Virus genome (UHGV): UHGV-0192279
Length of the DNA stretch: 50,405 bases
Reading direction: 5' to 3' (one strand)
Source of the DNA: a virus
Shown here: piece by piece, positions 1-50,405 of the stretch
Layout: every line of letters starts with the position of its first letter
Numbering within the stretch: position 1 is the first letter of the stretch
Notes under the pieces: model-generated
The model's database searches: none
Seen by the model: only the letters and a program-made list of their open reading frames with translations
Told to the model about the DNA's origin: nothing
Position numbers and translations under genes: made by a program

Positions 1-6
1 ATCACA

Positions 7-387
7 ATGTTTCGTTTTCGTCGTGTAAATATTGATGGTAAATCCATTACCGAAACCCGCCTCGCTGGTGCTGAATTAAAACCCGGCGAACTGGTGAAAC
101 TGGAAGATAGCAAGTTTGTGAAGGCGGTGGATGGTGATGCTGGGGTTGCTCGCTTGTATATCGTTAACCCTGCATTCCATGAAGGCAAAACCATTGCCGA
201 TGCAATCGCGCAAGGTGAAACCGTTGTTGCTGACTACGTGGAAGAAGGTCGCGAGTTTGCTTATCGCGCGACGGCGGCTGCCTACACCAAAGACCAGGCC
301 ATCAAGCTGGGTGAAGTAACCGTTGCATACTGCCAGGAAGATGTAACCCTGGACGCAGAAGACTTTATTCGCGTTCGCGTCGCTTAA
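7..387 (+). CDS. putative head decoration/auxiliary capsid protein (126 aa)
   Basis: ATG at 7 is served by the AAAGGGG SD at the window end (wrap-around); lies between scaffold-like gene and major capsid gene; no motif-level identification. Confidence 0.3.
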   Translation: MFRFRRVNIDGKSITETRLAGAELKPGELVKLEDSKFVKAVDGDAGVARLYIVNPAFHEGKTIADAIAQGETVVADYVEEGREFAYRATAAAYTKDQAIKLGEVTVAYCQEDVTLDAEDFIRVRVA

Positions 388-404
388 TTTAAAAGGGGAA
401 TAAC

Positions 405-1460
405 ATGTACTTTACAAAACAAAATTTAGCCACAAACAGCAGGATGCGGGCGCACTGGAACGAACTGTGGGCGCAACGCAACATCTTCAACGATCAGCAT
501 GACGCTATGATTGCAGCAAACAAGGCAAACATGACCGCTGAAATGTTGGCCTGTAACGCCGTTGGCGGCTTCGCAAAAGAATTCTGGAAAGAAATTGATA
601 ACCAGATCATCGAACTGAACACCGAAGAAATCGGTATCGAGATCGTAAACGACCTGATGGGTGTGCAGACCGTATTACCAATCGGTAAAACGCTGAAAAT
701 GTACAACGTATCTGGCGACATCAACGATGAGGTCGTAATGTCTATGGATGGTCAAGCGCCACACGGCTTTGATCACACCGAATACGGCAGCGATGGCGAC
801 CCGATCCCGATGTTCGCCGCTGGTTATGGTGTGAACTGGCGTCTTGCTCAGGGTCTGAATACTGTAGGCATCGACCTTGCTCTGGATAGCCAGCGCCTGA
901 AACTGAAAAAATTCAACAAAGCCCGCGTTAAATTCTATCTTAGCGGTAACGACAATATCGTGGTAGATGGTCACAAAGCTATGGGTATTAAAAACCATAA
1001 AAACACTCAGCAGCTTACCCTGACCACTAACCTTACTACCGCAGATTTCGAGGCGCTGATCAACTTCTTCACCATTGGTGAATTCGGTGTACTGGCCCGC
1101 AATAACTTCGTTGCAAAATACGATATTATGTGGGTATCTCCTGAAATCATGGCTAACCTGGCACGTCCGCACATCGTTAACGGTGCTGTGGTTGGTAGCG
1201 TACTGCAAACGGTTATGCCGTTCGCCCCGGTTGGTGAAATTCGTCAGACCTTCGCACTGAAAGGCAATGAGATTATTGCTTATCAGCGCCGCCGTGACGT
1301 CATTTCCCCGCTGGTTGGCATGACTACTGGTGTAGTCCCGTTACCGCGCTTTATGCCAACTGATAACTACAATTTCCGCATCATGTCAGCCGAAGGTTTA
1401 CAGATCACCTGTGACATGCTGGGCCGTTCCGGTGTAGTTTACGGTAAAAATCTTAATTAA
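405..1460 (+). CDS. major capsid protein (351 aa)
   Basis: Strong SD AAAGGGGA; size and position in head module; followed immediately by a strong terminator as expected for the most abundant virion protein. Confidence 0.55.
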   Translation: MYFTKQNLATNSRMRAHWNELWAQRNIFNDQHDAMIAANKANMTAEMLACNAVGGFAKEFWKEIDNQIIELNTEEIGIEIVNDLMGVQTVLPIGKTLKMYNVSGDINDEVVMSMDGQAPHGFDHTEYGSDGDPIPMFAAGYGVNWRLAQGLNTVGIDLALDSQRLKLKKFNKARVKFYLSGNDNIVVDGHKAMGIKNHKNTQQLTLTTNLTTADFEALINFFTIGEFGVLARNNFVAKYDIMWVSPEIMANLARPHIVNGAVVGSVLQTVMPFAPVGEIRQTFALKGNEIIAYQRRRDVISPLVGMTTGVVPLPRFMPTDNYNFRIMSAEGLQITCDMLGRSGVVYGKNLN

Positions 1461-1476
1461 AACGTTTCCTGTAACT

Positions 1477-1504
1477 CCCCGGCGCAATGCCGGGGATTTT
1501 TTTT
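1477..1504 (+). terminator. rho-independent terminator after capsid gene
   Basis: CCCCGGC-gcaat-GCCGGGG stem-loop followed by A+8T run. Confidence 0.7.
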
Positions 1505-1522
1505 GTATGTGGAGCAAACAAA

Positions 1523-1909
1523 ATGGTCACTACAGAACAGGCGCGGGAATATCTTGAAAGCCAGGGTATTGACCTGCCAGACATTATCTTATCTTTGCTG
1601 GTGGAGCAGGCTAATAGCGTAAACGAATGCCTTGATGCTAATTATCCGGCCTCCACTGCAACATTAATTCAGCTTTATCTCATTGGCCTGTTAGGGCTAA
1701 CCCAGGCTGATAAATACATTTCCTCACAGACAGGGCCGAACGGCGCAAGCCAGTCTTACCGCTATGTCGATTTTAATAAAAGATGGAAGGCAGCTTGTTC
1801 TCTGCTTCGCTCAATTGATAAACATAATTGCACAGCCGAACTAATCCCGGCGGATCCCGAAGCCACCGCGCACGTCGGGCTGTGGATTGGTAAGATCAGG
1901 AGGATGTAA
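1523..1909 (+). CDS. head-tail joining region protein, function unassigned (128 aa)
   Basis: In-frame ATG at 1523 with GGAG SD; track ORF 1487 start overlaps the terminator so internal start preferred; position only. Confidence 0.3.
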   Translation: MVTTEQAREYLESQGIDLPDIILSLLVEQANSVNECLDANYPASTATLIQLYLIGLLGLTQADKYISSQTGPNGASQSYRYVDFNKRWKAACSLLRSIDKHNCTAELIPADPEATAHVGLWIGKIRRM

Positions 1910-1911
1910 CA

Positions 1912-2097
1912 ATGTGGAACGACCTGACACTACCAAATCCAGTATTGCCGAAACTGTTTACCCGTGTGTGGGTAAAAACGGATACCGGACGCCAGGTGGC
2001 GGCCTACCTCAATGATGCTGGTGAATGGGTAATTCTTTGCCCGCGCGTGGCGAAAACACATCCCAAAATCATTAGCTGGAGTTACGGCTATGAGTAA
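1912..2097 (+). CDS. small virion-module protein (61 aa)
   Basis: AGGAGG SD 6 nt upstream of ATG; tightly packed in structural operon. Confidence 0.3.
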   Translation: MWNDLTLPNPVLPKLFTRVWVKTDTGRQVAAYLNDAGEWVILCPRVAKTHPKIISWSYGYE

Positions 2098-2458
2098 GAT
2101 TGCGCGATTCAGTTACAAGGCATTAGCCACCATCTACCCCGTAACGCATGACGACTGGACAAACGCCGACGTATACGGTGCACCATACCTGATTAATTGC
2201 GCGTGGGAGCGCACCGACGGCACGGCAACAGACACAAACGGCAATGAGGTTAGCAATACAATAACCGTATTTACCGAACTGCTTCATAATATGCAGCCAG
2301 TGCAGCGCCCGGAAAAAGGTTGGATGATTGCCACTGGCGACACCACTAATATTTCCGACCCGCTGGCGGCTGGGGCGAACGTTATAACCGGGATCGTTGA
2401 ATGGGATATGAGCATGTTCAACGACGCGCCGGATTATAAGATCGTGACAGGGGGTTAA
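2090..2458 (+). CDS. head-tail adaptor-like protein (122 aa)
   Basis: Start overlaps upstream stop; position between capsid and tail genes. Confidence 0.3.
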   Translation: MSKIARFSYKALATIYPVTHDDWTNADVYGAPYLINCAWERTDGTATDTNGNEVSNTITVFTELLHNMQPVQRPEKGWMIATGDTTNISDPLAAGANVITGIVEWDMSMFNDAPDYKIVTGG

Positions 2459-2460
2459 TT

Positions 2461-2901
2461 ATGCCGATTAAGGGCGTTAAACGCGTAAGGGAACGATTAA
2501 AGCAGGAGCTAAAGGAAATCACAGATAAAAAGACGCACGAAGTTTTATGGCGCGTAGGTATGCTGGCTGGTGGCTTTGCTGCGAACATGACCCCGGTTGA
2601 TACGGGTTTTTTAATTAACAGCCAGTTTCAGTATATAGGGAACACGGCTGACGGTATGCAATTACGCCTGGGATATACGGCCCGCTATGCTGAATGGGTG
2701 CACAATATGCCAGGTACATTAAAAGGCCAGCCTCGCGAACATTTCGGCAAAACCAATAACCTATCTGAATTCGGCGGCGGTACTGGCAAGGGTGAATATT
2801 GGGATCCAAACGCGGAGCCGGGATTCTTGCGCAAGGCATTCGAAGATCCTAACCACGCCGATGATATTTATAAAGAGATTGTAGAAGGTTACAAAGTATG
2901 A
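2461..2901 (+). CDS. neck/tail-completion-like protein (146 aa)
   Basis: GGGGG SD; position; family assignment by recall only. Confidence 0.3.
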   Translation: MPIKGVKRVRERLKQELKEITDKKTHEVLWRVGMLAGGFAANMTPVDTGFLINSQFQYIGNTADGMQLRLGYTARYAEWVHNMPGTLKGQPREHFGKTNNLSEFGGGTGKGEYWDPNAEPGFLRKAFEDPNHADDIYKEIVEGYKV

Positions 2902-3284
2902 AACGCAGCGAAGTTTATGACGAAATAAGGGATTGGATTCAATCCCACGGATACGATGAAGGCTATATTTTACAAGCCCGTTTCTGGAATGAGCGAAGCA
3001 ATTCGAATAACGACAGATACATCGTGATCCAGCAAAACGGCGGCGCGGCTGGTGAAGAAGCAATAACCCGTGATTATTTCCGCATCCTGGTTATTTCGGC
3101 GCGTAATGATGCAAATATCAGTGAGGTGGAAGACCTGGCAGATGCCATCCGTCAAAGCATGTTAACAGAATATAAAACTGATAAAATTACACACATGAAG
3201 CCAGTTGGCGCTATTCCTGCAATGCAAACGAGAGAAGGGCGCTTTATTTTTACCGTAGCTTTTCAAACCATCATATCCAGATAA
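2898..3284 (+). CDS. tail terminator-like protein (128 aa)
   Basis: Overlapping start-stop (ATGA) with upstream gene; size and position just upstream of major tail gene. Confidence 0.3.
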   Translation: MKRSEVYDEIRDWIQSHGYDEGYILQARFWNERSNSNNDRYIVIQQNGGAAGEEAITRDYFRILVISARNDANISEVEDLADAIRQSMLTEYKTDKITHMKPVGAIPAMQTREGRFIFTVAFQTIISR

Positions 3285-3296
3285 GAGGTAATTAAC

Positions 3297-3773
3297 ATGT
3301 CTCAGACTTGCGAAAAAGGCGCGTTTTTAGGCCGTGACGTTGCTGTATTCTTCGCTATCGCTTGTCCAAATGCGAAGCCGGTAGCTAGCGATTATAAAGA
3401 GTTAGGCATGATGCGCGGAAAAACGCTTTCCGTCGAATGGGAAACCGCAGACGCCACCGCCGATAAATCAGCCGATTACACGAAGGAATCAATGGTTACT
3501 TACAAATCCGTTTCTTTCTCCGGCGACGGTGTATCCCGTACTGAGGGAATCCATAATCAGAAAGTGCTGAAACGCCACGTAATTACGCCAGACAAAACCA
3601 CTGGATCACAACCTTATGTATGGCTAAAGATCGTTTCTCCTGTAGACGTAACCGAAGGCCCATTCCTTTGCACTTCCTTTAAAGAAGAAGATCCGCACGA
3701 TGATGTTTCTACCTGGTCTATTGAGTGCGAAAGCGCTGGACAGGTAACGGTAGGCGATATCCCATCGGAATAA
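3297..3773 (+). CDS. major tail (tube) protein (158 aa)
   Basis: AAGAGG SD; position before chaperone and tape measure genes; followed by strong terminator. Confidence 0.5.
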   Translation: MSQTCEKGAFLGRDVAVFFAIACPNAKPVASDYKELGMMRGKTLSVEWETADATADKSADYTKESMVTYKSVSFSGDGVSRTEGIHNQKVLKRHVITPDKTTGSQPYVWLKIVSPVDVTEGPFLCTSFKEEDPHDDVSTWSIECESAGQVTVGDIPSE

Positions 3774-3791
3774 CAACTCAGATTAACAATC

Positions 3792-3815
3792 GGGGCCATT
3801 TGGCCCCTTTCTTTT
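3792..3815 (+). terminator. rho-independent terminator after major tail gene
   Basis: GGGGCC-attt-GGCCCC hairpin followed by TTTCTTTT. Confidence 0.65.
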
Positions 3816-3827
3816 AGGGTGATAACT

Positions 3828-4505
3828 ATGATTCATGTTCGGACCGGGCAATTTGCGGCGGTGGTAGACGGTAGGCGGTATGTGTTTAATCCCTGCTTCG
3901 CCGCGATGGCAAAAATAGGCAGTGACAGAGAACTGGTCGAATATTTTGCAACAATCCACGGCGGCAAATATCCATCACGCTTGCCAGCAGACCCAGACTT
4001 ACGCAATCGCATTCTGGCGCGGTGTTATGGTGAAATAGTGCAGACATCAATGCACATCCTGAAATGTTGCTCAGACGATGAAATAGGCCCGTTATTGGGC
4101 GAGTGTAGGTTTACTCCTTCGGGCAAGTTGCGACTAAAACCAGGCTTGATGCCTACTGACGACGTTATCACGCTGGCGCAGCATTGCGTGTACCACGGCT
4201 TAATCGGTGATGGGCCGGAAGAAGATGCCGGAGAAATCCCGGAAGGGGAATATAAGCCGACTTTTAACGTCCTTGAATTCGTCTATTCTGCCGTTGCTCA
4301 CCTGGGCTTGTCAGAATCGGAAGCATGGAATATGACAATGACCGGATATAGGGCCACTGTACGCGCTAAAACGCCGCCAGACGAAAGAAGCGAAAGAAGT
4401 AAGCCAAACGTTCACATAAATAAACGTGCTTATGACGAGCAAATGGAGGCCGCTAAAAAGGCGCTAAAAAGAATGGAAAATCGCAAGCAAGAAAAAGCCC
4501 GGTAG
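3828..4505 (+). CDS. tail assembly chaperone (G/GT position), 225 aa
   Basis: ATG at 3828 with AGGGTGA SD (track start 3819 is GTG); located between major tail and tape measure genes. Confidence 0.45.
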   Translation: MIHVRTGQFAAVVDGRRYVFNPCFAAMAKIGSDRELVEYFATIHGGKYPSRLPADPDLRNRILARCYGEIVQTSMHILKCCSDDEIGPLLGECRFTPSGKLRLKPGLMPTDDVITLAQHCVYHGLIGDGPEEDAGEIPEGEYKPTFNVLEFVYSAVAHLGLSESEAWNMTMTGYRATVRAKTPPDERSERSKPNVHINKRAYDEQMEAAKKALKRMENRKQEKAR

Positions 4506-4513
4506 ATCCGGGC
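4492..4513. terminator. bidirectional hairpin terminator
   Basis: A5-GCCCGG-tagat-CCGGGC-GTTTGTCTT; T-run on minus strand is clean, sits 8 nt downstream of minus-strand gene 4521-4934. Confidence 0.5.
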
Positions 4514-4520
4514 GTTTGTC

Positions 4521-4934
4521 TTATTTGATTCTAACAATATCAATAAAACCGTTACCTAAATTGACAATTGCGTGATTTTTTGCGCCAGCGCCGCCTTTAT
4601 TAAAAATTCTTTCAGCGAAAGCAATTTTATTTGCTTTACACTCGTTAGCTATCCTGTTTTTTATTTCGCTGTTGTTTTCAAAGCCTACGCTTGCAGCAGC
4701 CTCGATTACAAGGCCATAATTAAACCAACGAGCATAAACTGGTTTACCTTCAAAAATTTTATCAATTACCTTAAAAAGAATTTTGGGTGCGGCTGGTTCT
4801 TTTTTGATCATGTCGTGATATGCGGCTACATGGTTTGCCACTTCTTCACAGTTAATGTTTATGGCCTCGTTAGCGTTCGCGTTAAATGCCAGTGCAGCAA
4901 TCACAGCAAGTACCATTTTTGCTAACCGTTTCAT
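4521..4934 (-). CDS. secreted accessory (moron) protein with signal peptide (137 aa)
   Basis: N-terminus MKRLAKMVLAVIAALAFNANA-NEA is a classic Sec signal with AxA cleavage site; GGGGG SD; antisense to tail operon; AT-rich flanks. Confidence 0.6.
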   Translation of the reverse strand: MKRLAKMVLAVIAALAFNANANEAININCEEVANHVAAYHDMIKKEPAAPKILFKVIDKIFEGKPVYARWFNYGLVIEAAASVGFENNSEIKNRIANECKANKIAFAERIFNKGGAGAKNHAIVNLGNGFIDIVRIK

Positions 4935-5001
4935 AATTAACCCCCGTAATTATTCTGATTTGCTAAATGCTTCATTTAACTTAGTTATACACGCATATTG
5001 T

Positions 5002-5085
5002 TTATTTTTTAAGTGCTTTTAACATTTCTTCGATAAGGTCCGCATAGCGTTCATATTCGTTGGGACGGTAGTTTACGTTTCTCAT
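5002..5085 (-). CDS. 27-aa leader ORF of antisense cassette (MRNVNYRPNEYERYADLIEEMLKALKK)
   Basis: ATG preceded by AAAGAGGATAAGGAA SD; first ORF after candidate minus-strand promoter. Confidence 0.25.
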   Translation of the reverse strand: MRNVNYRPNEYERYADLIEEMLKALKK

Positions 5086-5155
5086 TTCCTTATCCTCTTT
5101 CACTTCCTCCGGGACATCCGTCCTTCCTGCATCTCTTCTATCTTTCCCTACATCA

Positions 5156-5184
5156 TTTATACAAAACGGTATCGTTAAAGTAAA
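5156..5184 (-). promoter_or_regulatory. candidate sigma70 promoter for antisense cassette
   Basis: Minus strand TTTACT -17 nt- TATAAA; TACA-N3-TGT motif abuts the -35 on its upstream side. Confidence 0.3.
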
Positions 5185-5235
5185 GACATTTTGTATAAAA
5201 TAGATGCATAGATCACATTTGCATGAGGTTAAATC

Positions 5236-7584
5236 ATGGCTACCAGTGTAGGCACAATTTATTACGAAGTTGACGCAAAAACAGGACAACTTCTTGTAGC
5301 ACAACGACAGGCAGACCAGGCCTTTGACCGTATAGAGCGCGGTGCTAAACAGGCAGATCGCCAGGTAAACACACTGAAAACATCAATCAAAGCACTGACC
5401 AAGGTTATCTATCTGCTAATTGCTGCCGAGGCCGTTAGACAGTTTATGGAAATGGCAGAGCAGGCCAAAATGCTTCGCGTAAAAATCAAAATGCTTACGG
5501 GCGATGCGGAGTCCGCCGGACGGGTTTTCGACGGCCTGAAAGCAATATCCAGGGAAACAGGGCAAAGCCTGAAGGATACTGGCGAGTTATGGCAAGGTCT
5601 TGCCATCTCACTGAAGAACACGTCAGCTACGGAAGGGCAATTACTTAACCTGGTTGGCACTATTCAGAAAATGGGGGCGTTAGGCGGCGCATCAGCGGAA
5701 CAGATGTCTAACTCTATGCGCCAGTTCCGCCAGTCTATAGACGGCGGCGTGCTGCGTGCTGAAGAATTTAACAGCCTACTTGAAAACACCCCGACCATCG
5801 TACAGACAATGGCCCGTCAGATGGGGTTATCTATGGGCAAGTTCCGCGCCGAAATGCTGGACGGCAAGATCACGGCAGAAAGGATGGTTAACGCAATCCA
5901 GGCGGCTACGCAGGAAACAAACGAGCAGTTTGCTCAGTTGCCGCGCACATCCGGCATGGCTATCAATGAGCTTAAAGTCGAAATCATGGGGCTTGTTGAA
6001 CAGCTTGATGATCTTTTCGGCGTATCAGATGGCGTAGTCTCAGCTATCGACTTAATCACAAAAGGCGTTAAGGGGTTAGGTGAGGGCGCTAAATTCGCTA
6101 AAACCTGCTTCGATACACTCAAAACGGCTGGTGGCGAATTCATCGACATGTTTGATGATGTGGCTGTGAAGGCTGGCGAGGTGGCAGAGAAGATCATCGC
6201 AATGGTGACGCCAATCAAGGCACTTATGGACGCCTACAAATGGATGAAGGAGGTTGTAGATAAGCGCAAGGAAGAACTAAATAGCAACAATGAGAAGAAA
6301 TTCGGCCCTACAGTCGGTAAAGTCATGACTTTTGCAAACGACATTAAAAACGCGACTGCCGCTTATGATGAGTTTATGCAGAAACAGGCAGAAGCCAACG
6401 ACGGCAAGATCACCGGATTCGACAAGCCAGTTGATAAGCCTAAAAAGGGTAAGAAGACTGGCAGCAAGAAAAGCAAAGAGGATACGCTTGGTGACAAGGG
6501 TATAAGCGTTTCTGACCAGTACAATAAAGACACCGCCGCCATGCGCAAAGCGTTAGAGAACGGCAAGGCCATTGATGCTGCATTCGCCCAGGGTAAAATC
6601 ACCCTCCTTGAGTACCGCGCCGCGCAAAAAGGGATAGTTAAGGAACGGGATGAAGAATTAGCCCAAATTCAGGTAGATGAATTGCGTGATAAATGGGCGC
6701 AAATAGTAAGCCCGATGAATCAGCTTAAAGGCGAGGTTGACCCTATTAAGCAGGTACAAGATGAATGGGCCGTCCGTAAGCAAAAGCTTATCGACCTGGG
6801 CGCTACCGAAGCGCAACAGAAACAGGCATTGTTAGCCTATGAGCAACAGATCCGCGATCTGAAATGGGAGCAATGGCAGGCGCAAAGCCAGACAAACGGC
6901 CTGATCGGTGATTGCGTTAATGGCCTTAAAGGTGGTATGAGCAATGCGCTTGTCGGCCTGCTTAACGGTACTCAATCATTGAGCGATGTTTTTGCTAACT
7001 TAGGGAGCAATATACTAGGGAATATTGGCAACAGACTTTCTGATATAGCAGCCGACTGGATAGCAGATCAGATCATGATGGAAACACAAAGCAAGGCAAC
7101 TCAAGCAAGTACAACGGCAAGCGCGGTTGCCGCTCAGGGAAGCATCGCGGCGGCGGCGGCCCCGGCGGCGGCGGCAACGGCTGCATCAACTGGCGGTAGC
7201 TGGGCGGCGGCTGGTTCGGCGGCGCTTACTGCGATCACGTCGCTGGCAACATCCATTTTCGGCGGCGGGCGCTTTAATGGTGGTAGCGTAATTGGTGGCA
7301 ATATGTACCGCGTCGGGGAACATAACAGGCCGGAGCTATTCCAGACGTCTAACGGCAACCAATACATGATCCCCGGCGAGAATGGCAGGGTTATCCCGGG
7401 GCGTGATATTGGCGGCGGCGGCGGCGGTATCAGTATGCCTGTTTACATCGACATTCAAACCACAAACGGATTTAGTGACGAAGACAGCCGCAGACTTGAA
7501 CAGACAATGGAACGTGTAGCAATGAAAATGATAACAAGGGAATCGCAAAGACCTGGCGGGATGTTGCAACCGCGCCGCAAATAA
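5236..7584 (+). CDS. tail tape measure protein (782 aa)
   Basis: Largest ORF between chaperone and tail-tip genes; long alpha-helical sequence with Ala/Gly-rich C-terminal region. Confidence 0.85.
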   Translation: MATSVGTIYYEVDAKTGQLLVAQRQADQAFDRIERGAKQADRQVNTLKTSIKALTKVIYLLIAAEAVRQFMEMAEQAKMLRVKIKMLTGDAESAGRVFDGLKAISRETGQSLKDTGELWQGLAISLKNTSATEGQLLNLVGTIQKMGALGGASAEQMSNSMRQFRQSIDGGVLRAEEFNSLLENTPTIVQTMARQMGLSMGKFRAEMLDGKITAERMVNAIQAATQETNEQFAQLPRTSGMAINELKVEIMGLVEQLDDLFGVSDGVVSAIDLITKGVKGLGEGAKFAKTCFDTLKTAGGEFIDMFDDVAVKAGEVAEKIIAMVTPIKALMDAYKWMKEVVDKRKEELNSNNEKKFGPTVGKVMTFANDIKNATAAYDEFMQKQAEANDGKITGFDKPVDKPKKGKKTGSKKSKEDTLGDKGISVSDQYNKDTAAMRKALENGKAIDAAFAQGKITLLEYRAAQKGIVKERDEELAQIQVDELRDKWAQIVSPMNQLKGEVDPIKQVQDEWAVRKQKLIDLGATEAQQKQALLAYEQQIRDLKWEQWQAQSQTNGLIGDCVNGLKGGMSNALVGLLNGTQSLSDVFANLGSNILGNIGNRLSDIAADWIADQIMMETQSKATQASTTASAVAAQGSIAAAAAPAAAATAASTGGSWAAAGSAALTAITSLATSIFGGGRFNGGSVIGGNMYRVGEHNRPELFQTSNGNQYMIPGENGRVIPGRDIGGGGGGISMPVYIDIQTTNGFSDEDSRRLEQTMERVAMKMITRESQRPGGMLQPRRK

Positions 7585-7588
7585 CACT

Positions 7589-7615
7589 AAGGCCGCTATA
7601 AGCGGCCTTTATTTT
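7589..7615 (+). terminator. rho-independent terminator after tape measure gene
   Basis: AGGCCGCT-ata-AGCGGCCT hairpin followed by TTTATTTT. Confidence 0.55.
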
Positions 7616-7901
7616 ACATGGTAAGGATATAAATTAAACAGCACAGGAATGCGGGCGCGGCGAAGTCGCAAACGCTAGCCATATTCCATGCTTTTGGTAA
7701 AAAACCACCATACCACGGCATTCTTTCTCGTTTCCCTCCGCAAAATTCCGCTATGTAACGATATTCAGCCTGTGTGTGTTCCCGCGCAAAAAAGAATGTA
7801 CATCCAATCAGGCCGCCAGTGAGATAATCACCAGTAAGCAGGCCGATAACAACCTGTATAGTCGCCGCAGCCAGTGCGTGACCAATAACGGTTAAATCCA
7901 T
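7614..7901 (-). CDS. small membrane protein (95 aa, about 2 TM helices)
   Basis: Hydrophobic segments; last gene of four-gene antisense cassette. Confidence 0.45.
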   Translation of the reverse strand: MDLTVIGHALAAATIQVVIGLLTGDYLTGGLIGCTFFFAREHTQAEYRYIAEFCGGKRERMPWYGGFLPKAWNMASVCDFAAPAFLCCLIYILTM

Positions 7902-7903
7902 CG

Positions 7904-8089
7904 TTAATCCTCCCGATCGTTCTCAAATGTGCCATCTACAAATTTTTGCAGCCCGGCGATAAGTTGTGTTGCCTGCGATTTTTCAATTACTATGGTTTCA
8001 GTCCCCATAAGTTCGGTTATCCACAGCCGACCATCCTCATCAAGATCTAACCTAACTCCGTAACATAACTCTGTTTCGTCAATAATCAT
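7904..8089 (-). CDS. small acidic protein (61 aa)
   Basis: AGGAGG SD upstream of ATG; preceded by palindrome GTTACGT-gcg-ACGTAAC. Confidence 0.45.
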   Translation of the reverse strand: MIIDETELCYGVRLDLDEDGRLWITELMGTETIVIEKSQATQLIAGLQKFVDGTFENDRED

Positions 8090-8198
8090 TTTTCCTCCTA
8101 TAATCTTCCGTTACGTGCGACGTAACCCCTGCCGAACATCACTAACCAGATGTTCCAGATCTCCCGCTAGGTATATTTCTCCTCCTCCATATTCCACC

Positions 8199-8459
8199 TC
8201 ACTTATGAGCGCCTTTCACTCCGCAATGACAGTTGTATTCCAGGTGATCGATAATTAACCAAATATTCAAATCTTCACTGAACAGCCGCCAGTCAGGATT
8301 GATATCGAATTTAAAGCCATAACCATCACGTAATTTTTTGGGGCGGGCTTCTTTTTTCAGGAAGGCGTTAAGCAACTTCTTGCCTTTCTTGATTACCCGT
8401 TCCTGTGCATTCTTTTGTGCTTTCAGGTTTTTTCGATAGTTACCAGTTTCATAACTCAC
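8199..8459 (-). CDS. small basic protein (86 aa)
   Basis: GTG start with AAGGA SD; Lys/Arg-rich N-terminal half. Confidence 0.4.
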   Translation of the reverse strand: MSYETGNYRKNLKAQKNAQERVIKKGKKLLNAFLKKEARPKKLRDGYGFKFDINPDWRLFSEDLNIWLIIDHLEYNCHCGVKGAHK

Positions 8460-8469
8460 CCCATCGTCC

Positions 8470-8625
8470 TTAGTTAAGCGCCCTCAGGAAGAAATCCCGG
8501 TATTCATCATTCTTCGCGTTCATCATGAATTGACCGTATTTGAATGCGTCGTCGAAACCCTTAACAATTGCTACTTCCACTTGCTCGAATGCGTTGTTTA
8601 GCATCACTACTACATAGCTACTCAT
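8470..8625 (-). CDS. 51-aa ORF (MSSYVVVMLNNAFEQ...)
   Basis: Below 60-aa track cutoff; ATG with GTGAGG SD; first gene of antisense cassette. Confidence 0.3.
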   Translation of the reverse strand: MSSYVVVMLNNAFEQVEVAIVKGFDDAFKYGQFMMNAKNDEYRDFFLRALN

Positions 8626-8695
8626 TTTTGGGCCTCACTTGCTGGTACCGCTTTTCTTCTTGCTTCCTGTATACAGCTTGTTGCTTCGTGTGTGA

Positions 8696-8709
8696 ATACA
8701 TATTGTAAA
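8696..8709 (+). repeat. 14-bp repeat ATACATATTGTAAA copy 1 (contains palindrome TACAtatTGTA), 6 nt upstream of a TATAAT hexamer
   Basis: Exact 14-mer shared with 10301-10314; both in divergent intergenic regions upstream of tail-tip genes. Confidence 0.6.
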
Positions 8710-8795
8710 TTGGCTATAATTCTTGTGTCGAATATCTCATTTTTCGCGTAGAAGTGCGTAAAGATATATACAAAATGTAACTTACAGGAGGGGGT

Positions 8796-9149
8796 ATGCC
8801 GGAAGTGTTCAGATGGACACCACAGAGAAGCTACAGCGTAAACAGTGAGCCTAACGTGTCCGTTATCAAGCTGGGCGATGGCTATGAACAGCGCCAGACA
8901 AAAGGGATTAATCCACTACTTGACAGCTATACGCTGGTCTTTAAAGGTACGAGCGCCGGATGCGGTGACGCCGGAAACGTGGCGCTCCAGGTTGACGCAT
9001 TTTTAAGAGCACGTTGCGCGGTCGAGGCGTTTTACTGGACGCCATCTACAGACGGAGTGAAAAGGCTTTTTGTATGCCGAAAGTGGAGCATGGCGAAAGA
9101 CGGCCCGGTATGCACTCTGAATGCAACGTTTGAACAAGTTATCAATTAA
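8796..9149 (+). CDS. M: minor tail protein M (117 aa)
   Basis: Clear similarity to lambda gpM pattern (FRW...GDGY.QR...WTP...KWS...FEQV.N); AGGAGGGGG SD. Confidence 0.85.
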   Translation: MPEVFRWTPQRSYSVNSEPNVSVIKLGDGYEQRQTKGINPLLDSYTLVFKGTSAGCGDAGNVALQVDAFLRARCAVEAFYWTPSTDGVKRLFVCRKWSMAKDGPVCTLNATFEQVIN

Positions 9150-9162
9150 TGGAGAAGTCAAT

Positions 9163-9348
9163 ATGTATGCTATTTGTGTAGTTGACCGCACGGGCGCTTT
9201 TACATTATTTGACGACTATGAAATCAAAGATCTTACCGTAAAGGATGACAATGGCGAGATCTGGTATCTTCATGACGTTGGTGACGGGTATGTTGGGTGC
9301 AGGTCGAGAGAGGGAAGGGGAGTTTTATTTTTGGTTGATAGGGTATAA
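9163..9348 (+). CDS. small protein between M and L (61 aa)
   Basis: ATG with GGAG SD; track ORF 9121 start is in-frame upstream and overlaps M. Confidence 0.35.
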   Translation: MYAICVVDRTGAFTLFDDYEIKDLTVKDDNGEIWYLHDVGDGYVGCRSREGRGVLFLVDRV

Positions 9349-9448
9349 ACACGACCCCGCGCGAAGCGGGGTTTATAGTGTCGATAGCAGAATGCATAAC
9401 AATCCAATAATGATAATAATCACCTCCAGAACGTAATGTTCGCACATC

Positions 9449-9697
9449 TCATAACGCCCCCTTCAAATATGTCAATCCCTTATCAGTGACGAATGAATGG
9501 TTTACCTGGTTTTCATCCGTCATGATGATGAATAACTTTTCCTGTAGGTATTTCGCTTTTGGGTACAGCGTTAAACAGACCTGGTACAAAACCCCGCGCT
9601 CAATCAGCAAATCAATAAATTCGTGCTCATGATAACCGATAAGGCGGGCGGCCTGTTTCAACGTGTACACATAGTCACCGTGATTGCGCCGCGTCAT
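9449..9697 (-). CDS. small HTH-like protein (82 aa)
   Basis: Helix-turn-helix-like segment YTLKQAARLIGYHEHEFIDLLIERGVL; last gene of three-gene antisense cassette. Confidence 0.4.
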   Translation of the reverse strand: MTRRNHGDYVYTLKQAARLIGYHEHEFIDLLIERGVLYQVCLTLYPKAKYLQEKLFIIMTDENQVNHSFVTDKGLTYLKGAL

Positions 9698-9706
9698 ATT
9701 GCCACC

Positions 9707-10033
9707 TTATTTGCCGAACGCTCCCAGGTTGTCGATACAGAAATCTTTTGCCGCTTTTTCGTATTCACGTTTTGCTTGCGGATCATCTGCCGGGAAACCT
9801 TTTACGTGTATTTCACTAGGACAAGCCTGATCCATAGAGTTGGCAAAATTAACATTGAAGTTAACATTAATATCTTTCGGGTTCATATCTTCCACCTTAT
9901 CCGCTATTTGTACTGGAATGATTTTAAATTCCCTGGCGCGTCCGAAGAATCGAACAAGTTTTTCACCTTCCTCGATCGCCATTTCGTGACTATCATACAA
10001 GCCGTAACCTTCCCAATCCTTACTTCCTGCCAT
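9707..10033 (-). CDS. hypothetical protein (108 aa)
   Basis: ORF in antisense cassette; no recognisable motif. Confidence 0.4.
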   Translation of the reverse strand: MAGSKDWEGYGLYDSHEMAIEEGEKLVRFFGRAREFKIIPVQIADKVEDMNPKDINVNFNVNFANSMDQACPSEIHVKGFPADDPQAKREYEKAAKDFCIDNLGAFGK

Positions 10034-10081
10034 CCATACATCGAGACGATATTTTGCATGGTGTTACCTTTGTGTTTATTG

Positions 10082-10240
10082 TCATGCGTATCTGTTGTAG
10101 CTATTAGCCTTGCAAGCGTAATACTGACGTTCGGCTATATGGAACGGTTTTCCCATCTCTTTGATAAGAACATCCATAAATTTTTTCATGTCGCCTTTCA
10201 CTTCAACAAAAACTTTCTCTGCGTATTTTGCGGGTCTCAT
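10082..10240 (-). CDS. 52-aa ORF (MRPAKYAEKVFVEVKGD...)
   Basis: Below track cutoff; ATG at cassette 5' end with weak SD. Confidence 0.25.
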   Translation of the reverse strand: MRPAKYAEKVFVEVKGDMKKFMDVLIKEMGKPFHIAERQYYACKANSYNRYA

Positions 10241-10300
10241 AGTGTTCTACCTTGTTCAAAGTTGTGCCATTTTGTTGACTCCCCTTCGTTTGAGTAAAAT

Positions 10301-10314
10301 ATACATATTGTAAA
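10301..10314 (+). repeat. 14-bp repeat ATACATATTGTAAA copy 2
   Basis: Exact copy of 8696-8709, 67 nt upstream of the L start codon. Confidence 0.6.
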
Positions 10315-10380
10315 AATATGGATCAATCCATTTTGGCATGATCTTGCGTGATGCAGATCACAAAATGACAAGGTGAGAAA

Positions 10381-11085
10381 ATGCGCAATATACCTACAGA
10401 GATGATTATTGATTCCGTCGATGCCGGAGTCGGCGCGGTAATTGACTTGTTCGAACTGGACCTTACGCCCCTGGGTGGCGAGGTTATCCGCTTCCATTCC
10501 GGCGCAAACGGCTATTACGGCCCGGTTATCTGGAAGGGGGCGGCTTACAACAGTTACCCCATCGAGGCTACTGGCTTCGAAATGAAAAACGAAGGCGTTT
10601 ATTCGCGCCCTCAAATGGTTGTAGCCAACATCGGCGGGCTAATTACGGGGATGAATAACGATTTCAACGACCTAAGAGGCATGAAGGTTACGCGCCGCCA
10701 GGTGGAGGTGAAATATCTTGACGCTGTTAACTTCCCTAACGGAAACCCCGACGCAGATCCATCTATTGAAGCTGTGTCTTTTTACGTCGTGGAGTCCATG
10801 AGCGAAGAAACAGCGGATCAGGTGCAATATGAACTGTCAACGCCAATTGATGCAGATAAGGCTGTTATTCCTGGGCGCACCATCCTTGCTGACGTTTGCC
10901 AGTGGCAATACAGAGGCGACGGGTGCATGTATTCTGGCGGCCCGGTCGCAACGGATAAAGATTCACCAACAAGTGACCCAACGTTAGACAAGTGCAGTCA
11001 CCGCCTTAGCGGTTGCCGTTTGCGTTTCCCGCGCCCGGCAGCACTGCCGATCTCCTGTTTCCCTGGTTCCAGCAAGGTAGGTTAA
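10381..11085 (+). CDS. L: minor tail protein L (234 aa)
   Basis: Strong similarity to lambda gpL (RPT..V.N..G..TGM, RRKV..LDAVNF.NGN, GR..LA..C.W.YRGD.C.YSG, DKCS..LSGC). Confidence 0.9.
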   Translation: MRNIPTEMIIDSVDAGVGAVIDLFELDLTPLGGEVIRFHSGANGYYGPVIWKGAAYNSYPIEATGFEMKNEGVYSRPQMVVANIGGLITGMNNDFNDLRGMKVTRRQVEVKYLDAVNFPNGNPDADPSIEAVSFYVVESMSEETADQVQYELSTPIDADKAVIPGRTILADVCQWQYRGDGCMYSGGPVATDKDSPTSDPTLDKCSHRLSGCRLRFPRPAALPISCFPGSSKVG

Positions 11086-11087
11086 TC

Positions 11088-11819
11088 ATGGGGATGGAAG
11101 ACAAAATGTCGCGTTATGCCGCCGCGCATCCGTTTGAGGAAGTTTGCGGACTTGTAATAGATAACGAGTATTTTTACCCGTGCGCTAACGTGTCTGAAAC
11201 GCCTCACAACAGCTTCAAGATTTCGCCGGACGATTACATCAAAGCGGACGAATTGGGCGTTATAACCGCCGTTTTCCACTCCCACGTTGATGATATTTCG
11301 GTATTGTCTGCGCGGGATCGACAACAGCAGGTTATTTCCGGTCTGCCGTGGTTTTTATATTCCGGCGGCAAGATAAGAAAATTTCGCCCGGTGGCGCACC
11401 TGCTAGGCCGTAAGTTTGTGCACGGGGTAACTGACTGCTACGCGCTTTTCCGTGACGCCTATCACCTTTGTGGTGTAGACCTGCCGGACTTCGAGCGCCT
11501 TGATGGCTGGTGGCTGCGCGGTGAAAACCTGTATTTAAAAAACTTGCCGCAAAACGGGTTTTATCAGGTTGATGCGCAAAGCATCCAGCCAGGTGACGTA
11601 ATCATCAGACAGCCGTTTAAAGGTGCGGATCCATGCCACGCAATGATTTACCTGGGTGATAACACGGTTTTGCATCATGACCATGCCGGACTATTAAGCC
11701 GCCGCGAGCAAATGCGGCCTGCTTATGTTCGACAAACGCATTCAATATGGAGATCTGATAAATGCTCAAATTTAGATTTACGGGCAATCTTCGAAGATAT
11801 TACAGCAAAGTGTGTTTAA
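11088..11819 (+). CDS. K: tail tip protein K (JAMM/NlpC-P60-like), 243 aa
   Basis: Similarity to lambda gpK incl. JAMM motif HSHx7Sx2D and HGVTDCY..FRDAYHL; ATG at 11088 with AGGTAGG SD (track start 11013 overlaps L). Confidence 0.9.
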   Translation: MGMEDKMSRYAAAHPFEEVCGLVIDNEYFYPCANVSETPHNSFKISPDDYIKADELGVITAVFHSHVDDISVLSARDRQQQVISGLPWFLYSGGKIRKFRPVAHLLGRKFVHGVTDCYALFRDAYHLCGVDLPDFERLDGWWLRGENLYLKNLPQNGFYQVDAQSIQPGDVIIRQPFKGADPCHAMIYLGDNTVLHHDHAGLLSRREQMRPAYVRQTHSIWRSDKCSNLDLRAIFEDITAKCV

Positions 11820-12292
11820 ACGTTGAAACGCCAGCGCAAGGACTTCGCTTATTGACGGCGCAGAATCAGGAATTCAAAAAGGCATTTTTAAACACTCCTT
11901 TGCGCTTACGAATTGCCGGGAAAGATTACGACGAAAAAACCGCGCCAGCGGCGGTCAATAGCAAATATCCAGATGGAACTACGGTTATTATTGCGCCAAT
12001 AGTCGAAGGTGGTATTGCAGGTATTGGCGTGATCGGCTGGATTATGATTGGGATATCAGTTGTCAGTGTCGCTTTTTCTATTTTTATGTCTCGCAACATG
12101 AAAGTGAAAACATCGTCTGAAAGCGCACAGGATAACACCATCACAAACAATTCTTACACCAGTGTAGAAAACAGGGTGGGCCAGGGAAGACCAGTTCCTA
12201 TCTTATTGGGTGAAATGAAAGTTGGTTCAAACGTCGGATCGTTAGGTATAGACACAACCAACAATAAAGACGCCTTAGACGTTGTAAGTTAA
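11762..12292 (+). CDS. I: tail assembly protein I (176 aa)
   Basis: Similarity to lambda gpI (RIAGKD..., Gly-rich hydrophobic core, LGEMKVGS); overlaps K end as in lambda. Confidence 0.85.
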   Translation: MLKFRFTGNLRRYYSKVCLNVETPAQGLRLLTAQNQEFKKAFLNTPLRLRIAGKDYDEKTAPAAVNSKYPDGTTVIIAPIVEGGIAGIGVIGWIMIGISVVSVAFSIFMSRNMKVKTSSESAQDNTITNNSYTSVENRVGQGRPVPILLGEMKVGSNVGSLGIDTTNNKDALDVVS

Positions 12293-12306
12293 CAGGAGAA
12301 TCAACC

Positions 12307-15300
12307 ATGAGTAGCGGCGGCGGTGGTAAAGCAAAAACACCAACATTAATAAACGATAACCTTTATCACAAACAGTTTTATCGTGTACTCGATATTATTT
12401 CAGAAGGGCCGATTTATGGCCCTGTCAATACAAAAGCGCCATTAAATAGCGTGATGCTTAATGACACGCCTGTTACTGACGCAAACGGAAATACAAGCGT
12501 TCATGGTGTTAGTGTGGCGTGGCGTAACGGCACGTTAGATCAATCTCCGATTAACGGTTTTAACGGCATTGAATCAACCACTATTGTTAACGCTAAGGTA
12601 ACTCACGACACGCCAATAATCAGGACTGTTTCCGATCCTAACGTAAACCGCGTTCGCCTGAATATCGGCGTGGATTCGCTTGTGCAGTCTGACGAGCAAA
12701 GCAATCAACATAACACATCCGTAATGATGGCGATTGAAGTTAAACCATCCTCATTTTCGGCATGGTCGCTGGCTAAAAGCGTAACCATCGGCCCGGGTAA
12801 GCAGAGCGGCGAATATCTCGAATCTCATGTCATTAACGCTCCAAATGAAAGACCTTTCGATATTCGCGTTCGCCGTGTAACAGCCGATAGCACAAGCGAT
12901 CTATTGCAGAATGATACGAGATGGAGTAGTTACAGCGAAATAATCGACGATAATTTGTCTTATCCTCACACCGCTGTAGCTGGCGCGGTGATTGATCATG
13001 ATCAGTACGCTGACACGCCTACCCGCACTTATCACCTGCGCGGGCTGATTGTTGATGTTCCTGATAACTATAACCCGGAAACTCGCACTTATTCCGGTTT
13101 ATGGCTTGGCGGATTCAAACAGGCATACAGTAATAACCCCGCCTGGATATTCCGCTATCTGGTTAAAAACAGGCGTTTCGGCCTTGCCCGTCATGCTGGC
13201 TATATTGACGTTGACGACGGCGCATTATATACGCTTTCTCAATACTGCGATCAGCTGGTCGATGATGGTTATGGCGGCCTTGAGCCTCGCATGACGCTTA
13301 ATGCTTACATTACGGAGCAGATGAGCGCCCGCGACTTACTGGACAATATCGCCGGGATGTTCCGAGGCATCGCGTTATGGGACGGGCAACGCCTCACCGT
13401 GATGATTGATGCACCACAAGACCCGATCGCCACCATTACAAACGCAAACGTCGTTGACGGGGCGTTCACTCGATCGAGTATCTCCCGCGCGGAATGCTAC
13501 AACGCCGTGATTGTGTCCTGGACTGACCCGGAAAACGGCTGGGAGCAATCAAAAGAGTATGTAGCAGATGATGAGCTAATCGCCCGCGATGGTTACAACG
13601 AAACCACGATGGAGGCGTTCGGCTGTACGTCACGCGGGCAAGCGCACCGCGCGGGCAAATGGCTGATAGAAACAGCAAAACGCGAGCCGTCAAAATTCAC
13701 GTTTAAAATGGCGCGTGACGCAATTCACTTTACGCCAGGGGATATAATCGAGATCCTCGACAATAACCGCGCTGGCGCTCGCTTAGGCGGTCGCATCGTG
13801 GCGAACAATGGTAAAGTGATAACGGTAGATAAGGTCGATTCAGAATATATTGCGGCTGGCGACACTATAAGTCTTCTTGATAGCGATGGAAAATTTAAAA
13901 AACATCAGATCACTGGTGTTAACGGGAACAAAATCACACTGGCAGCGGCCCCGGCATGGATTCGGAACGGGACTGTTTTTGCTGTATCAACCGAAGCAGC
14001 AAAACCCGTTTTATGCAGGATCACCAGCGTAGCCGAAACTGAAAACAACAGCGTGTACACCATCGAGGCCGCGCAGCACGACCCGAACAAACAAGCGGTA
14101 GTCGATGAAGGCGCAATATTTGAAATCAACAACGACACGCTTAATCATTTCCGCGTTCCGAACATAGAAAACCTGAAAGTAATAAACATTGCGTCAGAGA
14201 CTGTTCAATGCCGCGCTACATGGGAAACACAGACAACTACGCATCGCATGACCTTCGAGATCCGCATATACAATGCAGATGGTGCGGTGGTTAAAAGCTA
14301 TGAAACCACGAAATATAGTTATGATTTTTATGGTATTGAAGCTGGCGTGTATTCTTTAGGCGTTCGCGGAAGAAATGATACTGGCATGAAGGGTGCAGAA
14401 AGTATCGTTGACCTTGTTATCGGTGCGCCAGCAGCACCGATCGGCGTTAATTGGGTTCCCGGCGTATTTCAGGCGACCGTGTACCCGATAAGCAAAACCA
14501 CACTTACTACCGATACGTCATACGAATTCTACTATGCAGGGGAAAACCAGATCACAGATCCGGCAAAAATAACCACGTCGGCACAGTTTACCGGGCGCGG
14601 TTATCAGTGGACTTTTGGCGGCATGAACACGGGCCACACTTATTACGTTTATGTTCGCACTCGTAATGCTTTTGGTGTGTCTGATTTCGTCGAGGCATCA
14701 GGTAAGCCAACAGAGGATTTTGACGAAATCACTGATTACGTTACAAAGGATGTAATGGAATCAGAGCAATTCAAAGAGATGATTAGCGATATTAAAGATC
14801 TTGGCGATCGCACTGATATTATAGAAAGTGCGACCAACGACCTTAAATCCGCTACTGACGACCTTAAGGCAGCCACCGACGACCTTAAAGCTGACACAGA
14901 TACACTTAAAAAAGACACCGAAGACCTTTATAAAAAAGTCGAAGAAAACGCCGATGGAATAGGCAAACATGAGGTAAGAATAGACTCATTAGAGGTATCA
15001 AACGAAAACGTTAACAACGAACTGGCACAGACAAAAGCAAGTTTACAAAACGCTTCGCTTGCTCTGATCAATAACTCGCTTGCTCAAACTAACACGCGGG
15101 TTACTCTTACCGCTCAATATAAGAAAGGTCGCAACGAAACGAAGGCACAGATTGACCGCATCGACAACGTTATCGCAGAGGAGAAAAAAGCGACAGCGGA
15201 ATCACTGGAAACCATCACAGCCGAAATAAATACGATGGACTCAAACATCAAAGGAGAAATAGCCCGAGTAGACAAAGCAATGGCAACCGAAACGCAGGCG

Positions 15301-16524
15301 AGAACGGAGGCTATAAGCAACGTTAACGCCAGTATCAGCAGCCTGGAAAACAAAACTGATGCGAGCGTTTCTCGTCTCGATAAAGCAATATCAGATGAAA
15401 TGCAGGCAAGAAGCGACGCAATAACAGAGGTTAAAGCTGATTTAACAACGCTTGAAAATAGCACAAATGCCAGTGTTAGCCGCCTGGATCAAGCTATCGC
15501 TGACGAATCAAGTGCGCGCGCTCAGGCAATATCAGGTATCAGTGCGGAGCTTGGTCTTGTTGAAAATGAGGTTGATAAAAACAGCGACGAAATAGATCAG
15601 GCGAAAGCAAGTCTGCAAAACGCCTCGATTGCACTTATCAACAACTCAATAGCGCAAAGTAAAATGAGCACTGTTATTGAGGCAAAATACAGGAAAGGCC
15701 AGACAAAAACAAAAGCAGAAATAGCAAGGGTCGACACAGCAATAGCGGACGAAACCCAGGCCCGCGCGGAAGCTATAGCATCACTTGAAGCCAATATTAA
15801 TGAAAATATTTCAGCAAAAATAACAGATATATCAACGGCGCTCGCTACTCACGAGGCATCAAGTGCTGAAAAATTTGTCCAAATATCGGCATCTTTCGAC
15901 GATGTAAACTCAAGCATCACTGAATGGTCGCAGGCCATGACAACGGCGGACGAGGCATTATCAACCAAAATTGATCAGCTGAAAGTGACCGTTAACGGGA
16001 ACACAACAGCGATCGAGACAACATCGAAAGCGTTAACCGATTTCAAAGGCAACGTTGATGCGTCATATTCAATCAAGCTCGCCACCGATAACAACGGCAT
16101 GAAATACGCTACAGGTATGTCGCTTGGATTGACTGGAGACGGGACTAACTTTCAGTCACAGTGTATTTTCCTTGTTGATCGCTTTGTGTTAATGACTGCC
16201 GCAAACGGTACATATCAAACGCCTTTCTACGTTCAAAATGGCTCTTGCTATATACGCGACGCATGGATCAAAGACGCAACAATCACAAGTGCTAAGATCG
16301 CACAGCAGATACAATCATCTAACTACGCGTCAGGATCCGCAGGGTGGATGATTAATAAAGATGGTAGAGCTGAATTTAACAACGTTACCGTGAGAGGTAG
16401 TGTTATTGTTCAAGGCGGCGGAACATTTAGCATGACGAGGAGCGACGGGCGCGTAATTCTTAATAATAACGGTGTTAGAGTTAATCTGCCGAATGGTGGC
16501 GTGATAATACTTGGATACTGGTAA
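12307..16524 (+). CDS. J: host-specificity/central tail fibre protein J (1405 aa)
   Basis: Colinear similarity to lambda gpJ across N-terminal 1000 aa (SEGPI.GPV, YHLRG..., FGCTSRGQAHRAGKWL...); C-terminal part contains coiled-coil repeats. Confidence 0.95.
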   Translation: MSSGGGGKAKTPTLINDNLYHKQFYRVLDIISEGPIYGPVNTKAPLNSVMLNDTPVTDANGNTSVHGVSVAWRNGTLDQSPINGFNGIESTTIVNAKVTHDTPIIRTVSDPNVNRVRLNIGVDSLVQSDEQSNQHNTSVMMAIEVKPSSFSAWSLAKSVTIGPGKQSGEYLESHVINAPNERPFDIRVRRVTADSTSDLLQNDTRWSSYSEIIDDNLSYPHTAVAGAVIDHDQYADTPTRTYHLRGLIVDVPDNYNPETRTYSGLWLGGFKQAYSNNPAWIFRYLVKNRRFGLARHAGYIDVDDGALYTLSQYCDQLVDDGYGGLEPRMTLNAYITEQMSARDLLDNIAGMFRGIALWDGQRLTVMIDAPQDPIATITNANVVDGAFTRSSISRAECYNAVIVSWTDPENGWEQSKEYVADDELIARDGYNETTMEAFGCTSRGQAHRAGKWLIETAKREPSKFTFKMARDAIHFTPGDIIEILDNNRAGARLGGRIVANNGKVITVDKVDSEYIAAGDTISLLDSDGKFKKHQITGVNGNKITLAAAPAWIRNGTVFAVSTEAAKPVLCRITSVAETENNSVYTIEAAQHDPNKQAVVDEGAIFEINNDTLNHFRVPNIENLKVINIASETVQCRATWETQTTTHRMTFEIRIYNADGAVVKSYETTKYSYDFYGIEAGVYSLGVRGRNDTGMKGAESIVDLVIGAPAAPIGVNWVPGVFQATVYPISKTTLTTDTSYEFYYAGENQITDPAKITTSAQFTGRGYQWTFGGMNTGHTYYVYVRTRNAFGVSDFVEASGKPTEDFDEITDYVTKDVMESEQFKEMISDIKDLGDRTDIIESATNDLKSATDDLKAATDDLKADTDTLKKDTEDLYKKVEENADGIGKHEVRIDSLEVSNENVNNELAQTKASLQNASLALINNSLAQTNTRVTLTAQYKKGRNETKAQIDRIDNVIAEEKKATAESLETITAEINTMDSNIKGEIARVDKAMATETQARTEAISNVNASISSLENKTDASVSRLDKAISDEMQARSDAITEVKADLTTLENSTNASVSRLDQAIADESSARAQAISGISAELGLVENEVDKNSDEIDQAKASLQNASIALINNSIAQSKMSTVIEAKYRKGQTKTKAEIARVDTAIADETQARAEAIASLEANINENISAKITDISTALATHEASSAEKFVQISASFDDVNSSITEWSQAMTTADEALSTKIDQLKVTVNGNTTAIETTSKALTDFKGNVDASYSIKLATDNNGMKYATGMSLGLTGDGTNFQSQCIFLVDRFVLMTAANGTYQTPFYVQNGSCYIRDAWIKDATITSAKIAQQIQSSNYASGSAGWMINKDGRAEFNNVTVRGSVIVQGGGTFSMTRSDGRVILNNNGVRVNLPNGGVIILGYW

Positions 16525-16556
16525 TAAAAAGCCCCTACATAGGGGCTTTATTTTTC
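16525..16556. terminator. bidirectional terminator between convergent J and antisense gene
   Basis: A5-AGCCCCT-acat-AGGGGCT-T3AT5; T-runs on both strands. Confidence 0.65.
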
Positions 16557-17517
16557 AATACATTGCTGGTAACAGCGGGTAATTAATGTTAGCGATAGCG
16601 TTTACATGCCTCCCATTTGTCCTTGCAACTATCAGACTCCCCCTGCTTGGTCTAATGTATCCACCTGATCTTATTGCGCCGTAATAGTAATAATAGTACA
16701 TATTTATGTTTTTCTCAGTTAACGCGCCGTATCTTGCTATAGGAACGAATGCATTGCCTATATATTGATTACCATTAGCCATGTTAAATGTACCACCAAA
16801 AACAAACGGCCTTTGTGCCGTTGAGAACACAACCTGACCGGATGCATTCCTCATTACCAATCCAGCATTGCCAGCAGCAGGAGTCTGCCTTCTAAATACA
16901 ACTAAATCCATGTTAACAGTTGCGTCAACGGTGATGTAATCACTCCCTAGCGCGACTCTTGTACACTTTATGGTGTTCCCTGATCTTTCAACAACAACAT
17001 TAGGATCATCCCATCTACCAAACGCCACCACAGTTCCAGACGGCAAATTATAAGTCCCAGTAAACGTAATGTTCCCAGCGTAAGTGCAACATAATAAATT
17101 AGAATTCGTTGTTATCGTAGTGAAATCAGTTGAATCTCTTATATATAAACCAGCTCCGCTATTGCTTGGGTATCCTATTTCAAAAAACAAACCGCTAACC
17201 AGTACGGTATCACCTTCCCATCCGGGCCCGTTTGCATAACCAAAATCTACCTTCCATTGAGTAGAGTTTAACTTAGTAACATTGCTGATCCAGCATACAT
17301 TAGTAGTTGGATAAACTTCTTTTATAGTTGCAGGCTTTAATGAAAAGAAAAAACCGTCACTACCACCAGGGAAGCAGGTTGGCATTGTGAATGTATAGCT
17401 TGTGGTTTCGGCGGGAATTGACCCAAACGATCCGCAATATGACGGCGCTCTTAATCCTGAAGTAATTTCCATCGCCGGACGGCCATCATTAAGATCTATG
17501 TATAAACCTTGCCCCAT
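16555..17517 (-). CDS. hypothetical beta-rich protein (320 aa), antisense between J and tail fibre
   Basis: GGGGGAA SD before ATG; Gly/Thr/Asn/Tyr-rich with YYYYYYG run; no signal peptide recognised. Confidence 0.5.
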   Translation of the reverse strand: MGQGLYIDLNDGRPAMEITSGLRAPSYCGSFGSIPAETTSYTFTMPTCFPGGSDGFFFSLKPATIKEVYPTTNVCWISNVTKLNSTQWKVDFGYANGPGWEGDTVLVSGLFFEIGYPSNSGAGLYIRDSTDFTTITTNSNLLCCTYAGNITFTGTYNLPSGTVVAFGRWDDPNVVVERSGNTIKCTRVALGSDYITVDATVNMDLVVFRRQTPAAGNAGLVMRNASGQVVFSTAQRPFVFGGTFNMANGNQYIGNAFVPIARYGALTEKNINMYYYYYYGAIRSGGYIRPSRGSLIVARTNGRHVNAIANINYPLLPAMY

Positions 17518-17585
17518 GATATTCCCCCAACATTTAATATCTTATAGAAATAATAATATGCATATTTTGTGTGAGCAAATACAGT

Positions 17586-17594
17586 TGGTATAAT
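17586..17594 (+). promoter_or_regulatory. extended -10 promoter element (TGgTATAAT) for tail fibre gene
   Basis: Perfect TGnTATAAT in divergent intergenic region; weak -35 (TTGTGT). Confidence 0.45.
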
Positions 17595-17624
17595 ATTATA
17601 ACTAATAACAAAGGAGTCATTGCG

Positions 17625-19388
17625 ATGATTTACACAACAGGCACGATAGCCGTTAGCGGAAAAACAGTTACCGGGACAGGGACTGAATTCAACGCCGCAT
17701 TATCTCTGATCAGGGTTGGTTGCACTCTTATTGCCATTAGCGATCCGGTGCAGATTTTTTCAATTACAGAGGTAAAAAGCGCAACAAGTTTATCAGTAAC
17801 CCCCTCGGCAAGTCCTGCTATTCCGGCTGGCACTAAATTTAGCATCCTGCTTTCAGACTCGATCTCTGTAGATGGTCTTGCTCAGGATGTCGCCGAAACA
17901 CTGCGTTACTATCAAGGCAAGGAATCAGAAATAGCTGACGCCGTCGAATTTTTCAGCGACAACAAAGATGTGATTTCAGCATCAAAATTAGCGTCACAAT
18001 CAGCTACCACTGCAACCAACGCTGCAACAACAGCGACAAGCGCCGCCGATTCAGCTAAGACATACAGAGACGAGGCCCGCGAATACGCCAATCAGACAGC
18101 GCAGCCTTACGCGTATGTTTTGCAGCCGCTGCCGGACGTATGGATACCGTTTAACGACTCTCTCGACATGATTACCGGGTTTTCCCCTTCCTATAAAAAG
18201 ATTGTTATTGGTGAAGAAGAAACAACAGTACCAGGTGACAAGATCGTTAAATTTAAACGCGCGTCAAAAGCAACTTATATAAACAAATCCGGTGTGTTTA
18301 AGGAAGCAGCCATTGACGAACCACGTTTTGAACGAGAAGGGCTGCTGGTTGAAGGGACCAGAACTAACTACATTATAAACGGTAACACTCCATCAAGCTG
18401 GGGGTGCTCGCCGTCAGTTACGACAACTGCAAACACGGATGCCTTCGGCTTCCTGTACGGTAAGTGCGTGATCGTGGCCGATGGTGTAGGAAAAAATACG
18501 GCGTTTAATATGGCTTCCGTAACTGCGGCTAACAGTCTTGATACGTCTGGTGACGAGAAATATGTAACGGCATCATGCCGATTCCGGTCCGACAAGGATG
18601 TACGTCTGCGCGTGCGTTTTGCAGAGGGTGCGGATCAGAGTAGTATGACTTTCTCCGGCGACGCATACATTAAACTTAGCGACTTGTCAGTGTCTAAAAC
18701 TGGTGGCGCTGCGAAACGTATCACGGTAGAAGTTGAGAGAGACGAGGTCACCGGATGGAATCGCGCGGTGGTGATGCTGCAATCCACCACGGCATTGGTT
18801 AACGCACAGTTCCAGATCTCGCCAGTGAGTAGTTATGCTGCCGGGGATTATATCGAACTAACCACACCGCAAGTTGAGCTAGGAATAGGGGCGTCCTCAT
18901 ATATCATCTCCGGCACATTACCGACAACGCGCGCCAGCGATATGGTCAATATCTTCGCAGAAAACAATCTATCATCCCTACCGTTCACATCACTGGTCGA
19001 GGTGCACGTAAACTGGGGTACGCCGCCAAACCAATCGCCTCGAATTTTTGATGTTGGAGGTAATAGGAGTAATGATAATTACTTATCGCTTGGATTTGTT
19101 AGCACGGGTGAGATTGCGGCTAACGTAGGAATGGTGCAACCGTTAATTCAGCCCGAAAGCCGTCACTTTATTGCTGGTGTTCGCGCGCAGCAGAATCTTT
19201 CGGTCGATGCCGTGTGCAACGGTAAATATACAACCAAACCAAGCGGCAATGTATTCGCAGTCAGTGCTACGTCAATCCGTTTTGGCGGGCAAGCCACGTC
19301 GGGGGTGCGACATCTTTTTGGACACATTAGAAATTTCAGGGTATGGCACAAAGCATTGACCGATGCGCAATTGAGCGAGATTGTTTAA
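17625..19388 (+). CDS. side tail fibre/receptor-binding protein (587 aa)
   Basis: AAGGAG SD 8 nt before ATG 17625 (track start 17571 lies upstream of the SD); C-terminal LFGHIRNFRVWHKALTDAQLSEI resembles ConA-like lectin domains seen in phage fibres. Confidence 0.6.
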   Translation: MIYTTGTIAVSGKTVTGTGTEFNAALSLIRVGCTLIAISDPVQIFSITEVKSATSLSVTPSASPAIPAGTKFSILLSDSISVDGLAQDVAETLRYYQGKESEIADAVEFFSDNKDVISASKLASQSATTATNAATTATSAADSAKTYRDEAREYANQTAQPYAYVLQPLPDVWIPFNDSLDMITGFSPSYKKIVIGEEETTVPGDKIVKFKRASKATYINKSGVFKEAAIDEPRFEREGLLVEGTRTNYIINGNTPSSWGCSPSVTTTANTDAFGFLYGKCVIVADGVGKNTAFNMASVTAANSLDTSGDEKYVTASCRFRSDKDVRLRVRFAEGADQSSMTFSGDAYIKLSDLSVSKTGGAAKRITVEVERDEVTGWNRAVVMLQSTTALVNAQFQISPVSSYAAGDYIELTTPQVELGIGASSYIISGTLPTTRASDMVNIFAENNLSSLPFTSLVEVHVNWGTPPNQSPRIFDVGGNRSNDNYLSLGFVSTGEIAANVGMVQPLIQPESRHFIAGVRAQQNLSVDAVCNGKYTTKPSGNVFAVSATSIRFGGQATSGVRHLFGHIRNFRVWHKALTDAQLSEIV

Positions 19389-19398
19389 GGTGGTGAAT

Positions 19399-19665
19399 AT
19401 GAAAGATGTTAGCTTGCAATTTACTGATAAACAGCAATACAACGATATTGTGATTAAGAGCGGCTGGCTGGACGCCAACTGGTCAACCGTATTTGTTGAT
19501 GAAATTGGTTTTGTGCCTGTATTCGATGATCCAGAAAGTGAGACACCTGTACTGATTGAGAAAAAGGGCTATTACGTCAACATGCGCATTACTGGCGACG
19601 ATGTTGATTTGTCGCCGCTGGAAAAATTCATCGTTCTAGATCCAGGCGTCCGCGCATGGGCTTGA
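19399..19665 (+). CDS. hypothetical protein downstream of tail fibre (88 aa)
   Basis: AAGGTGG SD; ATG at 19399. Confidence 0.4.
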   Translation: MKDVSLQFTDKQQYNDIVIKSGWLDANWSTVFVDEIGFVPVFDDPESETPVLIEKKGYYVNMRITGDDVDLSPLEKFIVLDPGVRAWA

Positions 19666-19710
19666 TGGTGCGACAGCAACAGCATGGTGATGTTGAAGAC
19701 ATCGCCGCGA

Positions 19711-19737
19711 AACGAGGCTAACTCCTCGTTTCTTTTT
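19711..19737 (+). terminator. rho-independent terminator
   Basis: AACGAGG-ctaact-CCTCGTT followed by TCTTTTT. Confidence 0.6.
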
Positions 19738-19836
19738 GTGTACCAAATAGTGACCAAATATCAAAAATCCAAAGCAAAGATAACATAACATGCTGTTTTA
19801 CAAATGATTATTCATGTCGTTAATCATTCCAGACAG

Positions 19837-19868
19837 GGGAACGGAGTTCCGTTCCGTTCCCATTTTTT
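19837..19868 (+). terminator. second rho-independent terminator
   Basis: 9-bp stem GGGAACGGA/TCCGTTCCC, 7-nt loop, then ATTTTTT. Confidence 0.6.
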
Positions 19869-19957
19869 ACGCCATAAATAAAATGTTCCCCTGCTAATTC
19901 CACCAAGCATCCGGCAGATGGCAGGGCGACTAAGAAGGATTGTCCCTGTTTTATCCA

Positions 19958-20611
19958 TTATTCCGTGTATTCAACGTGTCCGATACATCCGTCAATAATA
20001 GCTTGCGCCATATTGCGATAATCACGCGAATAATCATTATCACGATTGAAATTTATTTCTCCTGCCGCATCCTCACCAATAACCTTCGTAGCCAGAGCAA
20101 ACGCAATTTGCGCCAGTGCTTTTTCTTTCGGATCAACGTATAAATAATAATTATAAAAACCCCATTCAATAGCATTTTCTTTCTGTATACTGCCTTTTTC
20201 TGTGTATACCCCGTATTTATCACCGATAAACTTAAACATTACAATCCCAATGTAATAGCCATCAGGATAATAACAATCAAGCCACACGCCGCACGGCGGC
20301 TTTTCTCCTGGCTTCCATTCTGTTTTTTCTTGTTGTGTTTCGCAATCATGGCGTTCATCTTCGATTAATTCATCAATGATTTCACTTTCTTTATTCATGC
20401 CGTCATCATCCTTATTCGATAAATTAGCGTATTTATCAAATTTCCAGCTTGCAGCCATAACCGAATAAGTGCCGCCAGTGTCAGCGCGGACACCCAATAA
20501 ATAGTATGATCCAAAATTATATTCTGTGCGGCATGTTGTTACCTCAAACGATGGGTAACATTCAGGGTTAGTGCGATGGCTAATCACGCCAATTGCTTTT
20601 AGTTTATTCAT
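19958..20611 (-). CDS. hypothetical protein (217 aa), last gene of leftward early operon
   Basis: ATG at 20611 with GAGGA SD (track start 20626 is TTG); no recognisable motif. Confidence 0.5.
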   Translation of the reverse strand: MNKLKAIGVISHRTNPECYPSFEVTTCRTEYNFGSYYLLGVRADTGGTYSVMAASWKFDKYANLSNKDDDGMNKESEIIDELIEDERHDCETQQEKTEWKPGEKPPCGVWLDCYYPDGYYIGIVMFKFIGDKYGVYTEKGSIQKENAIEWGFYNYYLYVDPKEKALAQIAFALATKVIGEDAAGEINFNRDNDYSRDYRNMAQAIIDGCIGHVEYTE

Positions 20612-20626
20612 TTTGCTTATCCTCAA

Positions 20627-20803
20627 TTACGCCACAGTTACGTTGTCAACTTTGATAAAATATTCAGGGTGATTTTCTATTTCGTGCTGAAAGTGAGCGT
20701 GACACAATCGCCACTCCCGCGCCTGGTTGTGGAAGTAATAAACATATTCGCCATCAACCTTATACAAAATTCCGGTAGGTTTAGCCATGTAATAACGCGC
20801 CAT
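20627..20803 (-). CDS. 58-aa ORF (MARYYMAKPTGILYKVDGEYVYYFHNQ...)
   Basis: Below track cutoff; ATG overlaps ninB stop (TAATG), GGGGG SD; exactly fills gap to next gene. Confidence 0.3.
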   Translation of the reverse strand: MARYYMAKPTGILYKVDGEYVYYFHNQAREWRLCHAHFQHEIENHPEYFIKVDNVTVA

Positions 20804-21234
20804 TATTGCCCCCAGCGTTTTATAAATTCCTCGTTTAATTTCGTATCACCCGACCATTGAACATCATGTTCCGCGCCGAACGAGTAAATCAATTCGATTA
20901 GTTCGCTGAATTCTGATTTACTCATTCGACTTGTAGACGTTCCCAATACAACGAAGCCTGATTTATCCAGGTTAGGGACTACGCCATATTTCTTAAGTCC
21001 GGCAGTGAATACCGCTTTCCAGTCTTCCGGCGACAGCTTCTTACCGTACCAATTAACCTGATCGCTAATGTCGGTCAACAGCGCCCAAAGCAACGCATTT
21101 TGGCTTAGCGAGCGGGTTTTCTCCTGAATGGTGATTATCAGCGGGCTTTTGCTATCAGGCTGGATCTCTCTTATCTGCCTGATAGCATTTTCTTTCACTG
21201 CGTCGTTGACTATCTCAAATCTAATTTGCCTCAT
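20803..21234 (-). CDS. ninB: NinB/Orf-family recombination mediator (143 aa)
   Basis: Strong similarity to lambda NinB (TIQE..RSL.QN..LWA, VFTA.LK...VVPNL...GFVV.G.STSRM). Confidence 0.8.
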   Translation of the reverse strand: MRQIRFEIVNDAVKENAIRQIREIQPDSKSPLIITIQEKTRSLSQNALLWALLTDISDQVNWYGKKLSPEDWKAVFTAGLKKYGVVPNLDKSGFVVLGTSTSRMSKSEFSELIELIYSFGAEHDVQWSGDTKLNEEFIKRWGQ

Positions 21235-21428
21235 GATACACCGTTACTATTTCGCCATATAGCACGCGCATACATAATCGCCTGCAAAGAAATTAGCCGC
21301 GAGCTTGTCATGTATTTTTCCTTTAATCTTTTCATATCAACCGTGACAGGCTTATCAGGATCATCGCCGCGCATGTATTCCGCGATCGTGCTTAAATCCT
21401 CCACGGTCAATTCTAAATCCTTGTCCAT
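21231..21428 (-). CDS. hypothetical protein (65 aa)
   Basis: ORF with overlapping start/stop in operon. Confidence 0.35.
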   Translation of the reverse strand: MDKDLELTVEDLSTIAEYMRGDDPDKPVTVDMKRLKEKYMTSSRLISLQAIMYARAIWRNSNGVS

Positions 21429-21437
21429 AATTCCCCC

Positions 21438-21644
21438 TTACACAATCCGCATTGTGTTTCGCAATTCCCCACGCAGCGCCCGCAATGCATCGTGCATTGG
21501 CACAAAAACCCGGTTAAATTTTACGTGTTTATATTTCCGCATCAGTGGCGGTGTATACACCTTTGCGTCGTATACTTCCCACGGATAATAAACGCGCGTA
21601 TCGTCGACAAACGTTTCAACTGAATAAAAGATTACCCGTCTCAT
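21438..21644 (-). CDS. hypothetical protein (68 aa)
   Basis: ORF with overlapping start/stop in operon. Confidence 0.35.
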   Translation of the reverse strand: MRRVIFYSVETFVDDTRVYYPWEVYDAKVYTPPLMRKYKHVKFNRVFVPMHDALRALRGELRNTMRIV

Positions 21645-22234
21645 AATTCTAACCCCGTTTCACCGTTAAGTTTTTCGATCTCAAATACTGGTTTATCCGG
21701 TAACAGGCCGTTATTTTTCCGGTATTCATTCAGGCGGCTGTCAAAATCAAACGCGAGATCATTAGCGTGACCAAAGCGCCCAGGTTTAAACAGTGAGTAA
21801 AAGTTAAGGCCGTGTTTTTTGGTGTCTATGCAAAGCGTTTCATCAAGTACCATTAAACGCAGCGTGCGCGACAGGTAATTCCACGGGATACCAGTTTCCG
21901 CGCTAATGTCACGCATACGCTTCTTAACGCTGTAGTCACTAAATAACGCCGCCACACGATCACGACGTTGTGCATACAAATATTTAATTCGATACCCCAA
22001 TAATCTGCGGCGCGGTCCGAAATATGTATATACACGCTCGACAATACCAGTATCAATCAAGTGTTTAATTGTCTCAGGCAAACATCCGGCTTCGTCATAT
22101 TTCGCTGATAATCCGGTTTTCTGGCGTAGCTGGTGCATTGTTGCGATGCAGTCCAGTTCAAGGATATTGATAACTTTTGTTTCAAGTTCAATGCTCATTG
22201 TTTTTCGTCTCGTTTTAAGCGCGAAAACAGCCAC
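21641..22234 (-). CDS. hypothetical protein (197 aa)
   Basis: ORF downstream of helicase gene; no recognisable motif. Confidence 0.45.
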   Translation of the reverse strand: MAVFALKTRRKTMSIELETKVINILELDCIATMHQLRQKTGLSAKYDEAGCLPETIKHLIDTGIVERVYTYFGPRRRLLGYRIKYLYAQRRDRVAALFSDYSVKKRMRDISAETGIPWNYLSRTLRLMVLDETLCIDTKKHGLNFYSLFKPGRFGHANDLAFDFDSRLNEYRKNNGLLPDKPVFEIEKLNGETGLEL

Positions 22235-22277
22235 CAGAAAGAGATCAACTTTCCGGTAAGCCGTTTGCTCAAGTTAA

Positions 22278-23699
22278 TTAAAAGGATGCGTTATTCTGGT
22301 TATTTCGTGTGGAGAATCGGCTTGCTGCCGGACGTTGTTGCATTGACTGGATGCAGGCGGACGCCGCGCGAGCCTGGTTGCATGGAATGATGTTGCCGTT
22401 ATCGTCAAACCGCTGGTAAACAGTCCCCGTTTTCCCGTAACGGTTTTTTGAAACGATGATCTCCATGTATTCGCGGGCAACTGATTGTTCGTTGTAGTAG
22501 CCGTCGCGGTAGACCATGATGATCCGGTCTGCGTCTTGTTCAAGATTACCGGAATCACGCAGATCAGAATTGTTCGGGCGCTTGTTCGGTCGTTCTTCAA
22601 CGCGGCGGGATAATTGCGCCAGCGCCGCCACTGGCACGCGCAACTCTTTCGCCATCATTTTCAATGACCACGACAATTGCCCTACGGCGAGATCATGACG
22701 TTCGGCCTTAGCCAGTTTCATTAACCCGATGTAGTCAATCATCACCATTCCAAGATTAGGATGGTCCTGTTTCATCCGTTCGACGGTGGCGCGTATTTCC
22801 TCAACCGTTAACTGCGATGCGTCAACAATCCACACATCGAGATCGGCAAGGGCGCTCATCCCCCGGGCAACGTGCGCCCATCCTTCGTCATCCAGTTTTA
22901 CCGGATTACGTAGGCAATCCGTTGATAAATTCCCAGCGCCAGCGATAGCTCGTTCAGTCATCTGATCGAGCGACATTTCAAGCGTGAACAGCAAAACGCC
23001 GACCCGCTGACCTTCTCCGCCAGGGTATTGGCGTCCAGCCGCCGCGCGGGCAATTGCCAACGCCAACGCCGATTTACCAGACCCCGGGCGTCCGGCGATA
23101 AGCACCAGATCAGTAGCGTTAATGCCGCCTAACATTTCGTCGAGTGGGTCAATCCCTGTTTTGATGTTGTCAGAGTTCACGCCACACTCCATGCGTTTAC
23201 TTAGCACTTCCGTGTATTCCTGGACAGCATCGCGCAACAGCACCGGGATAATCTGATCTTTTGTTACCTTTAATTTTGAATACCGGGAATCAAAATCTTT
23301 CATCGTCTCTTTGACAACTTCAAGCGTCCCCGTTTCCAGCTTGTAGCGAACGTCTTCCATTAGCTCCAGCATTTGCCGCCGCTGGTGTTCTTCCTGTAGT
23401 AGCTGCGCGTACCCTTTCAGGTTGGCAGCAGAAGGACACGATCGCGCCGTTTGCATTAGCGGTATGAAATTTTCGTTACCGATTTCATCACCAACCAATA
23501 ACGCGTCGATAAGATTTCTGTTTCTGGCTTGCGCCCTGATGATTTCGAACGCGCGCCTGTACAGAGGAATAGTGAATACATCAGGATCGAGTGTAGCAAG
23601 AACATCTTGCGCGTTAGGAGTAAGCCCGCCTAACAGGAGGCCACCTATAACAGCCGCTTCGCGCTCCTGCCGCAATGAGTTTACTTGGTCAGTTATCAT
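22278..23699 (-). CDS. dnaB: replicative DNA helicase, DnaB family (473 aa)
   Basis: N-terminal DnaB domain plus Walker A GRPGSGKSALALAIA and conserved RecA-fold motifs. Confidence 0.9.
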   Translation of the reverse strand: MITDQVNSLRQEREAAVIGGLLLGGLTPNAQDVLATLDPDVFTIPLYRRAFEIIRAQARNRNLIDALLVGDEIGNENFIPLMQTARSCPSAANLKGYAQLLQEEHQRRQMLELMEDVRYKLETGTLEVVKETMKDFDSRYSKLKVTKDQIIPVLLRDAVQEYTEVLSKRMECGVNSDNIKTGIDPLDEMLGGINATDLVLIAGRPGSGKSALALAIARAAAGRQYPGGEGQRVGVLLFTLEMSLDQMTERAIAGAGNLSTDCLRNPVKLDDEGWAHVARGMSALADLDVWIVDASQLTVEEIRATVERMKQDHPNLGMVMIDYIGLMKLAKAERHDLAVGQLSWSLKMMAKELRVPVAALAQLSRRVEERPNKRPNNSDLRDSGNLEQDADRIIMVYRDGYYNEQSVAREYMEIIVSKNRYGKTGTVYQRFDDNGNIIPCNQARAASACIQSMQQRPAASRFSTRNNQNNASF

Positions 23700-23709
23700 T
23701 ATGGCATTA

Positions 23710-23727
23710 CCTCATGTTTACAAAATG
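23710..23727 (-). repeat. 18-bp repeat CATTTTGTAAACATGAGG (minus strand), copy 1, upstream of helicase start
   Basis: 17 of 18 nt identical to 24846-24863; contains start-stop mini-ORF ATGAGGTAA and the TACA-N3-TGGA motif. Confidence 0.6.
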
Positions 23728-24851
23728 GAATATTCAGGGTAATAAACAAAGCGCCCAATTTCTCCATGAGCCGGGCTGTAAATAATCACCGCCGCCAGCC
23801 GCCGTGAACGCCAGCCGCCATTCGTCGAGTAAGCATCTTTGCCAGCTAACGTTCCGTGATACTCGACAACGCCTAACGATGATTCAATCAGCCGCTGGTG
23901 ATGCCAGTGTCCGCAATGAGCGTAAACTGACGACGATTTACCGAAATCCTCCCGCCAGTCAGAAACACAGGCAGCAAGTAAGGTTTCTGGTTTTTTGATG
24001 GTGTGTCCGTGGTGGTAAGCAAGGAATGTTTTTCCGTATTGTGTGTGGTGGACGATAGCAGGGGACACATCAACCGTTACGCGCGGTTCATCTTCGTAAA
24101 AAGCCGCCAGCGCCGCACGTAGCCAAATCATCCCCGACTGATCGTGATTGCCGGATAACACCTGGATCTCGACGTCCTTATGGTTTAACAACATTTTCCC
24201 CACCGCACGCCGGACCGACCGGATCGCCACATAAACAAGTTTTGCGTAGCGTGAATCGCAATCTAAGACGTGATTACTTGATGGCGTCACTGGTAATAGC
24301 CCGTCCGTGTGAAGCACATCACCGCCGAGAAGCAATACAGCTTTTTCAGACGTTGGTGCAGCGCCTACAGCGTAGTCAAAGAAGTCATTTAACACGCGTT
24401 CAGCGATCCCGGTGTCGTAGCTTTCTCCGCATTCAGCTTTATGCGCAAGCGCCCCGATATGCAGATCGAATACCGGATAAAGGGCCAGGCTTTTCTGAAA
24501 ATCAATTTCCGGCACTGGCACGGCTTCCTCGCGCGGCATTTCTTCCGTAAATGCGTCACAAGCTGCCTGCATTAGCCTTTCCATTTCCTCACGGTCACGG
24601 GCCGTTTTAATCCAGCGCATGATTACATTGCCATCTTTATCAACGAGCAATGATTCACCATTGACACCAAAACCCGGCGCGCGGCGCGTGGATATTAAAC
24701 CGCGTTTCGCCAGCCGTGCGCCCAGGCGCTCGACGTTGCGTTTTGCCATGCCGTACTTCTCAGCGATCTGTTTATACGTCAGGCCGCTGTTATGTTCAGC
24801 GATTAATTCCTCATCGCTGATCTTTCTTTGTGACATAACGTTATTCCTCAT
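23718..24851 (-). CDS. HTH domain fused to metallophosphoesterase (377 aa)
   Basis: N-terminal HTH (LTYKQIAEKYGMAKRNVERL); C-terminal calcineurin-like motifs DLHIG, GGDVLHTDG, GNHD, GHWHH. Confidence 0.7.
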   Translation of the reverse strand: MRNNVMSQRKISDEELIAEHNSGLTYKQIAEKYGMAKRNVERLGARLAKRGLISTRRAPGFGVNGESLLVDKDGNVIMRWIKTARDREEMERLMQAACDAFTEEMPREEAVPVPEIDFQKSLALYPVFDLHIGALAHKAECGESYDTGIAERVLNDFFDYAVGAAPTSEKAVLLLGGDVLHTDGLLPVTPSSNHVLDCDSRYAKLVYVAIRSVRRAVGKMLLNHKDVEIQVLSGNHDQSGMIWLRAALAAFYEDEPRVTVDVSPAIVHHTQYGKTFLAYHHGHTIKKPETLLAACVSDWREDFGKSSSVYAHCGHWHHQRLIESSLGVVEYHGTLAGKDAYSTNGGWRSRRLAAVIIYSPAHGEIGRFVYYPEYSIL

Positions 24852-24863
24852 GTTTACAGAATG
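24846..24863 (-). repeat. 18-bp repeat CATTCTGTAAACATGAGG (minus strand), copy 2; ATG here is the start codon of the phosphoesterase gene
   Basis: Near-identical to 23710-23727; contains perfect palindrome TACAgaaTGTA. Confidence 0.6.
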
Positions 24864-24965
24864 TATATTTATTTCCCGTAAAACGCGCTACAACGCAAAA
24901 TCCCACCGCGTAACCCACTTATAAGAGTGCAGTGTCTTTCTTGCGTCAGAGGCGCTATCAGGTGG

Positions 24966-25154
24966 CTATTTTTTGATTTTTAAGATGACATAAACGTTAG
25001 CTTGTTGGCGTCCATGCAATTTACTCCTGCAAATGGCTATTACTCCGGCCTGTTCCAGAGATCGGATCGCTAGCTTAACACTTTGCCGACTCACTCCCAA
25101 CCTGTCAGCAAGCATGATAAGTGATATTTGATAACCTCCCGTCCGGCAATGCAC
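24966..25154 (-). CDS. small winged-helix/HTH protein (62 aa)
   Basis: Segment DRLGVSRQSVKLAIRSLEQAGVI is HTH-like; GTG start, weak SD. Confidence 0.3.
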   Translation of the reverse strand: MHCRTGGYQISLIMLADRLGVSRQSVKLAIRSLEQAGVIAICRSKLHGRQQANVYVILKIKK

Positions 25155-25207
25155 AGCCAGCAGATCGTAAACTTTACGCTCAGTTTTGGTTAATTTCGTG
25201 AAAAGCC

Positions 25208-25293
25208 CTTAAACGCTCTATAACGAAGAAAACGCATTAAGCCAAGCAAGTATAGCACTTGATATGTTTTATCGCGTTAGGGGAGCGTTTAAG
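25208..25293. repeat. 11-bp perfect inverted repeat CTTAAACGCTC ... GAGCGTTTAAG enclosing 64 bp
   Basis: Arms at 25208-25218 and 25283-25293 in intergenic gap of leftward operon. Confidence 0.5.
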
Positions 25294-25326
25294 TGGGTTA
25301 TTTTGGGTTTTTGTGAAGCTTGGTAG

Positions 25327-26379
25327 TCAAAGAGCGCCAGCGCGGGTGTCGCGTAGCGTTTTTGGTTTTAGTAAGAAATCTAGTGTCGCAGTGAAGCCAT
25401 TGCCGAAGTAAAAATCTGAGGCCGTATTTTTGAACGCTTCGAAGTAGCTGATAAAGCCTTTGACGCTTTTATCTTTCAGGTAGTCAGAGAACGCATAAAT
25501 TTTACGTTCCAGATCCCGATCAAGTTCAGCAGGTGGTAACAGGCCATCAAACGTGCTGTTAAATGCTTCCACTACGTCGGCGGCGTTTACAGTAGCTGAT
25601 AGCTTGCGCCATTGTTCAGCATCAGCCAAATACCCATCAAACTTAGTTACCCGGCAAATGTTGATAGGCTTAGGTGTTCCACCACGGCTACGCCATTGCG
25701 TTAAAGCCCACTCAATCACTAATGTGATCTCATCCTCCGTATACGCTTTACGTGTTTTTGTTTCTGTCAGTAGTTCTACGAATGGCTTAGCATCACGACA
25801 TTTGCATCCTGCCTTGTCGTTGTAGAAGGCCAGGCAACGCAATGCCGCTTCGTTTACGCCATCCTGATTGACCATTTTTTGTTCATTTTCGACAATACAC
25901 GAAGTGTATATATCTTTTTCTCTTTCTTTTTCTACTTCTAATTCTAATTCATGACCCTTTCCTGACCTGGTCATGACCCGGTCATGACCTTTTTGTGTTG
26001 GATTGATTAACTTTTCTAATGTTAATTGCTCCTTCGCTGTGTTTATGGCGGCCCTGTAAGCGCTTTTAGAAGTCATTGATTGGTCCAGCCTTTTCAATAA
26101 CTTTAAACAAGTTATGTGGCCTTGAGAACATTCAAACAAACCAATTTCGATGAAGTATTTCATCATTTCTTCTATACGTTTTTCAGTAGATCCGACGTTT
26201 CGCGCAATTATTCTTGCGTCATGTCGTAGGTCAAAAGTTAGATTGTGCTGATCTACGTCATAAGTTATTAGTTCTAGGCAATACCAATAAAGCCCGTACC
26301 CTTCCAGGCCATAATCTAATAAAACGTTTTGAAGTTTTTCATCGCGGTTTGCATCGCTATCATGCTTAAACCATTTCAT
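25327..26379 (-). CDS. replication initiator / replisome organiser (350 aa)
   Basis: N-terminus MKWFKHDSDANRDEKL...EGYGLYWY resembles phage replisome-organiser N-domain; gene contains iteron array and AT-rich tract. Confidence 0.65.
   Translation of the reverse strand: MKWFKHDSDANRDEKLQNVLLDYGLEGYGLYWYCLELITYDVDQHNLTFDLRHDARIIARNVGSTEKRIEEMMKYFIEIGLFECSQGHITCLKLLKRLDQSMTSKSAYRAAINTAKEQLTLEKLINPTQKGHDRVMTRSGKGHELELEVEKEREKDIYTSCIVENEQKMVNQDGVNEAALRCLAFYNDKAGCKCRDAKPFVELLTETKTRKAYTEDEITLVIEWALTQWRSRGGTPKPINICRVTKFDGYLADAEQWRKLSATVNAADVVEAFNSTFDGLLPPAELDRDLERKIYAFSDYLKDKSVKGFISYFEAFKNTASDFYFGNGFTATLDFLLKPKTLRDTRAGAL
25949..25989. repeat. putative replication origin iterons (4 x TGACC at exact 11-bp phasing, two full GGTCATGACC palindromes)
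   Basis: TGACC at 25952, 25963, 25974, 25985; immediately 3' of a 45-bp AT-rich pyrimidine tract (25905-25948); located inside initiator gene as in lambda O/ori. Confidence 0.55.
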
Positions 26380-26382
26380 AGA

Positions 26383-26637
26383 TCATTCCTCCGGCAATGC
26401 AATGTCATAAATGTCGCCGTATTCGTCAGCGCGTTTAATGAATCCTTTGCGGATCAATGAATTTAATGCGTCAACAGTAGTATGCAGTGGCAGTTCGCAC
26501 ACTTTTGCGATCTCTTCGCGTGAAGCATGTGCGCGGCCTTTGTTGTCTGCCTTTTCTGCAAACGCAATTAAGACAAGTTTTTGGATCGGGCTGTTAAGTT
26601 TTACGTTCCATGCTTCATTCATCATGTGCATACTCAT
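26383..26637 (-). CDS. small HTH DNA-binding protein in cro position (84 aa)
   Basis: First gene of leftward operon divergent from repressor; AGGAG SD; winged-helix-like segment; could be Cro analogue or initiator-associated DNA-binding protein. Confidence 0.5.
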   Translation of the reverse strand: MSMHMMNEAWNVKLNSPIQKLVLIAFAEKADNKGRAHASREEIAKVCELPLHTTVDALNSLIRKGFIKRADEYGDIYDIALPEE

Positions 26638-26746
26638 CTTGTTTTTCTCCTATGGTTAGAGTGAACGCGCGGGCGGGCATCCCATTAGCATTAGATAGCA
26701 GTGACTGACCGCTCAACAGATCCCGCCGTTGCGTGATATTTGTTTT

Positions 26747-26780
26747 TCGCTTCGCAGCGACACCGGATTTTTAAAGAGCA
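26747..26780 (-). promoter_or_regulatory. nut-like site (boxA-like TGCTCTTTAAAAA + hairpin TCGCT-gcga-AGCGA) in leader of leftward operon
   Basis: Minus-strand boxA matches lambda nutL/rrn boxA consensus; 8 nt later a 5-bp stem with GNRA-type loop. Confidence 0.45.
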
Positions 26781-26979
26781 TGAGGTATGCGCCTTTTTGT
26801 GCTATTCCGTTATCTTTTTTTTTGCGTCTTTGCAACTATGGCCTTACCTTGTCTGCAAGTTTACAGAATGGAGTTTTTAAATCAAGGCTTTGAAAAATAC
26901 ATTTTGTGACTTGTATCAAACTTTTGAGGTTATAGGGTAGCGACATGAAAACAAATGGTATGACTTAGCAAAGCAGCTC

Positions 26980-27591
26980 ATGCGAGCGCAAGGCATGAGC
27001 CAGGATTCACTCGCGGATCTCATGGGGATAACTAAAGGCGGCCTGTCACACTGGCTTAACGGTCGCCGCGAGCCAAATCTTGAAGATATTGCGCGGATTA
27101 TGCGGGCACTTGGTCGTCGGCAGTTCACTGTTACCCATGATGGAATGGTCATTGATGATTCTGTTTCTAACACGTTACCGGGAGCGCCGCAGCGTGATTT
27201 AGGCAGTTACCCGGTTGTTGACTGGAAGGACACAGTAAACAATATGGAAGATACAAGGCGATCAACATTACCACACGTTACGACTAGCGTTATTTGTTCA
27301 GATGATAGTTACTGGCTGGTTGCTAAAGGTGAATCAATGAACGCGCCGCAGGGGTTGAGCATCCCTGCCGGGACGATGATACTTGTTGACCCACACGCGC
27401 CAGCTATCGATGGAAAGCTGGTTATAGCACAGCTTGAGGAAGGGCAAATACCGACGTTTAAACAGTTGATTATTGATGGAGGTCAAAGGCTTTTACGTTC
27501 GCTTAACCCGCTGTATCCACCAATCCCCATGAATCCTGAATCGAAAATCATAGGCGTGGTGGTGGACGCGAAGATCGTAAACCTGCCATAA
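26980..27591 (+). CDS. CI-like repressor (HTH_XRE + S24 LexA-like peptidase), 203 aa
   Basis: N-terminal HTH (SQDSLADLMGITKGGLSHWLNGRREP) and C-terminal S24 domain with Ser (GESM) and Lys (TFKQL) dyad. Confidence 0.85.
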   Translation: MRAQGMSQDSLADLMGITKGGLSHWLNGRREPNLEDIARIMRALGRRQFTVTHDGMVIDDSVSNTLPGAPQRDLGSYPVVDWKDTVNNMEDTRRSTLPHVTTSVICSDDSYWLVAKGESMNAPQGLSIPAGTMILVDPHAPAIDGKLVIAQLEEGQIPTFKQLIIDGGQRLLRSLNPLYPPIPMNPESKIIGVVVDAKIVNLP

Positions 27592-27597
27592 AAAATT

Positions 27598-27622
27598 AGC
27601 CGCCGAATGGCGGCTTTTCTTT
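27598..27622 (+). terminator. rho-independent terminator after repressor gene
   Basis: AGCCGCC-gaat-GGCGGCT followed by TTTTCTTT. Confidence 0.65.
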
Positions 27623-27714
27623 GCCCTGAAAACACCAAAACGTAAACATAAAACGTGTTTTATTATTTAAATATCAATGACATATAAAATATTTAAAAAA
27701 GTATACAAAATGGA

Positions 27715-27743
27715 TTGACTCGGTGTATCACGGGGCGTATATT
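27715..27743 (+). promoter_or_regulatory. candidate early promoter (pL analogue): TTGACT -17- TATATT
   Basis: Near-consensus -35 and -10 with 17-bp spacer; TACA-N3-TGG motif abuts -35; about 40 nt upstream of boxA. Confidence 0.5.
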
Positions 27744-27785
27744 TCGAGGCAAAGGAGGTAGCAAGGCAGGGGAAAGAAGGTTACT

Positions 27786-27823
27786 TGCTCTTTAACAATC
27801 TGGTCAGCCGCTGGAAGTGCGGC
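27786..27823 (+). promoter_or_regulatory. nutL-like site: boxA TGCTCTTTAACAAT + boxB-like hairpin GCCGC-tggaagt-GCGGC
   Basis: boxA identical to E. coli rrn boxA core; hairpin 7 nt downstream; located in leader of N-like gene. Confidence 0.6.
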
Positions 27824-27879
27824 AATTAATGAAGATGATTTTTATTAAGTATCATCATGGGATATAAGGAGATCAGATT

Positions 27880-28170
27880 ATGACCGTAACAATTATGTAT
27901 GGCAAATGTGATAGCAAAATAAATGCCAGGGAACGCAGAAGAATAAAAAGAGAAAACGAAAGAAAATCATCACCTGCAATCAATAAAACTGACAATGTTG
28001 ATAAAGCTATTCGTTTTGCAAACGTAGAAAGATGCAAACCGAATGGCATTAAAGAGCATCGCAAAGGTGCGGCAAAATGGTATGCGGAAAACGAAAGCGG
28101 CAATTACTACCACGCAACACAACCGCGTAGTCTAGGGGAAAAACCCCTGGATAAAGTACGCTACAGATAA
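27880..28170 (+). CDS. N-like transcription antiterminator (96 aa)
   Basis: N-terminus MTVTIMYGK...NARERRRIKRENERK resembles P22 gp24/lambda N arginine-rich motif; AAGGAG SD; preceded by nut site. Confidence 0.65.
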   Translation: MTVTIMYGKCDSKINARERRRIKRENERKSSPAINKTDNVDKAIRFANVERCKPNGIKEHRKGAAKWYAENESGNYYHATQPRSLGEKPLDKVRYR

Positions 28171-28200
28171 TACAAAATGTAAACTTTCAAAGGTGACATT

Positions 28201-28323
28201 ATGGTTGTTCAGGCGCTTCAATTCAAACTGGCTGTAGCGGAAATGCTTCACGATGCCGAAATGTGGAGCACCGCGAATAAAGCTTTATATGTAGTGTTAA
28301 CAGCGAGGGAGATTAAAGGGTGA
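28201..28323 (+). CDS. 40-aa ORF (MVVQALQFKLAVAEMLHDAEMWSTANKALYVVLTAREIKG)
   Basis: AAGGTGA SD; stop overlaps erf GTG start; preceded by perfect TACAaaaTGTA. Confidence 0.3.
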   Translation: MVVQALQFKLAVAEMLHDAEMWSTANKALYVVLTAREIKG

Positions 28324-28961
28324 AAACAGAATTACATAAAAAGCTGTGGACTATTCAGCAGACGCTGAATGCGCCGAAAAGTCAGCGCAATAATTTTGGC
28401 GGTTATAATTATCGTTCGGCAGAAGATATTTTAGAGGCTGTTAAACCACTGCTTCAAAATATCACTCTGACGGTAAGTGATGAAATCGTCTTAATTGGCG
28501 AACGCTATTACGTGAAAGCTACGGCGACACTAAGTGACGGTGAGGACGCGATAGCGGTAACTGCTTACGCAAGGGAGGAAGATAATAAGAAGGGAATGGA
28601 TGCAAGCCAGCTAACAGGAGCAACATCAAGTTACGCGCGGAAATATGCTTTGAACGGTTTATTCTGCATAGACGATGCAAAAGACGCGGATACTGATGCT
28701 TACAGTAAGCAGACAGGCCAGCAGCCTAGACAGCAGAAAAACCAGCCAAAACAACAACAGCAGCAGCAGAAAGCGCCGCCAAATCCTGATGAAGTGTTAG
28801 CGCGTTTCTGTGATGCAGCAGCGAAAGCGCCGGACGCTAACAAGTTGCGTGAAATATTCGGTAAATGCTGGAAATTACTGCCGGAAGGATCGGAACATCG
28901 AGTTAAAGCAAAAGATGTTTATGACATCCGGATCGCAGAGCTTAATGTGGAGATGAGCTAA
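28320..28961 (+). CDS. erf: Erf-family single-strand annealing protein (213 aa)
   Basis: Strong similarity to P22 Erf (LNAPK.Q.N.FG.Y.YRS.EDILE.VKPLL, SDEIVLIG.RYYVKATAT, GATSSYARKY.LNGLF.IDDAKDADT). Confidence 0.9.
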   Translation: MKTELHKKLWTIQQTLNAPKSQRNNFGGYNYRSAEDILEAVKPLLQNITLTVSDEIVLIGERYYVKATATLSDGEDAIAVTAYAREEDNKKGMDASQLTGATSSYARKYALNGLFCIDDAKDADTDAYSKQTGQQPRQQKNQPKQQQQQQKAPPNPDEVLARFCDAAAKAPDANKLREIFGKCWKLLPEGSEHRVKAKDVYDIRIAELNVEMS

Positions 28962-29380
28962 TGAGTTTAAATTCAATCACGCTTGGCGGGAATATCGGAA
29001 ACGACATGGAAGTACGCTATACGCAAAACGGGAAGGCGATTGGTAGTTTTCCGTTAGCTGTAACGAATGGCTACGGCGATAATAAGCGGACGATGTGGAT
29101 CACTTGCCTGGTATTCGGTGAGCGAGCGGAAAAATTAGCGTCACATATCCGCAAGGGTGGAAAGATAGTTGTAAGTGGTCGCCTGGATGTTCGGCAATAT
29201 GACCGGAACGACGGCACTAAGGGGACGGCGGTAGAAGTGGCGGTTAACGAATTTGAATTCATGAACGTTAACCAACAAGGCCAGCAGCAAGGCCAGCAGC
29301 AGAAAGCGCCGCCGCAGCAGCAGAATAATAACGGGAATAATCCGCCGCCGATGGACTTCGATGACGATATCCCGTTCTGA
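28961..29380 (+). CDS. ssb: single-stranded DNA-binding protein (139 aa)
   Basis: OB-fold SSB pattern, Gln/Gly-rich linker and acidic C-terminal tail MDFDDDIPF. Confidence 0.9.
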   Translation: MSLNSITLGGNIGNDMEVRYTQNGKAIGSFPLAVTNGYGDNKRTMWITCLVFGERAEKLASHIRKGGKIVVSGRLDVRQYDRNDGTKGTAVEVAVNEFEFMNVNQQGQQQGQQQKAPPQQQNNNGNNPPPMDFDDDIPF

Positions 29381-29395
29381 TTAAATAGGTTAGCG

Positions 29396-29674
29396 ATGGG
29401 TGATTATTTAAAAGCGCCACCGCCACCACGAACAAAAGAGCAAGTATTAAAAGAAGCCCGTGATCAAATCGATCATGAGCTTTTTTTATGCGGCACGGCA
29501 GCGGATCGGATGGCAAAAAGATTTAGTGACCTGTACGCAAAGCAAATATGGTTCGACAACTGGCAGGCAAGTTTTTACCCACTACAGAAAACTGATGATA
29601 TGCATTGGCCTGAATATGTCGATCCACGTATGCGCAAATATCGCGGGCGTATGGGCCAGGTTATTAACGATTAA
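29396..29674 (+). CDS. hypothetical protein (92 aa)
   Basis: ORF in early operon. Confidence 0.4.
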   Translation: MGDYLKAPPPPRTKEQVLKEARDQIDHELFLCGTAADRMAKRFSDLYAKQIWFDNWQASFYPLQKTDDMHWPEYVDPRMRKYRGRMGQVIND

Positions 29675-29687
29675 TGAGGAGTTAATC

Positions 29688-29939
29688 ATGACAGCTACAA
29701 CATTAAGCGAAAATAACTGTAGAGGTTTTCAGAGAACTGCGGAAAGCCTTGATGATAGTGATGTATTTGTTGATTTCGGCGGCGGCAACTATGAATTCGA
29801 AACGTCTGCGGGCTGGAGTGATAAATGGCCTTTCCCTACTCGACAGGAATTAAGCGATCGTAAATCATTTGGCGAAGATGCCGAACGCCTGGCGAATAAT
29901 AAATGGCTGGATAAATTTATTGCGGAGGCTGAAAAATGA
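29688..29939 (+). CDS. hypothetical protein (83 aa)
   Basis: ATG at 29688 with GAGGAG SD (track ORF 29460 extends upstream in same frame across previous gene). Confidence 0.4.
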   Translation: MTATTLSENNCRGFQRTAESLDDSDVFVDFGGGNYEFETSAGWSDKWPFPTRQELSDRKSFGEDAERLANNKWLDKFIAEAEK

Positions 29940-30055
29940 ACATAATCAAAATAGCAGCGTTATCCGCAGGGGTTGCAATAGCGGTTGCTTATCTTGCCGC
30001 TTCGCTTTATATCACGATAGCGATCATAAAACTGATTACTAATATGTGGGGTTAA
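29936..30055 (+). CDS. 39-aa single-TM peptide (MNIIKIAALSAGVAIAVAYLAASLYITIAIIKLITNMWG)
   Basis: Below track cutoff; GGAGG SD; ATGA overlap with upstream stop; hydrophobic core. Confidence 0.4.
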   Translation: MNIIKIAALSAGVAIAVAYLAASLYITIAIIKLITNMWG

Positions 30056-30057
30056 TC

Positions 30058-30177
30058 ATGAAAGTCGGTAAGGATATTGTGACGGTCGCGTTTTGCGTTA
30101 TTTGTTTCCTGTTTACGATTGCATTTTGCGGAGCACTTGCTGCGGTATTGGCTTTTATTGGTAAGGGGTTGATGTGA
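30058..30177 (+). CDS. 39-aa single-TM peptide (MKVGKDIVTVAFCVICFLFTIAFCGALAAVLAFIGKGLM)
   Basis: Below track cutoff; GGGG SD; stop overlaps next start. Confidence 0.4.
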   Translation: MKVGKDIVTVAFCVICFLFTIAFCGALAAVLAFIGKGLM

Positions 30178-30449
30178 TGGTTACTTGGAATGTAAAAGAG
30201 GGCGATCTTGTTGTTTTGCCTGAATATCGTAGTGACCCTGGTCTGGTTGTGCTGAACAAGACATATAACGATCTTGAGCGCCCAATCCTGGTTAAATATC
30301 TGGACGGAACAATTATAGAGCCGCGTTTCTTCGACAAGATTGAACTGAAGGCCCGCAATGTTCGCGTTAAGCCGTTCCGGGCTTATGTTGAAAACCACTG
30401 GCGTAAATTGTTCGCCGGACTGGATGGGATGTTCGGCGTATGGCTATAA
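30177..30449 (+). CDS. hypothetical protein (90 aa)
   Basis: ATG at 30177 overlapping upstream stop (TGATG). Confidence 0.45.
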   Translation: MVTWNVKEGDLVVLPEYRSDPGLVVLNKTYNDLERPILVKYLDGTIIEPRFFDKIELKARNVRVKPFRAYVENHWRKLFAGLDGMFGVWL

Positions 30450-30631
30450 AATTAGTGAAGGTTAAACACCTGAAAGGCGGTGAAAGATTAATGTCATGGT
30501 GGGGACATGAATTTATTGCTACTGCCTTTCATTTCGGCCCGGGTGGTCAAGTAACAATATTTGATGAAGATTACGACGAGGTGGGGCAATGGCATCTTGA
30601 GCAATATGTCGAGGTGTTAAATGAAAATTAA
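30440..30631 (+). CDS. hypothetical protein (63 aa)
   Basis: ORF with overlapping start; weak SD. Confidence 0.3.
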   Translation: MAIKLVKVKHLKGGERLMSWWGHEFIATAFHFGPGGQVTIFDEDYDEVGQWHLEQYVEVLNEN

Positions 30632-30953
30632 ATTCCACAAAGCGTATGACGCTAACACAAACAAGCTATCACTATTTATCGAATTCGAACGCCGGATCGT
30701 GGTAGCGCCCTGGTCGCGCCGCTTCAATGACGCTGGCGGGCGGCGAAAATTCGCGGTTGATATGCTGTTACGCGGCTGCGGCCTTATGCGACCGCTATCT
30801 GACTTAAAACGAATGATGCCGGGATCGTTCGGTCAGATTGATGAAATAGAAATAAGCCCGGAAGAACTGAAACGGGAGCGTGATTTATTCCTTTCAAGCG
30901 AAGAAAACCCGTTTAATTCAGAAACTGAAATGAAATGGCATCATCCACTATAA
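30621..30953 (+). CDS. hypothetical protein (110 aa)
   Basis: GAGGTG SD; ATG 30621. Confidence 0.4.
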   Translation: MKIKFHKAYDANTNKLSLFIEFERRIVVAPWSRRFNDAGGRRKFAVDMLLRGCGLMRPLSDLKRMMPGSFGQIDEIEISPEELKRERDLFLSSEENPFNSETEMKWHHPL

Positions 30954-30964
30954 GGGTAAATATT

Positions 30965-31585
30965 ATGAACAATATCAAAACGGCTTATTCACTCGGCAGC
31001 GAAGGCATGTTAATTACTCGCTACACAGAAGACGCGAGCTTTCACGAAGTGGTAACTAAGGATTATCACGAAGTATTAAAAGATATGAACGCTGGCGCGT
31101 ATGACGGTGATTTAAACCTGGCGCTACAGGTTGTTGACATTGTGATGGATGCGTCAATCCGCGATTACGTGTCTCTAAATATGGAAGAAAAAACATCGGT
31201 AGCGCGTTATGTGTTCTGCCTCACTTTCGTAAGACGCATGGAGGAGGAATTCGGACGTGTACCAGTGCCGGAAGAACTGGACCCGCTTGCGTATGGTAGT
31301 GCGATAATGGTCCCGCTGGGCGACGGGGTGATGGGTAGTGCTTCATTGCATACAATCCGTGAACTGATGCGAGATAGCCTTGAAGCTGAAGTGCTTAAGA
31401 AAGCGGTAGAAGAAGGGCGCGACGCGGAAGAAGTGAAAAAATTCATGCCTGTTATTTATGGTGATATGGTCGGCGATAATATGCGGGCTAATGATTTTGG
31501 CGTCCAGTGTGTTCTGGCGACGCTGAATGATGCCAGAAAACGTGCACAGCCAATGCCGAAACAGGAAAAACGTGTACTACATTAA
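30965..31585 (+). CDS. hypothetical protein (206 aa)
   Basis: ATG 30965 with AAGGG SD (track start 30935 overlaps upstream gene). Confidence 0.45.
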   Translation: MNNIKTAYSLGSEGMLITRYTEDASFHEVVTKDYHEVLKDMNAGAYDGDLNLALQVVDIVMDASIRDYVSLNMEEKTSVARYVFCLTFVRRMEEEFGRVPVPEELDPLAYGSAIMVPLGDGVMGSASLHTIRELMRDSLEAEVLKKAVEEGRDAEEVKKFMPVIYGDMVGDNMRANDFGVQCVLATLNDARKRAQPMPKQEKRVLH

Positions 31586-31589
31586 CAGG

Positions 31590-31621
31590 GTGATCGCGAT
31601 CACATAAATATACATTTTGTG
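31590..31621. promoter_or_regulatory. perfect 14-bp palindrome GTGATCGCGATCAC followed by ATACATTTTGTG motif
   Basis: Intergenic gap inside early operon; palindrome arms GTGAT/ATCAC recur at 34002-34015. Confidence 0.4.
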
Positions 31622-31683
31622 CTGTGATCGCATATCCGTTTTGTAAGAAGAAATCGAAAGGTTTACGGCGCGGAGAAAACAAG

Positions 31684-31902
31684 ATGGAGCGCGAATTGAT
31701 GCTCTACTGTGTAGAAGGTGGTGTAGGTCACGATGCCTACGTCGCCGGGAAAAGCTATCCAGCCGATGAAGTGCTTTTTAATATGCACTTGAGAGAAAAC
31801 GAATACCAGATATCCGTGTGGAAGCGGTGCGTTGATGGTGTTGAAGTTGCTAGCCTTGAAAGATATTTAGGTAAATTCGACTACGGATTAATGGAGGCTT
31901 GA
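31684..31902 (+). CDS. hypothetical protein (72 aa)
   Basis: ATG 31684 (track ORF begins at upstream GTG 31624). Confidence 0.35.
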   Translation: MERELMLYCVEGGVGHDAYVAGKSYPADEVLFNMHLRENEYQISVWKRCVDGVEVASLERYLGKFDYGLMEA

Positions 31903-31904
31903 TT

Positions 31905-31973
31905 ATGGACGACGCATTGTTATTCATGTGCATTTGCTGGAGATTTGTTGCTTTCTGTTTATTTGTTAGATGA
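31905..31973 (+). CDS. 22-aa hydrophobic micro-ORF (MDDALLFMCICWRFVAFCLFVR)
   Basis: GGAGG SD 7 nt upstream; below track cutoff. Confidence 0.3.
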   Translation: MDDALLFMCICWRFVAFCLFVR

Positions 31974-32001
31974 TTTATTGAATACCATATGAGGTGATTT
32001 T

Positions 32002-32139
32002 ATGAAATGCGTTGGAGACTATAGGCTACCGGATAACGCTAAATTAGCTGGGTCGGTTATGCTGGCTGTTATTACTATAACGCGGTCGGTGATATTTACA
32101 GAGTTAACATTATTGATGGTGTACAGCATTTTCGTTTAA
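32002..32139 (+). CDS. 45-aa single-TM peptide (MKCVGDYRLPDNAKLAGSVMLAVITITRSVIFTELTLLMVYSIFV)
   Basis: GAGGTGA SD 6 nt upstream; below track cutoff. Confidence 0.35.
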   Translation: MKCVGDYRLPDNAKLAGSVMLAVITITRSVIFTELTLLMVYSIFV

Positions 32140-32181
32140 TGCCTTATAGATTGAGCGCGCTTAAACAGGCGGTATTAATGC

Positions 32182-32385
32182 ATGAAGTTTAAACATTACA
32201 GGGAATGGAAAATTCCAGAAGCAGCAACAAAGGCAGCGCCAGGTGATTTTTCTGGCGTTTATTTTTATATGGATGGCGAATGGTATTTCGGCAGCAGGCC
32301 GGATCACTATTACCATGAAGTATGCAAGCCCCACGTATGGGATATTAAAGAACGCGTGAAAGACGGAGTGATTGAGGACGTTTAA
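32182..32385 (+). CDS. hypothetical protein (67 aa)
   Basis: ORF in early operon. Confidence 0.4.
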   Translation: MKFKHYREWKIPEAATKAAPGDFSGVYFYMDGEWYFGSRPDHYYHEVCKPHVWDIKERVKDGVIEDV

Positions 32386-32387
32386 AA

Positions 32388-32624
32388 ATGTTTAAGAGCT
32401 TTTTAAACTGGTTGGGAGCGTGGCTTTTAGCTACGCTTTTTGTTTTCCTGGCGGCAGCGGCTGTTATCGTCGTTATTATGCTGGGGGCGATTTTTATTAC
32501 GTGGTCGATGCCTGAATTTAACGACATTGGGAATATTCTTTTTGTCGCCCGCGCTTTATTGGCGGTTAGCGCATTTGTCGGGTTTTGCTGGACTGCCGCG
32601 CCAGATTGGGATGATCCGTTTTAG
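32388..32624 (+). CDS. small membrane protein (78 aa, 2 TM helices)
   Basis: Two long hydrophobic segments. Confidence 0.45.
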   Translation: MFKSFLNWLGAWLLATLFVFLAAAAVIVVIMLGAIFITWSMPEFNDIGNILFVARALLAVSAFVGFCWTAAPDWDDPF

Positions 32625-32626
32625 TT

Positions 32627-32860
32627 ATGGCTTTATTCAACCTGTCAGAGCCGCAATTTAATGCCGTTAAAACTGCCGCGCGGGCGGCGCTTTCTGCCTG
32701 CAAGACAGAGGTGGAAAGAAACGGATATAGCGATAAAGCCACGCGGCTGATACTCGACAAGCATTATCGCAAGGTCGCCCCGCTAATCAGCATTGAGCGT
32801 TTTGTGTGGTTGGTGGGGTATCTGAATAACCGCTGGGGGACGGAGCAGGATTATTTCTAA
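32627..32860 (+). CDS. hypothetical protein (77 aa)
   Basis: ORF in early operon. Confidence 0.35.
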   Translation: MALFNLSEPQFNAVKTAARAALSACKTEVERNGYSDKATRLILDKHYRKVAPLISIERFVWLVGYLNNRWGTEQDYF

Positions 32861-32869
32861 GGGGGCGCA

Positions 32870-33217
32870 ATGAAAAATGATTACGGCGGCAGTCATACGC
32901 CGAAAGAAATAAAAGACCTATGGCAGACGCCGAAACCTGTTTTTAGAGGAATGGATCGGGAATTCGAATTCGTCGCGGTTGTTTCCGGTGCGCTTATTTC
33001 TGGCGGCGTTTACCGGGTTCTACCTGGTGATTTCGATTCCAAACGCTGGCCTGCAAATATAGCGTCCGCCATTGGCGATGCGTTAATTTTTCCCACGCTA
33101 TCGTTTATGGCATTTATGCCGGAAATATCAGCTATTCAATTCATCTCAAAAATGGCAGCGGTAACGGTGATCACTATCATCATGCGCCGCTATTTCACGT
33201 TTGAGGGTGGAAAATGA
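32870..33217 (+). CDS. hypothetical membrane-associated protein (115 aa)
   Basis: GGGGG SD; hydrophobic segments. Confidence 0.4.
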   Translation: MKNDYGGSHTPKEIKDLWQTPKPVFRGMDREFEFVAVVSGALISGGVYRVLPGDFDSKRWPANIASAIGDALIFPTLSFMAFMPEISAIQFISKMAAVTVITIIMRRYFTFEGGK

Positions 33218-33978
33218 GCGGGCTTAGAAATTGGGTTATCTGGTCGCTGTACGACGGAAGCGGGTACGCCGTTAAAGATTGGGCGGAAGCTGGTTATAAA
33301 TGCTATTGCTTCAACTATGACGGCGCTAATCACGGGGATTATGACGGGGTAAAAATAATTCATCCAAATATTGAATATGTTAACGTATGGATTGACAGCC
33401 ATTTCCTGGTAATGTTCTCCCCTGAATTGTCTGTTTATCCAGATCCTGACATTATCTTGGGCTTTCCTCCGTGTGATGATCTTGCCGTATCAGGCGCTCG
33501 TTGGTTCGCTGATAAACGGAAAAAAGATCCTGGCTTCCAGGTAAAGGCGGCGTATAACGCAAAAATTGTAGAAAAACTGGCGAATATGTATAACGTGCCG
33601 TGGATGGTGGAAAATCCAGTTGGCGCACTGTCAACGTTATGGCGTAAACCGGATTTTATCTTCAATCCTTGCGTTTACGGTGGCTACCTGCCTGAAGATG
33701 ACAAACATCCTGCTTTCCCGGAATACATTGCCGACCGCGATGCCTACACGAAGAAAACATGTATTTGGTGTGGTAATGGATTTAAGCAGCCGCTATTCCG
33801 GCCTGTACCAATGCCGGATGAATGGGAAGACAGTAAGCAGCACGCGAAGTTAGGCGGAAAGTCGAAGCGCACTAAGATGATCCGCTCACTAACGCCGCGC
33901 GGCTTCGCACGAGCTGTATTCCTGGCTAACGACAGGGCCATCACGCGGACTACGCTTAACCGCGTTTTACCGGACTAA
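33214..33978 (+). CDS. DNA methyltransferase-like protein (C5-MTase-like motifs), 254 aa
   Basis: Motifs resembling C5-MTase I (LYDGSG), IV (GFPPCDD, Pro-Cys) and VI (ENPVG); short, no obvious target-recognition domain. Confidence 0.4.
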   Translation: MSGLRNWVIWSLYDGSGYAVKDWAEAGYKCYCFNYDGANHGDYDGVKIIHPNIEYVNVWIDSHFLVMFSPELSVYPDPDIILGFPPCDDLAVSGARWFADKRKKDPGFQVKAAYNAKIVEKLANMYNVPWMVENPVGALSTLWRKPDFIFNPCVYGGYLPEDDKHPAFPEYIADRDAYTKKTCIWCGNGFKQPLFRPVPMPDEWEDSKQHAKLGGKSKRTKMIRSLTPRGFARAVFLANDRAITRTTLNRVLPD

Positions 33979-34075
33979 AGTTTACAAAATGGCGTCATAG
34001 CGTGATATGCATCACATAATGGCGCTTTTCGCCTTGTTCTGGCGCATCCGTTTTGTATACTTCAAGCAAACAAAA

Positions 34076-34108
34076 TACTCTTTAAAAATCCGGCATCGCT
34101 GAAATGCG
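34076..34108 (+). promoter_or_regulatory. third boxA-like element TACTCTTTAAAAAT with adjacent hairpin
   Basis: CTCTTTAAAAATCCGG is a 16/16 match to the minus-strand element at 26765-26780; upstream of nin-like genes. Confidence 0.4.
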
Positions 34109-34137
34109 TAGAAATAACCTGAAAAGGAGAGAGCATT

Positions 34138-34314
34138 ATGTCTTTTGATGATTACCAATGGCATGACGACTATGAAAGAGAAAGCGTCATGCGTGCAATG
34201 TGCAATGTATGCAGCACGAAGAAAGGAGGCTGTAACGAGTGCAACGAATGCTTAGAACATTGGCTAAGGGCCGGACACGCCGAAAGGCGGAACGAAACAG
34301 AGAATCAAAAATAA
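34138..34314 (+). CDS. small Cys-rich zinc-ribbon-like protein (58 aa)
   Basis: AAGGAG SD; CxxC...CxxC...C pattern. Confidence 0.35.
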   Translation: MSFDDYQWHDDYERESVMRAMCNVCSTKKGGCNECNECLEHWLRAGHAERRNETENQK

Positions 34315-34328
34315 TCGGGGTGGTTTTT

Positions 34329-34934
34329 ATGCAGAACCCTAAAAAAACCATAAGACGCCGTTGCAAATGCTGCGGCGTTTTTTTTGAGCCTAAATATCAC
34401 AACCAGACGTGGTGCAGCGATGAATGTCTGGAAGAACTGAAGTTTGATCAGCTATGCCGCGACCGTGAGAAGGCTATGAAGGCTATGGAACGGAAGAAAC
34501 GCCGTGATAGCCAGCGGGAAGAACGAAACCGGAAGCGGAAGCAGTTAAATCCGCGTAGCTACTGGATTAAACAGGCGCAAAACGTTTTTAACGCTTATAT
34601 ACGCGAGCGTGACGCGCGATTGCCGTGTATATCTTGCGGGACTTACTACGGTGAGCAATGCGGGTGGGATGCGGGCCATTACAGGACGGTAGCCGCCGCC
34701 GGACACCTTCGCTTTAACGAGGATAATTGCCATAAACAATGCAGGCACTGCAACCAGACATTAGACGGAAACACCGGAGGGTATCGCCCTGCGCTGATTC
34801 GAAAAATTGGCCTCGCAATGGTGGTTGCGCTGGAGAACAACAACGATACACACAAATGGACGATCGCAGAATGTAAGGAGCTAATAAACATCTATCAGGC
34901 GAAATTGGACGCCTTAAGGAGAAAGGCAGCATGA
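34329..34934 (+). CDS. ninG: NinG/Rap-family recombination endonuclease (201 aa)
   Basis: N-terminal RCKCCG zinc-binding start and conserved central Cys/His pattern typical of lambda NinG; ATG 34329 with GGGGTGG SD. Confidence 0.7.
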   Translation: MQNPKKTIRRRCKCCGVFFEPKYHNQTWCSDECLEELKFDQLCRDREKAMKAMERKKRRDSQREERNRKRKQLNPRSYWIKQAQNVFNAYIRERDARLPCISCGTYYGEQCGWDAGHYRTVAAAGHLRFNEDNCHKQCRHCNQTLDGNTGGYRPALIRKIGLAMVVALENNNDTHKWTIAECKELINIYQAKLDALRRKAA

Positions 34935-35338
34935 ATGAATATACCTTTAGCCTGCCTTACCCGCCATCGAATAACCGCTATTACCGACATTCACGGGGTT
35001 TTCACTATATCAGCGAAGTGGGGAAGGAATACCGGGAACAAGTAAAAGACATCATCGAATTATTAAATCTAGACATTAACCTGTCTTGCCGACTGGCAAT
35101 CGCCATTTATGCCGCGCCGCCTGATAACCGGACCAGGGATCTTGATAATATCCCTAAATGCCTATTTGACAGCCTTACTTATGCCGGATTTTGGAAAGAT
35201 GATGGACAAATTGACTCAATAAAAATTGTCCGCTGCCGGAAGGTAAAAGGCGGACGCTTGTTTATTAAGATCCGCGAACGCGGCGACCTACTACCGGATA
35301 TTGACGAATACGCGACTAATATGTGGGGTGAGCAATGA
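34931..35338 (+). CDS. rusA: RusA-family Holliday junction resolvase (135 aa)
   Basis: Typical RusA pattern (LPYPPSNNRYY, DLDNIPKCLFDSLTYAGFWKDDGQI). Confidence 0.85.
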   Translation: MNEYTFSLPYPPSNNRYYRHSRGFHYISEVGKEYREQVKDIIELLNLDINLSCRLAIAIYAAPPDNRTRDLDNIPKCLFDSLTYAGFWKDDGQIDSIKIVRCRKVKGGRLFIKIRERGDLLPDIDEYATNMWGEQ

Positions 35339-35517
35339 AAAACGAAGTTAAAGATCTGCAAATAGATATTCAGCGCGATGAGCATGATTTAGCTACAGTC
35401 CGACAAATCCAGGCTTTTCATATGCGCGAATTGCTTGCATTGAAAGAGCTTGAGAAAAAGTTAGTCCAGTCTATTTCTGATCGTAAACAACTTATTGCTC
35501 GTTACGGGGGGAAATAA
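35335..35517 (+). CDS. small coiled-coil protein (60 aa)
   Basis: ORF with ATGA overlap. Confidence 0.4.
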   Translation: MKNEVKDLQIDIQRDEHDLATVRQIQAFHMRELLALKELEKKLVQSISDRKQLIARYGGK

Positions 35518-36239
35518 TGAATTTAGAATCCATTCTGAAATTCCACTTTCCCAAATCACCGCGATTATCAGACGAAAGCCGGGGCACATCCCCGGATGCG
35601 CTTAATACGACTGATGCGCTAACCGCTGCGGGTATGGCGCAATCGCGCGTAGAGCTTGGCTATAGTGCTTTTTTAGGGAAGATGGAGCTATCGCAAGCCG
35701 AAAAACACAGGGCTGTAGTATTGCTTACAGAGCGTTTAAGAGCTATGGCGAAAGATTACGAATATGTGATGGAATTAAATGAAGAACAACGCAATGATCT
35801 TATTATTCTTGTTGCCGTTTTCGCGTTTCGGGATTATTGCCAAAGCGCCGCGACGGAAAAAACTTGTATGGAGTGCGGCGGATATAAATTTACGTTTGAC
35901 GACTACGGAGAAAAACATCTTTGCAAAAAATGCAAGGGGCATGGAAAGGTTCGCAATCATTGTAAACAATGCAAGGGGAGTGGCGAGATACCGGATAAAA
36001 CAGCCAGCGAAGCGGCGGAAATGCCAGTATTCAAAACGTGCCAGCACTGCGGCGGGCGAGGCTACTCGCGTTTCCCTGTAGATCTTGTCCGGCAGGCTGT
36101 TAACCAGCTTGTTTTCCCGGTAAGCCGATCAACATGGTGGAAGAAATACAGGGTTTTCTATGAGGACGCCATAGCGGAGCTATTCAAAGAAGAAGCCCGC
36201 GCGGAAAGCGAAATCAAGCGAGTGACACGGGGTGAATAA
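35517..36239 (+). CDS. putative late antiterminator Q-like protein with 4 CxxCxGxG zinc-finger repeats (240 aa)
   Basis: Position directly after rusA as in lambdoid prophages; four DnaJ-type CxxCxGxG repeats; family assignment tentative. Confidence 0.4.
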   Translation: MNLESILKFHFPKSPRLSDESRGTSPDALNTTDALTAAGMAQSRVELGYSAFLGKMELSQAEKHRAVVLLTERLRAMAKDYEYVMELNEEQRNDLIILVAVFAFRDYCQSAATEKTCMECGGYKFTFDDYGEKHLCKKCKGHGKVRNHCKQCKGSGEIPDKTASEAAEMPVFKTCQHCGGRGYSRFPVDLVRQAVNQLVFPVSRSTWWKKYRVFYEDAIAELFKEEARAESEIKRVTRGE

Positions 36240-36439
36240 TGGATAAGCTGGAAATAAACGATCAGTTCGCTGTTATCTTATTTGAAGACAAAACAGGCGG
36301 CGCATGGTGTAAGAAAGTTACTGGTGCGGAAGCGCGTTTAATATTAGGTATGGCAAGCGCGTTAAATGAAGGCGAATTGCCTGCCATTCCTGTTAAGCCA
36401 GTGCATATCTATAAGCGGGGCGATGATGAAAATAATTAA
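36239..36439 (+). CDS. hypothetical protein (66 aa)
   Basis: ATG overlaps upstream stop. Confidence 0.4.
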   Translation: MDKLEINDQFAVILFEDKTGGAWCKKVTGAEARLILGMASALNEGELPAIPVKPVHIYKRGDDENN

Positions 36440-36773
36440 TATCGGGTGGTTATATTGCGAAAACTGCTACGAAGACGGCATGGTCGTTAAGACTGAAAAA
36501 GGTTGTGGCCTCTTTCTGTATCAAGGCGATAAGTTTGTTTGTCCGCGATGCGGTGGTAGTGGTGAGATAGAAATTATTGAAGATAACGCCGAAGCGCCAG
36601 AACCAGAGCGCATTGTCCTTGACGAAAAAATAAAAATTCATCCTGATTTATTACAGCAAATTATCGATCACGTATCGGCAGCAGCAATCTACAGCAATAA
36701 CAATTATCAGCGTGAAATTAACGTCAAACGTGCGATTGAGCAGTATTTCGAGGGTGATGATAATGAAGCCTAA
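36423..36773 (+). CDS. zinc-ribbon protein (116 aa)
   Basis: ATG 36423 (in-frame within track ORF 36366); CENC...CPRC motif. Confidence 0.4.
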   Translation: MMKIINIGWLYCENCYEDGMVVKTEKGCGLFLYQGDKFVCPRCGGSGEIEIIEDNAEAPEPERIVLDEKIKIHPDLLQQIIDHVSAAAIYSNNNYQREINVKRAIEQYFEGDDNEA

Positions 36774-37035
36774 ATTAAAAGAACATATTTACCGCCAGTT
36801 GGTTAACGCGCTTGCGGATACAGCACGATATTACGCCGGGACACAACAGCTACGCGGGCGGCTATCTTCGGTTGTTAACCGCTATATTGATGCCGGATGC
36901 CATCGCAAAGGTGAAATTATAATGGATGAAGCCATCAAGCGACGGACGGCTGAATGGTCAGTTAGTAACACCGGATTGACCGGATACATTGAAGGCTATA
37001 ACGACTTTTTACAGGAGCATAGCGATGGCAAGTAA
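36763..37035 (+). CDS. hypothetical protein (90 aa)
   Basis: ATG 36763 with GAGGGTGA SD. Confidence 0.4.
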   Translation: MKPKLKEHIYRQLVNALADTARYYAGTQQLRGRLSSVVNRYIDAGCHRKGEIIMDEAIKRRTAEWSVSNTGLTGYIEGYNDFLQEHSDGK

Positions 37036-37333
37036 AGATCTACATTTAAACCTGAAAGGAGAATACTTTTACGCCATCCGGGCGGGAAAGAAGGTGGAAG
37101 AATACAGGCTTTACAATGACTATTGGCGTAAACGCCTGGAAGGGCGGAAATATGAACGCCTGATCATTAAGCTGGGGTATCCAGCCAGCCACGAAGCGCA
37201 CCGGATTATAAACCTGCCTTATTTCGGGTACGAAGTAAAAACTATCACGCATCCATTATTCGGCCCTGATCCTGTTAAGGTATTCGCAATTAAGTGTGAT
37301 GTGAATTGGATGTTAAGGTGGGGTGAGCAATGA
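37025..37333 (+). CDS. ASCH/PUA-like domain protein (102 aa)
   Basis: ATG 37025 with AGGAG SD; LKGEYFYAIRAGKKVEEYR resembles ASCH-domain N-terminal motif. Confidence 0.4.
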   Translation: MASKDLHLNLKGEYFYAIRAGKKVEEYRLYNDYWRKRLEGRKYERLIIKLGYPASHEAHRIINLPYFGYEVKTITHPLFGPDPVKVFAIKCDVNWMLRWGEQ

Positions 37334-37545
37334 AAAAAGCTGGCCTATCAATTAGCCGTGTATTGTGCGGTGACGAAAACGAGATCCGCATAGAAATTAA
37401 ATTTAGCACAGGTAAAGAGATAATCCTTTACACGACACCTGAAAACCTGACGCTGGCGCTTACTGGTAAATCTGAAACGCCGTGCGACGTCCGGTTGCGC
37501 AATATTGAAATTAAGGAATTAAGGAAGGTGAAAGATGAAAAGTAG
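37330..37545 (+). CDS. hypothetical protein (71 aa)
   Basis: ORF with overlapping start. Confidence 0.35.
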   Translation: MKKAGLSISRVLCGDENEIRIEIKFSTGKEIILYTTPENLTLALTGKSETPCDVRLRNIEIKELRKVKDEK

Positions 37546-37735
37546 AATGAAACGCATGGTAAGAGCTTACGATAAGGCTTTAATGGTTTTTGATGATTTG
37601 CGACGCAATAAGCGTGAGCGTCGTAAATGGGCGCGTTTATTCGCGAAAGAATGGCACGAAGACGATGCGACAATCGACTGTCAAAAAGACGCTGACGAAT
37701 TAGCTGACGATAACGTTTATTATATGATGTGGTGA
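37535..37735 (+). CDS. hypothetical basic protein (66 aa)
   Basis: AAGGTGA SD. Confidence 0.35.
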   Translation: MKSRMKRMVRAYDKALMVFDDLRRNKRERRKWARLFAKEWHEDDATIDCQKDADELADDNVYYMMW

Positions 37736-37739
37736 CAAC

Positions 37740-38105
37740 ATGCAAATAATCATTGATTACCTTTGCCATGCAGCAAATACACTTTTCGGTTTTTATCAAC
37801 AACCTTTCCTTAAAGAGTGGGATTCGATGTTAAACGATATCCTCGACAAAGGATTAATAATGGAGGTTGACGAGCTTACAATCAAAATTAATTATGAAGG
37901 TGAAGAATATCAAATTTGGGTGGGTAATAGATGGTATTCATACGGTCATATTTATTCAATTGGTGGTAAGTTCATTAAAAGAAACCAGGAATTCAGACCG
38001 CGCTTCCGCACAATGCGCCGACTACATAACCTGCATATGAATCTATTTGAAGACCAGGAAGCACGGGAACTATTCAAGATCTACGGAGATAAATCATGGA
38101 GCTAA
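37740..38105 (+). CDS. hypothetical protein (121 aa)
   Basis: ORF in early/accessory block. Confidence 0.4.
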   Translation: MQIIIDYLCHAANTLFGFYQQPFLKEWDSMLNDILDKGLIMEVDELTIKINYEGEEYQIWVGNRWYSYGHIYSIGGKFIKRNQEFRPRFRTMRRLHNLHMNLFEDQEARELFKIYGDKSWS

Positions 38106-38326
38106 AAATTTGGCAGGCTATCGACGTAGTTGATAATGAGTTAAGTATGTTTGCCACTGACGGAAAGCGCGCGGTGATCGCCACATGGACGCGTAACCAT
38201 GATGATATCGCTTTTCGTCGCAAGGCTGCGGAGTGGCTTTTCTCTGATGGCGGCTACACGATGAACATCGCCCAGCTTGCCAGAATGAAGGATGAAAAGC
38301 TGGTAGACAGCTACACAACTGCATAG
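38096..38326 (+). CDS. hypothetical protein (76 aa)
   Basis: ORF with overlapping start. Confidence 0.35.
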   Translation: MELKIWQAIDVVDNELSMFATDGKRAVIATWTRNHDDIAFRRKAAEWLFSDGGYTMNIAQLARMKDEKLVDSYTTA

Positions 38327-38336
38327 CGGGGTAAAT

Positions 38337-38570
38337 ATGCGTATCTATGAACACAAGCGGGATAAAACCCGCTTTTTTGTTCGTGCTGGCGTGGCGTACC
38401 AGTATCACGAATGTGGATATATTGAGGCGCTTGCTTACGACCTGGATTTCGAACAAGAAAAAGAATGGTTTGACTTTAAGATTTACCGGAAGCGCAAGCC
38501 AACGCGCGACGAGCGCCACGCTATCCGTGATTTTCTAATCAGCATTGACCGCTGGGAGGCAGAAGAATGA
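38337..38570 (+). CDS. hypothetical protein (77 aa)
   Basis: GGGGT SD. Confidence 0.35.
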   Translation: MRIYEHKRDKTRFFVRAGVAYQYHECGYIEALAYDLDFEQEKEWFDFKIYRKRKPTRDERHAIRDFLISIDRWEAEE

Positions 38571-38860
38571 GAACGAAGAAAGTGGCAGATCAGAAAGCGT
38601 TAGTTATCGCTACAACGGACGTATCGTTATTCACGAAGGGCGAAGAAATAGATCTTAAATTGCTTTTCGGTATGTTTGAGCCACACGAAAAGCCGTGGTT
38701 TGTTCATGAAGACAAACAAGGCAATATGCGCGTAGTAGTGCCTGACAAAAACAGCGACATATTTTTTTCTATTCCAGATCCGTTGCATGACGGTGAAATG
38801 CTGGCGGTATTGTTGATTGCTGATGCTGTTACTTATAAGGGTAAAAAATATGAAAGTTAA
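38567..38860 (+). CDS. hypothetical protein (97 aa)
   Basis: ATGA overlap with upstream gene. Confidence 0.4.
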   Translation: MRTKKVADQKALVIATTDVSLFTKGEEIDLKLLFGMFEPHEKPWFVHEDKQGNMRVVVPDKNSDIFFSIPDPLHDGEMLAVLLIADAVTYKGKKYES

Positions 38861-39077
38861 ATTCTTGCACGATCACGGATACCCGTCATTAAAACGCGTG
38901 GTAGGGGAAACGGTAGACGTCGTTCATTCTGATGATGTGACCTGCGTCATTATGGGTAAAGACCTTATCGCTCACGGTGCTGATGATCACTACATTAACC
39001 CGGCGTGGTCATATACGTTTAGCCTGGGCGACTTCGTAGGCGATAAGGGGCGCGGCTTGCAAGTAGTCGAGGGTTAA
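38850..39077 (+). CDS. hypothetical protein (75 aa)
   Basis: ATG 38850 (track ORF 38817 extends upstream). Confidence 0.35.
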   Translation: MKVKFLHDHGYPSLKRVVGETVDVVHSDDVTCVIMGKDLIAHGADDHYINPAWSYTFSLGDFVGDKGRGLQVVEG

Positions 39078-39081
39078 TATC

Positions 39082-39297
39082 ATGGACGTTTACGAGGATT
39101 TATACCTCCAGACAAATAGCCGCACTTTTTATTTTCTGAAAAGTGGCGTCGTATATCGCAGCGACGACGGGGTGATAATGAAAGAGTGGTTATTTAAGCG
39201 TAAAGACCTACTTGATGATCTGGTTTTTGCCGGGATATTCCGTAAACATCCGGCTAACCTGGAAGAAGAAATGCTGATCGACGAGGTATTGAAATGA
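39082..39297 (+). CDS. hypothetical protein (71 aa)
   Basis: GAGGG SD. Confidence 0.4.
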   Translation: MDVYEDLYLQTNSRTFYFLKSGVVYRSDDGVIMKEWLFKRKDLLDDLVFAGIFRKHPANLEEEMLIDEVLK

Positions 39298-39545
39298 AAA
39301 TGAAAGTGAATTATTTCAGGGCGAAAGACAAGGTGACAGGAAAGCGTGTAGCTATCCTGGTTAATGAAGCAAATTATATGTTTGTCCTCCAGCCGTGGTG
39401 CATGGCTGATTATAACGATGATTATCGCCGTCACGCCGCGCGGCGGGCGGTCGGGATGAAAGGCTGGCAACCGCGCGACATGCTCAACTATTGCGACTGG
39501 AATCTGATAGCAAAATATACGGTCGATTATAAAGGGGTTTTCTAA
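39294..39545 (+). CDS. hypothetical protein (83 aa)
   Basis: ATGA overlap. Confidence 0.4.
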   Translation: MKMKVNYFRAKDKVTGKRVAILVNEANYMFVLQPWCMADYNDDYRRHAARRAVGMKGWQPRDMLNYCDWNLIAKYTVDYKGVF

Positions 39546-39757
39546 TGCAAGTTAAATGCTCATACTCAAGCAATGACGGCGTTTTCACGACTGGACGTAT
39601 TTATGACGTTCACATCGTTTATGGCAACGAAAATCACACAATGAATAACTGCCTTGCCTTGATTGACAATCAAGATGAGATCTGGATATTCAGGCCGAGC
39701 TACAGTGGCGGTGAAATATCCGGCGTGGGTTTTGCTGCCAGCTTTGAACGTTATTAA
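39545..39757 (+). CDS. hypothetical protein (70 aa)
   Basis: TAATG overlap. Confidence 0.35.
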   Translation: MQVKCSYSSNDGVFTTGRIYDVHIVYGNENHTMNNCLALIDNQDEIWIFRPSYSGGEISGVGFAASFERY

Positions 39758-39767
39758 AGGGGTAGAC

Positions 39768-40022
39768 ATGAAACATTTATATTTTGAGGTAGTGCAGACG
39801 CGTGACCGCGATATATTCGAAGACGGGAAAATTTACTGCGGCGTTCAACTCCACGGCGCACCGGGCGGTGATGGCGCAATGGCGATAACTGGTGATGATG
39901 ATAAGGTTTATTTTGCTTATGTCACACGCTTTCCACACACTGACAAGGTTTATTATCGCATCGTGCATGACTTCCACGGCGTAGCTGTATTTTGTGACCG
40001 CGAAGGCAGTAAACCGGAATAG
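39768..40022 (+). CDS. hypothetical protein (84 aa)
   Basis: ATG 39768 with AAGGGG SD (track ORF 39663 extends upstream). Confidence 0.4.
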   Translation: MKHLYFEVVQTRDRDIFEDGKIYCGVQLHGAPGGDGAMAITGDDDKVYFAYVTRFPHTDKVYYRIVHDFHGVAVFCDREGSKPE

Positions 40023-40031
40023 GTGATGGTT

Positions 40032-40178
40032 ATGAGTAGGAAACATAGATACCAGTGTACATACTCACGATGCAGCGCGTTTTTTAAGAATGGCAAGATC
40101 TACGAGTTTGGCGCGGCATTGGTTGACGCAAAGGACGCAGTTCATAAGGCGCGTAGCTTACCAGGTGTGGAGTATTAA
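40032..40178 (+). CDS. 48-aa ORF (MSRKHRYQCTYSRCSAFFKNGKIYEFG...)
   Basis: AGGTGA SD; below track cutoff. Confidence 0.3.
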   Translation: MSRKHRYQCTYSRCSAFFKNGKIYEFGAALVDAKDAVHKARSLPGVEY

Positions 40179-40180
40179 TT

Positions 40181-40435
40181 ATGGAGATAATCAAAATATG
40201 GCGCGGCAATAGTAAGGCTGATGGTGAGTTTTGTCGCGTCGTTCAATTCGTCAATTACGGTAGGTTTTACGAGCTACCTTATGACAAAAGGAAAGATGAT
40301 TTCTATTTAAGCGAATCAATCCCGGTGCACAGAAAAATGAAGGCGCTTAGAGGATTATTGCGAAGTGGTTTTTATTCTTGCCCTAACCCATTAAACAATC
40401 CTGAACTGGTAGCTGTTTTTTACGAAGGAGAATAA
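40181..40435 (+). CDS. hypothetical protein (84 aa)
   Basis: ORF in accessory block. Confidence 0.4.
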   Translation: MEIIKIWRGNSKADGEFCRVVQFVNYGRFYELPYDKRKDDFYLSESIPVHRKMKALRGLLRSGFYSCPNPLNNPELVAVFYEGE

Positions 40436-40438
40436 ACA

Positions 40439-40762
40439 ATGACTAAATTTATCAGCGTTAAAGTTTTCCGTGGCACTATTCCAGAAGGTGAGAAATACGG
40501 CGAATTCGGTGGGATGCCTGGCGCATGTTTCCGTGTAGCAACGGAAGACGAAGAACATGTTAAATGCTTCCACGTATCGGAGCCGCCTTTTAATCCAGAG
40601 CATCTTGAACACCCTGATAAAATTAAAATGTTCGTTTTCGCTTCACTGATGATTAATCCTTGCCCTGATGCTGATGTCGAATTGGTTGGCGCGGAAGTGG
40701 TCGCGGAATACAAAATAACCGAAACAGAAAGCGGAGATTCTAAAATTGAGCGCATCAAATAA
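40439..40762 (+). CDS. hypothetical protein (107 aa)
   Basis: GGAG SD. Confidence 0.4.
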   Translation: MTKFISVKVFRGTIPEGEKYGEFGGMPGACFRVATEDEEHVKCFHVSEPPFNPEHLEHPDKIKMFVFASLMINPCPDADVELVGAEVVAEYKITETESGDSKIERIK

Positions 40763-41000
40763 ACCTTACAAAATCCGGTGTAAAAATAAATATATCGGAT
40801 TTACACCTGGTTGTGAATACCTGGGCCATATTGGTTATGGCCCTTTCGGTAACTTAGGGATGATTACGATTGACGACGACGGCGACAGCAGGACGCTTGA
40901 TCTTGATACGGATGATGATTTCGAATACATCCCGCCAGTCACTTCCCGCGCCGTCGATGAATTCCTGGCAGAACAAGAAGACGATGAAGAGGACGATTAA
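40746..41000 (+). CDS. hypothetical acidic protein (up to 84 aa; start uncertain)
   Basis: Track start is TTG; first in-frame ATG is at 40857. Confidence 0.3.
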   Translation: MSASNKPYKIRCKNKYIGFTPGCEYLGHIGYGPFGNLGMITIDDDGDSRTLDLDTDDDFEYIPPVTSRAVDEFLAEQEDDEEDD

Positions 41001-41002
41001 CG

Positions 41003-41143
41003 ATGAATGACGAATACGTTAATAATTTTATTGTTATGTTTCTTAGTGAACATTGGCGCATGTTTGAACATTATTGTTTTGAGCGAGGGGAAAACGCTGA
41101 AGAAATTTATCAATATTTAGGCGGGGAGAAAGAAGATGATTGA
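41003..41143 (+). CDS. 46-aa ORF (MNDEYVNNFIVMFLSEHWRMFEHY...)
   Basis: Below track cutoff; fills gap between flanking genes. Confidence 0.25.
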   Translation: MNDEYVNNFIVMFLSEHWRMFEHYCFERGENAEEIYQYLGGEKEDD

Positions 41144-41336
41144 ATGTCTTATCCTTGCGGTGGTTCTCCTTTATATCGCTGGCGCTATCCTGATGTCTTG
41201 TTTCATCAAATCTAACGATCTCGATCGTGGTGGTCTTGAGATTACTTTCTGGCCTGTAGCAGTCTTTTACGCTTTTGTAGACGCTACGCGCATACAGATC
41301 ATGCGAGCTATTAAGGAGCGCAAAAATGGGAAATAG
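41136..41336 (+). CDS. small membrane protein (66 aa)
   Basis: Hydrophobic helices. Confidence 0.4.
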   Translation: MIECLILAVVLLYIAGAILMSCFIKSNDLDRGGLEITFWPVAVFYAFVDATRIQIMRAIKERKNGK

Positions 41337-41439
41337 CGACCATGAATATGACGGCGTTTATCAGTCGTTAGCATCACGCGCTTATTACCGCCTTGAAGGC
41401 GAAAGCGTTTTGATGCGCCTGGGTAGACTTGATCGGTGA
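41326..41439 (+). CDS. 37-aa ORF (MGNSDHEYDGVYQSLASRAYYRLEGESVLMRLGRLDR)
   Basis: AAGGAG SD 9 nt upstream; below track cutoff. Confidence 0.35.
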   Translation: MGNSDHEYDGVYQSLASRAYYRLEGESVLMRLGRLDR

Positions 41440-41519
41440 CATGAGCCATTTTTACCTATGACAGCGAAAGAAATTATTACGATGGTTAATCATGGGTACT
41501 GGCGCAAGGTTGGTGATTT

Positions 41520-41693
41520 ATGAATGAGATCGAAGACGGTGTATATGTGCATAACTTATTTGATATTGCTTACTTGCTGAAAGAGGAAAAGGTTTTTGTT
41601 ATGTCGAGTGAGCATCCTTTCTGGACTGGCGTAAACATGGATCGTGAACAGATGCAAATATTGCTTGATAATGGCCTGATAAAGAAGAAATAG
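41520..41693 (+). CDS. 57-aa ORF (MNEIEDGVYVHNLFDIAYLLKEEKVFVMSSEHPFWTG...)
   Basis: Below track cutoff; last ORF before late terminator. Confidence 0.3.
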   Translation: MNEIEDGVYVHNLFDIAYLLKEEKVFVMSSEHPFWTGVNMDREQMQILLDNGLIKKK

Positions 41694-41759
41694 AAGCCAT
41701 GATCGCGCATAAAAAACAAATAGATTAAAATACTTCCTAACAATGCGAAATTGTAATTA

Positions 41760-41786
41760 CCCGGCCCAGCGCCGGGTTTTTGCTTT
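41760..41786 (+). terminator. rho-independent terminator immediately upstream of lysis genes (tR'-like)
   Basis: CCCGGC-ccagc-GCCGGG followed by TTTTTGCTTTG; 16 nt before holin SD. Confidence 0.65.
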
Positions 41787-41801
41787 GTTGGAGGTAAATC
41801 T

Positions 41802-42002
41802 ATGCTCGACAAAATACGGGAGACGTGCGCGTATGCAGTAGGGGCCGTAACGGCCTTTTTCGGTGCGATAACCATCAATGATGTTGCTGTCTTTGTGGGT
41901 ATCTTATCAACCGCAGGTACATTTGCCGTTAACTATTACTTCAAATCACAGGAGAACAAGCGAGCGCAAGAGGAACACGACGCGCGAATGGGGAATAAGT
42001 AA
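41802..42002 (+). CDS. holin, phage-21 S-like pinholin (66 aa)
   Basis: GGAGGT SD; two hydrophobic helices and charged C-terminus resembling S21 (…YFK..E..R). Confidence 0.7.
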   Translation: MLDKIRETCAYAVGAVTAFFGAITINDVAVFVGILSTAGTFAVNYYFKSQENKRAQEEHDARMGNK

Positions 42003-42494
42003 ATGATTAGCCAATCGCTGAAGAACAAGATTATTGCTGCGGCGGCTGGTGGGGCGATCTCTATTGCGGCTGTGATGGTTAAATCATTAGAAGGCGTGGA
42101 GTACGATCCGTATCGTGATGTTATCGGTGTATGGACTGTATGTTATGGTCATACCGGAAAAGACATCATGCTTGGTAAGACTTACACGCAATCAGAATGC
42201 GATGCTTTGTTAAATAAAGATCTCCACAAAACCGCAAAAGCGATCGACCCCTATATTAAAGTCGAAATATCAGATTTTACCCGCGCGGCGCTTTATTCAT
42301 TCGCCTATAACGTAGGCGCTACCAACTTTAAAACATCAACATTATTGAAGCTACTCAATGACGGCAAGAAATCGGAAGCGTGCGCACAGCTTAAACGCTG
42401 GATCTATGCTGGTGGTAAGCAGTGGCAAGGGTTAATTAACCGTCGTGATATTGAATATGCCGTTTGCGAATGGGGTGAAACATGGACAAGGTAA
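42003..42494 (+). CDS. SAR endolysin, lysozyme GH24 family (163 aa)
   Basis: N-terminal signal-anchor-release segment [17 protein letters not shown] followed by E-x8-D-x5-T catalytic motif ([23 protein letters not shown]) as in phage 21 R. Confidence 0.9.
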
Positions 42495-42952
42495 AGGCGT
42501 TAGTTATTGCCGTTGTTGTTTGCATTATTGCCGGACTAACTGCCGTTACATGTTATTACCAGGGTGAGGCGGCAAGGTTACAGGAAGAAGTCACGGTGAC
42601 GCAAGGCGCACTAAAAACAGCAAGTAACACTATTCAGCAGATGAAGGAGCGAAACGCAGAGCTATCAAAACTTGATAAGAGGTATCACGATGAAATTAAA
42701 GCTATCAGATCTGACATTGCCGATCTTCGCGCTGGCATTGATAGCGGCGCTATCAGGTTGCACGTCAACGCCGAGCCAGTGCGATTGCTCGACAATACCG
42801 GAACCGCCAGCCGCATTGATGGAGCCACCTGTAGACTCACTGCCGACGCTGAATCGGCTTATCTATCCCTCAGAGAACAACTAAAAGAGAAAGACGCGAA
42901 GATCACCGGATTGCAGGACTACATCAAAACGCAGTGCTTACGCAAAAAATAA
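42482..42952 (+). CDS. i-spanin (Rz-like), 156 aa
   Basis: N-terminal TM helix then coiled-coil periplasmic domain; overlaps endolysin end. Confidence 0.7.
42690..42884 (+). CDS. o-spanin (Rz1-like lipoprotein) embedded in +1 frame of i-spanin (64 aa)
   Basis: ATG 42690 with AAGAGG SD; lipobox LSGC after signal peptide; Pro-rich mature part. Confidence 0.6.
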   Translation: MKLKLSDLTLPIFALALIAALSGCTSTPSQCDCSTIPEPPAALMEPPVDSLPTLNRLIYPSENN

Positions 42953-43230
42953 CAGCGCGTGGACGTGTCGCCGTTTTCGCCAGCCAGCCATAACCGGGTC
43001 AATCCTTCCCGCGAGCGACTGCGGAATAGTCAAAAACACGTAATACCGGATCATCCATCCCATTAACAGGTCGGCGCTACCTGGGTAGAAGAAAGCGCCA
43101 TCCACCAATTTTATAAAATTCTGGAAACGGTACTGATGAAGCGCCGTTTTCAGTGTTTTATAGCTGTTTTCACTCCCTGCGGTGTCGAGTTTTGCGGGGG
43201 TTATATTTTTCAGAATAGGAGATTATTCTG

Positions 43231-43773
43231 ATGGCTAAGGCTAAAGGCATTAAGTTGCCTCACTTCAAGATCCCGCTTTTTGAGCATACCACTGTTTTCT
43301 TTTGCCCGACCAGCGAGATGTTCTATGAATTTTGCGAAAAGGCAGGAATTCCGATTGAACCTGATTTCGAGTTGGCTGAAGGATTAACGCTTACTTGCAC
43401 TGGCGAGAATGGTGGTAACTTCTACGTGATCGCAGTATTCAACAATGAGTTGGGAACGCTGGTCCATGAATGCGCCCACACTACATTCCACGTTTTAAGT
43501 GATGTAGGCGTCGTGGCTACCACGGATCCTACCCATCCGGCGAATGAGACTTACGCTTACATGGTAGGCCGTATCTTCGATGCGTTTTCCCCTATCCTGG
43601 CAGAATCAAACGAAGCACAGGTTGCAGCAATGCAGGCGGCAGAAGTCGTCGATCAGGCGCTGGAACAGGCAGAACAGCCGAAGGAAGAAGAAAAGCCAGC
43701 GAAGAAAGGTAAACGTAAGCCGAAATCAAAAGAGGCATATGTGCCGCGCGTAATGAGCTTTAAACGAGGGTGA
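43231..43773 (+). CDS. HExxH-motif protein with Lys-rich C-terminal tail (180 aa)
   Basis: HECAH followed about 25 aa later by ETYAY (possible third zinc ligand); AGGAG SD; C-terminus KEEEKPAKKGKRKPKSKE. Confidence 0.5.
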   Translation: MAKAKGIKLPHFKIPLFEHTTVFFCPTSEMFYEFCEKAGIPIEPDFELAEGLTLTCTGENGGNFYVIAVFNNELGTLVHECAHTTFHVLSDVGVVATTDPTHPANETYAYMVGRIFDAFSPILAESNEAQVAAMQAAEVVDQALEQAEQPKEEEKPAKKGKRKPKSKEAYVPRVMSFKRG

Positions 43774-43775
43774 TT

Positions 43776-43844
43776 ATGTTTACTTTTCTGTTAGGCGTAT
43801 TTGTTGGTATTGCTGCCGCTGTGATCTTGATATACGGGCATTAA
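43776..43844 (+). CDS. micro-ORF 1/12: 22-aa hydrophobic peptide MFTFLLGVFVGIAAAVILIYGH
   Basis: ATG 3 nt after upstream stop; GAGGG SD. Confidence 0.4.
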   Translation: MFTFLLGVFVGIAAAVILIYGH

Positions 43845-43848
43845 TATT

Positions 43849-43944
43849 ATGGATGAGAACATCATCGCCGGACTAATCGGTGTTTCTGTATTTCTGGTGT
43901 GTTTTGTCATTGCCGTGCTGATAACCGTAAAGAGTAAATTATGA
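43849..43944 (+). CDS. micro-ORF 2/12: 31-aa peptide MDENIIAGLIGVSVFLVCFVIAVLITVKSKL
   Basis: ATG 5 nt after previous stop; hydrophobic core, basic C-terminus. Confidence 0.4.
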   Translation: MDENIIAGLIGVSVFLVCFVIAVLITVKSKL

Positions 43945-44015
43945 ACGCCTACGATCTCATCTGGTTATTGGTGCTCATCGTAGGTATTTGCGTGAACATT
44001 TACAGGCTGTGGTGA
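43941..44015 (+). CDS. micro-ORF 3/12: 24-aa peptide MNAYDLIWLLVLIVGICVNIYRLW
   Basis: ATGA overlap with previous stop; AAGAG SD; paralogous N-terminus with micro-ORFs 5 and 7. Confidence 0.45.
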   Translation: MNAYDLIWLLVLIVGICVNIYRLW

Positions 44016-44020
44016 AAAAT

Positions 44021-44095
44021 ATGATTGACCCGGTCGTTATCCTTTCTGCATGCGTCGCTGTATGGCTGGCGGTCATGATATTCATCGAAAGCTAA
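44021..44095 (+). CDS. micro-ORF 4/12: 24-aa peptide MIDPVVILSACVAVWLAVMIFIES
   Basis: ATG 6 nt after previous stop; GGTG SD-like. Confidence 0.35.
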   Translation: MIDPVVILSACVAVWLAVMIFIES

Positions 44096-44105
44096 AGGTA
44101 TCAAC

Positions 44106-44180
44106 ATGAATATTTACGATCTCATCTGGTGCTCATCACTCGCCGTCATTATGTATCTGTGGTTAAAGAATGTTGTATAG
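44106..44180 (+). CDS. micro-ORF 5/12: 24-aa peptide MNIYDLIWCSSLAVIMYLWLKNVV
   Basis: AAAGG SD; shares MN.YDLIW with micro-ORF 3 (DNA-level tacgatctcatctggt repeat). Confidence 0.45.
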   Translation: MNIYDLIWCSSLAVIMYLWLKNVV

Positions 44181-44188
44181 GTGACGGC

Positions 44189-44287
44189 ATGGATATATTC
44201 GAATTACTGGCGATTATGTGCGGCATGATGTTAGGCATTGTCGCCATAATCATCATCATCGGTCTGGTTGTAGGTAGTATCAAATGA
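44189..44287 (+). CDS. micro-ORF 6/12: 32-aa peptide MDIFELLAIMCGMMLGIVAIIIIIGLVVGSIK
   Basis: AGGTGA SD 5 nt upstream. Confidence 0.45.
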   Translation: MDIFELLAIMCGMMLGIVAIIIIIGLVVGSIK

Positions 44288-44364
44288 ACGCCTACGAAAT
44301 GCTATTGCTGGTGGCTGCCGTTGCAGTTATTGCCGTGGACGTATACCGGGAGACTAAAAAATGA
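44284..44364 (+). CDS. micro-ORF 7/12: 26-aa peptide MNAYEMLLLVAAVAVIAVDVYRETKK
   Basis: ATGA overlap; shares atgaacgcctacga with micro-ORF 3. Confidence 0.45.
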   Translation: MNAYEMLLLVAAVAVIAVDVYRETKK

Positions 44365-44429
44365 AATGGCTTGATTTATTTTTCCTGACCGTTGCGATTG
44401 TTCTTACCATGACCGCGTTGACTCAATAG
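44361..44429 (+). CDS. micro-ORF 8/12: 22-aa peptide MKWLDLFFLTVAIVLTMTALTQ
   Basis: ATGA overlap; GGGAGA SD. Confidence 0.45.
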   Translation: MKWLDLFFLTVAIVLTMTALTQ

Positions 44430-44437
44430 GTGAATAT

Positions 44438-44512
44438 ATGGAAACCATCGAGGCTGTATTATTCGTATGTATTGCAGCGGCTGTTATTGTGGGGTTTATT
44501 ATCAATGTCTGA
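44438..44512 (+). CDS. micro-ORF 9/12: 24-aa peptide METIEAVLFVCIAAAVIVGFIINV
   Basis: AGGTGA SD 6 nt upstream. Confidence 0.45.
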   Translation: METIEAVLFVCIAAAVIVGFIINV

Positions 44513-44528
44513 CGGTGATTTCTTAATT

Positions 44529-44573
44529 ATGGCTATATGCACACTGTTAGCCGTTATCGTTTTTTTTGCGTGA
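44529..44573 (+). CDS. micro-ORF 10/12: 14-aa peptide MAICTLLAVIVFFA (may be truncated at T7 homopolymer)
   Basis: Weak SD; ORF ends just after a run of 7 T. Confidence 0.2.
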   Translation: MAICTLLAVIVFFA

Positions 44574-44582
44574 GAAAGCATC

Positions 44583-44726
44583 ATGTCTGAATTCCTCAAT
44601 CTGCTAACGTTCTTGCTTTGCGCTGGTCTGCTTATTGCCGCATTAATGTTATGCGTATACGTGATTGTAATGATTACCGCGCTTATTTACAGAGAAGCAA
44701 AACAGAGATTTAAGGTTAAACAATGA
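44583..44726 (+). CDS. micro-ORF 11/12: 47-aa peptide MSEFLNLLTFLLCAGLLIAALMLCVYVIVMITALIYREAKQRFKVKQ
   Basis: Long hydrophobic span then basic tail; GAGAAAG SD-like. Confidence 0.45.
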   Translation: MSEFLNLLTFLLCAGLLIAALMLCVYVIVMITALIYREAKQRFKVKQ

Positions 44727-44806
44727 AAAAGCTATTCGACTGGTTGGAAGTATTAACATACTGTGCAAGTTTTGTTGCTTGCGTATATATCATCAATAAA
44801 TATTGA
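44723..44806 (+). CDS. micro-ORF 12/12: 27-aa peptide MKKLFDWLEVLTYCASFVACVYIINKY
   Basis: ATGA overlap; AAGGT SD. Confidence 0.45.
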   Translation: MKKLFDWLEVLTYCASFVACVYIINKY

Positions 44807-44816
44807 GAGGTGAATT

Positions 44817-45302
44817 ATGGCCCGCACTAAAAATGCAAAAGCTGACGACAAAAAGCCAGCCGCTAAAAAGGTGGGCCGTCCGCATGGTTATACCGAAGAA
44901 AAAGCATTAGAAATCTGTGAGCTGGTGGCGGACGGTCAGAGTGTTAACAAAATTTCGAAAATGCCTGGTATGCCTACCCGTTCCACAATCCTGAAATGGT
45001 TTAGAGACGTGCCGGAATTCTCGGACATGTACATGCACGCGAAGGAAATCGGCTTCGAGGTATTAGCTGATGAGATCCTCGATATAGCTGATGATGCTAA
45101 GAACGTTGATAAAGACCAACTACGCCGCCACCAACTAATGATTGAAACGCGTAAATGGTTACTGGCAAAACTGCAACCGCGTAAATATGGCGAACGCGTC
45201 ACACAGGAGATCGTCGGCAACAAGGAAGAAGCACCCGTCCAGGTTGAAGTCACGAAAGAAGAGATCGCCCGCATCGTCCAGGAAGTAGAAGACGAGGTGT
45301 GA
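44817..45302 (+). CDS. terminase small subunit (161 aa)
   Basis: GAGGTG SD; N-terminal HTH-like DNA-binding region (GRPHGYTEEKALEICELVADGQSVNKISK) typical of small terminases; directly upstream of large terminase. Confidence 0.75.
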   Translation: MARTKNAKADDKKPAAKKVGRPHGYTEEKALEICELVADGQSVNKISKMPGMPTRSTILKWFRDVPEFSDMYMHAKEIGFEVLADEILDIADDAKNVDKDQLRRHQLMIETRKWLLAKLQPRKYGERVTQEIVGNKEEAPVQVEVTKEEIARIVQEVEDEV

Positions 45303-46783
45303 TTATGTTGTCCATCAAAGAAAGGGTTATTCAATCCAAATGTGAAAACGATGGCTTGTTCTTCAACCGTTATTTCTATAAGCAGGCCAACGGCACGAAG
45401 ATGTTAATCTCAGGCCATCACATAGCCATACGCGATGCGCTACAACGCGTTATCAATGGTGAGATTACCCGTCTCATCATTAACATTCCCCCAGGGTACG
45501 GTAAAACCATGATTGCGACCATTAACATGATGGCGCGGTCCCTCGCAATAAATCCCCGCACACGTTTCCTTCACGTTTCCTATTCCGACAATCTTGCGTT
45601 ACTCAATTCCTCGACAGTCAGAAACATGATTTGCTCGCAGGAATACCAGAAGTTATGGCCTATGAAGATCCGCAATGATGCCAACAGTAAATCAATGTGG
45701 TGGACGGAACAGGGAGGCGGGATATATGCCGCATCTTCACAGGGCCAGATAACAGGCTTCCGTGCTGGTTACATGGAGCCGGGCTTCAACGGCGCGATGA
45801 TTATCGACGACCCATTAAAGCCCGCTGACGCTTACTCTGATGTGATGCGTGAGAAGGTAAAGACCAACTACAACGACACGCTGGCTTCACGTCTGGCAGT
45901 ACAAACAACGCCAGTGATCGTTATCATGCAACGCATCCACTACGATGATTTGTCCGGCTACCTGTTACGCGGTGGAAGCGGTGAGAAATGGTATCACCTC
46001 AACCTGCCTGTGAAGATTGATAACAGCGTCGACTATTGGGATCTGTACCCGGAAAATGAATTCGCTATTCCTATTGCTCACAACCTGCCGGACGGCTGGC
46101 TATGGCCTAAAAAGCACAATGACAGCCACGAAGCCGGACTAAAGGCGCACCGCAGGTCATTCGAAGCCCAATATATGCAGCGCCCGCGTAAATTCGACGA
46201 GGAAGGCGCATTGTGGACGGAAGCGATGATAACCGCTGCGCACCGGATGCAGATAACGCAGGACAAGATTCGCACGGTAATAGCCATCGACCCGGCTACA
46301 ACATCATCTGATGAATCGGACGAAACCGGGATCGTGGCATGTTCCGCCTATGGTGGCGGCAAGTACGCACAGTATTCAGTAGACGGTGACTACTCAGGCC
46401 GCATGTCTCCTAACGATTGGGCGCAAGCCTCAATGAACGCTTATAACATCCATGAGGCTGATGCGATAGTTATCGAAACCAACCAGGGCGGCGAAATGGC
46501 AGTGGCCACGTTGCGTAATGCCGGATTCAAAGGCCGCATTGTTAAGGTGCACGCAAGCAAAGGTAAATTCGCCCGCGCCGAGCCAATATCGGCACTGTAT
46601 GCACAGGGAAGGGTAGCCCACACTGGCAGCCTGTACACGCTGGAAAATCAAATGATGGAATACGTGCCAGCTACCGCTAAAAAATCACCCGACCGCCTCG
46701 ACGCGATGGTATGGGGTATCACTGAATTAAGCCAGCCACAGGCTGTGGGCCTCATGTTACCTAAGCGCCTGCGCGGATTTTAA
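45299..46783 (+). CDS. terminase large subunit (494 aa)
   Basis: Size, position between small terminase and portal, ATPase-like N-terminal region (PPGYGKTM) and acidic nuclease-like C-terminal region. Confidence 0.75.
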   Translation: MIMLSIKERVIQSKCENDGLFFNRYFYKQANGTKMLISGHHIAIRDALQRVINGEITRLIINIPPGYGKTMIATINMMARSLAINPRTRFLHVSYSDNLALLNSSTVRNMICSQEYQKLWPMKIRNDANSKSMWWTEQGGGIYAASSQGQITGFRAGYMEPGFNGAMIIDDPLKPADAYSDVMREKVKTNYNDTLASRLAVQTTPVIVIMQRIHYDDLSGYLLRGGSGEKWYHLNLPVKIDNSVDYWDLYPENEFAIPIAHNLPDGWLWPKKHNDSHEAGLKAHRRSFEAQYMQRPRKFDEEGALWTEAMITAAHRMQITQDKIRTVIAIDPATTSSDESDETGIVACSAYGGGKYAQYSVDGDYSGRMSPNDWAQASMNAYNIHEADAIVIETNQGGEMAVATLRNAGFKGRIVKVHASKGKFARAEPISALYAQGRVAHTGSLYTLENQMMEYVPATAKKSPDRLDAMVWGITELSQPQAVGLMLPKRLRGF

Positions 46784-46861
46784 AAACCATCTCACAATCC
46801 CCCATAAGTTTTTCCATTTTTCGCGTAGCAACGCGTAAACATGTATTCAGGAGTAAACATT

Positions 46862-48235
46862 ATGCCATCCAATTTAGAATTGGCGGTTAATGCTGCCTTG
46901 TCACAACGCCAGGCGGCCTTTGCCCGCTATGCAGCCGCTAACCCATTCTCAATGGGTATTGATGCAAAACGTGATGCTGCGTGGAGTGAATACGGATTCA
47001 AAGAAGAAATCACCTATGACGATTTATACAAACTGTATCGTCGCGGTGGTATCGCTCACGGTGCTATTGAGAAGATCATCACTACGTGCTGGCGCACCAG
47101 GCCAACGCTGATCGAAGGTACGGAAGACGAGAAAGCAGAAAAGGAAACGCCGTGGGAAAGAGAAATCAAAAAACGATTTGATAATCGTTTCTGGCGCGTC
47201 ATAGCTGAATGCGATCGCCGCCGCCTCATTGGTCGTTATGCTGGCCTGTTAATTCACGTCAGGGATAACCAGCCGTGGGATCGGCCAGTGACGAAAGGTG
47301 TAGGCATTGCCAAATTTACCCCTGTATGGGCTGGTGCTCTTACACCGAAGGACTTCGAAGAAAACCCGGATAATGAAAACTATGGCCTGCCGACATGGTG
47401 GGAATACAAGGAGCGCATTAACAGTAAGACCATAGCAAGAAAGATACATCCCGATCGCATATTTATCTTCGGTGATTATTCTGATGATGCCATCGCTTTC
47501 CTTGAGCCGCCCTATAACGCATTCGTTTCGCTGGAGAAAGTGGAAGGCGGTAGCGGTGAGTCATTCCTGAAAAACGCCGCGCGTCAACTGGCTATCTCGT
47601 TCGATAAAGAAATTGATTTCCGTTCCCTGGCTGCAACATACGGTTGCGACGTTACAGAGCTACGCGAAAAATTCAATGAGGCGGCAGAGGATATAAACAA
47701 GGGCAATGATGTGATGATGGCATTGCAGGGAGCTACCGTTAGCCCGCTGGTCACTGCCGTAGCCGATCCGTCCGCTACCTATGACGTCAACCTGCAAACC
47801 GCCGCCGCTGGCATCGACATTCCAACGCGTATCCTGGTTGGGAATCAGCAGGGTGAGCGTGCATCAACCGAAGACCTCCGCTACTTCAATAACCGCTGTA
47901 TGACCCGCCGGGAGGAAATAGGAGGCGAGCTTGAGGAACTATTCCGCAAGATGGCAGATCTCCGCCTTATCAGTATGCCAGTCGACGTGTCGGTACTGTG
48001 GGACGACCTTAACGCCATGACGAAAGCCGAGCTACTCGACGCGGCATACAAAATGGCGCAAATCAATCAGGCATGTCTCGCCACAGGTGAACAAGTATTC
48101 GACGGTGACGAGATTCGCGAAGCTGCCGGGTATGAAGGGCCAACGCAGGAAGTAGAACTGGACGACGAGGAAAACAACAATGAAGGTGAAGAAAATAATC
48201 AGGCGAATACCTCCAGCCGCGATAATGCCATCTAA
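46862..48235 (+). CDS. portal protein (457 aa)
   Basis: ATG 46862 with AGGAG SD (track start 46841 lies within SD region); size, position, acidic C-terminus. Confidence 0.7.
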   Translation: MPSNLELAVNAALSQRQAAFARYAAANPFSMGIDAKRDAAWSEYGFKEEITYDDLYKLYRRGGIAHGAIEKIITTCWRTRPTLIEGTEDEKAEKETPWEREIKKRFDNRFWRVIAECDRRRLIGRYAGLLIHVRDNQPWDRPVTKGVGIAKFTPVWAGALTPKDFEENPDNENYGLPTWWEYKERINSKTIARKIHPDRIFIFGDYSDDAIAFLEPPYNAFVSLEKVEGGSGESFLKNAARQLAISFDKEIDFRSLAATYGCDVTELREKFNEAAEDINKGNDVMMALQGATVSPLVTAVADPSATYDVNLQTAAAGIDIPTRILVGNQQGERASTEDLRYFNNRCMTRREEIGGELEELFRKMADLRLISMPVDVSVLWDDLNAMTKAELLDAAYKMAQINQACLATGEQVFDGDEIREAAGYEGPTQEVELDDEENNNEGEENNQANTSSRDNAI

Positions 48236-49121
48236 CACCGAAGACCCGACTATGACAGGGAAGTTACGATCGGGGGCTATTAAGCGCTTCAAATCCTGCC
48301 TGAATAAAATAGCCGATCCATATCTCTCCATACTTGACAGAATACAATATAGCCTGGCTGTTAATAAGAAATATACCTTTCAGATTTACATGGATGAACT
48401 GCATGACATGCTGGAGGACGCCAGCGACATGATTGATGAGATATTCGAGCTAACCGACCCGGAAAGTTTTTGGTTTTGGCAGAATTACGTGAAGGTGGCC
48501 TATCAGCGCGGCACGGCCCAGGAATACGCCAACATCGCTAACCAGTCGGTCACGTACTCAAGCGCTTATCCTGATGTATCCGCCGTGCTATCCAGTACGA
48601 CTTACCGCACGCGCCTTGCCCTTGTCCGTACCCGTGTATTTGAGGAAATGCGCGGGCTAACGGCACAGATCAAAAAGGATATGGCCCGGCGATTAACCGA
48701 AGGTATGGCCCGTGGTTTAAATCCACTGGAAATAGCGCGCACATTGAATCAGGAAACGCAATTACCTCTATACAGGTGCAAACGCATTGCCCGAACTGAA
48801 ATATGCACAGCGTTACGCACAGCACGTATGGATGAGGCCGAAGCGGCTACGGAGGAATTCAACCTCCGCACCATGCAAATGCACATTTCGGCATTATCAC
48901 CGACTACCAGGCTGTCACACGCGCAGCGGCACGGGAAAACATACACCATAGAAGAACAGCGAGAATGGTGGAGTAGATCCCCTAATTCTATTAACTGCAA
49001 ATGCACCACGATTACCGTATTAGTTGACGAAGACGGTAATATATTAAACGAACGAATATTAGATCGGGCGCAAGAAAACTATAAGGTTGCGCACGCCAAA
49101 TATGGTAATGATTGGGAGTAG
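48180..49121 (+). CDS. head morphogenesis protein (minor capsid, Mu F/SPP1 gp7-like), 313 aa
   Basis: Position after portal; start uncertain (overlaps portal end by about 55 nt). Confidence 0.45.
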   Translation: MKVKKIIRRIPPAAIMPSNTEDPTMTGKLRSGAIKRFKSCLNKIADPYLSILDRIQYSLAVNKKYTFQIYMDELHDMLEDASDMIDEIFELTDPESFWFWQNYVKVAYQRGTAQEYANIANQSVTYSSAYPDVSAVLSSTTYRTRLALVRTRVFEEMRGLTAQIKKDMARRLTEGMARGLNPLEIARTLNQETQLPLYRCKRIARTEICTALRTARMDEAEAATEEFNLRTMQMHISALSPTTRLSHAQRHGKTYTIEEQREWWSRSPNSINCKCTTITVLVDEDGNILNERILDRAQENYKVAHAKYGNDWE

Positions 49122-49126
49122 TAACC

Positions 49127-50395
49127 GTGAGTAAAGAATTGATTCAGGTTAATACCAAATTAACCGCTAATACAATCCGCCGTGAAACATATAACGGTCG
49201 CGAGCATATTGTTGTCCCGTCATATACACTACCCTTTAACATCGTAATGAATCGGGAATATTACCCGGAAGCTGAAATTATCGCTAATTATCAGTCGCTG
49301 GAGGGTACACTTGCCCCGCTGGGCCATCCAACCGTAGACGGTGAGTTTGTTTCCGCATTTAGCCCGGAAGGATTGAACACCGGGTTTTGTGGAGCGTGGA
49401 ACAGAAACGTTGAATTACGCGGCAATCGTGTTTATGTGGAAAAATGGGTGGATATTGAAACAGCCAGCCATTCAGAACAGGGGCGCGAATTATTAACCCG
49501 ACTGGAAGCACTGGAGAAAGGAGAACGCAAAGATCCTATCTGGTCGTCCGTCGCTGTATATCGTAAACGTATGCCAGCTACTGAAGAGATGAAAGCCCAG
49601 GGCGCTGACTATGTAGTAAGAATTATGTCGATCGACCATGACGCTATTTTGCTGCATGAGCCGCCAGCCGCATCACCTGAACAGGGTGTAGGGTTGATGG
49701 TTAATACTGACCAGGCGAAACCGTTAATGGCGGTGGCAATGAAAGAAAACAGCTACCGCACGCTTGAGAAACAATTAACCGACGCGGCGCGGGAATTATT
49801 CCCTGACGCTGATTATGTGTATGTGGTGGACTTCACTGATAAAGAAGTGACGATCGCCACTAATACCGAAAGTGCTCAAGTTTGCGCATATGAAAAACAG
49901 GCTGATAAAATTATTCTCAATAATGGCGAGCTTACAACCAACGAGGAAAGTAAATCTTGGTTTACTCAGTTCGCTGAACACCTTTCTAATCTTTTCTCAC
50001 TGAATGAAAAAATTAAGGCCAATAAATCGGAGGACGATCCCATGCCTTTGACCAAAGAAGAACGCGCCGAACTGGTAAAAGAAATTAACGAAGGCTTATC
50101 CGCCAATATCGCTAATGCAGTAGCAGAGGCATTAAAACCAGTGCAGGCAAGCGTGGAAGAATTACAGACCAACCAGAAAGCAATTAAAGAAGAAATTGCA
50201 GCAAACGCAAATAAAGAAGAAGCAGAAAAACGCGCCGCAGTTGCGAAAGTACACGGCGAAATTGTTGCTAACGCATTAAGCGGTGATGCGCTCGATGCAA
50301 TGTTTAAATCCCTGGGCAAAGCAGCGCCGATGGCTACCAACGCAGCAAACGAAGGTAAAAAAGGCGAAGTCCCGGACTTTAACACCTATTTCTAA
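49127..50395 (+). CDS. scaffolding/prohead-processing-like protein (422 aa)
   Basis: GTG 49127 with GGGAG SD (track start 49112 is TTG); C-terminal third is Ala/Glu/Lys-rich helical as in scaffolds; position before decoration and capsid genes. Confidence 0.4.
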   Translation: MSKELIQVNTKLTANTIRRETYNGREHIVVPSYTLPFNIVMNREYYPEAEIIANYQSLEGTLAPLGHPTVDGEFVSAFSPEGLNTGFCGAWNRNVELRGNRVYVEKWVDIETASHSEQGRELLTRLEALEKGERKDPIWSSVAVYRKRMPATEEMKAQGADYVVRIMSIDHDAILLHEPPAASPEQGVGLMVNTDQAKPLMAVAMKENSYRTLEKQLTDAARELFPDADYVYVVDFTDKEVTIATNTESAQVCAYEKQADKIILNNGELTTNEESKSWFTQFAEHLSNLFSLNEKIKANKSEDDPMPLTKEERAELVKEINEGLSANIANAVAEALKPVQASVEELQTNQKAIKEEIAANANKEEAEKRAAVAKVHGEIVANALSGDALDAMFKSLGKAAPMATNAANEGKKGEVPDFNTYF

Positions 50396-50405
50396 TTAAA
50401 AGGGG

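Follow-up and report, generated by a model that had tools for sequence, protein, structure and literature searches.

A coliphage of the mEpimmI group lacking its integrase gene, with a deletion joint inside the attachment-site core

UHGV-0192279 is, judging from its sequence, the complete, circularly permuted genome of a gut E. coli phage of the mEpimmI group. The window analyzed is this whole stretch of 50,405 bp. Very probably, the genome has the wiring that is normal for its family and lost its integrase gene (int) through a single, lineage-specific deletion of ~1.44 kb. The integrase was reported to be universal in this group, and UHGV-0192279 is the first member documented without one. 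The "reversed lambda wiring" noted in a preliminary description is not new and is the published mEpimmI architecture.

The mEpimmI group and its architecture were published by Negrete-Mendez et al. 2025 (PMC11893012). Its members are Nus-dependent, non-lambdoid, temperate coliphages with mEp021 as the type member, and a tyrosine integrase adjoining attP is encoded by 48/48 described members (PMC11893012). UHGV-0192279 is collinear with mEp021 over the full genome, in 24 blocks of the same order and orientation. Against the mEpimmI coliphages already published, i.e., mEp021 and its relatives, nucleotide identity is ~85%, with a range of 83-87%. Between positions 19958 and 42952, 73-86% of the sequence aligns at ~85% identity to mEp010, mEp554, mEp044, mEp013, mEp515, and mEp021. 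The immunity group I repressor type is present, as the CI-like repressor (198 aa) is 98.0% identical to gp15 of mEp021, i.e., Rep021. Identity to mEp021 is 92.7% for the N-like protein (96 aa, Gp17), 94% for the Q-like protein (gp37), and 69% for the gp03 homologue.

The closest known systems are the mEpimmI phages mEp021, mEp010, mEp013, mEp044, mEp515, and mEp554, together with Escherichia phage MagusPhagus. Shared features are the Rep021-type repressor, a Gp17 N-like antiterminator with the conserved arginine-rich motif, three nut sites, the operon directions, an Sf6-type small terminase, a lambda-like tail tip, and a GC content of 46.2%. In contrast to these phages, UHGV-0192279 has neither the tyrosine integrase nor the P' arm, and its neighboring HTH gene is missing the 3' half. 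Several accessory genes are missing too, namely those for a zinc-ribbon protein, an N4/N6 methyltransferase, and two HNH endonucleases. It further differs in having a Dam-membrane protein fusion and in its size, 50.4 kb against 53-54.7 kb for mEpimmI members. Since the loss of int is secondary and its scars are visible, the missing gene is no argument against common descent with this group.

The preliminary description named a CI-like repressor with an S24 domain, an N-like antiterminator, nut sites, and recombination genes. The proteins were recovered by Pfam or by comparison with mEp021, and three boxA/boxB nut-like sequences, putative counterparts of nutL, nutR1, and nutR2, lie in positions syntenic to those of mEpimmI. 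The rightward features and the nut-like sites are:

26742..26780, minus strand: nutL-like site, boxA TGCTCTTTAAAAA and boxB hairpin, in the position of mEp021 nutL upstream of the repressor gene
26995..27591, plus strand: CI-like repressor, Pfam HTH_3 and Peptidase_S24, followed by a terminator at 27598-27615
27715-27743, plus strand: pR-like promoter, TTGACT-17-TATATT
27786-27823, plus strand: nutR1-like site, boxA TGCTCTTTAACAA and boxB GCCGCTGGAAGTGCGGC
27880..28170, plus strand: N-like antiterminator, 93% match to Gp17 of mEp021, arginine-rich motif residues R17, R19, R20, R21, and R24
28320..28961, plus strand: Erf recombinase, Pfam ERF, E = 4e-41
28961..29380, plus strand: SSB, Pfam SSB, E = 6e-23
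34076..34108, plus strand: nutR2-like site, TACTCTTTAAAAATCCGG and hairpin, highly similar to nutL
34239..34934, plus strand: NinG (Pfam)
34931..35338, plus strand: RusA (Pfam)
35517..36239, plus strand: Q-like antiterminator, Pfam Antiterm
41802..42952, plus strand: lysis cassette of holin, lysozyme, and Rz-like protein (Pfam Phage_holin_2_3, Phage_lysozyme, Phage_lysis)

The conserved arginines of Gp17 are R17, R19, R20, and R24 (PMC11893012). All four are present in the alignment to mEp021, with R21 in addition.

The leftward early operon was defined by Pfam, PHROGs, and collinearity with gp04-gp14 of mEp021:

20803..26637, minus strand: leftward early operon
26383..26637, minus strand: HTH_36 protein
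25327..26379, minus strand: Lin1244_N replication initiator
23718..24836, minus strand: exonuclease-like protein, 372 aa
22278..23699, minus strand: DnaB helicase
21641..22198, minus strand: MarR-like protein
20803..21234, minus strand: NinB
19958..20611, minus strand: gp03 homologue, 217 aa, last intact gene of the leftward operon

The directions are as first described. The ERF, SSB, NinG, RusA, Q-like, holin, lysozyme, and Rz genes run rightward like the structural genes, and those for the HTH_36 protein, Lin1244_N initiator, exonuclease-like protein, DnaB, and NinB run leftward, toward the tail genes. By its sequence, this layout is the mEpimmI standard, in which the repressor, Gp17, erf/ssb, nin, Q, and lysis genes are rightward and nutL, replication, ninB, gp03, and HTH are leftward. 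The term "atypical" is thus apt relative to lambda and P22 and fails otherwise, as the layout is conserved in the published group. An S24 CI-type repressor, N- and Q-type antitermination with Nus factors, and nin-region genes are shared with lambda and P22, and the Erf/SSB module is shared with P22. In contrast to both, replication genes lie in the leftward operon and recombination genes in the rightward one with N, the repressor gene points the same way as N, the nut sites number three, and int of the mEpimmI layout converges on the early left operon. The lambdoid order of int-xis-recombination-N-cI-cro-replication-nin-Q-lysis, with rightward replication, is not found in UHGV-0192279.

The absence of recombinase and partition genes, also reported earlier, was borne out by Pfam, PHROGs, tblastn, and six-frame hmmsearch. 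Pfam scans covered ten long antisense ORFs and the predicted genes other than those of the tape-measure and J tail proteins, which were assigned through synteny and annotation. They identified neither an integrase, a serine recombinase, or a transposase nor ParA/ParB or a protelomerase. No family of the PHROGs integration/excision category was found among the predicted ORFs. Sensitive searches directed at the integrase also came back empty, with no integrase by tblastn using five family integrases (best E = 0.3) and zero integrase matches in an unfiltered six-frame hmmsearch. The integrase is missing because the ~1.44 kb deletion, which starts within the attachment site, took int out. The accompanying statement that there is no excisionase needs correction, since a 44-aa stump of the int-adjacent, 76-aa HTH gene is present and fell under the 60-aa cut-off applied there.

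The leftward operon of intact members finishes with a small HTH gene, which is convergent on a P4-type tyrosine integrase located by attP, and the integration target is dgcM (ydaM). The integrases of relatives contain Arm-DNA-bind_3 and Phage_integrase domains, and all fetched relatives whose int region was examined carry int. The corresponding region of UHGV-0192279 contains:

19399..19665, plus strand: 88-aa ORF that closes the tail region, ahead of the attachment region; M15 has a gene call of 88 aa here
19666..19827, no strand: kept P arm of attP, 97.8% match to the M15 prophage on its attR side
19709..19732, plus strand: intrinsic terminator-like hairpin and T-run at the tail operon end, shared with the right ends of mEp021 and the M15 prophage
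19828..19837, no strand: remnant of the att common core, TCCAGACAGG, 10/12 bases of TCCAGACAGGAC
19836..19837, no strand: deletion joint, GG common to the core (CAGG followed by AC) and the HTH gene (GTCGG followed by GGAAC in M15-type relatives)
19837..19861, plus strand: hairpin with a 10-bp stem followed by AUUUUUU, the top-ranked terminator-like site, dG -16.6 kcal/mol, z -3.5
19824..19958, minus strand: truncated HTH (Xis/AlpA-like) gene, 44 aa, Pfam HTH_23, E = 8e-7

The 12-bp core was derived from attL (FAH, M15) and attR (M15). The reconstructed attB is intact in dgcM of 5,387/5,426 E. coli genomes. A protein identical to the 88-aa product ends dgcM-integrated prophages, directly before zntB. 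The motif GTGTACCAAATAGTGACCAAA occurs in the P arm at 19738-19758, and relatives repeat it in the P' arm directly upstream of int.

Prophages in dgcM with a type I integrase (E. coli M15 and FAH; metagenome contigs L011-L015) have the same P arm and att core as UHGV-0192279. Their tail-fibre module is 97.8-99.5% identical, and their HTH protein is the same over residues 1 to 41. They differ in being integrated with attL-int-HTH intact, and their gp03 and replication modules are 84-92% identical to those of UHGV-0192279. The attR-side sequence is 99.5% identical to four of these prophages (L011, L012, L014, and L015), whose homology ends at 19837. To the right of this position, the match is to the HTH gene and gp03 of FAH, M15, and mEp021.

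Intact attP is present in four IMG/VR contigs (L046, L063, L076, and L079) and, together with the intact attB, verifies the core. Precisely where the joint lies, these contigs carry 1,438-1,440 additional bases coding a 404-aa integrase. The missing segment is 1,438-1,440 bp long, and on the left it begins within the 12-bp core, between TCCAGACAGG and AC. The right end is the first base of the hairpin terminator that trails int in relatives. This hairpin is ~50 nt past the int stop codon in intact relatives and is thus probably the int terminator. The deletion took away the final two core bases, the entire P' arm, and int, and it cut 35 codons from the 3' end of the HTH gene. The stump consists of the first 41 aa of the relatives' 76-aa protein, to which the att core adds CLE and a stop. 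The size and position of the HTH gene suggest an Xis-like role. The full-length M15 protein matches Xis_Gifsy_1 weakly (E = 0.016, below the cut-off) and is otherwise a generic HTH_23 protein.

This anatomy, resolved to the base pair, suggests that site-specific recombination by the phage itself was the cause, and the phage integrase may well have made the deletion. It would have recombined the core of attP, or that of attR in the course of excision, with a secondary site at the foot of the int terminator hairpin. Use of secondary sites by Int, also of sites within a prophage, is documented (PMC6379469). An end point within the att core or overlap, as expected of an Int-promoted deletion, is seen here in the joint following TCCAGACAGG of TCCAGACAGGAC. 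For a random int-removing deletion, such an end point has a chance of ~3%, i.e., 12 bp of the ~460 bp of non-coding DNA in which the end could fall, counted on mEp021 coordinates. Directly beside the other end are three TCCGTTC heptamers contained in the 19837..19861 hairpin, and this heptamer is also repeated in the P' arm. The cluster is absent from the HTH gene of mEp021 and so may be a by-product of the codons for ERNGT.

The deletion may instead be real and Int-independent, a reading given a considerable though less than even chance. An illegitimate event between short G-runs, e.g., replication slippage, hairpin processing, or a topoisomerase error, would then have produced a core end that is coincidental. 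The joint microhomology is just GG (2 nt), and the secondary site matches the core at 6/15 positions in the product-giving register, which is not significant. The right end point, exactly at the foot of a strong hairpin, also fits this origin. The ~3% chance of ending in the 12-bp target and the TCCGTTC repeats beside the other end argue against it. A near-identical, int-plus ancestor for the gp03/HTH side was not found (best 92%), and the ancestral base at the joint is thus taken from M15-type relatives.

An integrase-made deletion would be comparable to the Int-promoted, att-ended (b2-type) deletion mutants of lambda, reportedly described by Parkinson and Huskey in 1971 and by Davis and Parkinson in 1971. 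The Int dependence of the lambda deletions was shown genetically. In both cases, one end is at the att crossover region, one att arm is lost along with the ability to integrate, and the deleted phage is viable. Unlike in lambda, Int dependence here is deduced, and the deletion takes int itself with the P' arm. The lambda mutants were selected in the laboratory, whereas UHGV-0192279 is a natural lineage in metagenomes.

Without int, the phage would still repress itself and grow lytically, with integration lost. As integration would be impossible, it would spread as a free, effectively non-lysogenising phage. A more speculative, rather doubtful reading is that of an "ex-temperate" gut coliphage, in which Int catalysed the loss of the integration module at attP, immunity and antitermination stayed intact, and the phage persists free across several human-gut samples. 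If true, a temperate phage would have been caught in the act of turning non-integrating, and life-style predictors based on the integrase would answer wrongly. UHGV-0192279 is a concrete example for studying the loss of lysogeny by temperate gut phages. Caution also applies to tools that call a phage virulent when it has no integrase, as the repressor here is 98% identical to an experimentally characterised one.

Other routes to lysogeny, namely a plasmid prophage state, host XerCD, transposition, or an unrecognised recombinase among the small ORFs, are very unlikely. Some 35 small ORFs are without an assigned function by Pfam and PHROGs, and several samples yielded the phage as a free circular assembly. 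Against this, the unassigned ORFs also occur in int-bearing relatives, and PHROGs integration/excision families are absent, as are Pfam domains of ParA/ParB, plasmid Rep, protelomerase, transposase, or serine recombinase. No dif-like site with ≤3 mismatches was found, and positions 19600-30000 are similar to none of 72,556 plasmids. The hallmarks of an N15-type linear plasmid prophage were not found, with no protelomerase, ParAB/SopAB, or plasmid replicase domains in the Pfam scans and no plasmid similarity over 19600-30000.

The preliminary description implied a temperate phage built without an integrase and wired in a new way, a reading not supported in view of the mEpimmI architecture and the lineage-specific deletion. 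An ancestrally integrase-free design with a novel circuit would explain why int is absent while the repressor and antiterminator are present, but it can hardly be right given the scars (P arm, 10/12 core bases, truncated HTH gene, and orphan int terminator), the syntenic int in 48/48 described and the fetched relatives examined there, and a circuit already published.

The window might also be shorter than the described members by 3-4 kb because the real phage is int-plus and the contig is chimeric, collapsed, or incomplete, an artefact that is scarcely credible: both window ends join as one alignment to mEp021 31883-33101, a 2-nt repeat is too short to collapse a de Bruijn graph, and the remaining size gap is explained by the absent HNH, methyltransferase, and zinc-ribbon genes. 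The genome is complete, contrary to the incomplete assembly that could have overturned the first description, and as it is a complete circle, int is not merely beyond the window end. An independent SPAdes contig of the same phage measures 50,460 nt, i.e., 50,405 + 55. At least six independent metagenome assemblies from different pipelines share the joint at 100% identity (ENA ERZ654051, ERZ28621327, and ERZ653495; Logan SRR6054582, SRR6054577, and SRR5165992), though the samples may all derive from one study or one person. Two of the assemblies are apparently circular at ~50.4 kb, and joint-bearing contigs include those of 50,460 nt and 50,946 nt. The exact 217-aa gp03 homologue occurs in 11 public contigs, all int-less (11/11), and the joint string was confirmed in the three for which DNA was fetched.

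The window is, judged by its ~85% identity to the described genomes, a new species-level member of the mEpimmI group, the published coliphages typified by mEp021. It departs from the described members in having secondarily lost its integration module. When 19958-42952 was compared by megablast with 50,697 phage records, seven complete genomes matched (mEp010, mEp554, mEp044, mEp013, mEp515, mEp021, and MagusPhagus), covering 60-86% of this region at ~85-87% identity. These phages also match the structural half. In local blastn, mEp021 is collinear with the window throughout (24 blocks, order and orientation kept), and the last 600 and first 600 bases of the window form one aligned block on mEp021 31883-33101; the two window ends join. 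The GC content, 46.2%, equals that reported for the group. The small terminase is Sf6-like, which, going by Sf6/P22-type terminases, would fit headful packaging and a permuted assembly. mEpimmI phages are Nus-dependent, non-lambdoid, temperate coliphages of human faeces described in 2025, and int is present in all 48 described members (PMC11893012). Two small-ORF features were also observed in the structural half:

8199-8625, minus strand: a 51-aa ORF followed by an 86-aa ORF in which a ParE-like toxin domain is recognised (E = 9e-9); the two, situated between the tape-measure gene and the minor-tail genes, may form a toxin-antitoxin moron.
9449-9697, minus strand: an 82-aa ORF matching the KilAC/ANT antirepressor domain, with DNA 96% identical to mEp021 gp71, far over the genome average.

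Pfam places an S24 repressor, ERF, SSB, NinG, RusA, a Q-type antiterminator, holin, lysozyme, and Rz on the plus strand, and an HTH_36 protein, a Lin1244_N initiator, DnaB, and NinB on the minus strand. In a PHROGs scan, two more products are recognised, a MarR-like regulator and an exonuclease-like protein (phrog_704). Identity to the mEp021 counterparts is 98.0% for the repressor (Rep021 in mEp021), 92.7% for the N-like protein (antiterminator Gp17 in mEp021; every conserved arginine is kept), and 94.2% for the Q-like protein. Three boxA/boxB-like sites, called from the sequence and the 2025 description, lie at the positions given for nutL, nutR1, and nutR2 (PMC11893012). The gene layout set out in the preliminary description, with a replication operon opposed to the antiterminator operon and late genes, is borne out by these domain hits, protein identities, and nut-like sites. 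The implied reading of this layout as novel wiring is not supported; the same layout is conserved across the mEpimmI family. The wiring is not new, and the finding is largely explained. What is still of interest is a deletion that ends in the att core and the occurrence of this lineage in several gut metagenomes. Three further features of the early region were observed:

23718-24836, minus strand: the 372-aa replication-operon protein matching phrog_704 ("DNA repair exonuclease", E = 1e-136); Pfam gives only weak N-terminal HTH matches, and the gene has weak DNA similarity to Klebsiella phages.
25949-25990: iteron-like repeats TGACCnGGTCA (22-nt unit, 1.9 copies) inside the Lin1244_N replication-initiator gene, a candidate replication origin that recalls the lambda origin within gene O.
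28049-28058, minus strand: a third perfect boxA decamer, TGCTCTTTAA, antisense within the N-like gene; it is probably due to chance (8 matches at up to one mismatch, 4 expected).

The reported lack of an integrase held in every search of the window. Pfam was run at E <= 0.01 on predicted genes of the early and structural regions other than the tape-measure and J tail proteins, which were assigned by synteny with annotated mEp021 genes, and at E <= 0.1 on ten long antisense ORFs. Phage_integrase, Resolvase, Recombinase, rve, ParA/ParB, and protelomerase were absent from these sets, and none of the PHROGs matches belonged to the integration/excision category. With five group integrases (types I and II) as tblastn queries, the best match had E = 0.3, and a profile of the five gave nothing at E <= 100 in an unfiltered six-frame hmmsearch. 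A site search found no dif-like/XerCD site, and 19600-30000 had no match in a plasmid collection. A 320-aa minus-strand ORF (16555..17517), considered as a small tyrosine recombinase, was dropped: it belongs to DUF6453 and has a virion protein as its mEp021 counterpart.

The gene order in mEp021 is att, int (186..1400, plus strand), a 76-aa HTH gene (1340..1570, minus strand), and gp03 (1574..2227, minus strand), with the tail-tip gene at the opposite end of the record. The corresponding features of the window are as follows:

19836/19837: a single joint, placed by alignments.
19837-19861: a hairpin with a 10-bp stem, its first base following the joint, then a U-run (dG -16.6 kcal/mol, z -3.5).
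19958..20611, minus strand: the gp03 homologue, separated by only ~290 bp from the final ORF of the tail region.

The sequence to the left of the joint shares 97.8% identity with the attR side of the prophage that E. coli M15 carries in dgcM, and 99.5% over 5.4 kb with prophages of four further assemblies, in which homology ends at window 19837 and is followed by zntB, dbpA, and ttcA. The sequence to the right matches the middle of the HTH gene of mEp021, M15, and FAH, an E. coli with a related prophage. Comparison of attL of FAH and M15 with attR of M15 gives a 12-bp common core, TCCAGACAGGAC. This core is supported because the reconstructed attB is intact in dgcM in 5,387 of 5,426 complete E. 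coli genomes and attP is intact in four IMG/VR contigs, in the order P arm, core, P' arm, int. Compared with these four contigs, the window lacks 1,438-1,440 bp exactly at the joint, a segment that codes for an integrase of 404 aa, in which Arm-DNA-bind_3 and Phage_integrase domains are recognised. Up to the joint the window sequence is ...AATCAT TCCAGACAGG, and beyond it GGAACGGAGTTCC...; 10 of the 12 core bases are kept. In intact relatives, the hairpin follows the stop codon of int by ~50 nt and is the probable int terminator. The HTH gene is broken after codon 41 and has a new end, ...PFPCLE*, at 44 aa. No excisionase had been seen among ORFs of at least 60 aa; this seemed true because the gene's remnant is a 44-aa stump. 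It carries a generic HTH_23 domain and its full-length protein matches Xis_Gifsy_1 sub-threshold only, so that it would be a putative excisionase by position only.

The end points of the deletion are observed, and from them we infer its origin. A deletion that removes int and spares the tail genes could begin anywhere in a ~460 bp spacer (mEp021 coordinates), and the prior for a left end inside the 12-bp core is ~3%. We lean, with modest confidence, towards deletion by Int. In lambda, Int classically produces deletions that have one of their ends at att, as reportedly described by Parkinson and Huskey (1971) and Davis and Parkinson (1971). Int recombines attP with secondary sites, including ones within the phage genome (PMC6379469). 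An intramolecular reaction between attP and a secondary site would give the observed joint; equally, aberrant excision would join the attR core to a secondary site and leave attL-int in the chromosome. The two routes are equally possible, and their product would be identical. Three TCCGTTC heptamers form the hairpin arms at the right end point (19837-19861), and the heptamer is also repeated in the P' arm of relatives; it may serve Int as an arm-type site, or it may simply follow from the codons for ERNGT.

Illegitimate recombination independent of Int is quite possible, though short of probable, as the source of the deletion. Only GG is common to both sides at the joint, the match between the secondary site and the core extends to 6 of 15 positions, mEp021 has no such heptamer cluster, and the hairpin foot is a plausible site for such an event; a left end falling inside the core by chance speaks against it. 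An assembly artefact was rejected, since a 2-nt repeat is unable to collapse the assembly graph and the joint recurs in several assemblies.

For the same two reasons, the deletion belongs to a circulating lineage that was assembled as a free circle, in samples that are possibly not independent. Copies were located in ENA and Logan by exact-protein look-up with gene-caller ATG starts for gp03 and an 88-aa ORF. ENA ERZ654051, ERZ28621327, and ERZ653495 and Logan SRR6054582, SRR6054577, and SRR5165992 have 100% nucleotide identity and the identical joint. NODE_12 of ERZ654051 is 50,460 nt (50,405 plus a 55-nt SPAdes overlap), and the ERZ28621327 contig is 50,946 nt (50,405 + 2 x 243 + 55). In gene tables, the int-less arrangement is seen in all 11 contigs with the exact gp03 protein and all 10 with the exact 372-aa protein. 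Exact look-ups of TTG-start gp03, the TTG-start 88-aa ORF, and the 44-aa stump gave no match, and the 26-nt joint was absent, by exact search, from IMG/VR, GTDB representative genomes, and JGI metagenome contigs. A 243-bp segment (25198-25441; the 3' end of the replication-initiator gene and downstream spacer) is single-copy in the window and tandemly repeated in two other assemblies of the phage (L030 and L031); three copies fit the scaffold length of 50,946.

No damage is apparent in the repressor, the operator region, or the genes for antitermination, replication, lysis, and morphogenesis. Int and the P' arm are gone, and the core is incomplete. Repression should therefore be set up only abortively, with no integration even with Int in trans, and the phage probably spreads as a non-lysogenising phage.

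Int is present in every fetched relative whose int region was looked at, namely the annotated records FAH, M15, MagusPhagus, and mEp010, ten exact-NinB prophages, and the four IMG/VR attP contigs. Among complete E. coli genomes, no near-identical int-plus ancestor was found for the gp03/HTH side (best 92%). Exact NinB occurs in 751 index blocks, too common to single out an ancestor; the ten places listed are all prophages integrated beside ogt, two with an ABG_transport (abgT) fragment called next to int. A survey of P-arm/core sequences in IMG/VR gave eight true sites, four attR and four intact attP, with no other att-ended deletion among them. One free-form relative (L063, IMGVR_UViG_3300045988_084845, ~10485-11697) has an intact attP, and its integrase gene is broken by a frameshift near codon 202; this is due to a sequencing error, or else it marks a second, independent route to int loss in the group.

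Another deletion was observed elsewhere in the window:

32870-33217: an ORF of 115 aa that matches the N-terminus of Dam methyltransferase over its first ~30 residues; the remainder matches the uncharacterised phage family phrog_4899 and looks hydrophobic.

Compared with mEp021, the window lacks 1,158 bp here (mEp021 17911-19069), with one end within gp30 and the other within gp32, which codes for a putative membrane protein; the ORF is the product of a second deletion, an in-frame fusion.

Follow-up and report, generated by a model that had tools for sequence, protein, structure and literature searches.

The P335-type lactococcal phages and P22 carry an origin made of iterons and an AT-rich tract inside the gene for the initiator protein. 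In P22, gene 18 encodes an O-like initiator and carries the origin, and gene 12 encodes a DnaB-type helicase of the phage's own, with no loader for the host DnaB. Among the lambdoid phages the initiator's N-terminal part is exchanged as a module together with the iterons, and the C-terminal part is common. In lambda itself, four 18-bp iterons and a 38-bp AT-rich sequence lie inside gene O (PMC3349717; also PMC7466680) and transcription helps to activate the origin (PMC7466680). In SPP1, oriL lies in gene 38, where direct repeats together with an AT-rich unwinding element are found in the gene for the origin-binding protein (PMC6316719). The kind of element described below is already known from lambda, the lambdoid phages and SPP1 oriL.

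The window, by which is meant the whole stretch of 50,405 bp that was analysed, is a member of the mEp021/'mEpimmI' group of temperate coliphages, and its initiator gene is 96% identical to that of MagusPhagus and 92% identical to that of mEp515. The mEpimmI coliphages are reportedly prevalent in the human gut. In the paper on the group (PMC11893012) neither an origin nor iterons are mentioned, and no description of this origin was found in the literature on DUF4373, Lin1244 and mEp021. Comparison of sequences leads us to propose, with a probability of roughly 80%, that positions 25895-25989 form the vegetative (theta-type) replication origin of this phage, located within its own initiator gene in the middle part, which encodes the linker (Table 1). 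A lambda-like origin within the initiator gene had been predicted originally and is supported by the O-like nature of the gene, by the exchange of cassettes within the mEp group, by an architecture seen across the DUF4373 phages and by selection acting on nucleotides.

As in lambda, the middle of the initiator gene contains the putative origin, an AT-rich tract comes after four iterons in the direction of transcription, and the initiator gene is transcribed from an early promoter beside the immunity region. Unlike lambda O, the initiator of the window lies outside Pfam Phage_rep_O and its DNA-binding domain is DUF4373. The lambda iterons are 18-19 bp long, have internal symmetry and are set about two turns apart by spacers, whereas those of the window are contiguous, 11 bp long and have a 6-bp palindromic core. 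Given the lack of a match to Phage_rep_O and iterons of 11 bp rather than 18-19 bp, the protein does not belong to the lambda O family. Also in contrast to lambda, no gene for a P-type helicase loader was recognised in the phage by a Pfam search, and the DnaB-type helicase is one that the phage itself encodes. The arrangement of the helicase resembles that in P22; neither the iterons of P22 nor the part of its initiator that binds DNA is known to be related to those of the window. SPP1 (gp38, gp39, gp40) likewise encodes a DnaB-family phage helicase downstream, but in addition to oriL it has oriR, a second origin, and its gp39 is a dedicated loader, and the protein families and hosts differ. 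Iteron plasmids with a winged-helix Rep protein (RepA_N, PDB 4pta) usually have iterons of 17-22 bp placed outside the rep gene, and no sequence homology between these Rep proteins and the initiator was detectable.

Table 1. Positions of the proposed origin elements and of the associated genes and domains in the window. Frames are those of the initiator gene.
Feature	Position	Strand	Description
Initiator gene, 350 aa	25327..26379	-	DUF4373/Lin1244_N N-domain, predicted disordered linker, O-like C-terminal half
N-terminal winged-helix domain, presumed iteron reader	26005..26379	-	aa 1-125
Predicted disordered linker, its coding part containing iterons and AT tract	25870..26001	-	aa 127-170
C-terminal half, presumed helicase-recruiting module	25330..25866	-	aa 172-350
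Iteron 1	25979..25989	-	GGTCATGACCg; TCATGA in frame 2, GGT CAT GAC = G H D
Iteron 2	25968..25978	-	GGTCATGACCa; TCATGA in frame 1, GTC ATG ACC = V M T
Iteron 3, degenerate	25957..25967	-	GGTCAGGAAAg; frame 0
Iteron 4	25946..25956	-	GGTCATGAATt; frame 2, GGT CAT GAA = G H E
AT-rich, strand-asymmetric tract, presumed DNA-unwinding element	25905..25950	-	46 bp, 78% A+T, 80% purine on coding strand
Small palindrome	25895..25909	.	ATACAC-gaa-GTGTAT; distal edge of AT tract; from sequence
DnaB-type replicative helicase gene, presumed client of the origin complex	22278..23699	-	Pfam DnaB_C 8.8e-75, DnaB N-domain 7.9e-12; PHROG 19

The iteron array and the AT-rich tract

The pentamer TGACC starts on the + strand at 25952, 25963, 25974 and 25985, with an exact spacing of 11 bp. 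An exact-pattern search for TGACC-N6-TGACC-N6-TGACC found this single location in the 50,405-bp window and no match in 100 dinucleotide-preserving shuffles, where none was expected, and a chance origin of the phased array is thereby excluded. Read on the coding (-) strand, the array consists of four contiguous 11-bp units covering 25946-25989, so that the initiator's own coding sequence contains at least three, in fact four, helically phased direct repeats. The sequence GGTCATGACC, a perfect 10-bp palindrome, is found at 25969-25978 and again at 25980-25989. The original prediction had described four TGACC copies at 11-bp phasing, two of them full palindromes, inside the initiator gene and adjoining an AT-rich tract, and each of these statements proved correct, the positions being exact and the array lying within the 350-aa open reading frame. 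Repeat finders including TRF caught the array only in part, as a 22-nt pair and as 2.5 copies of an 11-mer.

The choice of TGACC as the repeat unit stood as far as the phasing is concerned but not as a description of the recognised core. In MagusPhagus and mEp515, the closest relatives, iteron 1 reads GGTCATGATA, and iteron 2 shows no change among the three close relatives. Comparison with homologous loci indicates that the conserved core is the hexamer TCATGA (consensus A-R-TCATG-A/C) and is neither TGACC nor the 10-bp palindrome. Over the whole window TCATGA is found 19 times against an expectation of 13.4 and so is not enriched; only the phased cluster is therefore unusual. A different repeat in the window, a 21-bp tandem repeat at 14833-14928, was considered as an alternative origin and rejected, being a coiled-coil coding repeat in a 1405-aa tail protein.

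The iteron array passes without a gap into the AT-rich tract, where pyrimidines make up 80% of the + strand. Only four 40-mers of the window are less stable than the core of the tract, 25907-25946 (z = 3.1). The coding strand of the tract can be written in 6-nt units, GAATTA GAATTA GAAGTA GAAAAA GAAAGA GAAAAA GATATA, and TRF reported periods of 6 and 12 for it. An equivalent A/G-rich AT tract was present after the iterons in every homologous locus inspected.

The candidate initiator protein and the putative origins of its relatives

The only Pfam match of the initiator at E <= 0.01 was PF14297, Lin1244_N (DUF4373), over aa 3-87, scoring 43.4 bits where the gathering cut-off is 25 (E 5.9e-11); Phage_rep_O was not found in this search. 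The whole protein matched PHROG 345, a broad group named 'replication initiation O-like' (2.4e-19), and its C-terminal half matched PHROG 428, 'replication initiation protein' (7e-21), and also PHROG 1347. The C-terminal half gave no match in Pfam and NCBIfam, PF09524 Phg_2220_C (DnaD-like, from replisome organisers) included, and a weak pairwise BLASTP hit, E 0.005 in a single comparison, to Vibrio phage vB_VpP_1 in its Phg_2220_C domain. An AlphaFold2 model built from a 104-sequence alignment was confident for the N-domain (pLDDT ~80-96 over aa 11-120), gave a pLDDT of ~28-31 for the linker, aa 131-170, and predicted a helical C-terminal half with moderate confidence. The gene product is thus a candidate for a two-domain, O-like initiator.

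Downstream of the initiator gene lie a 62-aa HTH open reading frame, a gene for a 377-aa exonuclease-like protein and then the gene for the DnaB-type helicase. This is the third substantial open reading frame downstream, in agreement with the expectation that a DnaB-type helicase would follow three genes on. Upstream is a gene for an 84-aa HTH_36 protein (26383-26637, - strand) and then, divergently oriented, a gene for a CI/LexA-type repressor. The cumulative GC skew has its minimum at 25-27 kb; as the orientation of the genes flips at ~26.7-26.9 kb, this minimum is not counted as evidence for an origin.

Three types of putative origin were found in the mEp group at the equivalent position. 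Type A, in the window, MagusPhagus and mEp515, has a DUF4373 domain and four copies of GGTCATGA at 11 bp. Type B, in the IMG/VR loci L045 and L046 (proteins P0018, P0020, P0021 and P0026), has a DUF4373 variant and five copies of A-R-CCATG-G, also at 11 bp. Type C, in mEp021 and mEp554, has an HTH_36 N-domain and four iterons of ~22 bp in two specificities, GGTAGTGGCAnAnAGCAACC in mEp021 and GGTAGTGTCAGAGAGACACC in mEp554. The type C origins share with the window the position in the gene, the C-terminal half and the AT-rich stretch downstream of the iterons, but differ in the HTH_36 domain and in their iterons, which show internal dyad symmetry and are roughly double the length. In all three types the iterons are followed by the AT tract and then by the common C-terminal half. 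The small palindrome ATACACgaaGTGTAT at the end of the AT tract in the window is kept in types A, B and C1 (mEp021, where it reads ATACACTTCGTGTAT) and is absent in C2 (mEp554). DNA identity of ~90% with mEp554, mEp010, mEp044 and mEp021 is confined to the C-terminal half of the initiator gene and ends at query positions 522-558, that is at 25848-25884 of the window, just past the AT tract. The N-domain of these four phages is of the HTH_36 family. The alignments indicate that at least three alternative cassettes, each of a DNA-binding domain with its repeats, are attached to one and the same C-domain, and this is the same pattern of exchange as that of the O/ori modules of lambdoid phages.

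The comparison was extended to six phages from other hosts, namely the Vibrio phages PP270, XM1, vB_VpP_1 and 1.236.O, the Pantoea phage PdC23 and the Pseudoalteromonas phage BS5. Their N-domains are ~73-76% identical in protein sequence to that of the window, and their C-terminal halves and neighbouring genes are unrelated to those of the window. Directly after the DUF4373 domain they have 2-5 RTCATGA units at 11-bp spacing and then an A/G-rich AT tract (GATAAGAATAGA...). In a survey of 40 non-identical IMG/VR viral loci with N-domains 68-83% identical to that of the window, TCATG occurred at 21.7 per kb in nt 330-450 of the coding sequence against 1.04 per kb elsewhere, a 21-fold difference. 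Neighbouring copies were most often 11 bp apart (39/67), followed by 21-22 bp (18/67) and 32 bp (5/67), and the consensus of the repeat was that given above. TCATGA was also retained in the divergent members L092 and L094 (52-54% identity); L091 was left out as the end of the contig is too near the gene for iterons to show. Sequence comparison thus indicates that the combination of iterons and AT tract goes with the DUF4373 N-domain in phages of Escherichia, Vibrio, Pantoea and Pseudoalteromonas and in metagenomic contigs. The C-terminal halves and the genes nearby vary from phage to phage, so that the iterons have no constant partner other than the N-domain. The DUF4373 domain is likely to be what reads the iterons, though we hold this somewhat less firmly than the identification of the origin itself.

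The region could be an origin of which the iterons are read by the 84-aa HTH_36 protein, or by a host factor, with a different role for DUF4373. The 84-aa protein, of the winged-helix/HTH_36 kind, shares 34% identity with the N-domain on the iteron side of type C initiators, it matches PHROGs named 'replication initiation protein', and it differs between the DUF4373-type and the HTH_36-type phages. However, the type B phage L045 does not have the 84-aa gene, with only ~300 bp between its repressor and initiator genes, and mEp021 and mEp554 have the same, identical small HTH_36 protein yet different iterons. The Vibrio, Pantoea and Pseudoalteromonas phages have kept their TCATGA arrays although the gene upstream is an unrelated one (repressor-like, KilA-N or antirepressor). 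A host factor is disfavoured by the lack of a DnaA box near the site, the nearest in a scan of the window being at 8017. Reading of the iterons by a protein other than the initiator is on these grounds unlikely.

Proposed initiation at the putative origin and a regulatory alternative

With the DUF4373 domain as the probable reader of the iterons, we infer binding, its stoichiometry, unwinding, helicase recruitment and transcriptional activation as follows. Early leftward transcription from the immunity region would lead to expression of the 350-aa initiator, and its N-terminal winged-helix DUF4373 domain would bind the four iterons, three of them strong TCATGA sites and one weakened. The spacing of one turn (11 bp) would place the sites on the same face of the helix, so that the bound proteins would form one compact nucleoprotein complex; the initiators could bind as monomers on one helix face or as dimers bridging adjacent half-sites. 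Strain from this complex would then open the adjacent 46-bp AT-rich tract with its purine/pyrimidine asymmetry. The conserved C-terminal half would recruit the phage DnaB-type helicase and the host replisome would come next. By analogy with lambda, activation of the origin may be aided when the gene is transcribed from the early promoter. In a promoter scan, promoter-like sites were no commoner than in shuffles.

Some of the same features would also be compatible with a regulatory element, either an array of operators through which the early operon would be autoregulated or an intrinsic terminator, in antisense, that the palindromic copies and a T-run would form on the + strand. Initiators often autoregulate via their iterons, and GGTCATGACCcGGTCATGACC followed by TTTTTGTGTT scored as terminator-like on the + strand. 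As a Rho-independent terminator the sequence does have the hairpin and the T-run, but the hairpin is not conserved, copy 1 being GGTCATGATA in the closest relatives, and it does not stand at the end of a transcription unit, as no + strand gene terminates there. The marine arrays are AT-rich and would form weak stems. Neither an operator array nor a terminator explains the obligatory AT tract, the position within the initiator gene or the swap with origins that have four 22-bp iterons plus an AT tract. A purely regulatory element is accordingly improbable.

Reading frames, selection on the repeats and the wider DUF4373 family

As 11 is not divisible by 3, successive iterons fall in different reading frames, and the array goes through all three. 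In the window the codons of iterons 1, 2 and 4 are those given in Table 1, and the third copy reads TCA GGA. Across the survey TCATG was found in frame 2 (n=42) and frame 1 (n=57) and only four times in frame 0, on each occasion as TCATGC. At the in-phase positions in frame 0 there was no TCATGA in any of the 40 loci, and TCAGAA, TCAGGA, TCTGAT or TCATGC was found there instead. Looked at from the other side, 22 of the 28 in-phase positions without the motif fell in frame 0, with TCAGAA, TCAGGA or TCTGAT as their sequence. TCATGA in frame 0 would encode serine followed by a stop, and this accounts for the degeneracy of the third copy (GGTCAGGA) and of its counterparts.

The use of synonymous codons in the linker was also unusual. 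Histidine was encoded by CAT in 61/65 cases against 92/173 elsewhere in the open reading frames (Fisher p = 4e-10), valine before methionine by GTC in 53/55 against 66/465, or 14% (p = 2e-36), and isoleucine before methionine by ATC in 16/16 against 166/690 (p = 2e-10); the p-values are optimistic since the loci are related, and the effect sizes are large. This pattern argues that the repeat is under selection at the level of nucleotides and not of amino acids. With the synonymous positions fixed, the peptide H-D-x-V-M-T would be the footprint of the DNA motif rather than the reverse. The reverse, that the protein needs a conserved peptide motif (HDxVMT...GHE) and that the periodicity of the DNA is a by-product, would fit the conservation of H-D-x-V-M-T in many homologues, in some of them with a period of 11 aa (33 nt), but is most improbable given that successive DNA copies lie in different frames and encode the unrelated peptides G-H-D, V-M-T and S-G-K, that third codon positions are fixed (CAT, GTC, ATC) against local codon usage, that the frame-0 copy degenerates just where a stop would arise, that the linker is predicted to be disordered and that in variant lineages other DNA repeats at the same period replace the motif.

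In genome and metagenome contigs, N-domains ending in ..RLDxSMTSN are paired with TCATGA arrays (L092, L095-L098, L101-L103), and those ending in ..R(T/A)D(D/E)YTxK are accompanied by repeats of the (G)TCC(C/G)GACA type at a spacing of 10-11 bp (L093, L099, L100, L104-L107), of which L107 has ~11 copies. A third class, in L108, has three copies of the 21-bp unit TTCGGAGAAnTCCGAAtCTAC. In all three classes a purine-rich AT tract lies downstream. Among 145 representatives of clusters at 50% identity, the HDxVM footprint was present in 85/102 'SMT' proteins and in 0/27 'DxYT' proteins. About 10 of the 17 'SMT' proteins without it have an insertion of an endonuclease domain, and their iterons are shifted further downstream. 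The iterons change together with the initiator's DNA-binding domain, both between types A, B and C and between the TCATGA and TCCGACA classes, with the caveat that the N-domains of types A and B differ in very few residues.

On balance we favour the view that DUF4373 defines a large family of phage initiators with origins that are arrays of short iterons, one turn apart, in the DNA encoding their own disordered linkers. Subfamilies of the N-domain would have co-evolved with their iterons (TCATGA, CCATGG, TCCGACA and the 21-bp unit), and homing-endonuclease domains would have inserted repeatedly where the domain meets the iterons. To judge from the literature that could be searched, what is new here is the suggested role of DUF4373 as an origin initiator, the iterons that are contiguous, very short and one turn long, their core being a palindromic hexamer, and the degeneracy of every third iteron imposed by a stop codon. 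If the proposal is correct, overlapping DNA and protein codes visibly shape this origin, the Ser-stop copy being forced to degenerate, and the degenerate third iterons show a mutual constraint between a coding sequence and a cis-acting DNA element. The origin of the mEpimmI coliphages would be placed, and a Pfam domain of unknown function would gain a testable role, origin binding, together with a predicted recognition sequence. For marine and enteric phages a rule for finding origins would follow, namely phased short repeats and then an A/G-rich AT tract after the DUF4373 domain. Types A, B and C on a common C-domain would provide natural variants for the study of initiator-iteron specificity, incompatibility and plasmid-borne interference. 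The N-domain family comprises 2,477 clusters (50% identity) at E <= 1e-3 and 206 at E <= 1e-30.

Iteron arrays and the presumed origin module in relatives

In the comparison contig L093, the DUF4373 protein is a stand-alone protein of 116 aa. Two copies of the repeat TGTTCGGACA at 11-bp spacing and a (GAACA)n purine tract (L093:2852-2993) were found there, all of them intergenic and flanked by the DUF4373 gene on one side and by a DEAD-box helicase and a primase on the other. This layout suggests that the origin module would be able to exist outside coding DNA.

In a Vibrio MAG (L095:1540-1640) TCATGA lies inside a perfect 21-bp tandem repeat, ggtgTCATGAcgtctgctgac, present in three copies, thus its spacing is two-turn and not one-turn. 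Downstream of the three repeats there is one more copy, the fourth, and then an AT tract. The linker of P0241, an E. coli-type protein and a close relative, reads ...GHDEVMAGSCQGHDRVMTGSWQGHELE... and the footprint visible in this peptide implies that 33 nt (three iterons) were duplicated, so that the array would have approximately seven iterons. Frame 0 is the frame where TCATGA would read Ser-stop; the frame-0 copies deduced from the peptide would be TCATGC or TCATGG (Cys or Trp), implying that a stop is avoided.

Endonuclease genes and insertions

A T5orf172/GIY-YIG-like endonuclease domain (GYVYFIEKR...KIGRSKNP) is a recurrent insert that separates the iterons from the DUF4373 N-domain, precisely at their junction. 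It was observed in about 10 of the 145 DUF4373 cluster representatives, and in L075 TCATG iterons and an AT tract are located downstream of it. The insert may be a homing element aimed at the boundary between domain and origin.

Separately, the exonuclease-like gene and the DnaB helicase gene have an HNH homing-endonuclease gene between them in mEp515 and mEp021; in the window, MagusPhagus and mEp554 this gene is missing.

Surroundings of the iterons

The palindrome ATACACgaaGTGTAT is kept in origin types A (the type of the window), B and C1 (mEp021) but not in C2 (mEp554), and is near the recombination boundary separating the variable half of the initiator gene from the shared half. Lambda has an inverted repeat on the right side of its AT-rich region, of which the palindrome in the window is reminiscent.

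By score, the two palindromic iterons and the subsequent T-run (25969-25999, + strand) form a hairpin resembling an intrinsic terminator, in antisense orientation relative to the initiator gene. This hairpin is not kept in the closest relatives.

The 84-aa HTH_36 protein shares 34% identity with the iteron-side N-domain in the type C initiators of mEp021 and mEp554, of which it is a paralogue. Type C phages carry a differing version of this protein, and the type B phage L045 lacks the gene for it.

Locations of features in the window and in comparison loci and proteins
Feature	Location	Strand	Remark
J-like tail protein, 1405 aa	window 12307-16524	+	contains 21-bp tandem repeat 14833-14928
Palindrome ATACACgaaGTGTAT	window 25895-25909		far edge of AT tract
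84-aa HTH_36 protein gene	window 26383-26637	-	directly upstream of initiator gene
HNH homing-endonuclease gene	L002:1234-1788; L003:480-983		compared with window 23699-23718
Endonuclease-domain insert	L075:1801-2240		in frame
Endonuclease-domain insert	L091:2866-2904		separate ORF
Endonuclease-domain insert, proteins	P0127, P0242, P0251, P0253, P0256, P0271, P0275, P0278, P0284, P0385

Other candidate sites in the window

The 21-bp tandem repeat (4.6 copies) in the tail protein was rejected as an origin, being a coding repeat, TDDLKAATDDLKADTDTLKKDTEDL, of coiled-coil-like character. Among all 40- and 60-bp segments in the window, those with the lowest stability (z ~4) are at 27628-27727, where no repeats were found. 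This stretch is intergenic and immediately 3' of the CI-type repressor gene; a promoter or a terminator is probably located there.

Follow-up and report, generated by a model that had tools for sequence, protein, structure and literature searches.

Three nut sites and an N-like gene in the early region of a phage genome related to coliphage mEp021

Results

The DNA analyzed here is a phage genome sequence of 50,405 nt (the window), whose early regulatory region holds a repressor gene, an N-like gene, and three composite elements in which a boxA is followed by a small hairpin (Table 1).

Table 1. Regulatory features and associated genes, with positions in the window.
Feature	Position	Strand	Description
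nutL	26747-26780	-	boxA UGCUCUUUAAAAA (26780-26768), spacer UCCGGUG, boxB UCGCU-GCGA-AGCGA (26760-26747)
Candidate pL promoter	26858-26885	-	-35 TTGATT (26885-26880), 16-nt spacer, -10 TAAACT (26863-26858)
CI/LexA-type repressor gene (Rep021 homologue)	26946-27591	+	Pfam HTH_3 and Peptidase_S24; frameshifted at codon 4
Bidirectional terminator-like hairpin	27598-27615	.	after repressor gene; 7 pairs (6 G-C); T runs on each strand
Predicted pR1 promoter	27715-27743	+	TTGACT, 17 nt, TATATT; 10/12 match
nutR1	27786-27823	+	boxA UGCUCUUUAACAA, spacer UCUGGUCA, boxB GCCGC-U GGAAG U-GCGGC
N-like antiterminator gene (Gp17 homologue, 96 aa)	27880-28170	+	93% identity to mEp021 gp17
Intrinsic-terminator-like site between nutR1 and nutR2	32235-32269	+	9 pairs, then TATTTTTATA
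Second intrinsic-terminator-like site between nutR1 and nutR2	32414-32450	+	12 pairs, then TGTTTTCC
Terminator-like hairpin ('t4' of mEp021)	33992-34029	+	then UUUU; directly upstream of nutR2 module
Predicted promoter-like element ('pR2')	34034-34061	+	TTGTTC, 16 nt, TATACT
nutR2	34076-34108	+	boxA UACUCUUUAAAAA, spacer UCCGGCAU, boxB CGC-U GAAA U-GCG
Terminator-like site past nutR2, within NinG-like gene	34359-34387	+	7 pairs, then TTTTTTTTGA
Q-like late antiterminator gene	35517-36239	+	Pfam Antiterm E = 5e-29; PHROG 127 E = 1.4e-77

Reading the sequence directly, we found all three elements at the coordinates that a sequence-only reading had given them. The rrn-type boxA at 27786-27798 (TGCTCTTTAACAA) matches the boxA query at 13/13 positions and is followed after 8 nt by the hairpin GCCGC-TGGAAGT-GCGGC (arms at 27807-27811 and 27819-27823, loop TGGAAGT). 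The second element runs on the minus strand from 26780 to 26747 as TGCTCTTTAAAAA-TCCGGTG-TCGCT-GCGA-AGCGA, the third (34076-34108) reads TACTCTTTAAAAA-TCCGGCAT-CGC-TGAAAT-GCG, and the two share the core CTCTTTAAAAATCCGG at 16/16 positions, as claimed. Allowing up to 2 mismatches, boxA has 6 matches in the window versus 1.5 expected, and only the three nut sites have a hairpin after it. All three fall within intergenic leaders, each in the sense orientation relative to the operon it faces. They have the layout of lambdoid-type nut RNA, in which an early operon leader carries, on its sense strand, a single-stranded boxA and then a short boxB hairpin.

The window is ~85% identical to Escherichia phages mEp021, mEp010, mEp013, mEp044, mEp515, mEp554 and MagusPhagus; across positions 26300-34400 (8.1 kb), phages of the mEp021 group align at 84-88% identity over 83-96% of the length, and E. 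coli prophages match the repressor region at 98.8% identity. The traits of the mEpimmI group found here are the genome similarity and the Rep021-type repressor (immunity I), together with a Gp17 orthologue bearing an arginine-rich motif and the three syntenic nut sites. The repressor frame is broken at codon 4 by a 1-nt frameshift, with AAA at 26953-26955 where 45/45 relatives have AAAA. We are highly confident that the early regulatory region described here belongs to a temperate E. coli phage from the mEp021 ('mEpimmI') group and that it carries the N-type processive antitermination of that group.

In mEp021, according to PMC11893012 (citing Valencia-Toxqui 2023, Arch Virol 168:92), Gp17 has three target sites: nutL, flanked by gp14 and gp15, the latter being the repressor gene; nutR1, upstream of gp17; and nutR2, past the cytosine methyltransferase gene and ahead of the nin genes. 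The same paper reports that terminator read-through depends on Gp17 and Nus factors and gives three sites, versus the two of lambda, as a distinguishing trait of the system. The window sites were matched to the published ones by described position and not by coordinate; the three are homologous to sequences at the same positions in mEp021 (nutL to 1599-1637 on the minus strand, nutR1 to 2859-2900 and nutR2 to 10806-10844 of the mEp021 locus, L001). These results support the identification of the three sites as nutL, nutR1 and nutR2 of the Gp17 system known from coliphage mEp021 and related phages. The claim that three nut-like sites would be unusual is correct relative to lambda, but the arrangement is not new: three nut sites used by an N-like arginine-rich protein, one of them far downstream before nin-like genes, match what has been reported for the closest relatives. 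What appears to go beyond PMC11893012 is the promoter-like element upstream of nutR2, two changes unique to this nutR2, and the repressor frameshift.

The N-like protein matches PHROG 271 ('anti-termination protein N-like') at E = 1.9e-10 and Pfam N_peptide at E = 0.013 (16.4 bits, under the 27.9 cut-off). Its arginine-rich motif, NARERRRIKRENERK, spans residues 15-29 and includes R17, R19, R20, R21 and R24; among 13 family members, R17, R20 and R24 are invariant and R19 is nearly so. The motif had been likened to those of P22 gp24 and lambda N. The match to P22 gp24 holds, but it is weak (BLASTP E = 0.009, 15/36 identities), and similarity to gp24 beyond the N terminus is not significant (hhalign probability 8.6%). 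Similarity to lambda N is also weak (hhalign probability 1.9%). With tblastn, the protein found matches in mEp-group phages only, and a PDB sequence search with it found no N peptide. Every genome carrying these nut sites encodes a protein with the arginine-rich motif.

In RNA folding, which the sequence-only reading had proposed as a check, nutR1 folds at -10.1 kcal/mol; the hairpins are not thermodynamically unusual versus shuffled sequence (z = -0.69, -0.43 and +0.30), and the minimum-energy fold of nutR2 is only the 3-bp CGC/GCG stem. Hence, the structural evidence is the comparison with relatives rather than folding energy.

The three nut sites occupy the same positions in 48 related loci. 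A covariance model built solely from mEp-group phage sites found 142 sites in 782 kb of sequence from 49 sources, each of them at one of the three syntenic positions and none at a fourth, and scores nutL, nutR1 and nutR2 of the window at 57.8, 53.3 and 51.6 bits, respectively. The fourth stem pair of boxB occurs as five pair types (UA, GU, AU, CG and GC), and 14 cells changed on both sides versus 3.7 in shuffles, with 0/500 shuffles reaching the observed value; sliding the pairing partner lowers pairing from 71% to 27-57%. While the stems covary, the loop is kept as U-GNRA-U/A. For nutR1, stems are wholly different between lineages (GCCGC/GCGGC, GCUAC/GUAGC, UGCAC/GUGCA and UCGC/GCGA) with the loop U-GAAA-U kept; the nutR1 of the window has a 5-bp stem and the loop U-GGAAG-U, and its boxA is identical to the rrn-type query, where most relatives have CGCUCAUUAACAA. 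The other sites (nutL, nutR2 and the nutR1 of other lineages) have 3-5-bp stems and a 4-nt GNRA loop (GAAA, GCGA, GUGA or GCAA) closed by U.U or U-A; in the window, nutL has a 5-bp stem and a GNRA tetraloop, and its loop variants among relatives (GCGA, GUGA and GCAA) are every one GNRA. For P22, one of the phages suggested for comparison, the top two hits of the model in the 41.7-kb genome are the annotated nutR (13.7 bits) and nutL (13.0 bits); the lambda nut sites were not detected at E ≤ 10.

The predicted pL start is near 26851, ~70 nt ahead of nutL. Its -35 (TTGAYY) and the block CCATTYTGTAAACTT are kept in 28 distinct variants, in which the first half of the spacer is variable; this sequence pattern suggests that the element is pL. 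Both pR1 hexamers are likewise conserved around a variable spacer. The hairpin behind the repressor gene corresponds to TERM_1 of the mEp021 annotation. A scan for intrinsic terminators placed candidates at 32235, 32414 and 33992 after nutR1 and at 34359 after nutR2; past nutL, the minus strand showed no strong intrinsic terminator. Hence, the targets of nutL would be Rho-dependent or weak sites.

At 33992, the stem GUGAU/AUCAC is conserved with a variable loop (37 variants), and the mEp021 annotation has TERM_4 here. The adjoining pR2 element has a predicted start near 34068, ~8 nt ahead of the nutR2 boxA. The 47 loci compared give 37 distinct variants, in which CTTGTT and ATCCRTTTTGTATACT change little or not at all and the 6-7 bases separating them are variable. 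Agreement with the sigma-70 consensus is 8/12 positions, which is why a simple consensus scan missed the element. Like pL, it consists of a TTG hexamer, a 16-nt spacer and TAWACT, and the two share a 17-nt motif with no more than 3 mismatches. This sequence conservation makes pR2 a candidate promoter.

Discussion

The arrangement suggests the following course of early expression. From pL, transcription would run leftward through replication genes; from pR1, it would run rightward through the N-like gene and then erf, ssb and accessory genes. Each transcript would have a nut site near its 5' end (single-stranded boxA, 7-8 nt, small boxB hairpin). BoxA would bind NusB-NusE, as in E. coli, and the arginine-rich N terminus of the Gp17-like protein would bind the boxB loop; tethered to the RNA, the protein and the Nus factors would make RNA polymerase resist downstream terminators. 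Our data show the sequence elements, which are homologous and syntenic to those of mEp021, the covarying boxB stems and the family of the protein. Dependence on Gp17 and Nus factors is taken from published work on mEp021; the promoters, and which terminators are overcome, we infer. At nutR2, 6.3 kb past nutR1 and just ahead of the nin-like genes and the Q-like gene downstream of them, the modification would be reloaded onto read-through transcripts or, alternatively, would be given to polymerases starting at the promoter-like element directly upstream. On either option, Q expression would depend on the N-like protein.

The second option, under which nutR2 leads a third early transcription unit of its own and is not an internal reloading site, would refine the main explanation without replacing it, and we regard it as a real possibility that falls somewhat short of an even chance. 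The third site had been described as deep inside an operon; the phrase may overstate the case because the sequence immediately ahead of the site holds a terminator hairpin and a conserved promoter-like element. Since nutR2 begins ~8 nt past this element, it may head its own transcription unit, and polymerases starting between t4 and nutR2 would gain N modification ~8 nt into the transcript. A promoter would be expected to show what is seen here, near-invariance of CTTGTT and ATCCRTTTTGTATACT with free variation between them; the sole plausible pL agrees in geometry and shares the motif, and t4 completes a terminator-promoter-nut module like that at 27598-27823 after the repressor gene. Against this stand the 8/12 consensus match that escaped the scan, copies of the motif in orientations pointing nowhere useful (27699-27715 and 33978-33994, both minus strand), and the mEp021 papers, which assign nutR2 to the right operon. 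In addition, the conserved spacer half CCRTTYTG exceeds what a promoter needs, so the pR2 block could be a protein-binding site. We tentatively propose, with slightly less confidence than in a separate leader as such, that the t4, promoter and nutR2 module heads the nin and Q genes as a third early unit and that its promoter motif, CCRTTYTGTAWACTT, is common to pL and other early regulatory regions; the Rep021-type repressor, or another regulator, could use this motif as its operator. If true, the three nut sites would reflect three N-dependent early promoters, not N reloading on a long operon.

The two changes unique to this nutR2 may weaken it. It is the sole one among 48 copies with UAC instead of UGC in boxA (G2 to A), and none of the other distinct hairpins, 14 in all, has a broken fourth stem pair (here U.U); its fold reaches -3.2 kcal/mol with an unpaired centroid. 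The boxA change coincides in position with the lambda boxA5 mutation (nutR G35U), which abolishes N action and shifts NusB:NusE affinity from 90 nM to 5200 nM (PMC2800207). That the site is a decaying, weakened or non-functional copy is nevertheless unlikely: the change is G to A where boxA5 is G to U, boxA is otherwise intact, as are the loop and the 3-bp stem, the covariance score falls among those of the remaining sites (40-59 bits), and a sequencing error could account for the changes.

It is very improbable that the boxA elements act without a phage protein, as rrn-type anti-Rho signals of Nus factors (NusB/NusE/NusG/SuhB) beside incidental hairpins. The identity of the nutR1 boxA to the rrn-type query, the roughly ten-fold tighter binding of NusB:NusE to rrn BoxA than to lambda nut BoxA (PMC2800207), and the unremarkable hairpin energies would fit such signals. 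However, in all 48 loci a hairpin stands at a fixed distance in the three sites, changes in its stem are compensatory and its GNRA loop is conserved; this conservation and covariation argue against action by boxA independently of a phage protein. Also against it are the order of boxA then hairpin, which is that of the lambda and P22 nut sites, the arginine-rich protein encoded wherever these sites occur, and the Gp17 dependence reported for mEp021 in PMC11893012.

That the three matches are chance copies of an AT-rich motif is negligible, for although CTCTTTAA by itself is mildly enriched (5 occurrences versus 1.7 expected), the composite of boxA and G+C hairpin occurs 3 times versus 0.19 expected with 0/300 simulated sequences reaching 3, and conservation of the sites in position and sequence across 48 loci rules chance out.

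The closest known system is that of mEp021, which has the same order as the window: replication genes, a MarR-like HTH gene, nutL, the repressor gene, a terminator, pR1, nutR1 and gp17, then erf, ssb and accessory genes and, farther right, methyltransferase genes, t4, nutR2, ninF/ninG/rusA and Q. Its nutL boxB is identical, its nutR1 boxB is the same, and its three sites are at the same positions. Apart from the overall divergence (~85% nucleotide identity), mEp021 differs in its nutR1 boxA (CGCUCAUUAACAA versus the rrn-type UGCUCUUUAACAA), in a repressor-to-N intergenic region ~215 nt longer than that of the window, which is without gp16, and in lacking the two nutR2 substitutions and the repressor frameshift.

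P22 (gp24/nutL/nutR) has the same order of boxA, spacer and boxB. Its nutR reads CGCUCUUUACCAAUCUGAA-CCGC-C GACAA C-GCGG, shares CUCUUUAnCAAUCUG with nutR1 of the window and, like it, has a pyrimidine-pyrimidine mismatch flanking a 5-nt loop; the N termini of gp24 and the N-like protein align as MTV-I-YGK...NA(K/R)-RR. In contrast, P22 has two nut sites, has gene 24 in the leftward operon, and has the loop GACAA, whereas most mEp-group sites have a true 4-nt GNRA loop.

Lambda N is, like the window protein, small and basic with an N-terminal arginine-rich motif, and lambda too has boxA then boxB in the leaders of two divergent early operons, with a nin-like region and Q downstream; Nus dependence is reported for the mEp group in PMC11893012. 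Unlike those of the window, the lambda boxA is CGCUCUUA and the boxB GCCCU-GAAAA/GAAGA-AGGGC; the 5-bp stem and GNRA-like pentaloop of lambdoids are related to the mEp-group loops but are not the same. Lambda has two nut sites, whereas the window has three, and the two on the rightward strand are separated by 6.3 kb. In lambda, N belongs to the left operon and the replication genes to the right one, the opposite of the arrangement in the window, and the motif alignment shows no equivalent of Trp18.

Finally, the E. coli rrn leader (NusB/NusE/NusA/NusG/SuhB/S4) shares with the window the rrn-type boxA found in nutR1. In the rrn leader, the hairpin is upstream and boxA comes after, and no phage protein takes part; in the window, the hairpin follows boxA and covaries.

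Three nut sites in the window

Direct reading of the sequence recovered all three boxA-like elements at the very positions given by the sequence-only reading (see table), with the site 1 (nutR1) hairpin as it had been drawn and with the core said to be shared by site 2 (nutL) and site 3 (nutR2), CTCTTTAAAAATCCGG, identical at 16/16 positions. We found six matches to boxA with at most two mismatches in the whole window versus 1.5 expected, and a G+C hairpin follows only these three; the composite of boxA and G+C hairpin was observed three times versus 0.19 expected, and at least three were seen in 0/300 first-order Markov simulations. We rejected the boxA-like matches at 19791(+), 45118(-) and 46551(-), each with two mismatches, and TGCTCTTTAA at 28049-28058(-) within the N-like gene, as all have no hairpin and score at most 9.3 bits. 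RNA folding, one of the checks that had been proposed, gave z = -0.69, -0.43 and +0.30 for the three hairpins, which are thermodynamically unexceptional. Hence, folding energy alone would have missed them. Scanning the whole window against Rfam at the gathering threshold gave no matches, and no boxA/boxB family was reported. For the boxA of nutR1 the window has the rrn-type UGCUCUUUAACAA, in contrast to CGCUCAUUAACAA in most relatives.

Features of the early region, with positions in the window
Feature	Position	Strand or direction	Details
Leftward operon		leftward	MarR/HTH_36 protein and replication initiator
CI/LexA-type repressor gene		rightward	followed by bidirectional terminator
pR1 (predicted)	27715-27743	+	strong promoter; TTGACT, 17 nt, TATATT
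Genes after pR1		rightward	96-aa gene, erf, ssb, abc2-like gene, accessory genes, two methyltransferase genes
96-aa ORF (N-like protein)	27880-28170		starts 56 nt after the end of site 1
Genes after the methyltransferase genes		rightward	ninF/ninG/rusA-like genes, then Q-like antiterminator gene (Pfam Antiterm, E = 5e-29)
Site 1 (nutR1)	27786-27798 (boxA); 27807-27823 (boxB)	+	TGCTCTTTAACAA, spacer TCTGGTCA, GCCGC-TGGAAGT-GCGGC
Site 2 (nutL)	26780 to 26747	-	TGCTCTTTAAAAA-TCCGGTG-TCGCT-GCGA-AGCGA
Site 3 (nutR2)	34076-34108	+	TACTCTTTAAAAA-TCCGGCAT-CGC-TGAAAT-GCG
pL (only plausible candidate)	26885-26858	-	TTGATT, 16 nt, TAAACT
pR2 (promoter-like element)	34034-34061	+	TTGTTC, 16 nt, TATACT; predicted start about 8 nt before boxA
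Terminator-like, between nutR1 and nutR2	32235-32269, 32414-32450, 33992-34029
Terminator-like, after nutR2	34359-34387
Copies of (CCRTTYTG)TAWACTT	26857-26873, 27699-27715, 33978-33994, 23714-23730, 24851-24864	-
Copies of (CCRTTYTG)TAWACTT	34046-34062, 28178-28185	+

The N-like protein and the mEp021 group

The 96-aa protein is 93% identical to Gp17, the N-like protein of coliphage mEp021, and matches PHROG 271 'anti-termination protein N-like' (E = 1.9e-10); its match to Pfam N_peptide is below threshold (E = 0.013). The proposal that it is N-like, with an arginine-rich motif as in P22 gp24 and lambda N, stands for the architecture and the N terminus, and the sequence homology is only marginal. 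The N terminus aligns with that of P22 gp24 (MTV-I-YGK...NA(R/K)-RR; 15/36 identities, E = 0.009), NARERRRIKR aligns with NAKTRRHERR of P22 and DAQTRRRERR of lambda, and in profile comparison neither full-length P22 gp24 nor full-length lambda N gave a significant match. The protein family is narrow (35 sequence clusters, 56-98 aa), the source names given being E. coli or uncultured phage. Since tblastn of 50,697 phage records matched only seven records, all of the mEp group, the likeness to P22 gp24 was tested pairwise. Neither the lambda nor the P22 N peptide came up in a PDB sequence search, whose only matches, to MESH1/HDDC3 and to a designed repeat protein (E ~0.003-0.008), we put down to chance similarity in a low-complexity basic segment.

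We found the window at 26300-34400 is 84-88% identical, over 83-96% of its length, to Escherichia phages mEp013, mEp044, mEp010, mEp554, mEp515, mEp021 and MagusPhagus, with the same gene order as in the mEp021 annotation, and 35 of 5,426 complete E. coli genomes carry the immunity region as a prophage (best match 98.8%). A report on this group (PMC11893012, Front Microbiol 2025) describes Gp17 as N-lambda-like and as the protein behind early antitermination, says that 48 phages and prophages conserve the nut sites, and names three nut sites versus two in lambda as the distinguishing trait; the antitermination experiments are those of Valencia-Toxqui et al. 2023 (Arch Virol 168:92), and the supplements of PMC11893012 give no nut sequences. 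Judged by homology and position, the three elements are the counterparts of the published mEp021 nutL, nutR1 and nutR2, and the interpretation of a nut-site system with an N-like protein is supported. Three sites had been thought unusual, which holds relative to lambda but is not new: the three-nut-site system has been described before in mEp021 and its relatives, a group to which the window also belongs. That a system characterised experimentally in a close relative was found from raw sequence supports the reading method; the modest remaining interest lies in a possible third promoter and a repeated motif.

Within the group there is mosaicism: contig IMGVR_UViG_3300045988_046788 (L003) is identical to the window in the N-like protein and the nutR1 region, 97% identical in the nutL region, 91% in the nutR2 region and 84-92% in segments elsewhere.

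Conservation of the sites and structure of boxB

We compared 42 viral contigs encoding the N-like protein, three more divergent loci whose protein is 60-71% identical, two GenBank phages and an E. coli prophage, and found all three nut sites in every locus of sufficient length. A covariance model trained on 22 distinct nut sites found 142 sites in 782 kb, each of them at one of the three syntenic positions, and no fourth nut site appeared; in the window it found three sites only, at 52-58 bits, with the next best at 9 bits.

In an alignment of 14 distinct hairpins, the 4-bp boxB stem has covariation support, its fourth pair occurring as five standard pair types. Cells with both sides changed numbered 14 versus 3.7 in shuffles (reached in 0/500), and pairing was 71%, falling to 27-57% once the 3' partner was slid. 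The nutR1 stems differ wholly by lineage (GCCGC/GCGGC, GCUAC/GUAGC, UGCAC/GUGCA, UCGC/GCGA and GCAC/GUGC). The loop is conserved, a 4-nt GNRA closed by U.U or U-A (GAAA; in nutL GCGA/GUGA/GCAA), with U-GGAAG-U in the lineage of the window's nutR1, and an AAUCYGG spacer 3' of boxA is common to all three sites. At site 3 conservation and covariation mark out CGC/GCG and a fourth pair; the alternative GCAU/AUGC pairing of 4 bp with a 7-nt loop was rejected, as it is not the minimum-energy fold and has three pairs in mEp021 (GCAG for GCAU). For follow-up work on the group this boxB class could serve as a guide: its tetraloop is a true GNRA, U.U or U-A closes it, and covariation backs it.

The window's nutR2 carries two substitutions seen in 0/47 related loci: G2 to A in boxA (UAC for UGC) and G to U at the base of the boxB stem, giving U.U; it is the only one of the 14 distinct hairpins with the fourth stem pair broken. 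The changed boxA G is the position of lambda boxA5 (G35U), a mutation with which N no longer acts and NusB:NusE affinity drops from 90 nM to 5200 nM (PMC2800207), and boxA nucleotides 1-8 make base-specific NusB-NusE contacts (PMC3177189). Hence, by analogy, the window's nutR2 may be weakened. Such natural variants at boxA positions important in lambda could be useful for follow-up on the mEp021 group.

A module upstream of nutR2 and a repeated motif

Aligning the 100 nt upstream of nutR2 (37 distinct variants) gave three parts: a hairpin with conserved stem GUGAU/AUCAC and lower stem, a variable loop and then UUUU, which is TERM_4 in the mEp021 annotation (t4); CTTGTT and then the nearly invariant block ATCCRTTTTGTATACT, with 6-7 freely variable bases between them; and 14 nt between this block and boxA. 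Candidate pL and the promoter-like element in this module have the same geometry and conservation pattern, and share a 17-nt motif that overlaps the -10 and spacer of both. The 17-mer has six matches versus 0.47 expected; its core (ACAAAATGG / TGTAWAC) is repeated in four early regulatory regions, one copy lying back-to-back with the pR1 -35 in opposite orientation, and TGTAWACW has 16 matches versus 5.6 expected (reached in 0/100 shuffles).

The repeated motif, CCRTTYTGTAWAC, may be an operator or else a common promoter core. If the upstream element is a promoter, nutR2 heads a separate N-dependent unit; judged from sequence, we hold this as a tentative possibility, somewhat on the doubtful side. 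For this group of phages, promoters and operators are left undefined in PMC11893012, and the module and the motif may go beyond the published description. Pairing between the two copies of the motif that lie in inverted orientation on either side of t4 (33978-33994 and 34046-34062) is in the minimum-energy fold but is not supported, the changes in relatives being wobble or mismatch and never compensatory.

A paralogue of the module lies at 31586-31665 (GTGATCGCGATCAC hairpin, ATAA, ACATTTTGTG, then ATCCGTTTTGTAAG), with no nut site after it; where relatives carry TTGTGA, 16 nt, TAAACT, the window shows TAAGAA. Together with the downstream terminators at 32235 and 32414, the paralogue could amount to a moron-like promoter-gene-terminator cassette.

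Leaders and the repressor gene

Between nutL and the first leftward gene, about 100 nt of leader are highly conserved and contain a long hairpin (GGCGGGAUCU...GGGAUGCCCGCC, 26672-26727, -), in which the related locus L013 has a compensatory double change (GGCUGG with CCAGCC). Because no U-tract follows, this hairpin does not look like an intrinsic terminator.

The nutR1 leader (27750-27885, +) folds unusually well (-35.1 kcal/mol, z = -3.1); in this fold the boxA-boxB spacer AAUCUGGUC pairs with GAUCAGAUU, between the Shine-Dalgarno and the AUG of the N-like gene, reminiscent of the nutL-linked translational control of lambda N. As a conserved feature this pairing is not supported by covariation: close relatives show no change in the paired bases, and the divergent locus L047 lacks the pairing.

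The repressor gene is frameshifted at 26946-26980, where the window has ATGAAAACAAATGG (MKTNGMT, then stop) and 45/45 relatives have ATGAAAACAAAATGG (MKTKWYDLAKQL...); the frame resumes at the ATG at 26980, giving 203 aa versus 215 aa in relatives. Over 2.6 kb at 98.8% identity to L003 there are four 1-nt indels, and the repressor one alone is in coding sequence. The frameshift is either a homopolymer sequencing error or the mark of a genuine repressor-defective (clear-plaque) phage. No obvious cro-like gene adjoins the repressor gene in the window.

Proposed mechanism and comparison with lambda and P22

The published mechanism is the best-supported reading. The pL and pR1 transcripts would carry boxA, to be bound by NusB-NusE, and boxB, to be bound by the arginine-rich motif of the N-like protein; the complex on nut RNA would then allow read-through of terminators. 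Since the minus strand downstream of nutL has no convincing terminator, one would have to suppose Rho-dependent targets for that site, by analogy to lambda biology.

Relative to lambda, the operon layout of the window is inverted. The leftward nutL-controlled operon (19958-26637, -) encodes an HTH_36 protein, a Lin1244_N/O-like initiator and a DnaB-type helicase for replication, and the rightward operon holds the N-like gene together with recombination genes. In the complete P22 genome, which was not in the covariance model, the top two matches were the annotated nutR (13.7 bits) and nutL (13.0 bits), and the lambda nut sites were undetected. Hence, the window's sites are closer to the P22 type than to the lambda type. 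P22 nutR (CGCUCUUUACCAAUCUGAACCGCCGACAACGCGG) has CUCUUUAnCAAUCUG in common with the window's nutR1, and both have a pyrimidine-pyrimidine mismatch flanking a 5-nt loop.

Follow-up and report, generated by a model that had tools for sequence, protein, structure and literature searches.

The locus and its four short reading frames

The window, by which we mean the whole 50,405-nt stretch of DNA analysed here (UHGV virus genome UHGV-0192279), has as its relatives the mEp021/mEpimmI temperate coliphages, including mEp013 and mEp021, with ~82% nucleotide identity. This group is described in PMC11893012, where the proteomics covers virions only. Part of the rightward early operon of this mEpimmI-type phage is a stretch with four short ORFs, m1 to m4, which lies downstream of the gene for an N-like antiterminator (27880-28170), the erf/ssb/abc2 recombination genes and the repressor gene. 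The features of the stretch are:

m1, 29936..30055, + strand: gene for a 39-aa predicted single-pass membrane micro-protein
m2, 30058..30177, + strand: gene for a 39-aa predicted single-pass membrane micro-protein with a conserved G25xxxA29 motif
m3, 31905..31973, + strand: truncated 22-aa copy of a family of 29-32 aa predicted transmembrane (TM) micro-proteins
ancestral m3 C-terminal tail, 31974..31997, + strand: remnant (FIEYHMR + TGA) recognized by alignment and at the junction, also carrying the m4 Shine-Dalgarno sequence (SD) GAGGTGA
m4, 32002..32192, + strand: frameshifted pseudogene of a conserved 63-64 aa soluble protein (phrog_37004, homolog of mEp021_27)
m4 as first read, 32002..32139, + strand: 45 aa, of which 17 are authentic N-terminal and 28 out-of-frame residues

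The original prediction, made from the sequence alone, had listed four micro-ORFs with SDs at 29936-30055, 30058-30177, 31905-31973 and 32002-32139, and all four are indeed present, each with a start codon and an SD in a gap free of other genes, and with stop-start overlaps to flanking genes. The ATG of m1 (29936) follows an SD, GGAGG, at 29924-29928 and overlaps the stop codon of the upstream 83-aa gene (ATGA). The ATG of m2 (30058) comes 2 nt past the TAA of m1; its SD is only GGGG in the window and GAGG in the relatives, and its stop codon and the start codon of the next gene share bases (TGATG). For m3, the ATG at 31905 is preceded by GGAGG at 31893-31897, and for m4, the ATG at 32002 by GAGGTGA at 31991-31997.

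We considered a role as holin or other membrane protein of the lysis cassette and rejected it, as such genes are expected beside the endolysin and spanin genes and under late control; holin, endolysin and spanin genes occupy 41802-42952, and m1-m4 are located ~10 kb upstream of them in the early operon. Two PGAP labels on other genes were likewise set aside. The 90-aa gene downstream of m2, named "toxin-antitoxin system toxin subunit", had no supporting sequence match in Pfam, NCBIfam or PDB, and the name "cell division protein FtsK" for a 78-aa protein with two TM helices is spurious, since its match to NF007615 has an E-value of 0.35 against a model cut-off of 1566 bits.

m1, m2 and the m3 family are conserved as coding sequences

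An ATG and an open frame are found for m1, m2 and m3 in every relative that covers the respective site; both m1 (always with an ATG start) and m2 are intact in 21 of 21. The m1 product has 37 residues in most relatives, and a TGA>TGG change in the window extends it by two residues, WG. Across the relatives, frame 0 is the only frame without stop codons in all three genes and also has the lowest dN/dS (0.15-0.31). Pooled values are 0.18 for m1, 0.31 for m2 and 0.15 for the m3 family; the other frames of m1 have values of 1.0-2.0, except for the antisense frame that mirrors the coding one (0.26). Pairwise counts on phylogenetically disjoint pairs gave pN/pS values of 0.24 for m1 (P=2e-11), 0.24 for m2 (P=1e-7) and 0.26 for the m3 family (P=1e-4), pointing to purifying selection on all three. 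These statistics come from a shallow tree, because the relatives used span a single phage group.

Membrane-spanning status was assigned purely by hydropathy scales, namely the best mean Kyte-Doolittle score over 19 residues (KD19) and the insertion values of the Hessa scale. By this measure, m1 (KD19 2.38) and m2 (2.67) are clearly TM-like and the m3 family scores 2.25, so that all three families have a segment predicted to span the bilayer. The property persists in divergent variants of m1-m3 (43-52% identity), and the hydrophobic core of m1 and m2 is kept even at 43-44% identity.

Alternatively, the gaps at 29940-30176 and 31903-32001 could be conserved for RNA or regulatory reasons, as terminators, spacers or ribosome-binding sites, with the hydrophobic ORFs as by-products of T-rich sequence. 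In the GenBank record of mEp021, a predicted terminator, TERM_2, falls within the m1 homolog, and m1, m2 and m3 are left unannotated, as is usual with PGAP; chance makes about 6% of all the window's ORFs of 20 aa or more just as hydrophobic, and the 3' end of m3 overlaps the SD of m4. Against this, variation in m1-m3 is enriched at third codon positions, with pN/pS of 0.24-0.26 and P-values down to 2e-11, and only the coding frame is stop-free in all relatives. The amino-acid pattern is moreover preserved through multi-nucleotide synonymous changes, as in the RWxIE tail of m3, which divergent variants keep by way of synonymous AGG and CGC codons. Fold z-scores of −0.2, +0.7 and +2.2 give no sign of excess RNA structure at m1, m2 and m3, and Rfam had no match there at E<=1. 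We therefore regard a non-coding origin as extremely improbable and consider it very likely, jointly with the frameshift anatomy of m4 described below, that m1, m2 and the m3 family are genuine conserved genes for small, predicted membrane-spanning peptides.

Scans of m1-m3 and their neighbours against Pfam, PHROG, NCBIfam and PADLOC yielded nothing significant, and family and database searches found no homology of m1-m3 to any characterised protein. An exhaustive phmmer search with m1 against 1.84 billion representatives returned two matches, both 37-aa orthologues; a tblastn search with m1 against phages returned none, probably owing to the low-complexity filter. For m2, using a 40-aa orthologue as query in place of the 39-aa peptide of the window, we found homologues in 51 database clusters, 37-40 aa long and all from E. 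coli or Caudoviricetes. Among 50,697 phage genomes, only 7 mEpimmI records contained m2 and m3, and when the neighbouring 206-aa protein was compared to one representative genome per species, no relative turned up in other species. Judged by these searches, m1-m3 are lineage-restricted.

The window carries a truncated m3 and a frameshifted m4

In its normal form, m3 encodes 30 aa, with an acidic N-terminus, a 17-residue TM segment and the basic RWxIE tail. All 22 of the more distant relatives have an m3 of 29-32 aa with the C-terminus RW[FV]IE..., and Gly13 is invariant outside the clade with the truncated allele. The window copy has two lesions: G13R (codon 31941-31943) and a premature TGA (W23stop, 31971-31973). 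In the resulting 22-aa peptide, the arginine falls midway along the 17-residue hydrophobic stretch, and the insertion score is unfavourable. The clade L023-L030 (99-100% identical) shares this allele. With a charged residue in the TM core and the tail lost, the m3 copy of the window phage's clade is probably defective.

The fourth ORF had been predicted to encode another hydrophobic micro-protein, and here the comparison with relatives leads to a different conclusion. One A is missing between 32052 and 32053, a base present in all eight aligned sequences except the window. Re-inserting it restores a 63-aa protein identical to that of relative L023 and 98% identical to that of P0073. The intact form matches phrog_37004 in PHROG (E=4e-12), whereas the 45-aa form has no match there. 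As encoded, only residues 1-17 match phrog_37004 and mEp021_27 until the one base is restored; we therefore consider m4 of the window a pseudogene and not a functional member of this family. Past codon 17, its frame is not conserved in any relative. An AlphaFold model of intact m4 (pLDDT 83) has six strands and a helix, in a β-domain plus helix arrangement, and predicts a soluble β-rich protein, with which the KD19 of the intact family (0.53) agrees. The 45-aa form scores 1.76, a marginal value, with R28 and E34 inside the segment. Thus, m4 looks hydrophobic because a 1-nt deletion puts the tail of an ordinary soluble protein out of frame.

Assembly errors most commonly take the form of one missing base, and the remainder of the m4 gene is undamaged; a normal 63-aa product might thus be hidden by faulty sequencing or assembly, or be made by programmed frameshifting. 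The identical deletion is, however, found in four independent samples (SRR6054582, SRR5165990, ERZ653495, ERZ28626470), on eight contigs in all, and the site, GGG|A|TCG, offers neither an A homopolymer run nor a slippery heptamer; the same sub-lineage also has a 1.17-kb deletion nearby. We consider such an artefact or recoding event scarcely credible and take the deletion, shared as it is by independent samples, to be a real and recent pseudogene allele. The database cluster of the 45-aa sequence has a single member, and phages 99.3-99.8% identical to the window keep the gene intact.

With respect to the original prediction of conserved single-TM micro-genes, m1 and m2 are thus confirmed; the m3 family is as well, although the window copy is truncated and carries an arginine in its core, and m4 is not. 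Two of the checks that had been proposed gave the same division. Frame conservation in relatives, whose absence had been named as refuting the prediction, holds for m1 and m2 and for the m3 family and fails for m4 past codon 17; TM prediction by hydropathy supports the same three families, with the window m3 compromised and the 45-aa m4 marginal.

m3 and m4 as a pair

In all 22 relatives m3 directly adjoins m4, even where insertions part the pair from the upstream gene, and its stop codon lies inside the ribosome-binding site of m4. In 17 of the 22, the two genes are in frame and separated by TGA and one codon only. A natural in-frame fusion of 96 aa (P0070/L031), produced by a TGA>TGG allele, occurs on four contigs. 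G13R and W23stop in m3 mark the clade of the window phage, and the base loss in m4 is additional in its sub-lineage. The natural fusion suggests that m3 and m4 work together. It could also stem from a stop-codon change that is neutral or slightly harmful, and be no sign of joint function. Since close relatives with the truncated m3 have an intact m4, m4 may not need m3.

The position of the m3 stop within the m4 SD, the spacing of TGA and one codon in 17 of 22 relatives and the joint decay of both genes in the window lineage would also fit an m3 that acts in cis only, as an upstream ORF translated for the coupled translation of m4, its peptide being irrelevant. The purifying selection on the amino acids of m3, its invariant Gly13 and conserved RWxIE tail, and the hydrophobicity preserved in variants of 45-52% identity all argue for a functional peptide and make a purely cis-acting role highly improbable.

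The in-frame arrangement across UGA and one codon in most relatives means that read-through or fusion could give a membrane-tethered isoform. A broader scenario, which we consider quite unlikely, combines such an isoform, made by low-level UGA read-through or by the TGA>TGG fusion, with m1 and m2 as new micro-protein families targeting host inner-membrane proteins and the window lineage as a natural knockout of m3-m4. The exclusion of superinfecting DNA and the control of a transporter or protease are examples of what such targets might involve.

Possible roles of m1-m3

Adjacent and probably translationally coupled, m1 and m2 would each yield a peptide of ~37-40 aa consisting of essentially one hydrophobic helix. 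Together with intact m3, they may enter the inner membrane soon after infection or induction and act by packing their helices against those of membrane proteins of host or phage, a proposal based on conserved small-xxx-small motifs and on the invariant Gly13 of m3. They would be accessory modulators of host physiology or superinfection and not structural or lysis proteins. Because the positive-inside rule predicts an N-out/C-in orientation, and in view of the natural in-frame fusion and the constant adjacency, m3 probably serves to anchor m4 at the cytoplasmic face or to recruit it there; in the window lineage this module appears dispensable and decaying. We put the overall explanation, anatomy and membrane-modulator mechanism together, at about 75%, a figure that mainly reflects the anatomy; the mechanism for m1-m3, taken from sequence features, is tentative, at somewhat below even odds.

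Instead of being specific modulators, m1, m2 and m3 could be membrane-damaging toxins, either type I toxins like Hok or TisB or growth inhibitors like Kil. Hok, TisB and Ldr are small type I toxins with a single TM segment and short charged ends. Like these and Ibs, m1-m3 have the appropriate size, a single hydrophobic helix and short charged ends, and Ipe, the product of a neighbouring early gene of mEp021, causes cell death upon overexpression, according to a reference as cited in PMC11893012. A type I toxin-antitoxin locus would stand alone, with its own promoter and an antisense or regulatory RNA. In contrast, m1-m3 are embedded in a tightly coupled polycistronic early operon without a promoter of their own (3 weak promoter-like sites versus 7.8 expected, hence no enrichment), neither an antisense RNA nor a toxin-antitoxin RNA of Rfam matches them, and they have no sequence similarity to known toxins. 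A toxin function thus seems unlikely, and we favour the modulator role.

Counterparts and similar systems

The genes mEp013_28, _29, _35 and _36 are direct orthologues at the same operon position, annotated as hypothetical proteins; equivalents occur in mEp010, mEp044, mEp515, mEp554 and MagusPhagus, and there is also mEp021_27. The TPA records DAR54170.1, DAR54171.1 and DAR54177.1 are direct orthologues at the same position as well. For m1, m2 and the 45-aa m4, nr already contains sequences identical to those of the window, titled "hypothetical protein [Caudoviricetes sp.]". Both m1 and m3 are missing from the mEp021 record and from most PGAP annotations. Compared to all named phages, the window is distinguished by its truncated m3 and frameshifted m4.

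AcrZ, MgtS, KdpF and SgrT are small membrane regulators of bacteria, thought to bind larger membrane proteins. They resemble m1-m3 in having at most 50 aa, a single TM helix and purifying selection, yet there is no sequence relationship, and m1-m3 are phage-borne, operon-embedded and translationally coupled. HK97 gp15 and T4 Imm are small inner-membrane phage proteins for superinfection exclusion, expressed early or in lysogens; they are longer than m1-m3, have two TM helices and show no PHROG or Pfam similarity to them. A 2022 survey of small phage genes by Fremin, Bhatt and Kyrpides reportedly contains many short ORFs predicted to be transmembrane or secreted, and m1-m3 belong to the same general class. 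Hydrophobic intergenic micro-proteins catalogued in Enterobacteriaceae (PMC11188072) share with m1-m3 the same features as the small bacterial regulators, likewise with no sequence relationship.

It had further been claimed that the phage encodes an unusually large set of tiny membrane proteins, all missed by a 60-aa cutoff. The latter does not apply to 32388-32624 (78 aa) and 41136-41336 (66 aa). As to the former, the same mechanical screen counted 17 free-standing hydrophobic small ORFs in the window and 3 in lambda, a single and crude comparator. The claim draws mainly on another locus (43770-44726); the early-operon stretch has only 4 of the 17, with m2 counted instead of its filtered entry.

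Implications

The comparative evidence identifies three ORFs of at most 40 codons, skipped by standard pipelines such as PGAP and by the original mEp021 annotation, as real genes encoding proteins. The phage group that carries them is reportedly prevalent in the human gut. These genes are of an ordinary kind for phages and reveal no new kind of system. As a caution, m4 illustrates how a frameshift in the gene of a soluble protein can create an out-of-frame tail that passes for a hydrophobic "micro-protein". That m3 and m4 decay as a pair, and that a natural fusion allele of the two exists, is a testable hint that they may be functionally linked.

Setting in the early operon

Over positions 29400-32700 the window matches seven sequenced coliphages (mEp013, mEp044, mEp010, mEp554, mEp021, mEp515 and MagusPhagus) at 79-83% nucleotide identity, with 91-100% of the length covered, and 35 E. 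coli prophages at 80-92%. These are mEpimmI temperate phages, a Nus-dependent, non-lambdoid group whose rightward early operon is antiterminated by the N-like protein Gp17 (PMC11893012). The relevant features of the window are:

26980-27591, same strand as and upstream of m1-m4, repressor-like gene
27880-28170, same strand as and upstream of m1-m4, N-like gene
29936-30055, plus strand, micro-ORF m1 (39 aa)
30058-30177, plus strand, micro-ORF m2 (39 aa)
31905-31973, plus strand, micro-ORF m3 (22 aa)
32002-32139, plus strand, micro-ORF m4 (45 aa)
41802-42952, far downstream of m1-m4, lysis cassette (holin, endolysin, spanin)

The original prediction placed four hydrophobic micro-ORFs inside the early operon, a fair description because the repressor-like and N-like genes lie upstream on the same strand, with erf-like, ssb and abc2-like genes after them. 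All four ORFs are present as predicted. Read directly from the sequence, the ATG of m1 overlaps the TGA of an upstream 83-aa gene (ATGA), with GGAGG 7 nt upstream; m2 starts 2 nt past the m1 TAA, and its stop overlaps the start of the following 90-aa gene (TGATG). The ATG of m3 lies 2 nt past the TGA of a 72-aa gene and has GGAGG upstream, and GAGGTGA precedes the ATG of m4. If these ORFs were not genes, gaps of 237 nt and 99 nt would interrupt an otherwise tightly packed operon.

The sole sizeable non-coding gap of the stretch, 31586-31683, contains a perfect 14-bp palindrome, GTGATCGCGATCAC, then TGTGATCGCA. Its RNA fold z-score is -2.2 (3/200 shuffles fold as well), and it could be an operator, terminator or processing site.

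Conserved micro-genes m1 and m2 for predicted membrane peptides

We compared 22 more distant relatives (7 phage records, 4 PGAP-annotated prophages and 11 IMG/VR contigs). Every relative locus covering the site has an ATG-initiated ORF in the same place, of 35-39 codons for m1 and 38-40 for m2, and plus-strand frame 0 is the sole one of six that is stop-free across all sequences. Pooled pairwise dN/dS in this frame was 0.18 for m1 and 0.31 for m2; other frames gave 0.75-2.0, except the antisense frame echoing it. When only phylogenetically disjoint nearest-neighbour pairs were counted, the nonsynonymous share of differences was 41-44%, against a neutral expectation of 74-77%, corresponding to a pN/pS of 0.24 for both m1 (binomial P=2e-11) and m2 (P=1e-7).

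The window peptides are hydrophobic (best mean Kyte-Doolittle score over 19 residues, KD19, 2.38 and 2.67), and even the most divergent variants, m1 of contig L017 (44% identity) and m2 of MagusPhagus (43%), retain values of 2.3-2.8. A G25xxxA29 motif is present in all m2 variants, and the C-terminal half of m1 (SLYITVAIIKLI) is almost invariant. We found neither excess RNA fold stability at m1 and m2 (z = -0.18 and +0.71) nor an Rfam match. Frame conservation and purifying selection in the compared sequences thus confirm m1 and m2 as genuine, conserved micro-genes for predicted membrane-spanning (TM) peptides.

At 30046-30055, the TGA within ATGTGAGG that usually ends m1 is TGG in the window, adding two residues (WG) to m1 and changing the m2 Shine-Dalgarno sequence from GAGG to a weaker GGGG. 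A 119-aa antisense ORF (30039-30398, minus strand) overlaps m2 and the 90-aa gene; its frame, the antisense one usually open opposite real genes, has stops in relatives, and as a gene it is most likely spurious.

Judged by database searches, both peptides are lineage-restricted. The 51 clusters of m2 are all of 37-40 aa and all from E. coli or Caudoviricetes, m1 has just two representatives, of 37 aa, among 1.84 billion proteins, and neither matched a family in Pfam, PHROG, NCBIfam or PADLOC. The micro-ORF class is well known, with orthologues already deposited as hypothetical proteins. Both are annotated in PHANOTATE-based records and missing from the mEp021 record and from most PGAP annotations; nr contains entries identical to the window sequences (DAR54170.1 and DAR54171.1).

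A damaged m3 and a frameshifted m4

The proposed membrane peptide m3 belongs to a real family, of which the window holds a damaged copy. All 22 relatives encode a 29-32 aa peptide, either MD[DE]xL[LF][FY]MC[ICV]CWGFIALCLF[IV]RWFIE[YC]HMR or a divergent form, MDAE..FMACC[CW]GIV.VGLFLRWVIEKYL, with a pooled dN/dS of 0.15 and a disjoint-pair pN/pS of 0.26 (P=1e-4). As the 3' end of m3 overlaps the m4 ribosome-binding site, m3 might be purely cis-acting; this is unlikely because the peptide is under selection. The two forms use different codons, AGG and CGC, for the conserved arginine preceding the RWxIE tail, which likewise argues for peptide-level selection and not merely for a ribosome-binding site. 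Unlike all 22 relatives, the window has AGA (Arg) for the invariant Gly13, at the centre of the 17-residue hydrophobic stretch, and TGA for Trp23, losing the conserved tail. With these changes the estimated insertion score turns from favourable to unfavourable, and the window m3 is probably non-functional. Eight contigs 99.3-100% identical to the window share the allele, whose 22-aa sequence has no protein entry in the public collection.

The 45-aa frame of m4, by comparison, is not conserved. In each of the 22 relatives the corresponding protein is 63-64 aa long; its first 17 residues agree with m4, the remainder with the window's next reading frame. In alignment, the window lacks one base that all seven phages have (GCTGGG-TCGGT vs GC.GG.AT.GGT). 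Putting back one A after 32052 yields MKCVGDYRLPDNAKLAGIGYAGCYYYNAVGDIYRVNIIDGVQHFRLMPYRLSALKQAVLMHEV, ending at 32192, exactly the intact gene of contigs L023, L026 and L028 (99.3-99.8% identical to the window). The deletion is common to four contigs (L024, L025, L027, L029; 99.8-100% identical) from four other samples, and the 45-aa product, a one-member cluster, is recorded on 8 contigs; we therefore take it as a real and very recent allele rather than an error of assembly. No slippery site points to programmed frameshifting, and there is no start codon for a separate C-terminal product, the first in-frame ATG leaving only 16 residues. With a KD19 of 0.53 the intact protein is not hydrophobic; it is predicted to form six β-strands and a C-terminal helix (pLDDT 83) and matches phrog_37004 (E=4e-12). 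The 45-aa form has no PHROG match. On this comparison, m4 as read is a frameshift artefact and not a micro-protein.

The two genes may work together. m3 lies directly upstream of m4 in 22/22 relatives, including those where insertions part the pair from the 72-aa gene, and in 17/22 they share a frame, with a TGA plus one codon between them. In four contigs they are naturally fused in frame by TGA>TGG (96 aa; P0070, L031 2501-2791). The acidic N-terminus and basic C-terminus of m3 predict an N-out/C-in topology, in which an m4 fused or bound to it would be cytoplasmic, and both genes are damaged in the window lineage. Against this link, close relatives that already have the truncated m3 retain an intact m4, and the fusion may have arisen by accident and been tolerated.

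Comparison with the 99.7%-identical L023 (3688-5217) shows that the sub-lineage with the m4 frameshift also has a deletion of ~1.17 kb, lying between short direct repeats (TTCGTCGCGG), which created a chimeric 115-aa ORF (32870-33217). The deletion took with it most of a Dam methyltransferase (PF05869) as well as a DUF6378 gene, and it left only the second half of a 167-aa multi-TM protein.

Other small hydrophobic ORFs

A mechanical screen (ORFs of 20-80 aa, KD19 >= 1.9, not embedded in a longer ORF) yielded 17 hits in the window against 3 in lambda. For the "unusually large set" originally described, this supports no more than a count above that of lambda, a single comparator and not a baseline. 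Nine of the 17 form one run, a separate finding, and the early stretch contributes only m1, m2, m3 and a 78-aa ORF. Further loci are:

32388-32624, 78-aa two-TM protein, just upstream of an Ipe homolog (32627-32860)
41007-41120, 37-aa hydrophobic ORF without a PHROG match, directly upstream of the next
41136-41336, 66-aa TM protein (phrog_10061); the pair lies a few hundred bases ahead of the holin gene
43770-44726, plus strand, about nine closely packed hydrophobic micro-ORFs (24-52 aa, KD19 2.0-3.1)

The run, presumably the "main array" of the original prediction, has a 180-aa ORF (43231-43773) on one side and the gene for the small terminase subunit (44817-45302) on the other, and some members look paralogous (MNAYDLIW... 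and MNAYEMLL...). In several prophages the PGAP name of the 78-aa protein is "cell division protein FtsK", a spurious label whose sole support is a match (E=0.35) to the N-terminal membrane region of FtsK. In mEp021, overexpressed Ipe reportedly kills the cell, according to a reference cited in PMC11893012.

Possible function

The peptides m1, m2 and m3 could be non-specific toxins, but they have neither their own promoter nor an antisense RNA, and we consider this rather unlikely. Helix-helix association with larger membrane proteins is how the characterised small membrane proteins of bacteria work. The same mode has been proposed for many hydrophobic intergenic micro-proteins of Enterobacteriaceae (PMC11188072). 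The likeliest reading, still tentative at a probability of roughly 35-40%, is that m1, m2 and intact m3 would be early-expressed inner-membrane micro-proteins that, like those characterised proteins, may associate helix to helix with larger membrane proteins.

Follow-up and report, generated by a model that had tools for sequence, protein, structure and literature searches.

A widespread, unannotated family of small phage proteins with a gluzincin-type active site, and its member encoded ahead of a micro-ORF array in mEp021-like coliphages

Introduction

Zincins can be very small, as in the minigluzincins proabylysin and projannalysin and in PDB entry 3e11, described there as a 'predicted zincin-like metalloprotease'. 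The M3 oligopeptidases, including oligopeptidase A (4ka8), neurolysin and Dcp, are two-domain, substrate-enclosing enzymes of about 680 aa. Small HExxH proteins are common in phages as members of the SprT-like class (PF10263), which can be considered together with Spartan and Wss1, and in SprT-type enzymes the third zinc ligand is a histidine. Another small phage HExxH protein, PhageMetallopep (PF18894), is encoded just upstream of terS, and the regulatory metalloproteases ImmA/IrrE (M78) and CapP offer further points of comparison. Metallopeptidase (MPTase) domains also occur in the polyvalent proteins, namely at the C-terminus of ArdC, in DdrB of phage P1 and in a region of the N4 vRNAP (PMC5512222). 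The zincin-like core of these domains consists of a three-stranded sheet, a helix bearing HExxH and a next helix that supplies a glutamate ligand (PMC5512222).

The window analysed here, the whole 50,405-nt stretch of virus genome UHGV-0192279, encodes a 180-aa protein in which a sequence-only reading had noticed an HExxH motif. That observation was correct: the protein is a member of a family, unannotated but widespread in phages, whose active site is of the gluzincin type. Like the polyvalent MPTase domains, the family is phage-borne and is predicted to have the same core, and some of its members adjoin ParB_N genes, which recalls the ParB and MPTase fusion of P1 DdrB; it differs from those domains in that its proteins stand alone among the matches listed and have no significant Pfam match. 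PF18818, which we take to be the Pfam model of the MPTase-PolyVal domain, gave no match to the protein at E<=10 and was not among the Pfam families matched by the 133 members of our family alignment. With the M3 oligopeptidases only the core around the active-site helices can be aligned, at 12% identity, and the large enclosing architecture of those enzymes is unlike that of the protein studied here. In contrast to ImmA/IrrE and CapP, the gene lies in the late operon rather than in an immunity region, there is no significant sequence match, and no HTH repressor gene is adjacent, the neighbours being Rz, the micro-ORFs and terS in the window and Dec, PHROG 571 and terminase genes in relatives. 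PF18894, although similar in size class and position, is a separate family with its own Pfam model, a length of 212 aa and its own PHROG (513), and our protein does not match it.

Results and Discussion

A conserved gene of the mEpimmI phages

The window represents an mEp021-like (mEpimmI) temperate phage of E. coli. Phages of the mEpimmI group are temperate, Nus-dependent, non-lambdoid coliphages (PMC11893012), and the region of interest shares 88-90% identity with Escherichia phage MagusPhagus and with mEp010, mEp013, mEp021, mEp044, mEp515 and mEp554. Of 5426 complete E. coli genomes, 35 have the same region in prophages, and RefSeq annotates the product there as hypothetical. The HExxH gene is the orthologue of mEp021_49, also annotated as 'hypothetical protein'; mEp021 gp49 is not discussed in the mEpimmI paper, and our literature search found nothing on the family, including biochemical data for any member.

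The gene runs on the plus strand from an ATG at 43231 to 43773, as in the ORF list. The sequence-only reading had described a 180-aa HECAH reading frame with a glutamate about 25 residues downstream in a gluzincin-like arrangement, a Lys-rich tail, and 12 micro-ORFs directly 3', and on each of these points the closer analysis agreed. The HECAH motif corresponds to H79-E80-x-x-H83 (residues 79-83, 43465-43479), the glutamate is E106 (43546-43548), which lies 23 residues C-terminal of H83 and is invariant in the family, and Y110 (43558-43560) follows within the sequence NETYAY (residues 105-110). The C-terminus is Lys/Arg-rich (KKGKRKPKSKEAYVPRVMSFKRG; KKGKRKPKSK...VPRVMSFKRG), the basic tail being residues 150-180 (43678-43770), and no hydrophobic or membrane segment is present in the protein. 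With the last base of the stop codon at 43773 and the ATG of the first micro-ORF at 43776, the spacing is 2 nt. Among nine mEpimmI relatives, identity is 93% at codon positions 1 and 2 of the gene and 65% at position 3, a contrast that indicates purifying selection on the encoded protein.

A Shine-Dalgarno sequence AGGAG (43217-43221) lies 9 nt 5' of the ATG and is enclosed in a small hairpin, CAGAATAGGAGATTATTCTG (43211..43230, plus strand), predicted both from the single sequence and from the alignment. Variants of this hairpin among relatives are one-sided only and all are compatible with pairing, and it may provide translational control or may be due to chance.

Family membership and conservation of the active site

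The protein matched PHROG 1365, a family of unknown function, with E=2.2e-30, its residues 1-131 aligning with positions 3-124 of the 127 profile positions. A profile search against 1.8 billion cluster representatives recovered 239 proteins at E<=1e-3, nearly all of them stand-alone and about 110-140 aa long, mostly near 120 aa; a word-indexed search recovered close relatives only. No domain fusion was seen among the matches listed from two large searches, which were small solo proteins of 110-190 aa. The one exception, a 6837-aa protein, matched on profile positions 4-19 only and was taken to be spurious. Basic C-terminal tails reappear in unrelated branches of the family, and most members have no tail.

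In an alignment of 133 homologues with a mean column identity of 14%, the only invariant columns are H79, E80, H83 and E106. G51 and Y110 are conserved in at least 90% of the sequences, and no further histidine is invariant. Sole invariance of these four residues among such divergent homologues shows that the HECAH motif is not a chance match, and since the four residues make up the zinc-binding and catalytic set of gluzincins, it also supports the gluzincin-like reading. The same pattern bears on whether the family could consist of catalytically inert zincin-fold proteins that act by binding, as regulators or inhibitors. In favour are the very small size of the protein and its long C-terminal helix and tail, which point to interactions with partners; but an inert scaffold is hard to reconcile with an alignment of divergent sequences in which the catalytic and metal-binding residues, and only these four, never change while everything else varies, and we regard it as extremely improbable. 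In the catalytic reading that we prefer, H79, H83 and E106 would hold a zinc ion, E80 would activate a water molecule and the near-invariant Y110 would line the active site.

The family is nearly blank in curated resources. No Pfam-A family was matched by the protein in hmmscan at E<=10, there was no significant match for the family in NCBIfam, and sequence searches of the PDB with the single protein and with the profile gave nothing significant. In PADLOC-DB the protein itself had no match, and the best match among the 133 members was to capP, at E=0.0048 in two members.

Predicted fold

Structure prediction from the 133-sequence alignment gave an AlphaFold2 (AF2) model with pLDDT 92.2 and pTM 0.77, whereas AlphaFold with the 16 close homologues only gave a poor model (pLDDT 54.8). 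The model contains strands at residues 11-13, 21-25, 51-57 and 63-69 and helices at 28-38, 74-91 and 103-148. HExxH lies on helix 74-91, and E106 is placed, after a loop, at the start of the long helix 103-148, so that the motif and the glutamate are on two consecutive helices of a metalloprotease-like fold, the outcome for which structure prediction had been proposed as a check. The N-terminal helix 28-38 and a small mixed sheet precede the HExxH helix, as a zincin core requires, and the zincin-like core as modelled covers about residues 1-130 (43231-43620, plus strand). The model thus agrees with the zincin MPTase core defined by Iyer et al. (PMC5512222).

Foldseek found no significant match to the model in the PDB. 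In BFVD, a collection of structures predicted for viral proteins, 26 phage proteins matched at E<1e-3. Nearly all of these are uncharacterised, two being named SprT-like and one 'Metalloprotease'. We conclude from the model that the protein would have a zincin-type core with an intact active site and no close kin among solved or curated families.

The two SprT-like names, and weak matches to the Pfam SprT-like model (PF10263) in 32 of the 133 members (seen only with E up to 1, the best at 1e-4), raise the question of a DNA-dependent protease of the SprT, Spartan or Wss1 kind that removes DNA-bound or cross-linked proteins, and the basic tail could bind DNA, as could the basic region of those enzymes. 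The matches are not significant, however: the protein itself has none, ten further family members compared with Pfam in order to inspect the SprT-like matches also had none, and no structural match to solved SprT-like members was obtained. The third metal ligand in our family would moreover be the invariant E106, not a histidine. We therefore give little credence to a SprT-like assignment.

Operon context and expression

Far upstream of the gene the window encodes a Q-type late antiterminator (35517..36239, plus strand; Pfam PF03589 Antiterm, E=5e-29), with NinG and RusA just upstream of it. The gene itself follows a lysis cassette on the same strand (41802..42952; Pfam Phage_holin_2_3, Phage_lysozyme and Phage_lysis), made up of a holin (41802-42002), an endolysin (42003-42494), an Rz i-spanin (42482-42952) and, embedded in Rz, an Rz1 o-spanin (42672-42884) recognised by the LSGC lipobox in its translation. 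The terminase genes are the next genes of the operon, again on the plus strand, with terS at 44817-45302 (PHROG 1482) and TerL at 45299-46783 (PHROG 38); orthologues of the two in relatives match Pfam Sf6_terminase and Terminase_6C, respectively.

Between the lysis cassette and the HExxH gene lies a hairpin element (43110..43162) with the features of a bidirectional intrinsic terminator, that is, an A-tract TTTATAAAATT, a hairpin formed by CTGGAAACGGTAC and GCGCCGTTTTCAG, and a U-tract TGTTTTATA. The 13-bp stem is a consensus helix in RNAalifold (columns 220-270), two-sided stem changes that keep the pairing were seen by eye in the more distant relatives L098 and L103, and the element coincides in position with the annotated terminator TERM_6 of mEp021. 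No sigma-70-like promoter was found at the scan threshold between this hairpin and the start codon. A terminator behind the lysis cassette, in a phage that encodes a Q antiterminator, points to late expression of the HExxH gene, a timing that we infer from gene order. Most simply, polymerase reading through the post-lysis terminator would transcribe the HExxH gene late, along with the micro-ORFs and the packaging genes; the HExxH gene would then be an accessory of the late operon, and Q-modified RNA polymerase would pass the terminator and co-transcribe it with the micro-ORFs and the terminase genes. The earlier suggestion of one transcription unit for the gene and the micro-ORFs fits the 2-nt spacing, the overlapping start and stop codons and the lack of a convincing internal terminator.

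We also note a promoter-like site at 41645-41672 and, some 90 nt further on and just 5' of the holin gene, a strong terminator hairpin (41759-41777). This region (41645-41777) matches TERM_5 of the mEp021 record, and its layout is similar to that of lambda pR'-tR', the late promoter and terminator on which Q acts.

The interval between Rz and the HExxH gene

Rz ends at 42952 and leaves a gap of 278 nt (42953-43230) before the HExxH gene. The gap had been described as non-coding and 278 bp long; the length is confirmed, and the lack of a conserved ORF on either strand (six-frame translations of nine relatives) upholds the description as non-coding; it is not, however, an empty spacer. Its mean pairwise identity among 9-13 relatives is 0.91, compared with 0.65 at the third codon positions of the HExxH gene and 0.63 at those of terS, and identity above that of the neighbours' synonymous sites argues against neutral sequence. 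Besides the terminator-like element, the gap contains a conserved non-coding block directly after the Rz stop codon (42953..43105), with about 95% column identity among the 9-13 relatives. This block of about 150 nt stays conserved even where the HExxH protein is only 59% identical, is absent from the distant relative L098, and contains an inverted repeat (43074-43091; CAGGT..ACCTG) whose centre is polymorphic for a 1-nt indel. It matched no Rfam family, and one possibility is that it is a small RNA derived from the 3'UTR of the lysis transcript.

A hidden gene in the gap was considered and rejected, with no ORF kept in the nine relatives and the 1-nt indel shifting the only long minus-strand frame. 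A cos site was likewise rejected, as the phage has a headful TerS of the Sf6 type and the breaks in three assembled phage contigs of about 54 kb fall at unrelated positions. In the wider interval 42000-45500 no known RNA family scored above threshold in Rfam. A sub-threshold match to the ribosomal S15 leader (44764-44845; 22.9 bits against a gathering threshold of 39.5, E=0.026), running from the 3' end of the last micro-ORF into terS, is probably due to chance.

The micro-ORF array

Directly downstream of the HExxH gene are 12 tightly packed micro-ORFs of 22-47 codons on the plus strand (43776..44806), each encoding essentially one hydrophobic or transmembrane helix; they are in the ORF list and are conserved in relatives. 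The Shine-Dalgarno sequence of the first lies within the 3' end of the HExxH gene, many of the micro-ORFs have overlapping stop and start codons, and the series continues up to terS at 44817. Translation of the micro-ORFs appears to be coupled, both among themselves and with the HExxH gene. RefSeq and GenBank records leave nearly all of them unannotated, and they belong to no PHROG family. Sequence comparison nevertheless indicates that they are real genes. Relatives carry between 4 and 13 copies with highly conserved peptides; for one peptide, MKELFDWLEVLTYCASFVACVYIINKY, 12 different DNA sequences encode only four peptide variants; substitutions were biased to the third codon position in all five micro-ORF orthologue sets tested; and clear paralogue sets (MNAYD/MNIYD/MNAYE...) can be recognised.

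The sequence-only reading had found the combination reminiscent of peptide-processing or immunity modules, as a speculation; in such a module the metallopeptidase would mature, degrade or regulate the 12 micro-peptides. The 2-nt spacing, the position of the first Shine-Dalgarno sequence inside the protease gene and the conserved coding character of the array are all consistent with such a module, as is the order of gene and array, which all 12 close mEpimmI relatives examined have in common, including those in which protease identity falls to 59%. Outside this group the association breaks down. In 71 scored P22-like loci from IMG/VR, the unassigned DNA up to 1.2 kb to either side of the family gene contained no hydrophobic micro-ORF, and the surroundings of the gene in T7-like, N4-like and other phages likewise bear no relation to peptide arrays. 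In L098, where the protease is 51% identical and both tail and terminator are kept, terS begins 3 nt beyond the stop codon of the protease with no array between. Within the group the peptides differ in identity and in number (4 to 13), and the protease is retained. The peptides themselves, single helices of 22-47 aa, have no leader or shared cleavage motif that could be seen by eye, and the protease has no membrane segment. As far as these genomes show, the association of array and protease is confined to the mEpimmI group. A functional tie between the two is not supported, the micro-peptides are unlikely to be the protease target, the HExxH protein is probably not a processing enzyme for the adjacent membrane peptides, and we consider the module as proposed to be very unlikely. 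Protease and array, which seemed to form one module, can thus be separated, and the mEpimmI-specific array merits its own study.

Genomic neighbourhoods and probable target of the family

Loci of more distant family members were collected from IMG/VR with a 12-sequence subset of the family alignment as query. In P22-like phages (L Orf129, ST64T gp49, epsilon34 gp70 and g341c gp66) the family member lies between Rz and terS, frequently flanked by PHROG 571, by the Dec decoration gene or by a second HExxH protein (PF18894). Packaging genes, with several TerL types, follow within four genes downstream in 60 of the 71 P22-like loci. In P22 and in HK620 (hkcC) the family gene is found at the opposite end of the late operon, in the immI region, with gene 16/sieA on one side and mnt on the other. 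The P22 copy is an intact unannotated ORF of 120-125 aa with HECAH and NETYCY (record BK000583, 13849-14226, plus strand; positions 2489-2866 of our locus L005), and it sits between sieA and orf59a/mnt. In Ralstonia phage RSJ2 the gene comes after Rz, at the end of the genome; a Pseudomonas T7-like phage has it between the ligase and RNA polymerase genes, and in N4-like Bp4 it is among small genes near the start of the record. These scattered positions imply an accessory gene and not a component of lysis, packaging or peptide maturation.

An accessory gene carried by temperate phages could be expressed from the prophage as a defence or exclusion gene, for example as a Lit-like abortive-infection protease that blocks other phages. 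The gene does occupy a moron-like position between operon modules with a terminator on its upstream side, it is prophage-borne in the 35 E. coli genomes mentioned above, and the P22 copy is in the immI/sieA region. Yet the interval from terminator to start codon has no sigma-70-like promoter, the gene is apparently coupled by translation into the late operon, the family also occurs in virulent T7-like and N4-like phages, and no PADLOC model was matched. Taken together these points make prophage defence distinctly unlikely.

On balance, and with slightly better than even confidence, we favour a soluble, minimal gluzincin-like metallopeptidase encoded by a late accessory gene, which would act on a protein of the host or of a rival and use its tail as a tether to a polyanion. 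Its target would most likely be a cytoplasmic protein of the host or of a competing element. The role would then be host modulation or counter-defence, the grounds for counter-defence being the accessory behaviour of the gene and an analogy with further MPTases of phages and plasmids. In the mEpimmI version the additional coiled helix and the Lys/Arg-rich tail probably anchor the protein to a polyanion, for which nucleic acid is a candidate.

A different use of the tail would be to load the protein into the head, from which it would be injected as an early effector, for example in anti-restriction, as a solo form of a polyvalent-protein MPTase. Solo polyvalent-protein domains that adjoin virion genes have been argued to act early in invasion (PMC5512222). 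The HExxH gene adjoins packaging genes, or ejection-protein genes in P22; the homologue P0118 is named 'PolyVal Metallopeptidase superfamily domain' in one source; and tailed homologues are found beside two ParB_N genes, as in the ParB and MPTase fusion of DdrB. There is also a loose resemblance between the end of the tail, YVPRVMSFKRG (43738-43770), and the C-terminus of TerL, GLMLPKRLRGF (46750-46783), but it extends over few residues, and the tail is absent in most family members. The lack of any Pfam match at E<=10, and hence of one to PF18818, also stands against this reading, and mEp021_49 is not labelled 'virion structural protein' even though the virion proteins of mEp021 were mapped by mass spectrometry. 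To our knowledge the well-studied P22 virion has no such metallopeptidase component, which again counts against an injected effector, and we consider it unlikely. A broader proposal, that the protein is a minimal stand-alone effector of the ArdC/DdrB type, which the basic tail ties to DNA or, by mimicry of the terminase C-terminus, docks at the portal, and that it destroys host restriction or defence proteins, either carried into the next infection or active at its start, or else active late on DNA-bound proteins, appears to us quite unlikely as a whole. If a counterpart of ArdC and DdrB were nonetheless at hand, a module of about 120 aa would be a general, unrecognised counter-defence protease of phages, present even in P22.

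The favoured reading of a late accessory metallopeptidase provides a fold and a catalytic hypothesis for a widespread family that has been blank until now, being of 'unknown function' in PHROG 1365, without a Pfam model and 'hypothetical protein' in RefSeq. Family copies are present in tractable model phages, namely P22, where the gene is intact and unannotated, HK620, L, epsilon34 and mEp021, and simple deletion and E-to-A experiments in these phages could therefore reveal the substrate. If the true target were a host defence protein or a DNA-bound protein, a very small class of protease would join the counter-defence tools of phages.

Several minor features of the collected loci may be recorded. 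In L098 the protease tail and the TerL C-terminus can be paired in the same way as in the window (YVPRIARYKRG and GLMLPGRLR), the stretches being too short for statistics. The gene directly after the family member in 12 of the 71 loci (e.g. L019 and L022-L030) encodes the unrelated 212-aa HExxH protein of PF18894 PhageMetallopep (E=1.6e-42), whose PHROG 513 bears the label 'transposase', which looks like a mislabel. Two metagenomic loci, L100 (3528-7486) and L101 (3711-7444), have tailed members of 189 aa after two ParB_N genes and an AAA ATPase gene, in a block that also encodes an uncharacterised protein of some 300 aa and is divergent from a DEAD/ResIII helicase gene. In L103 (2752-3273 and 8491-8534) an HNH endonuclease gene is inserted between the endolysin and Rz genes, and an intein-splicing domain is present in the Mu-F-like head protein.
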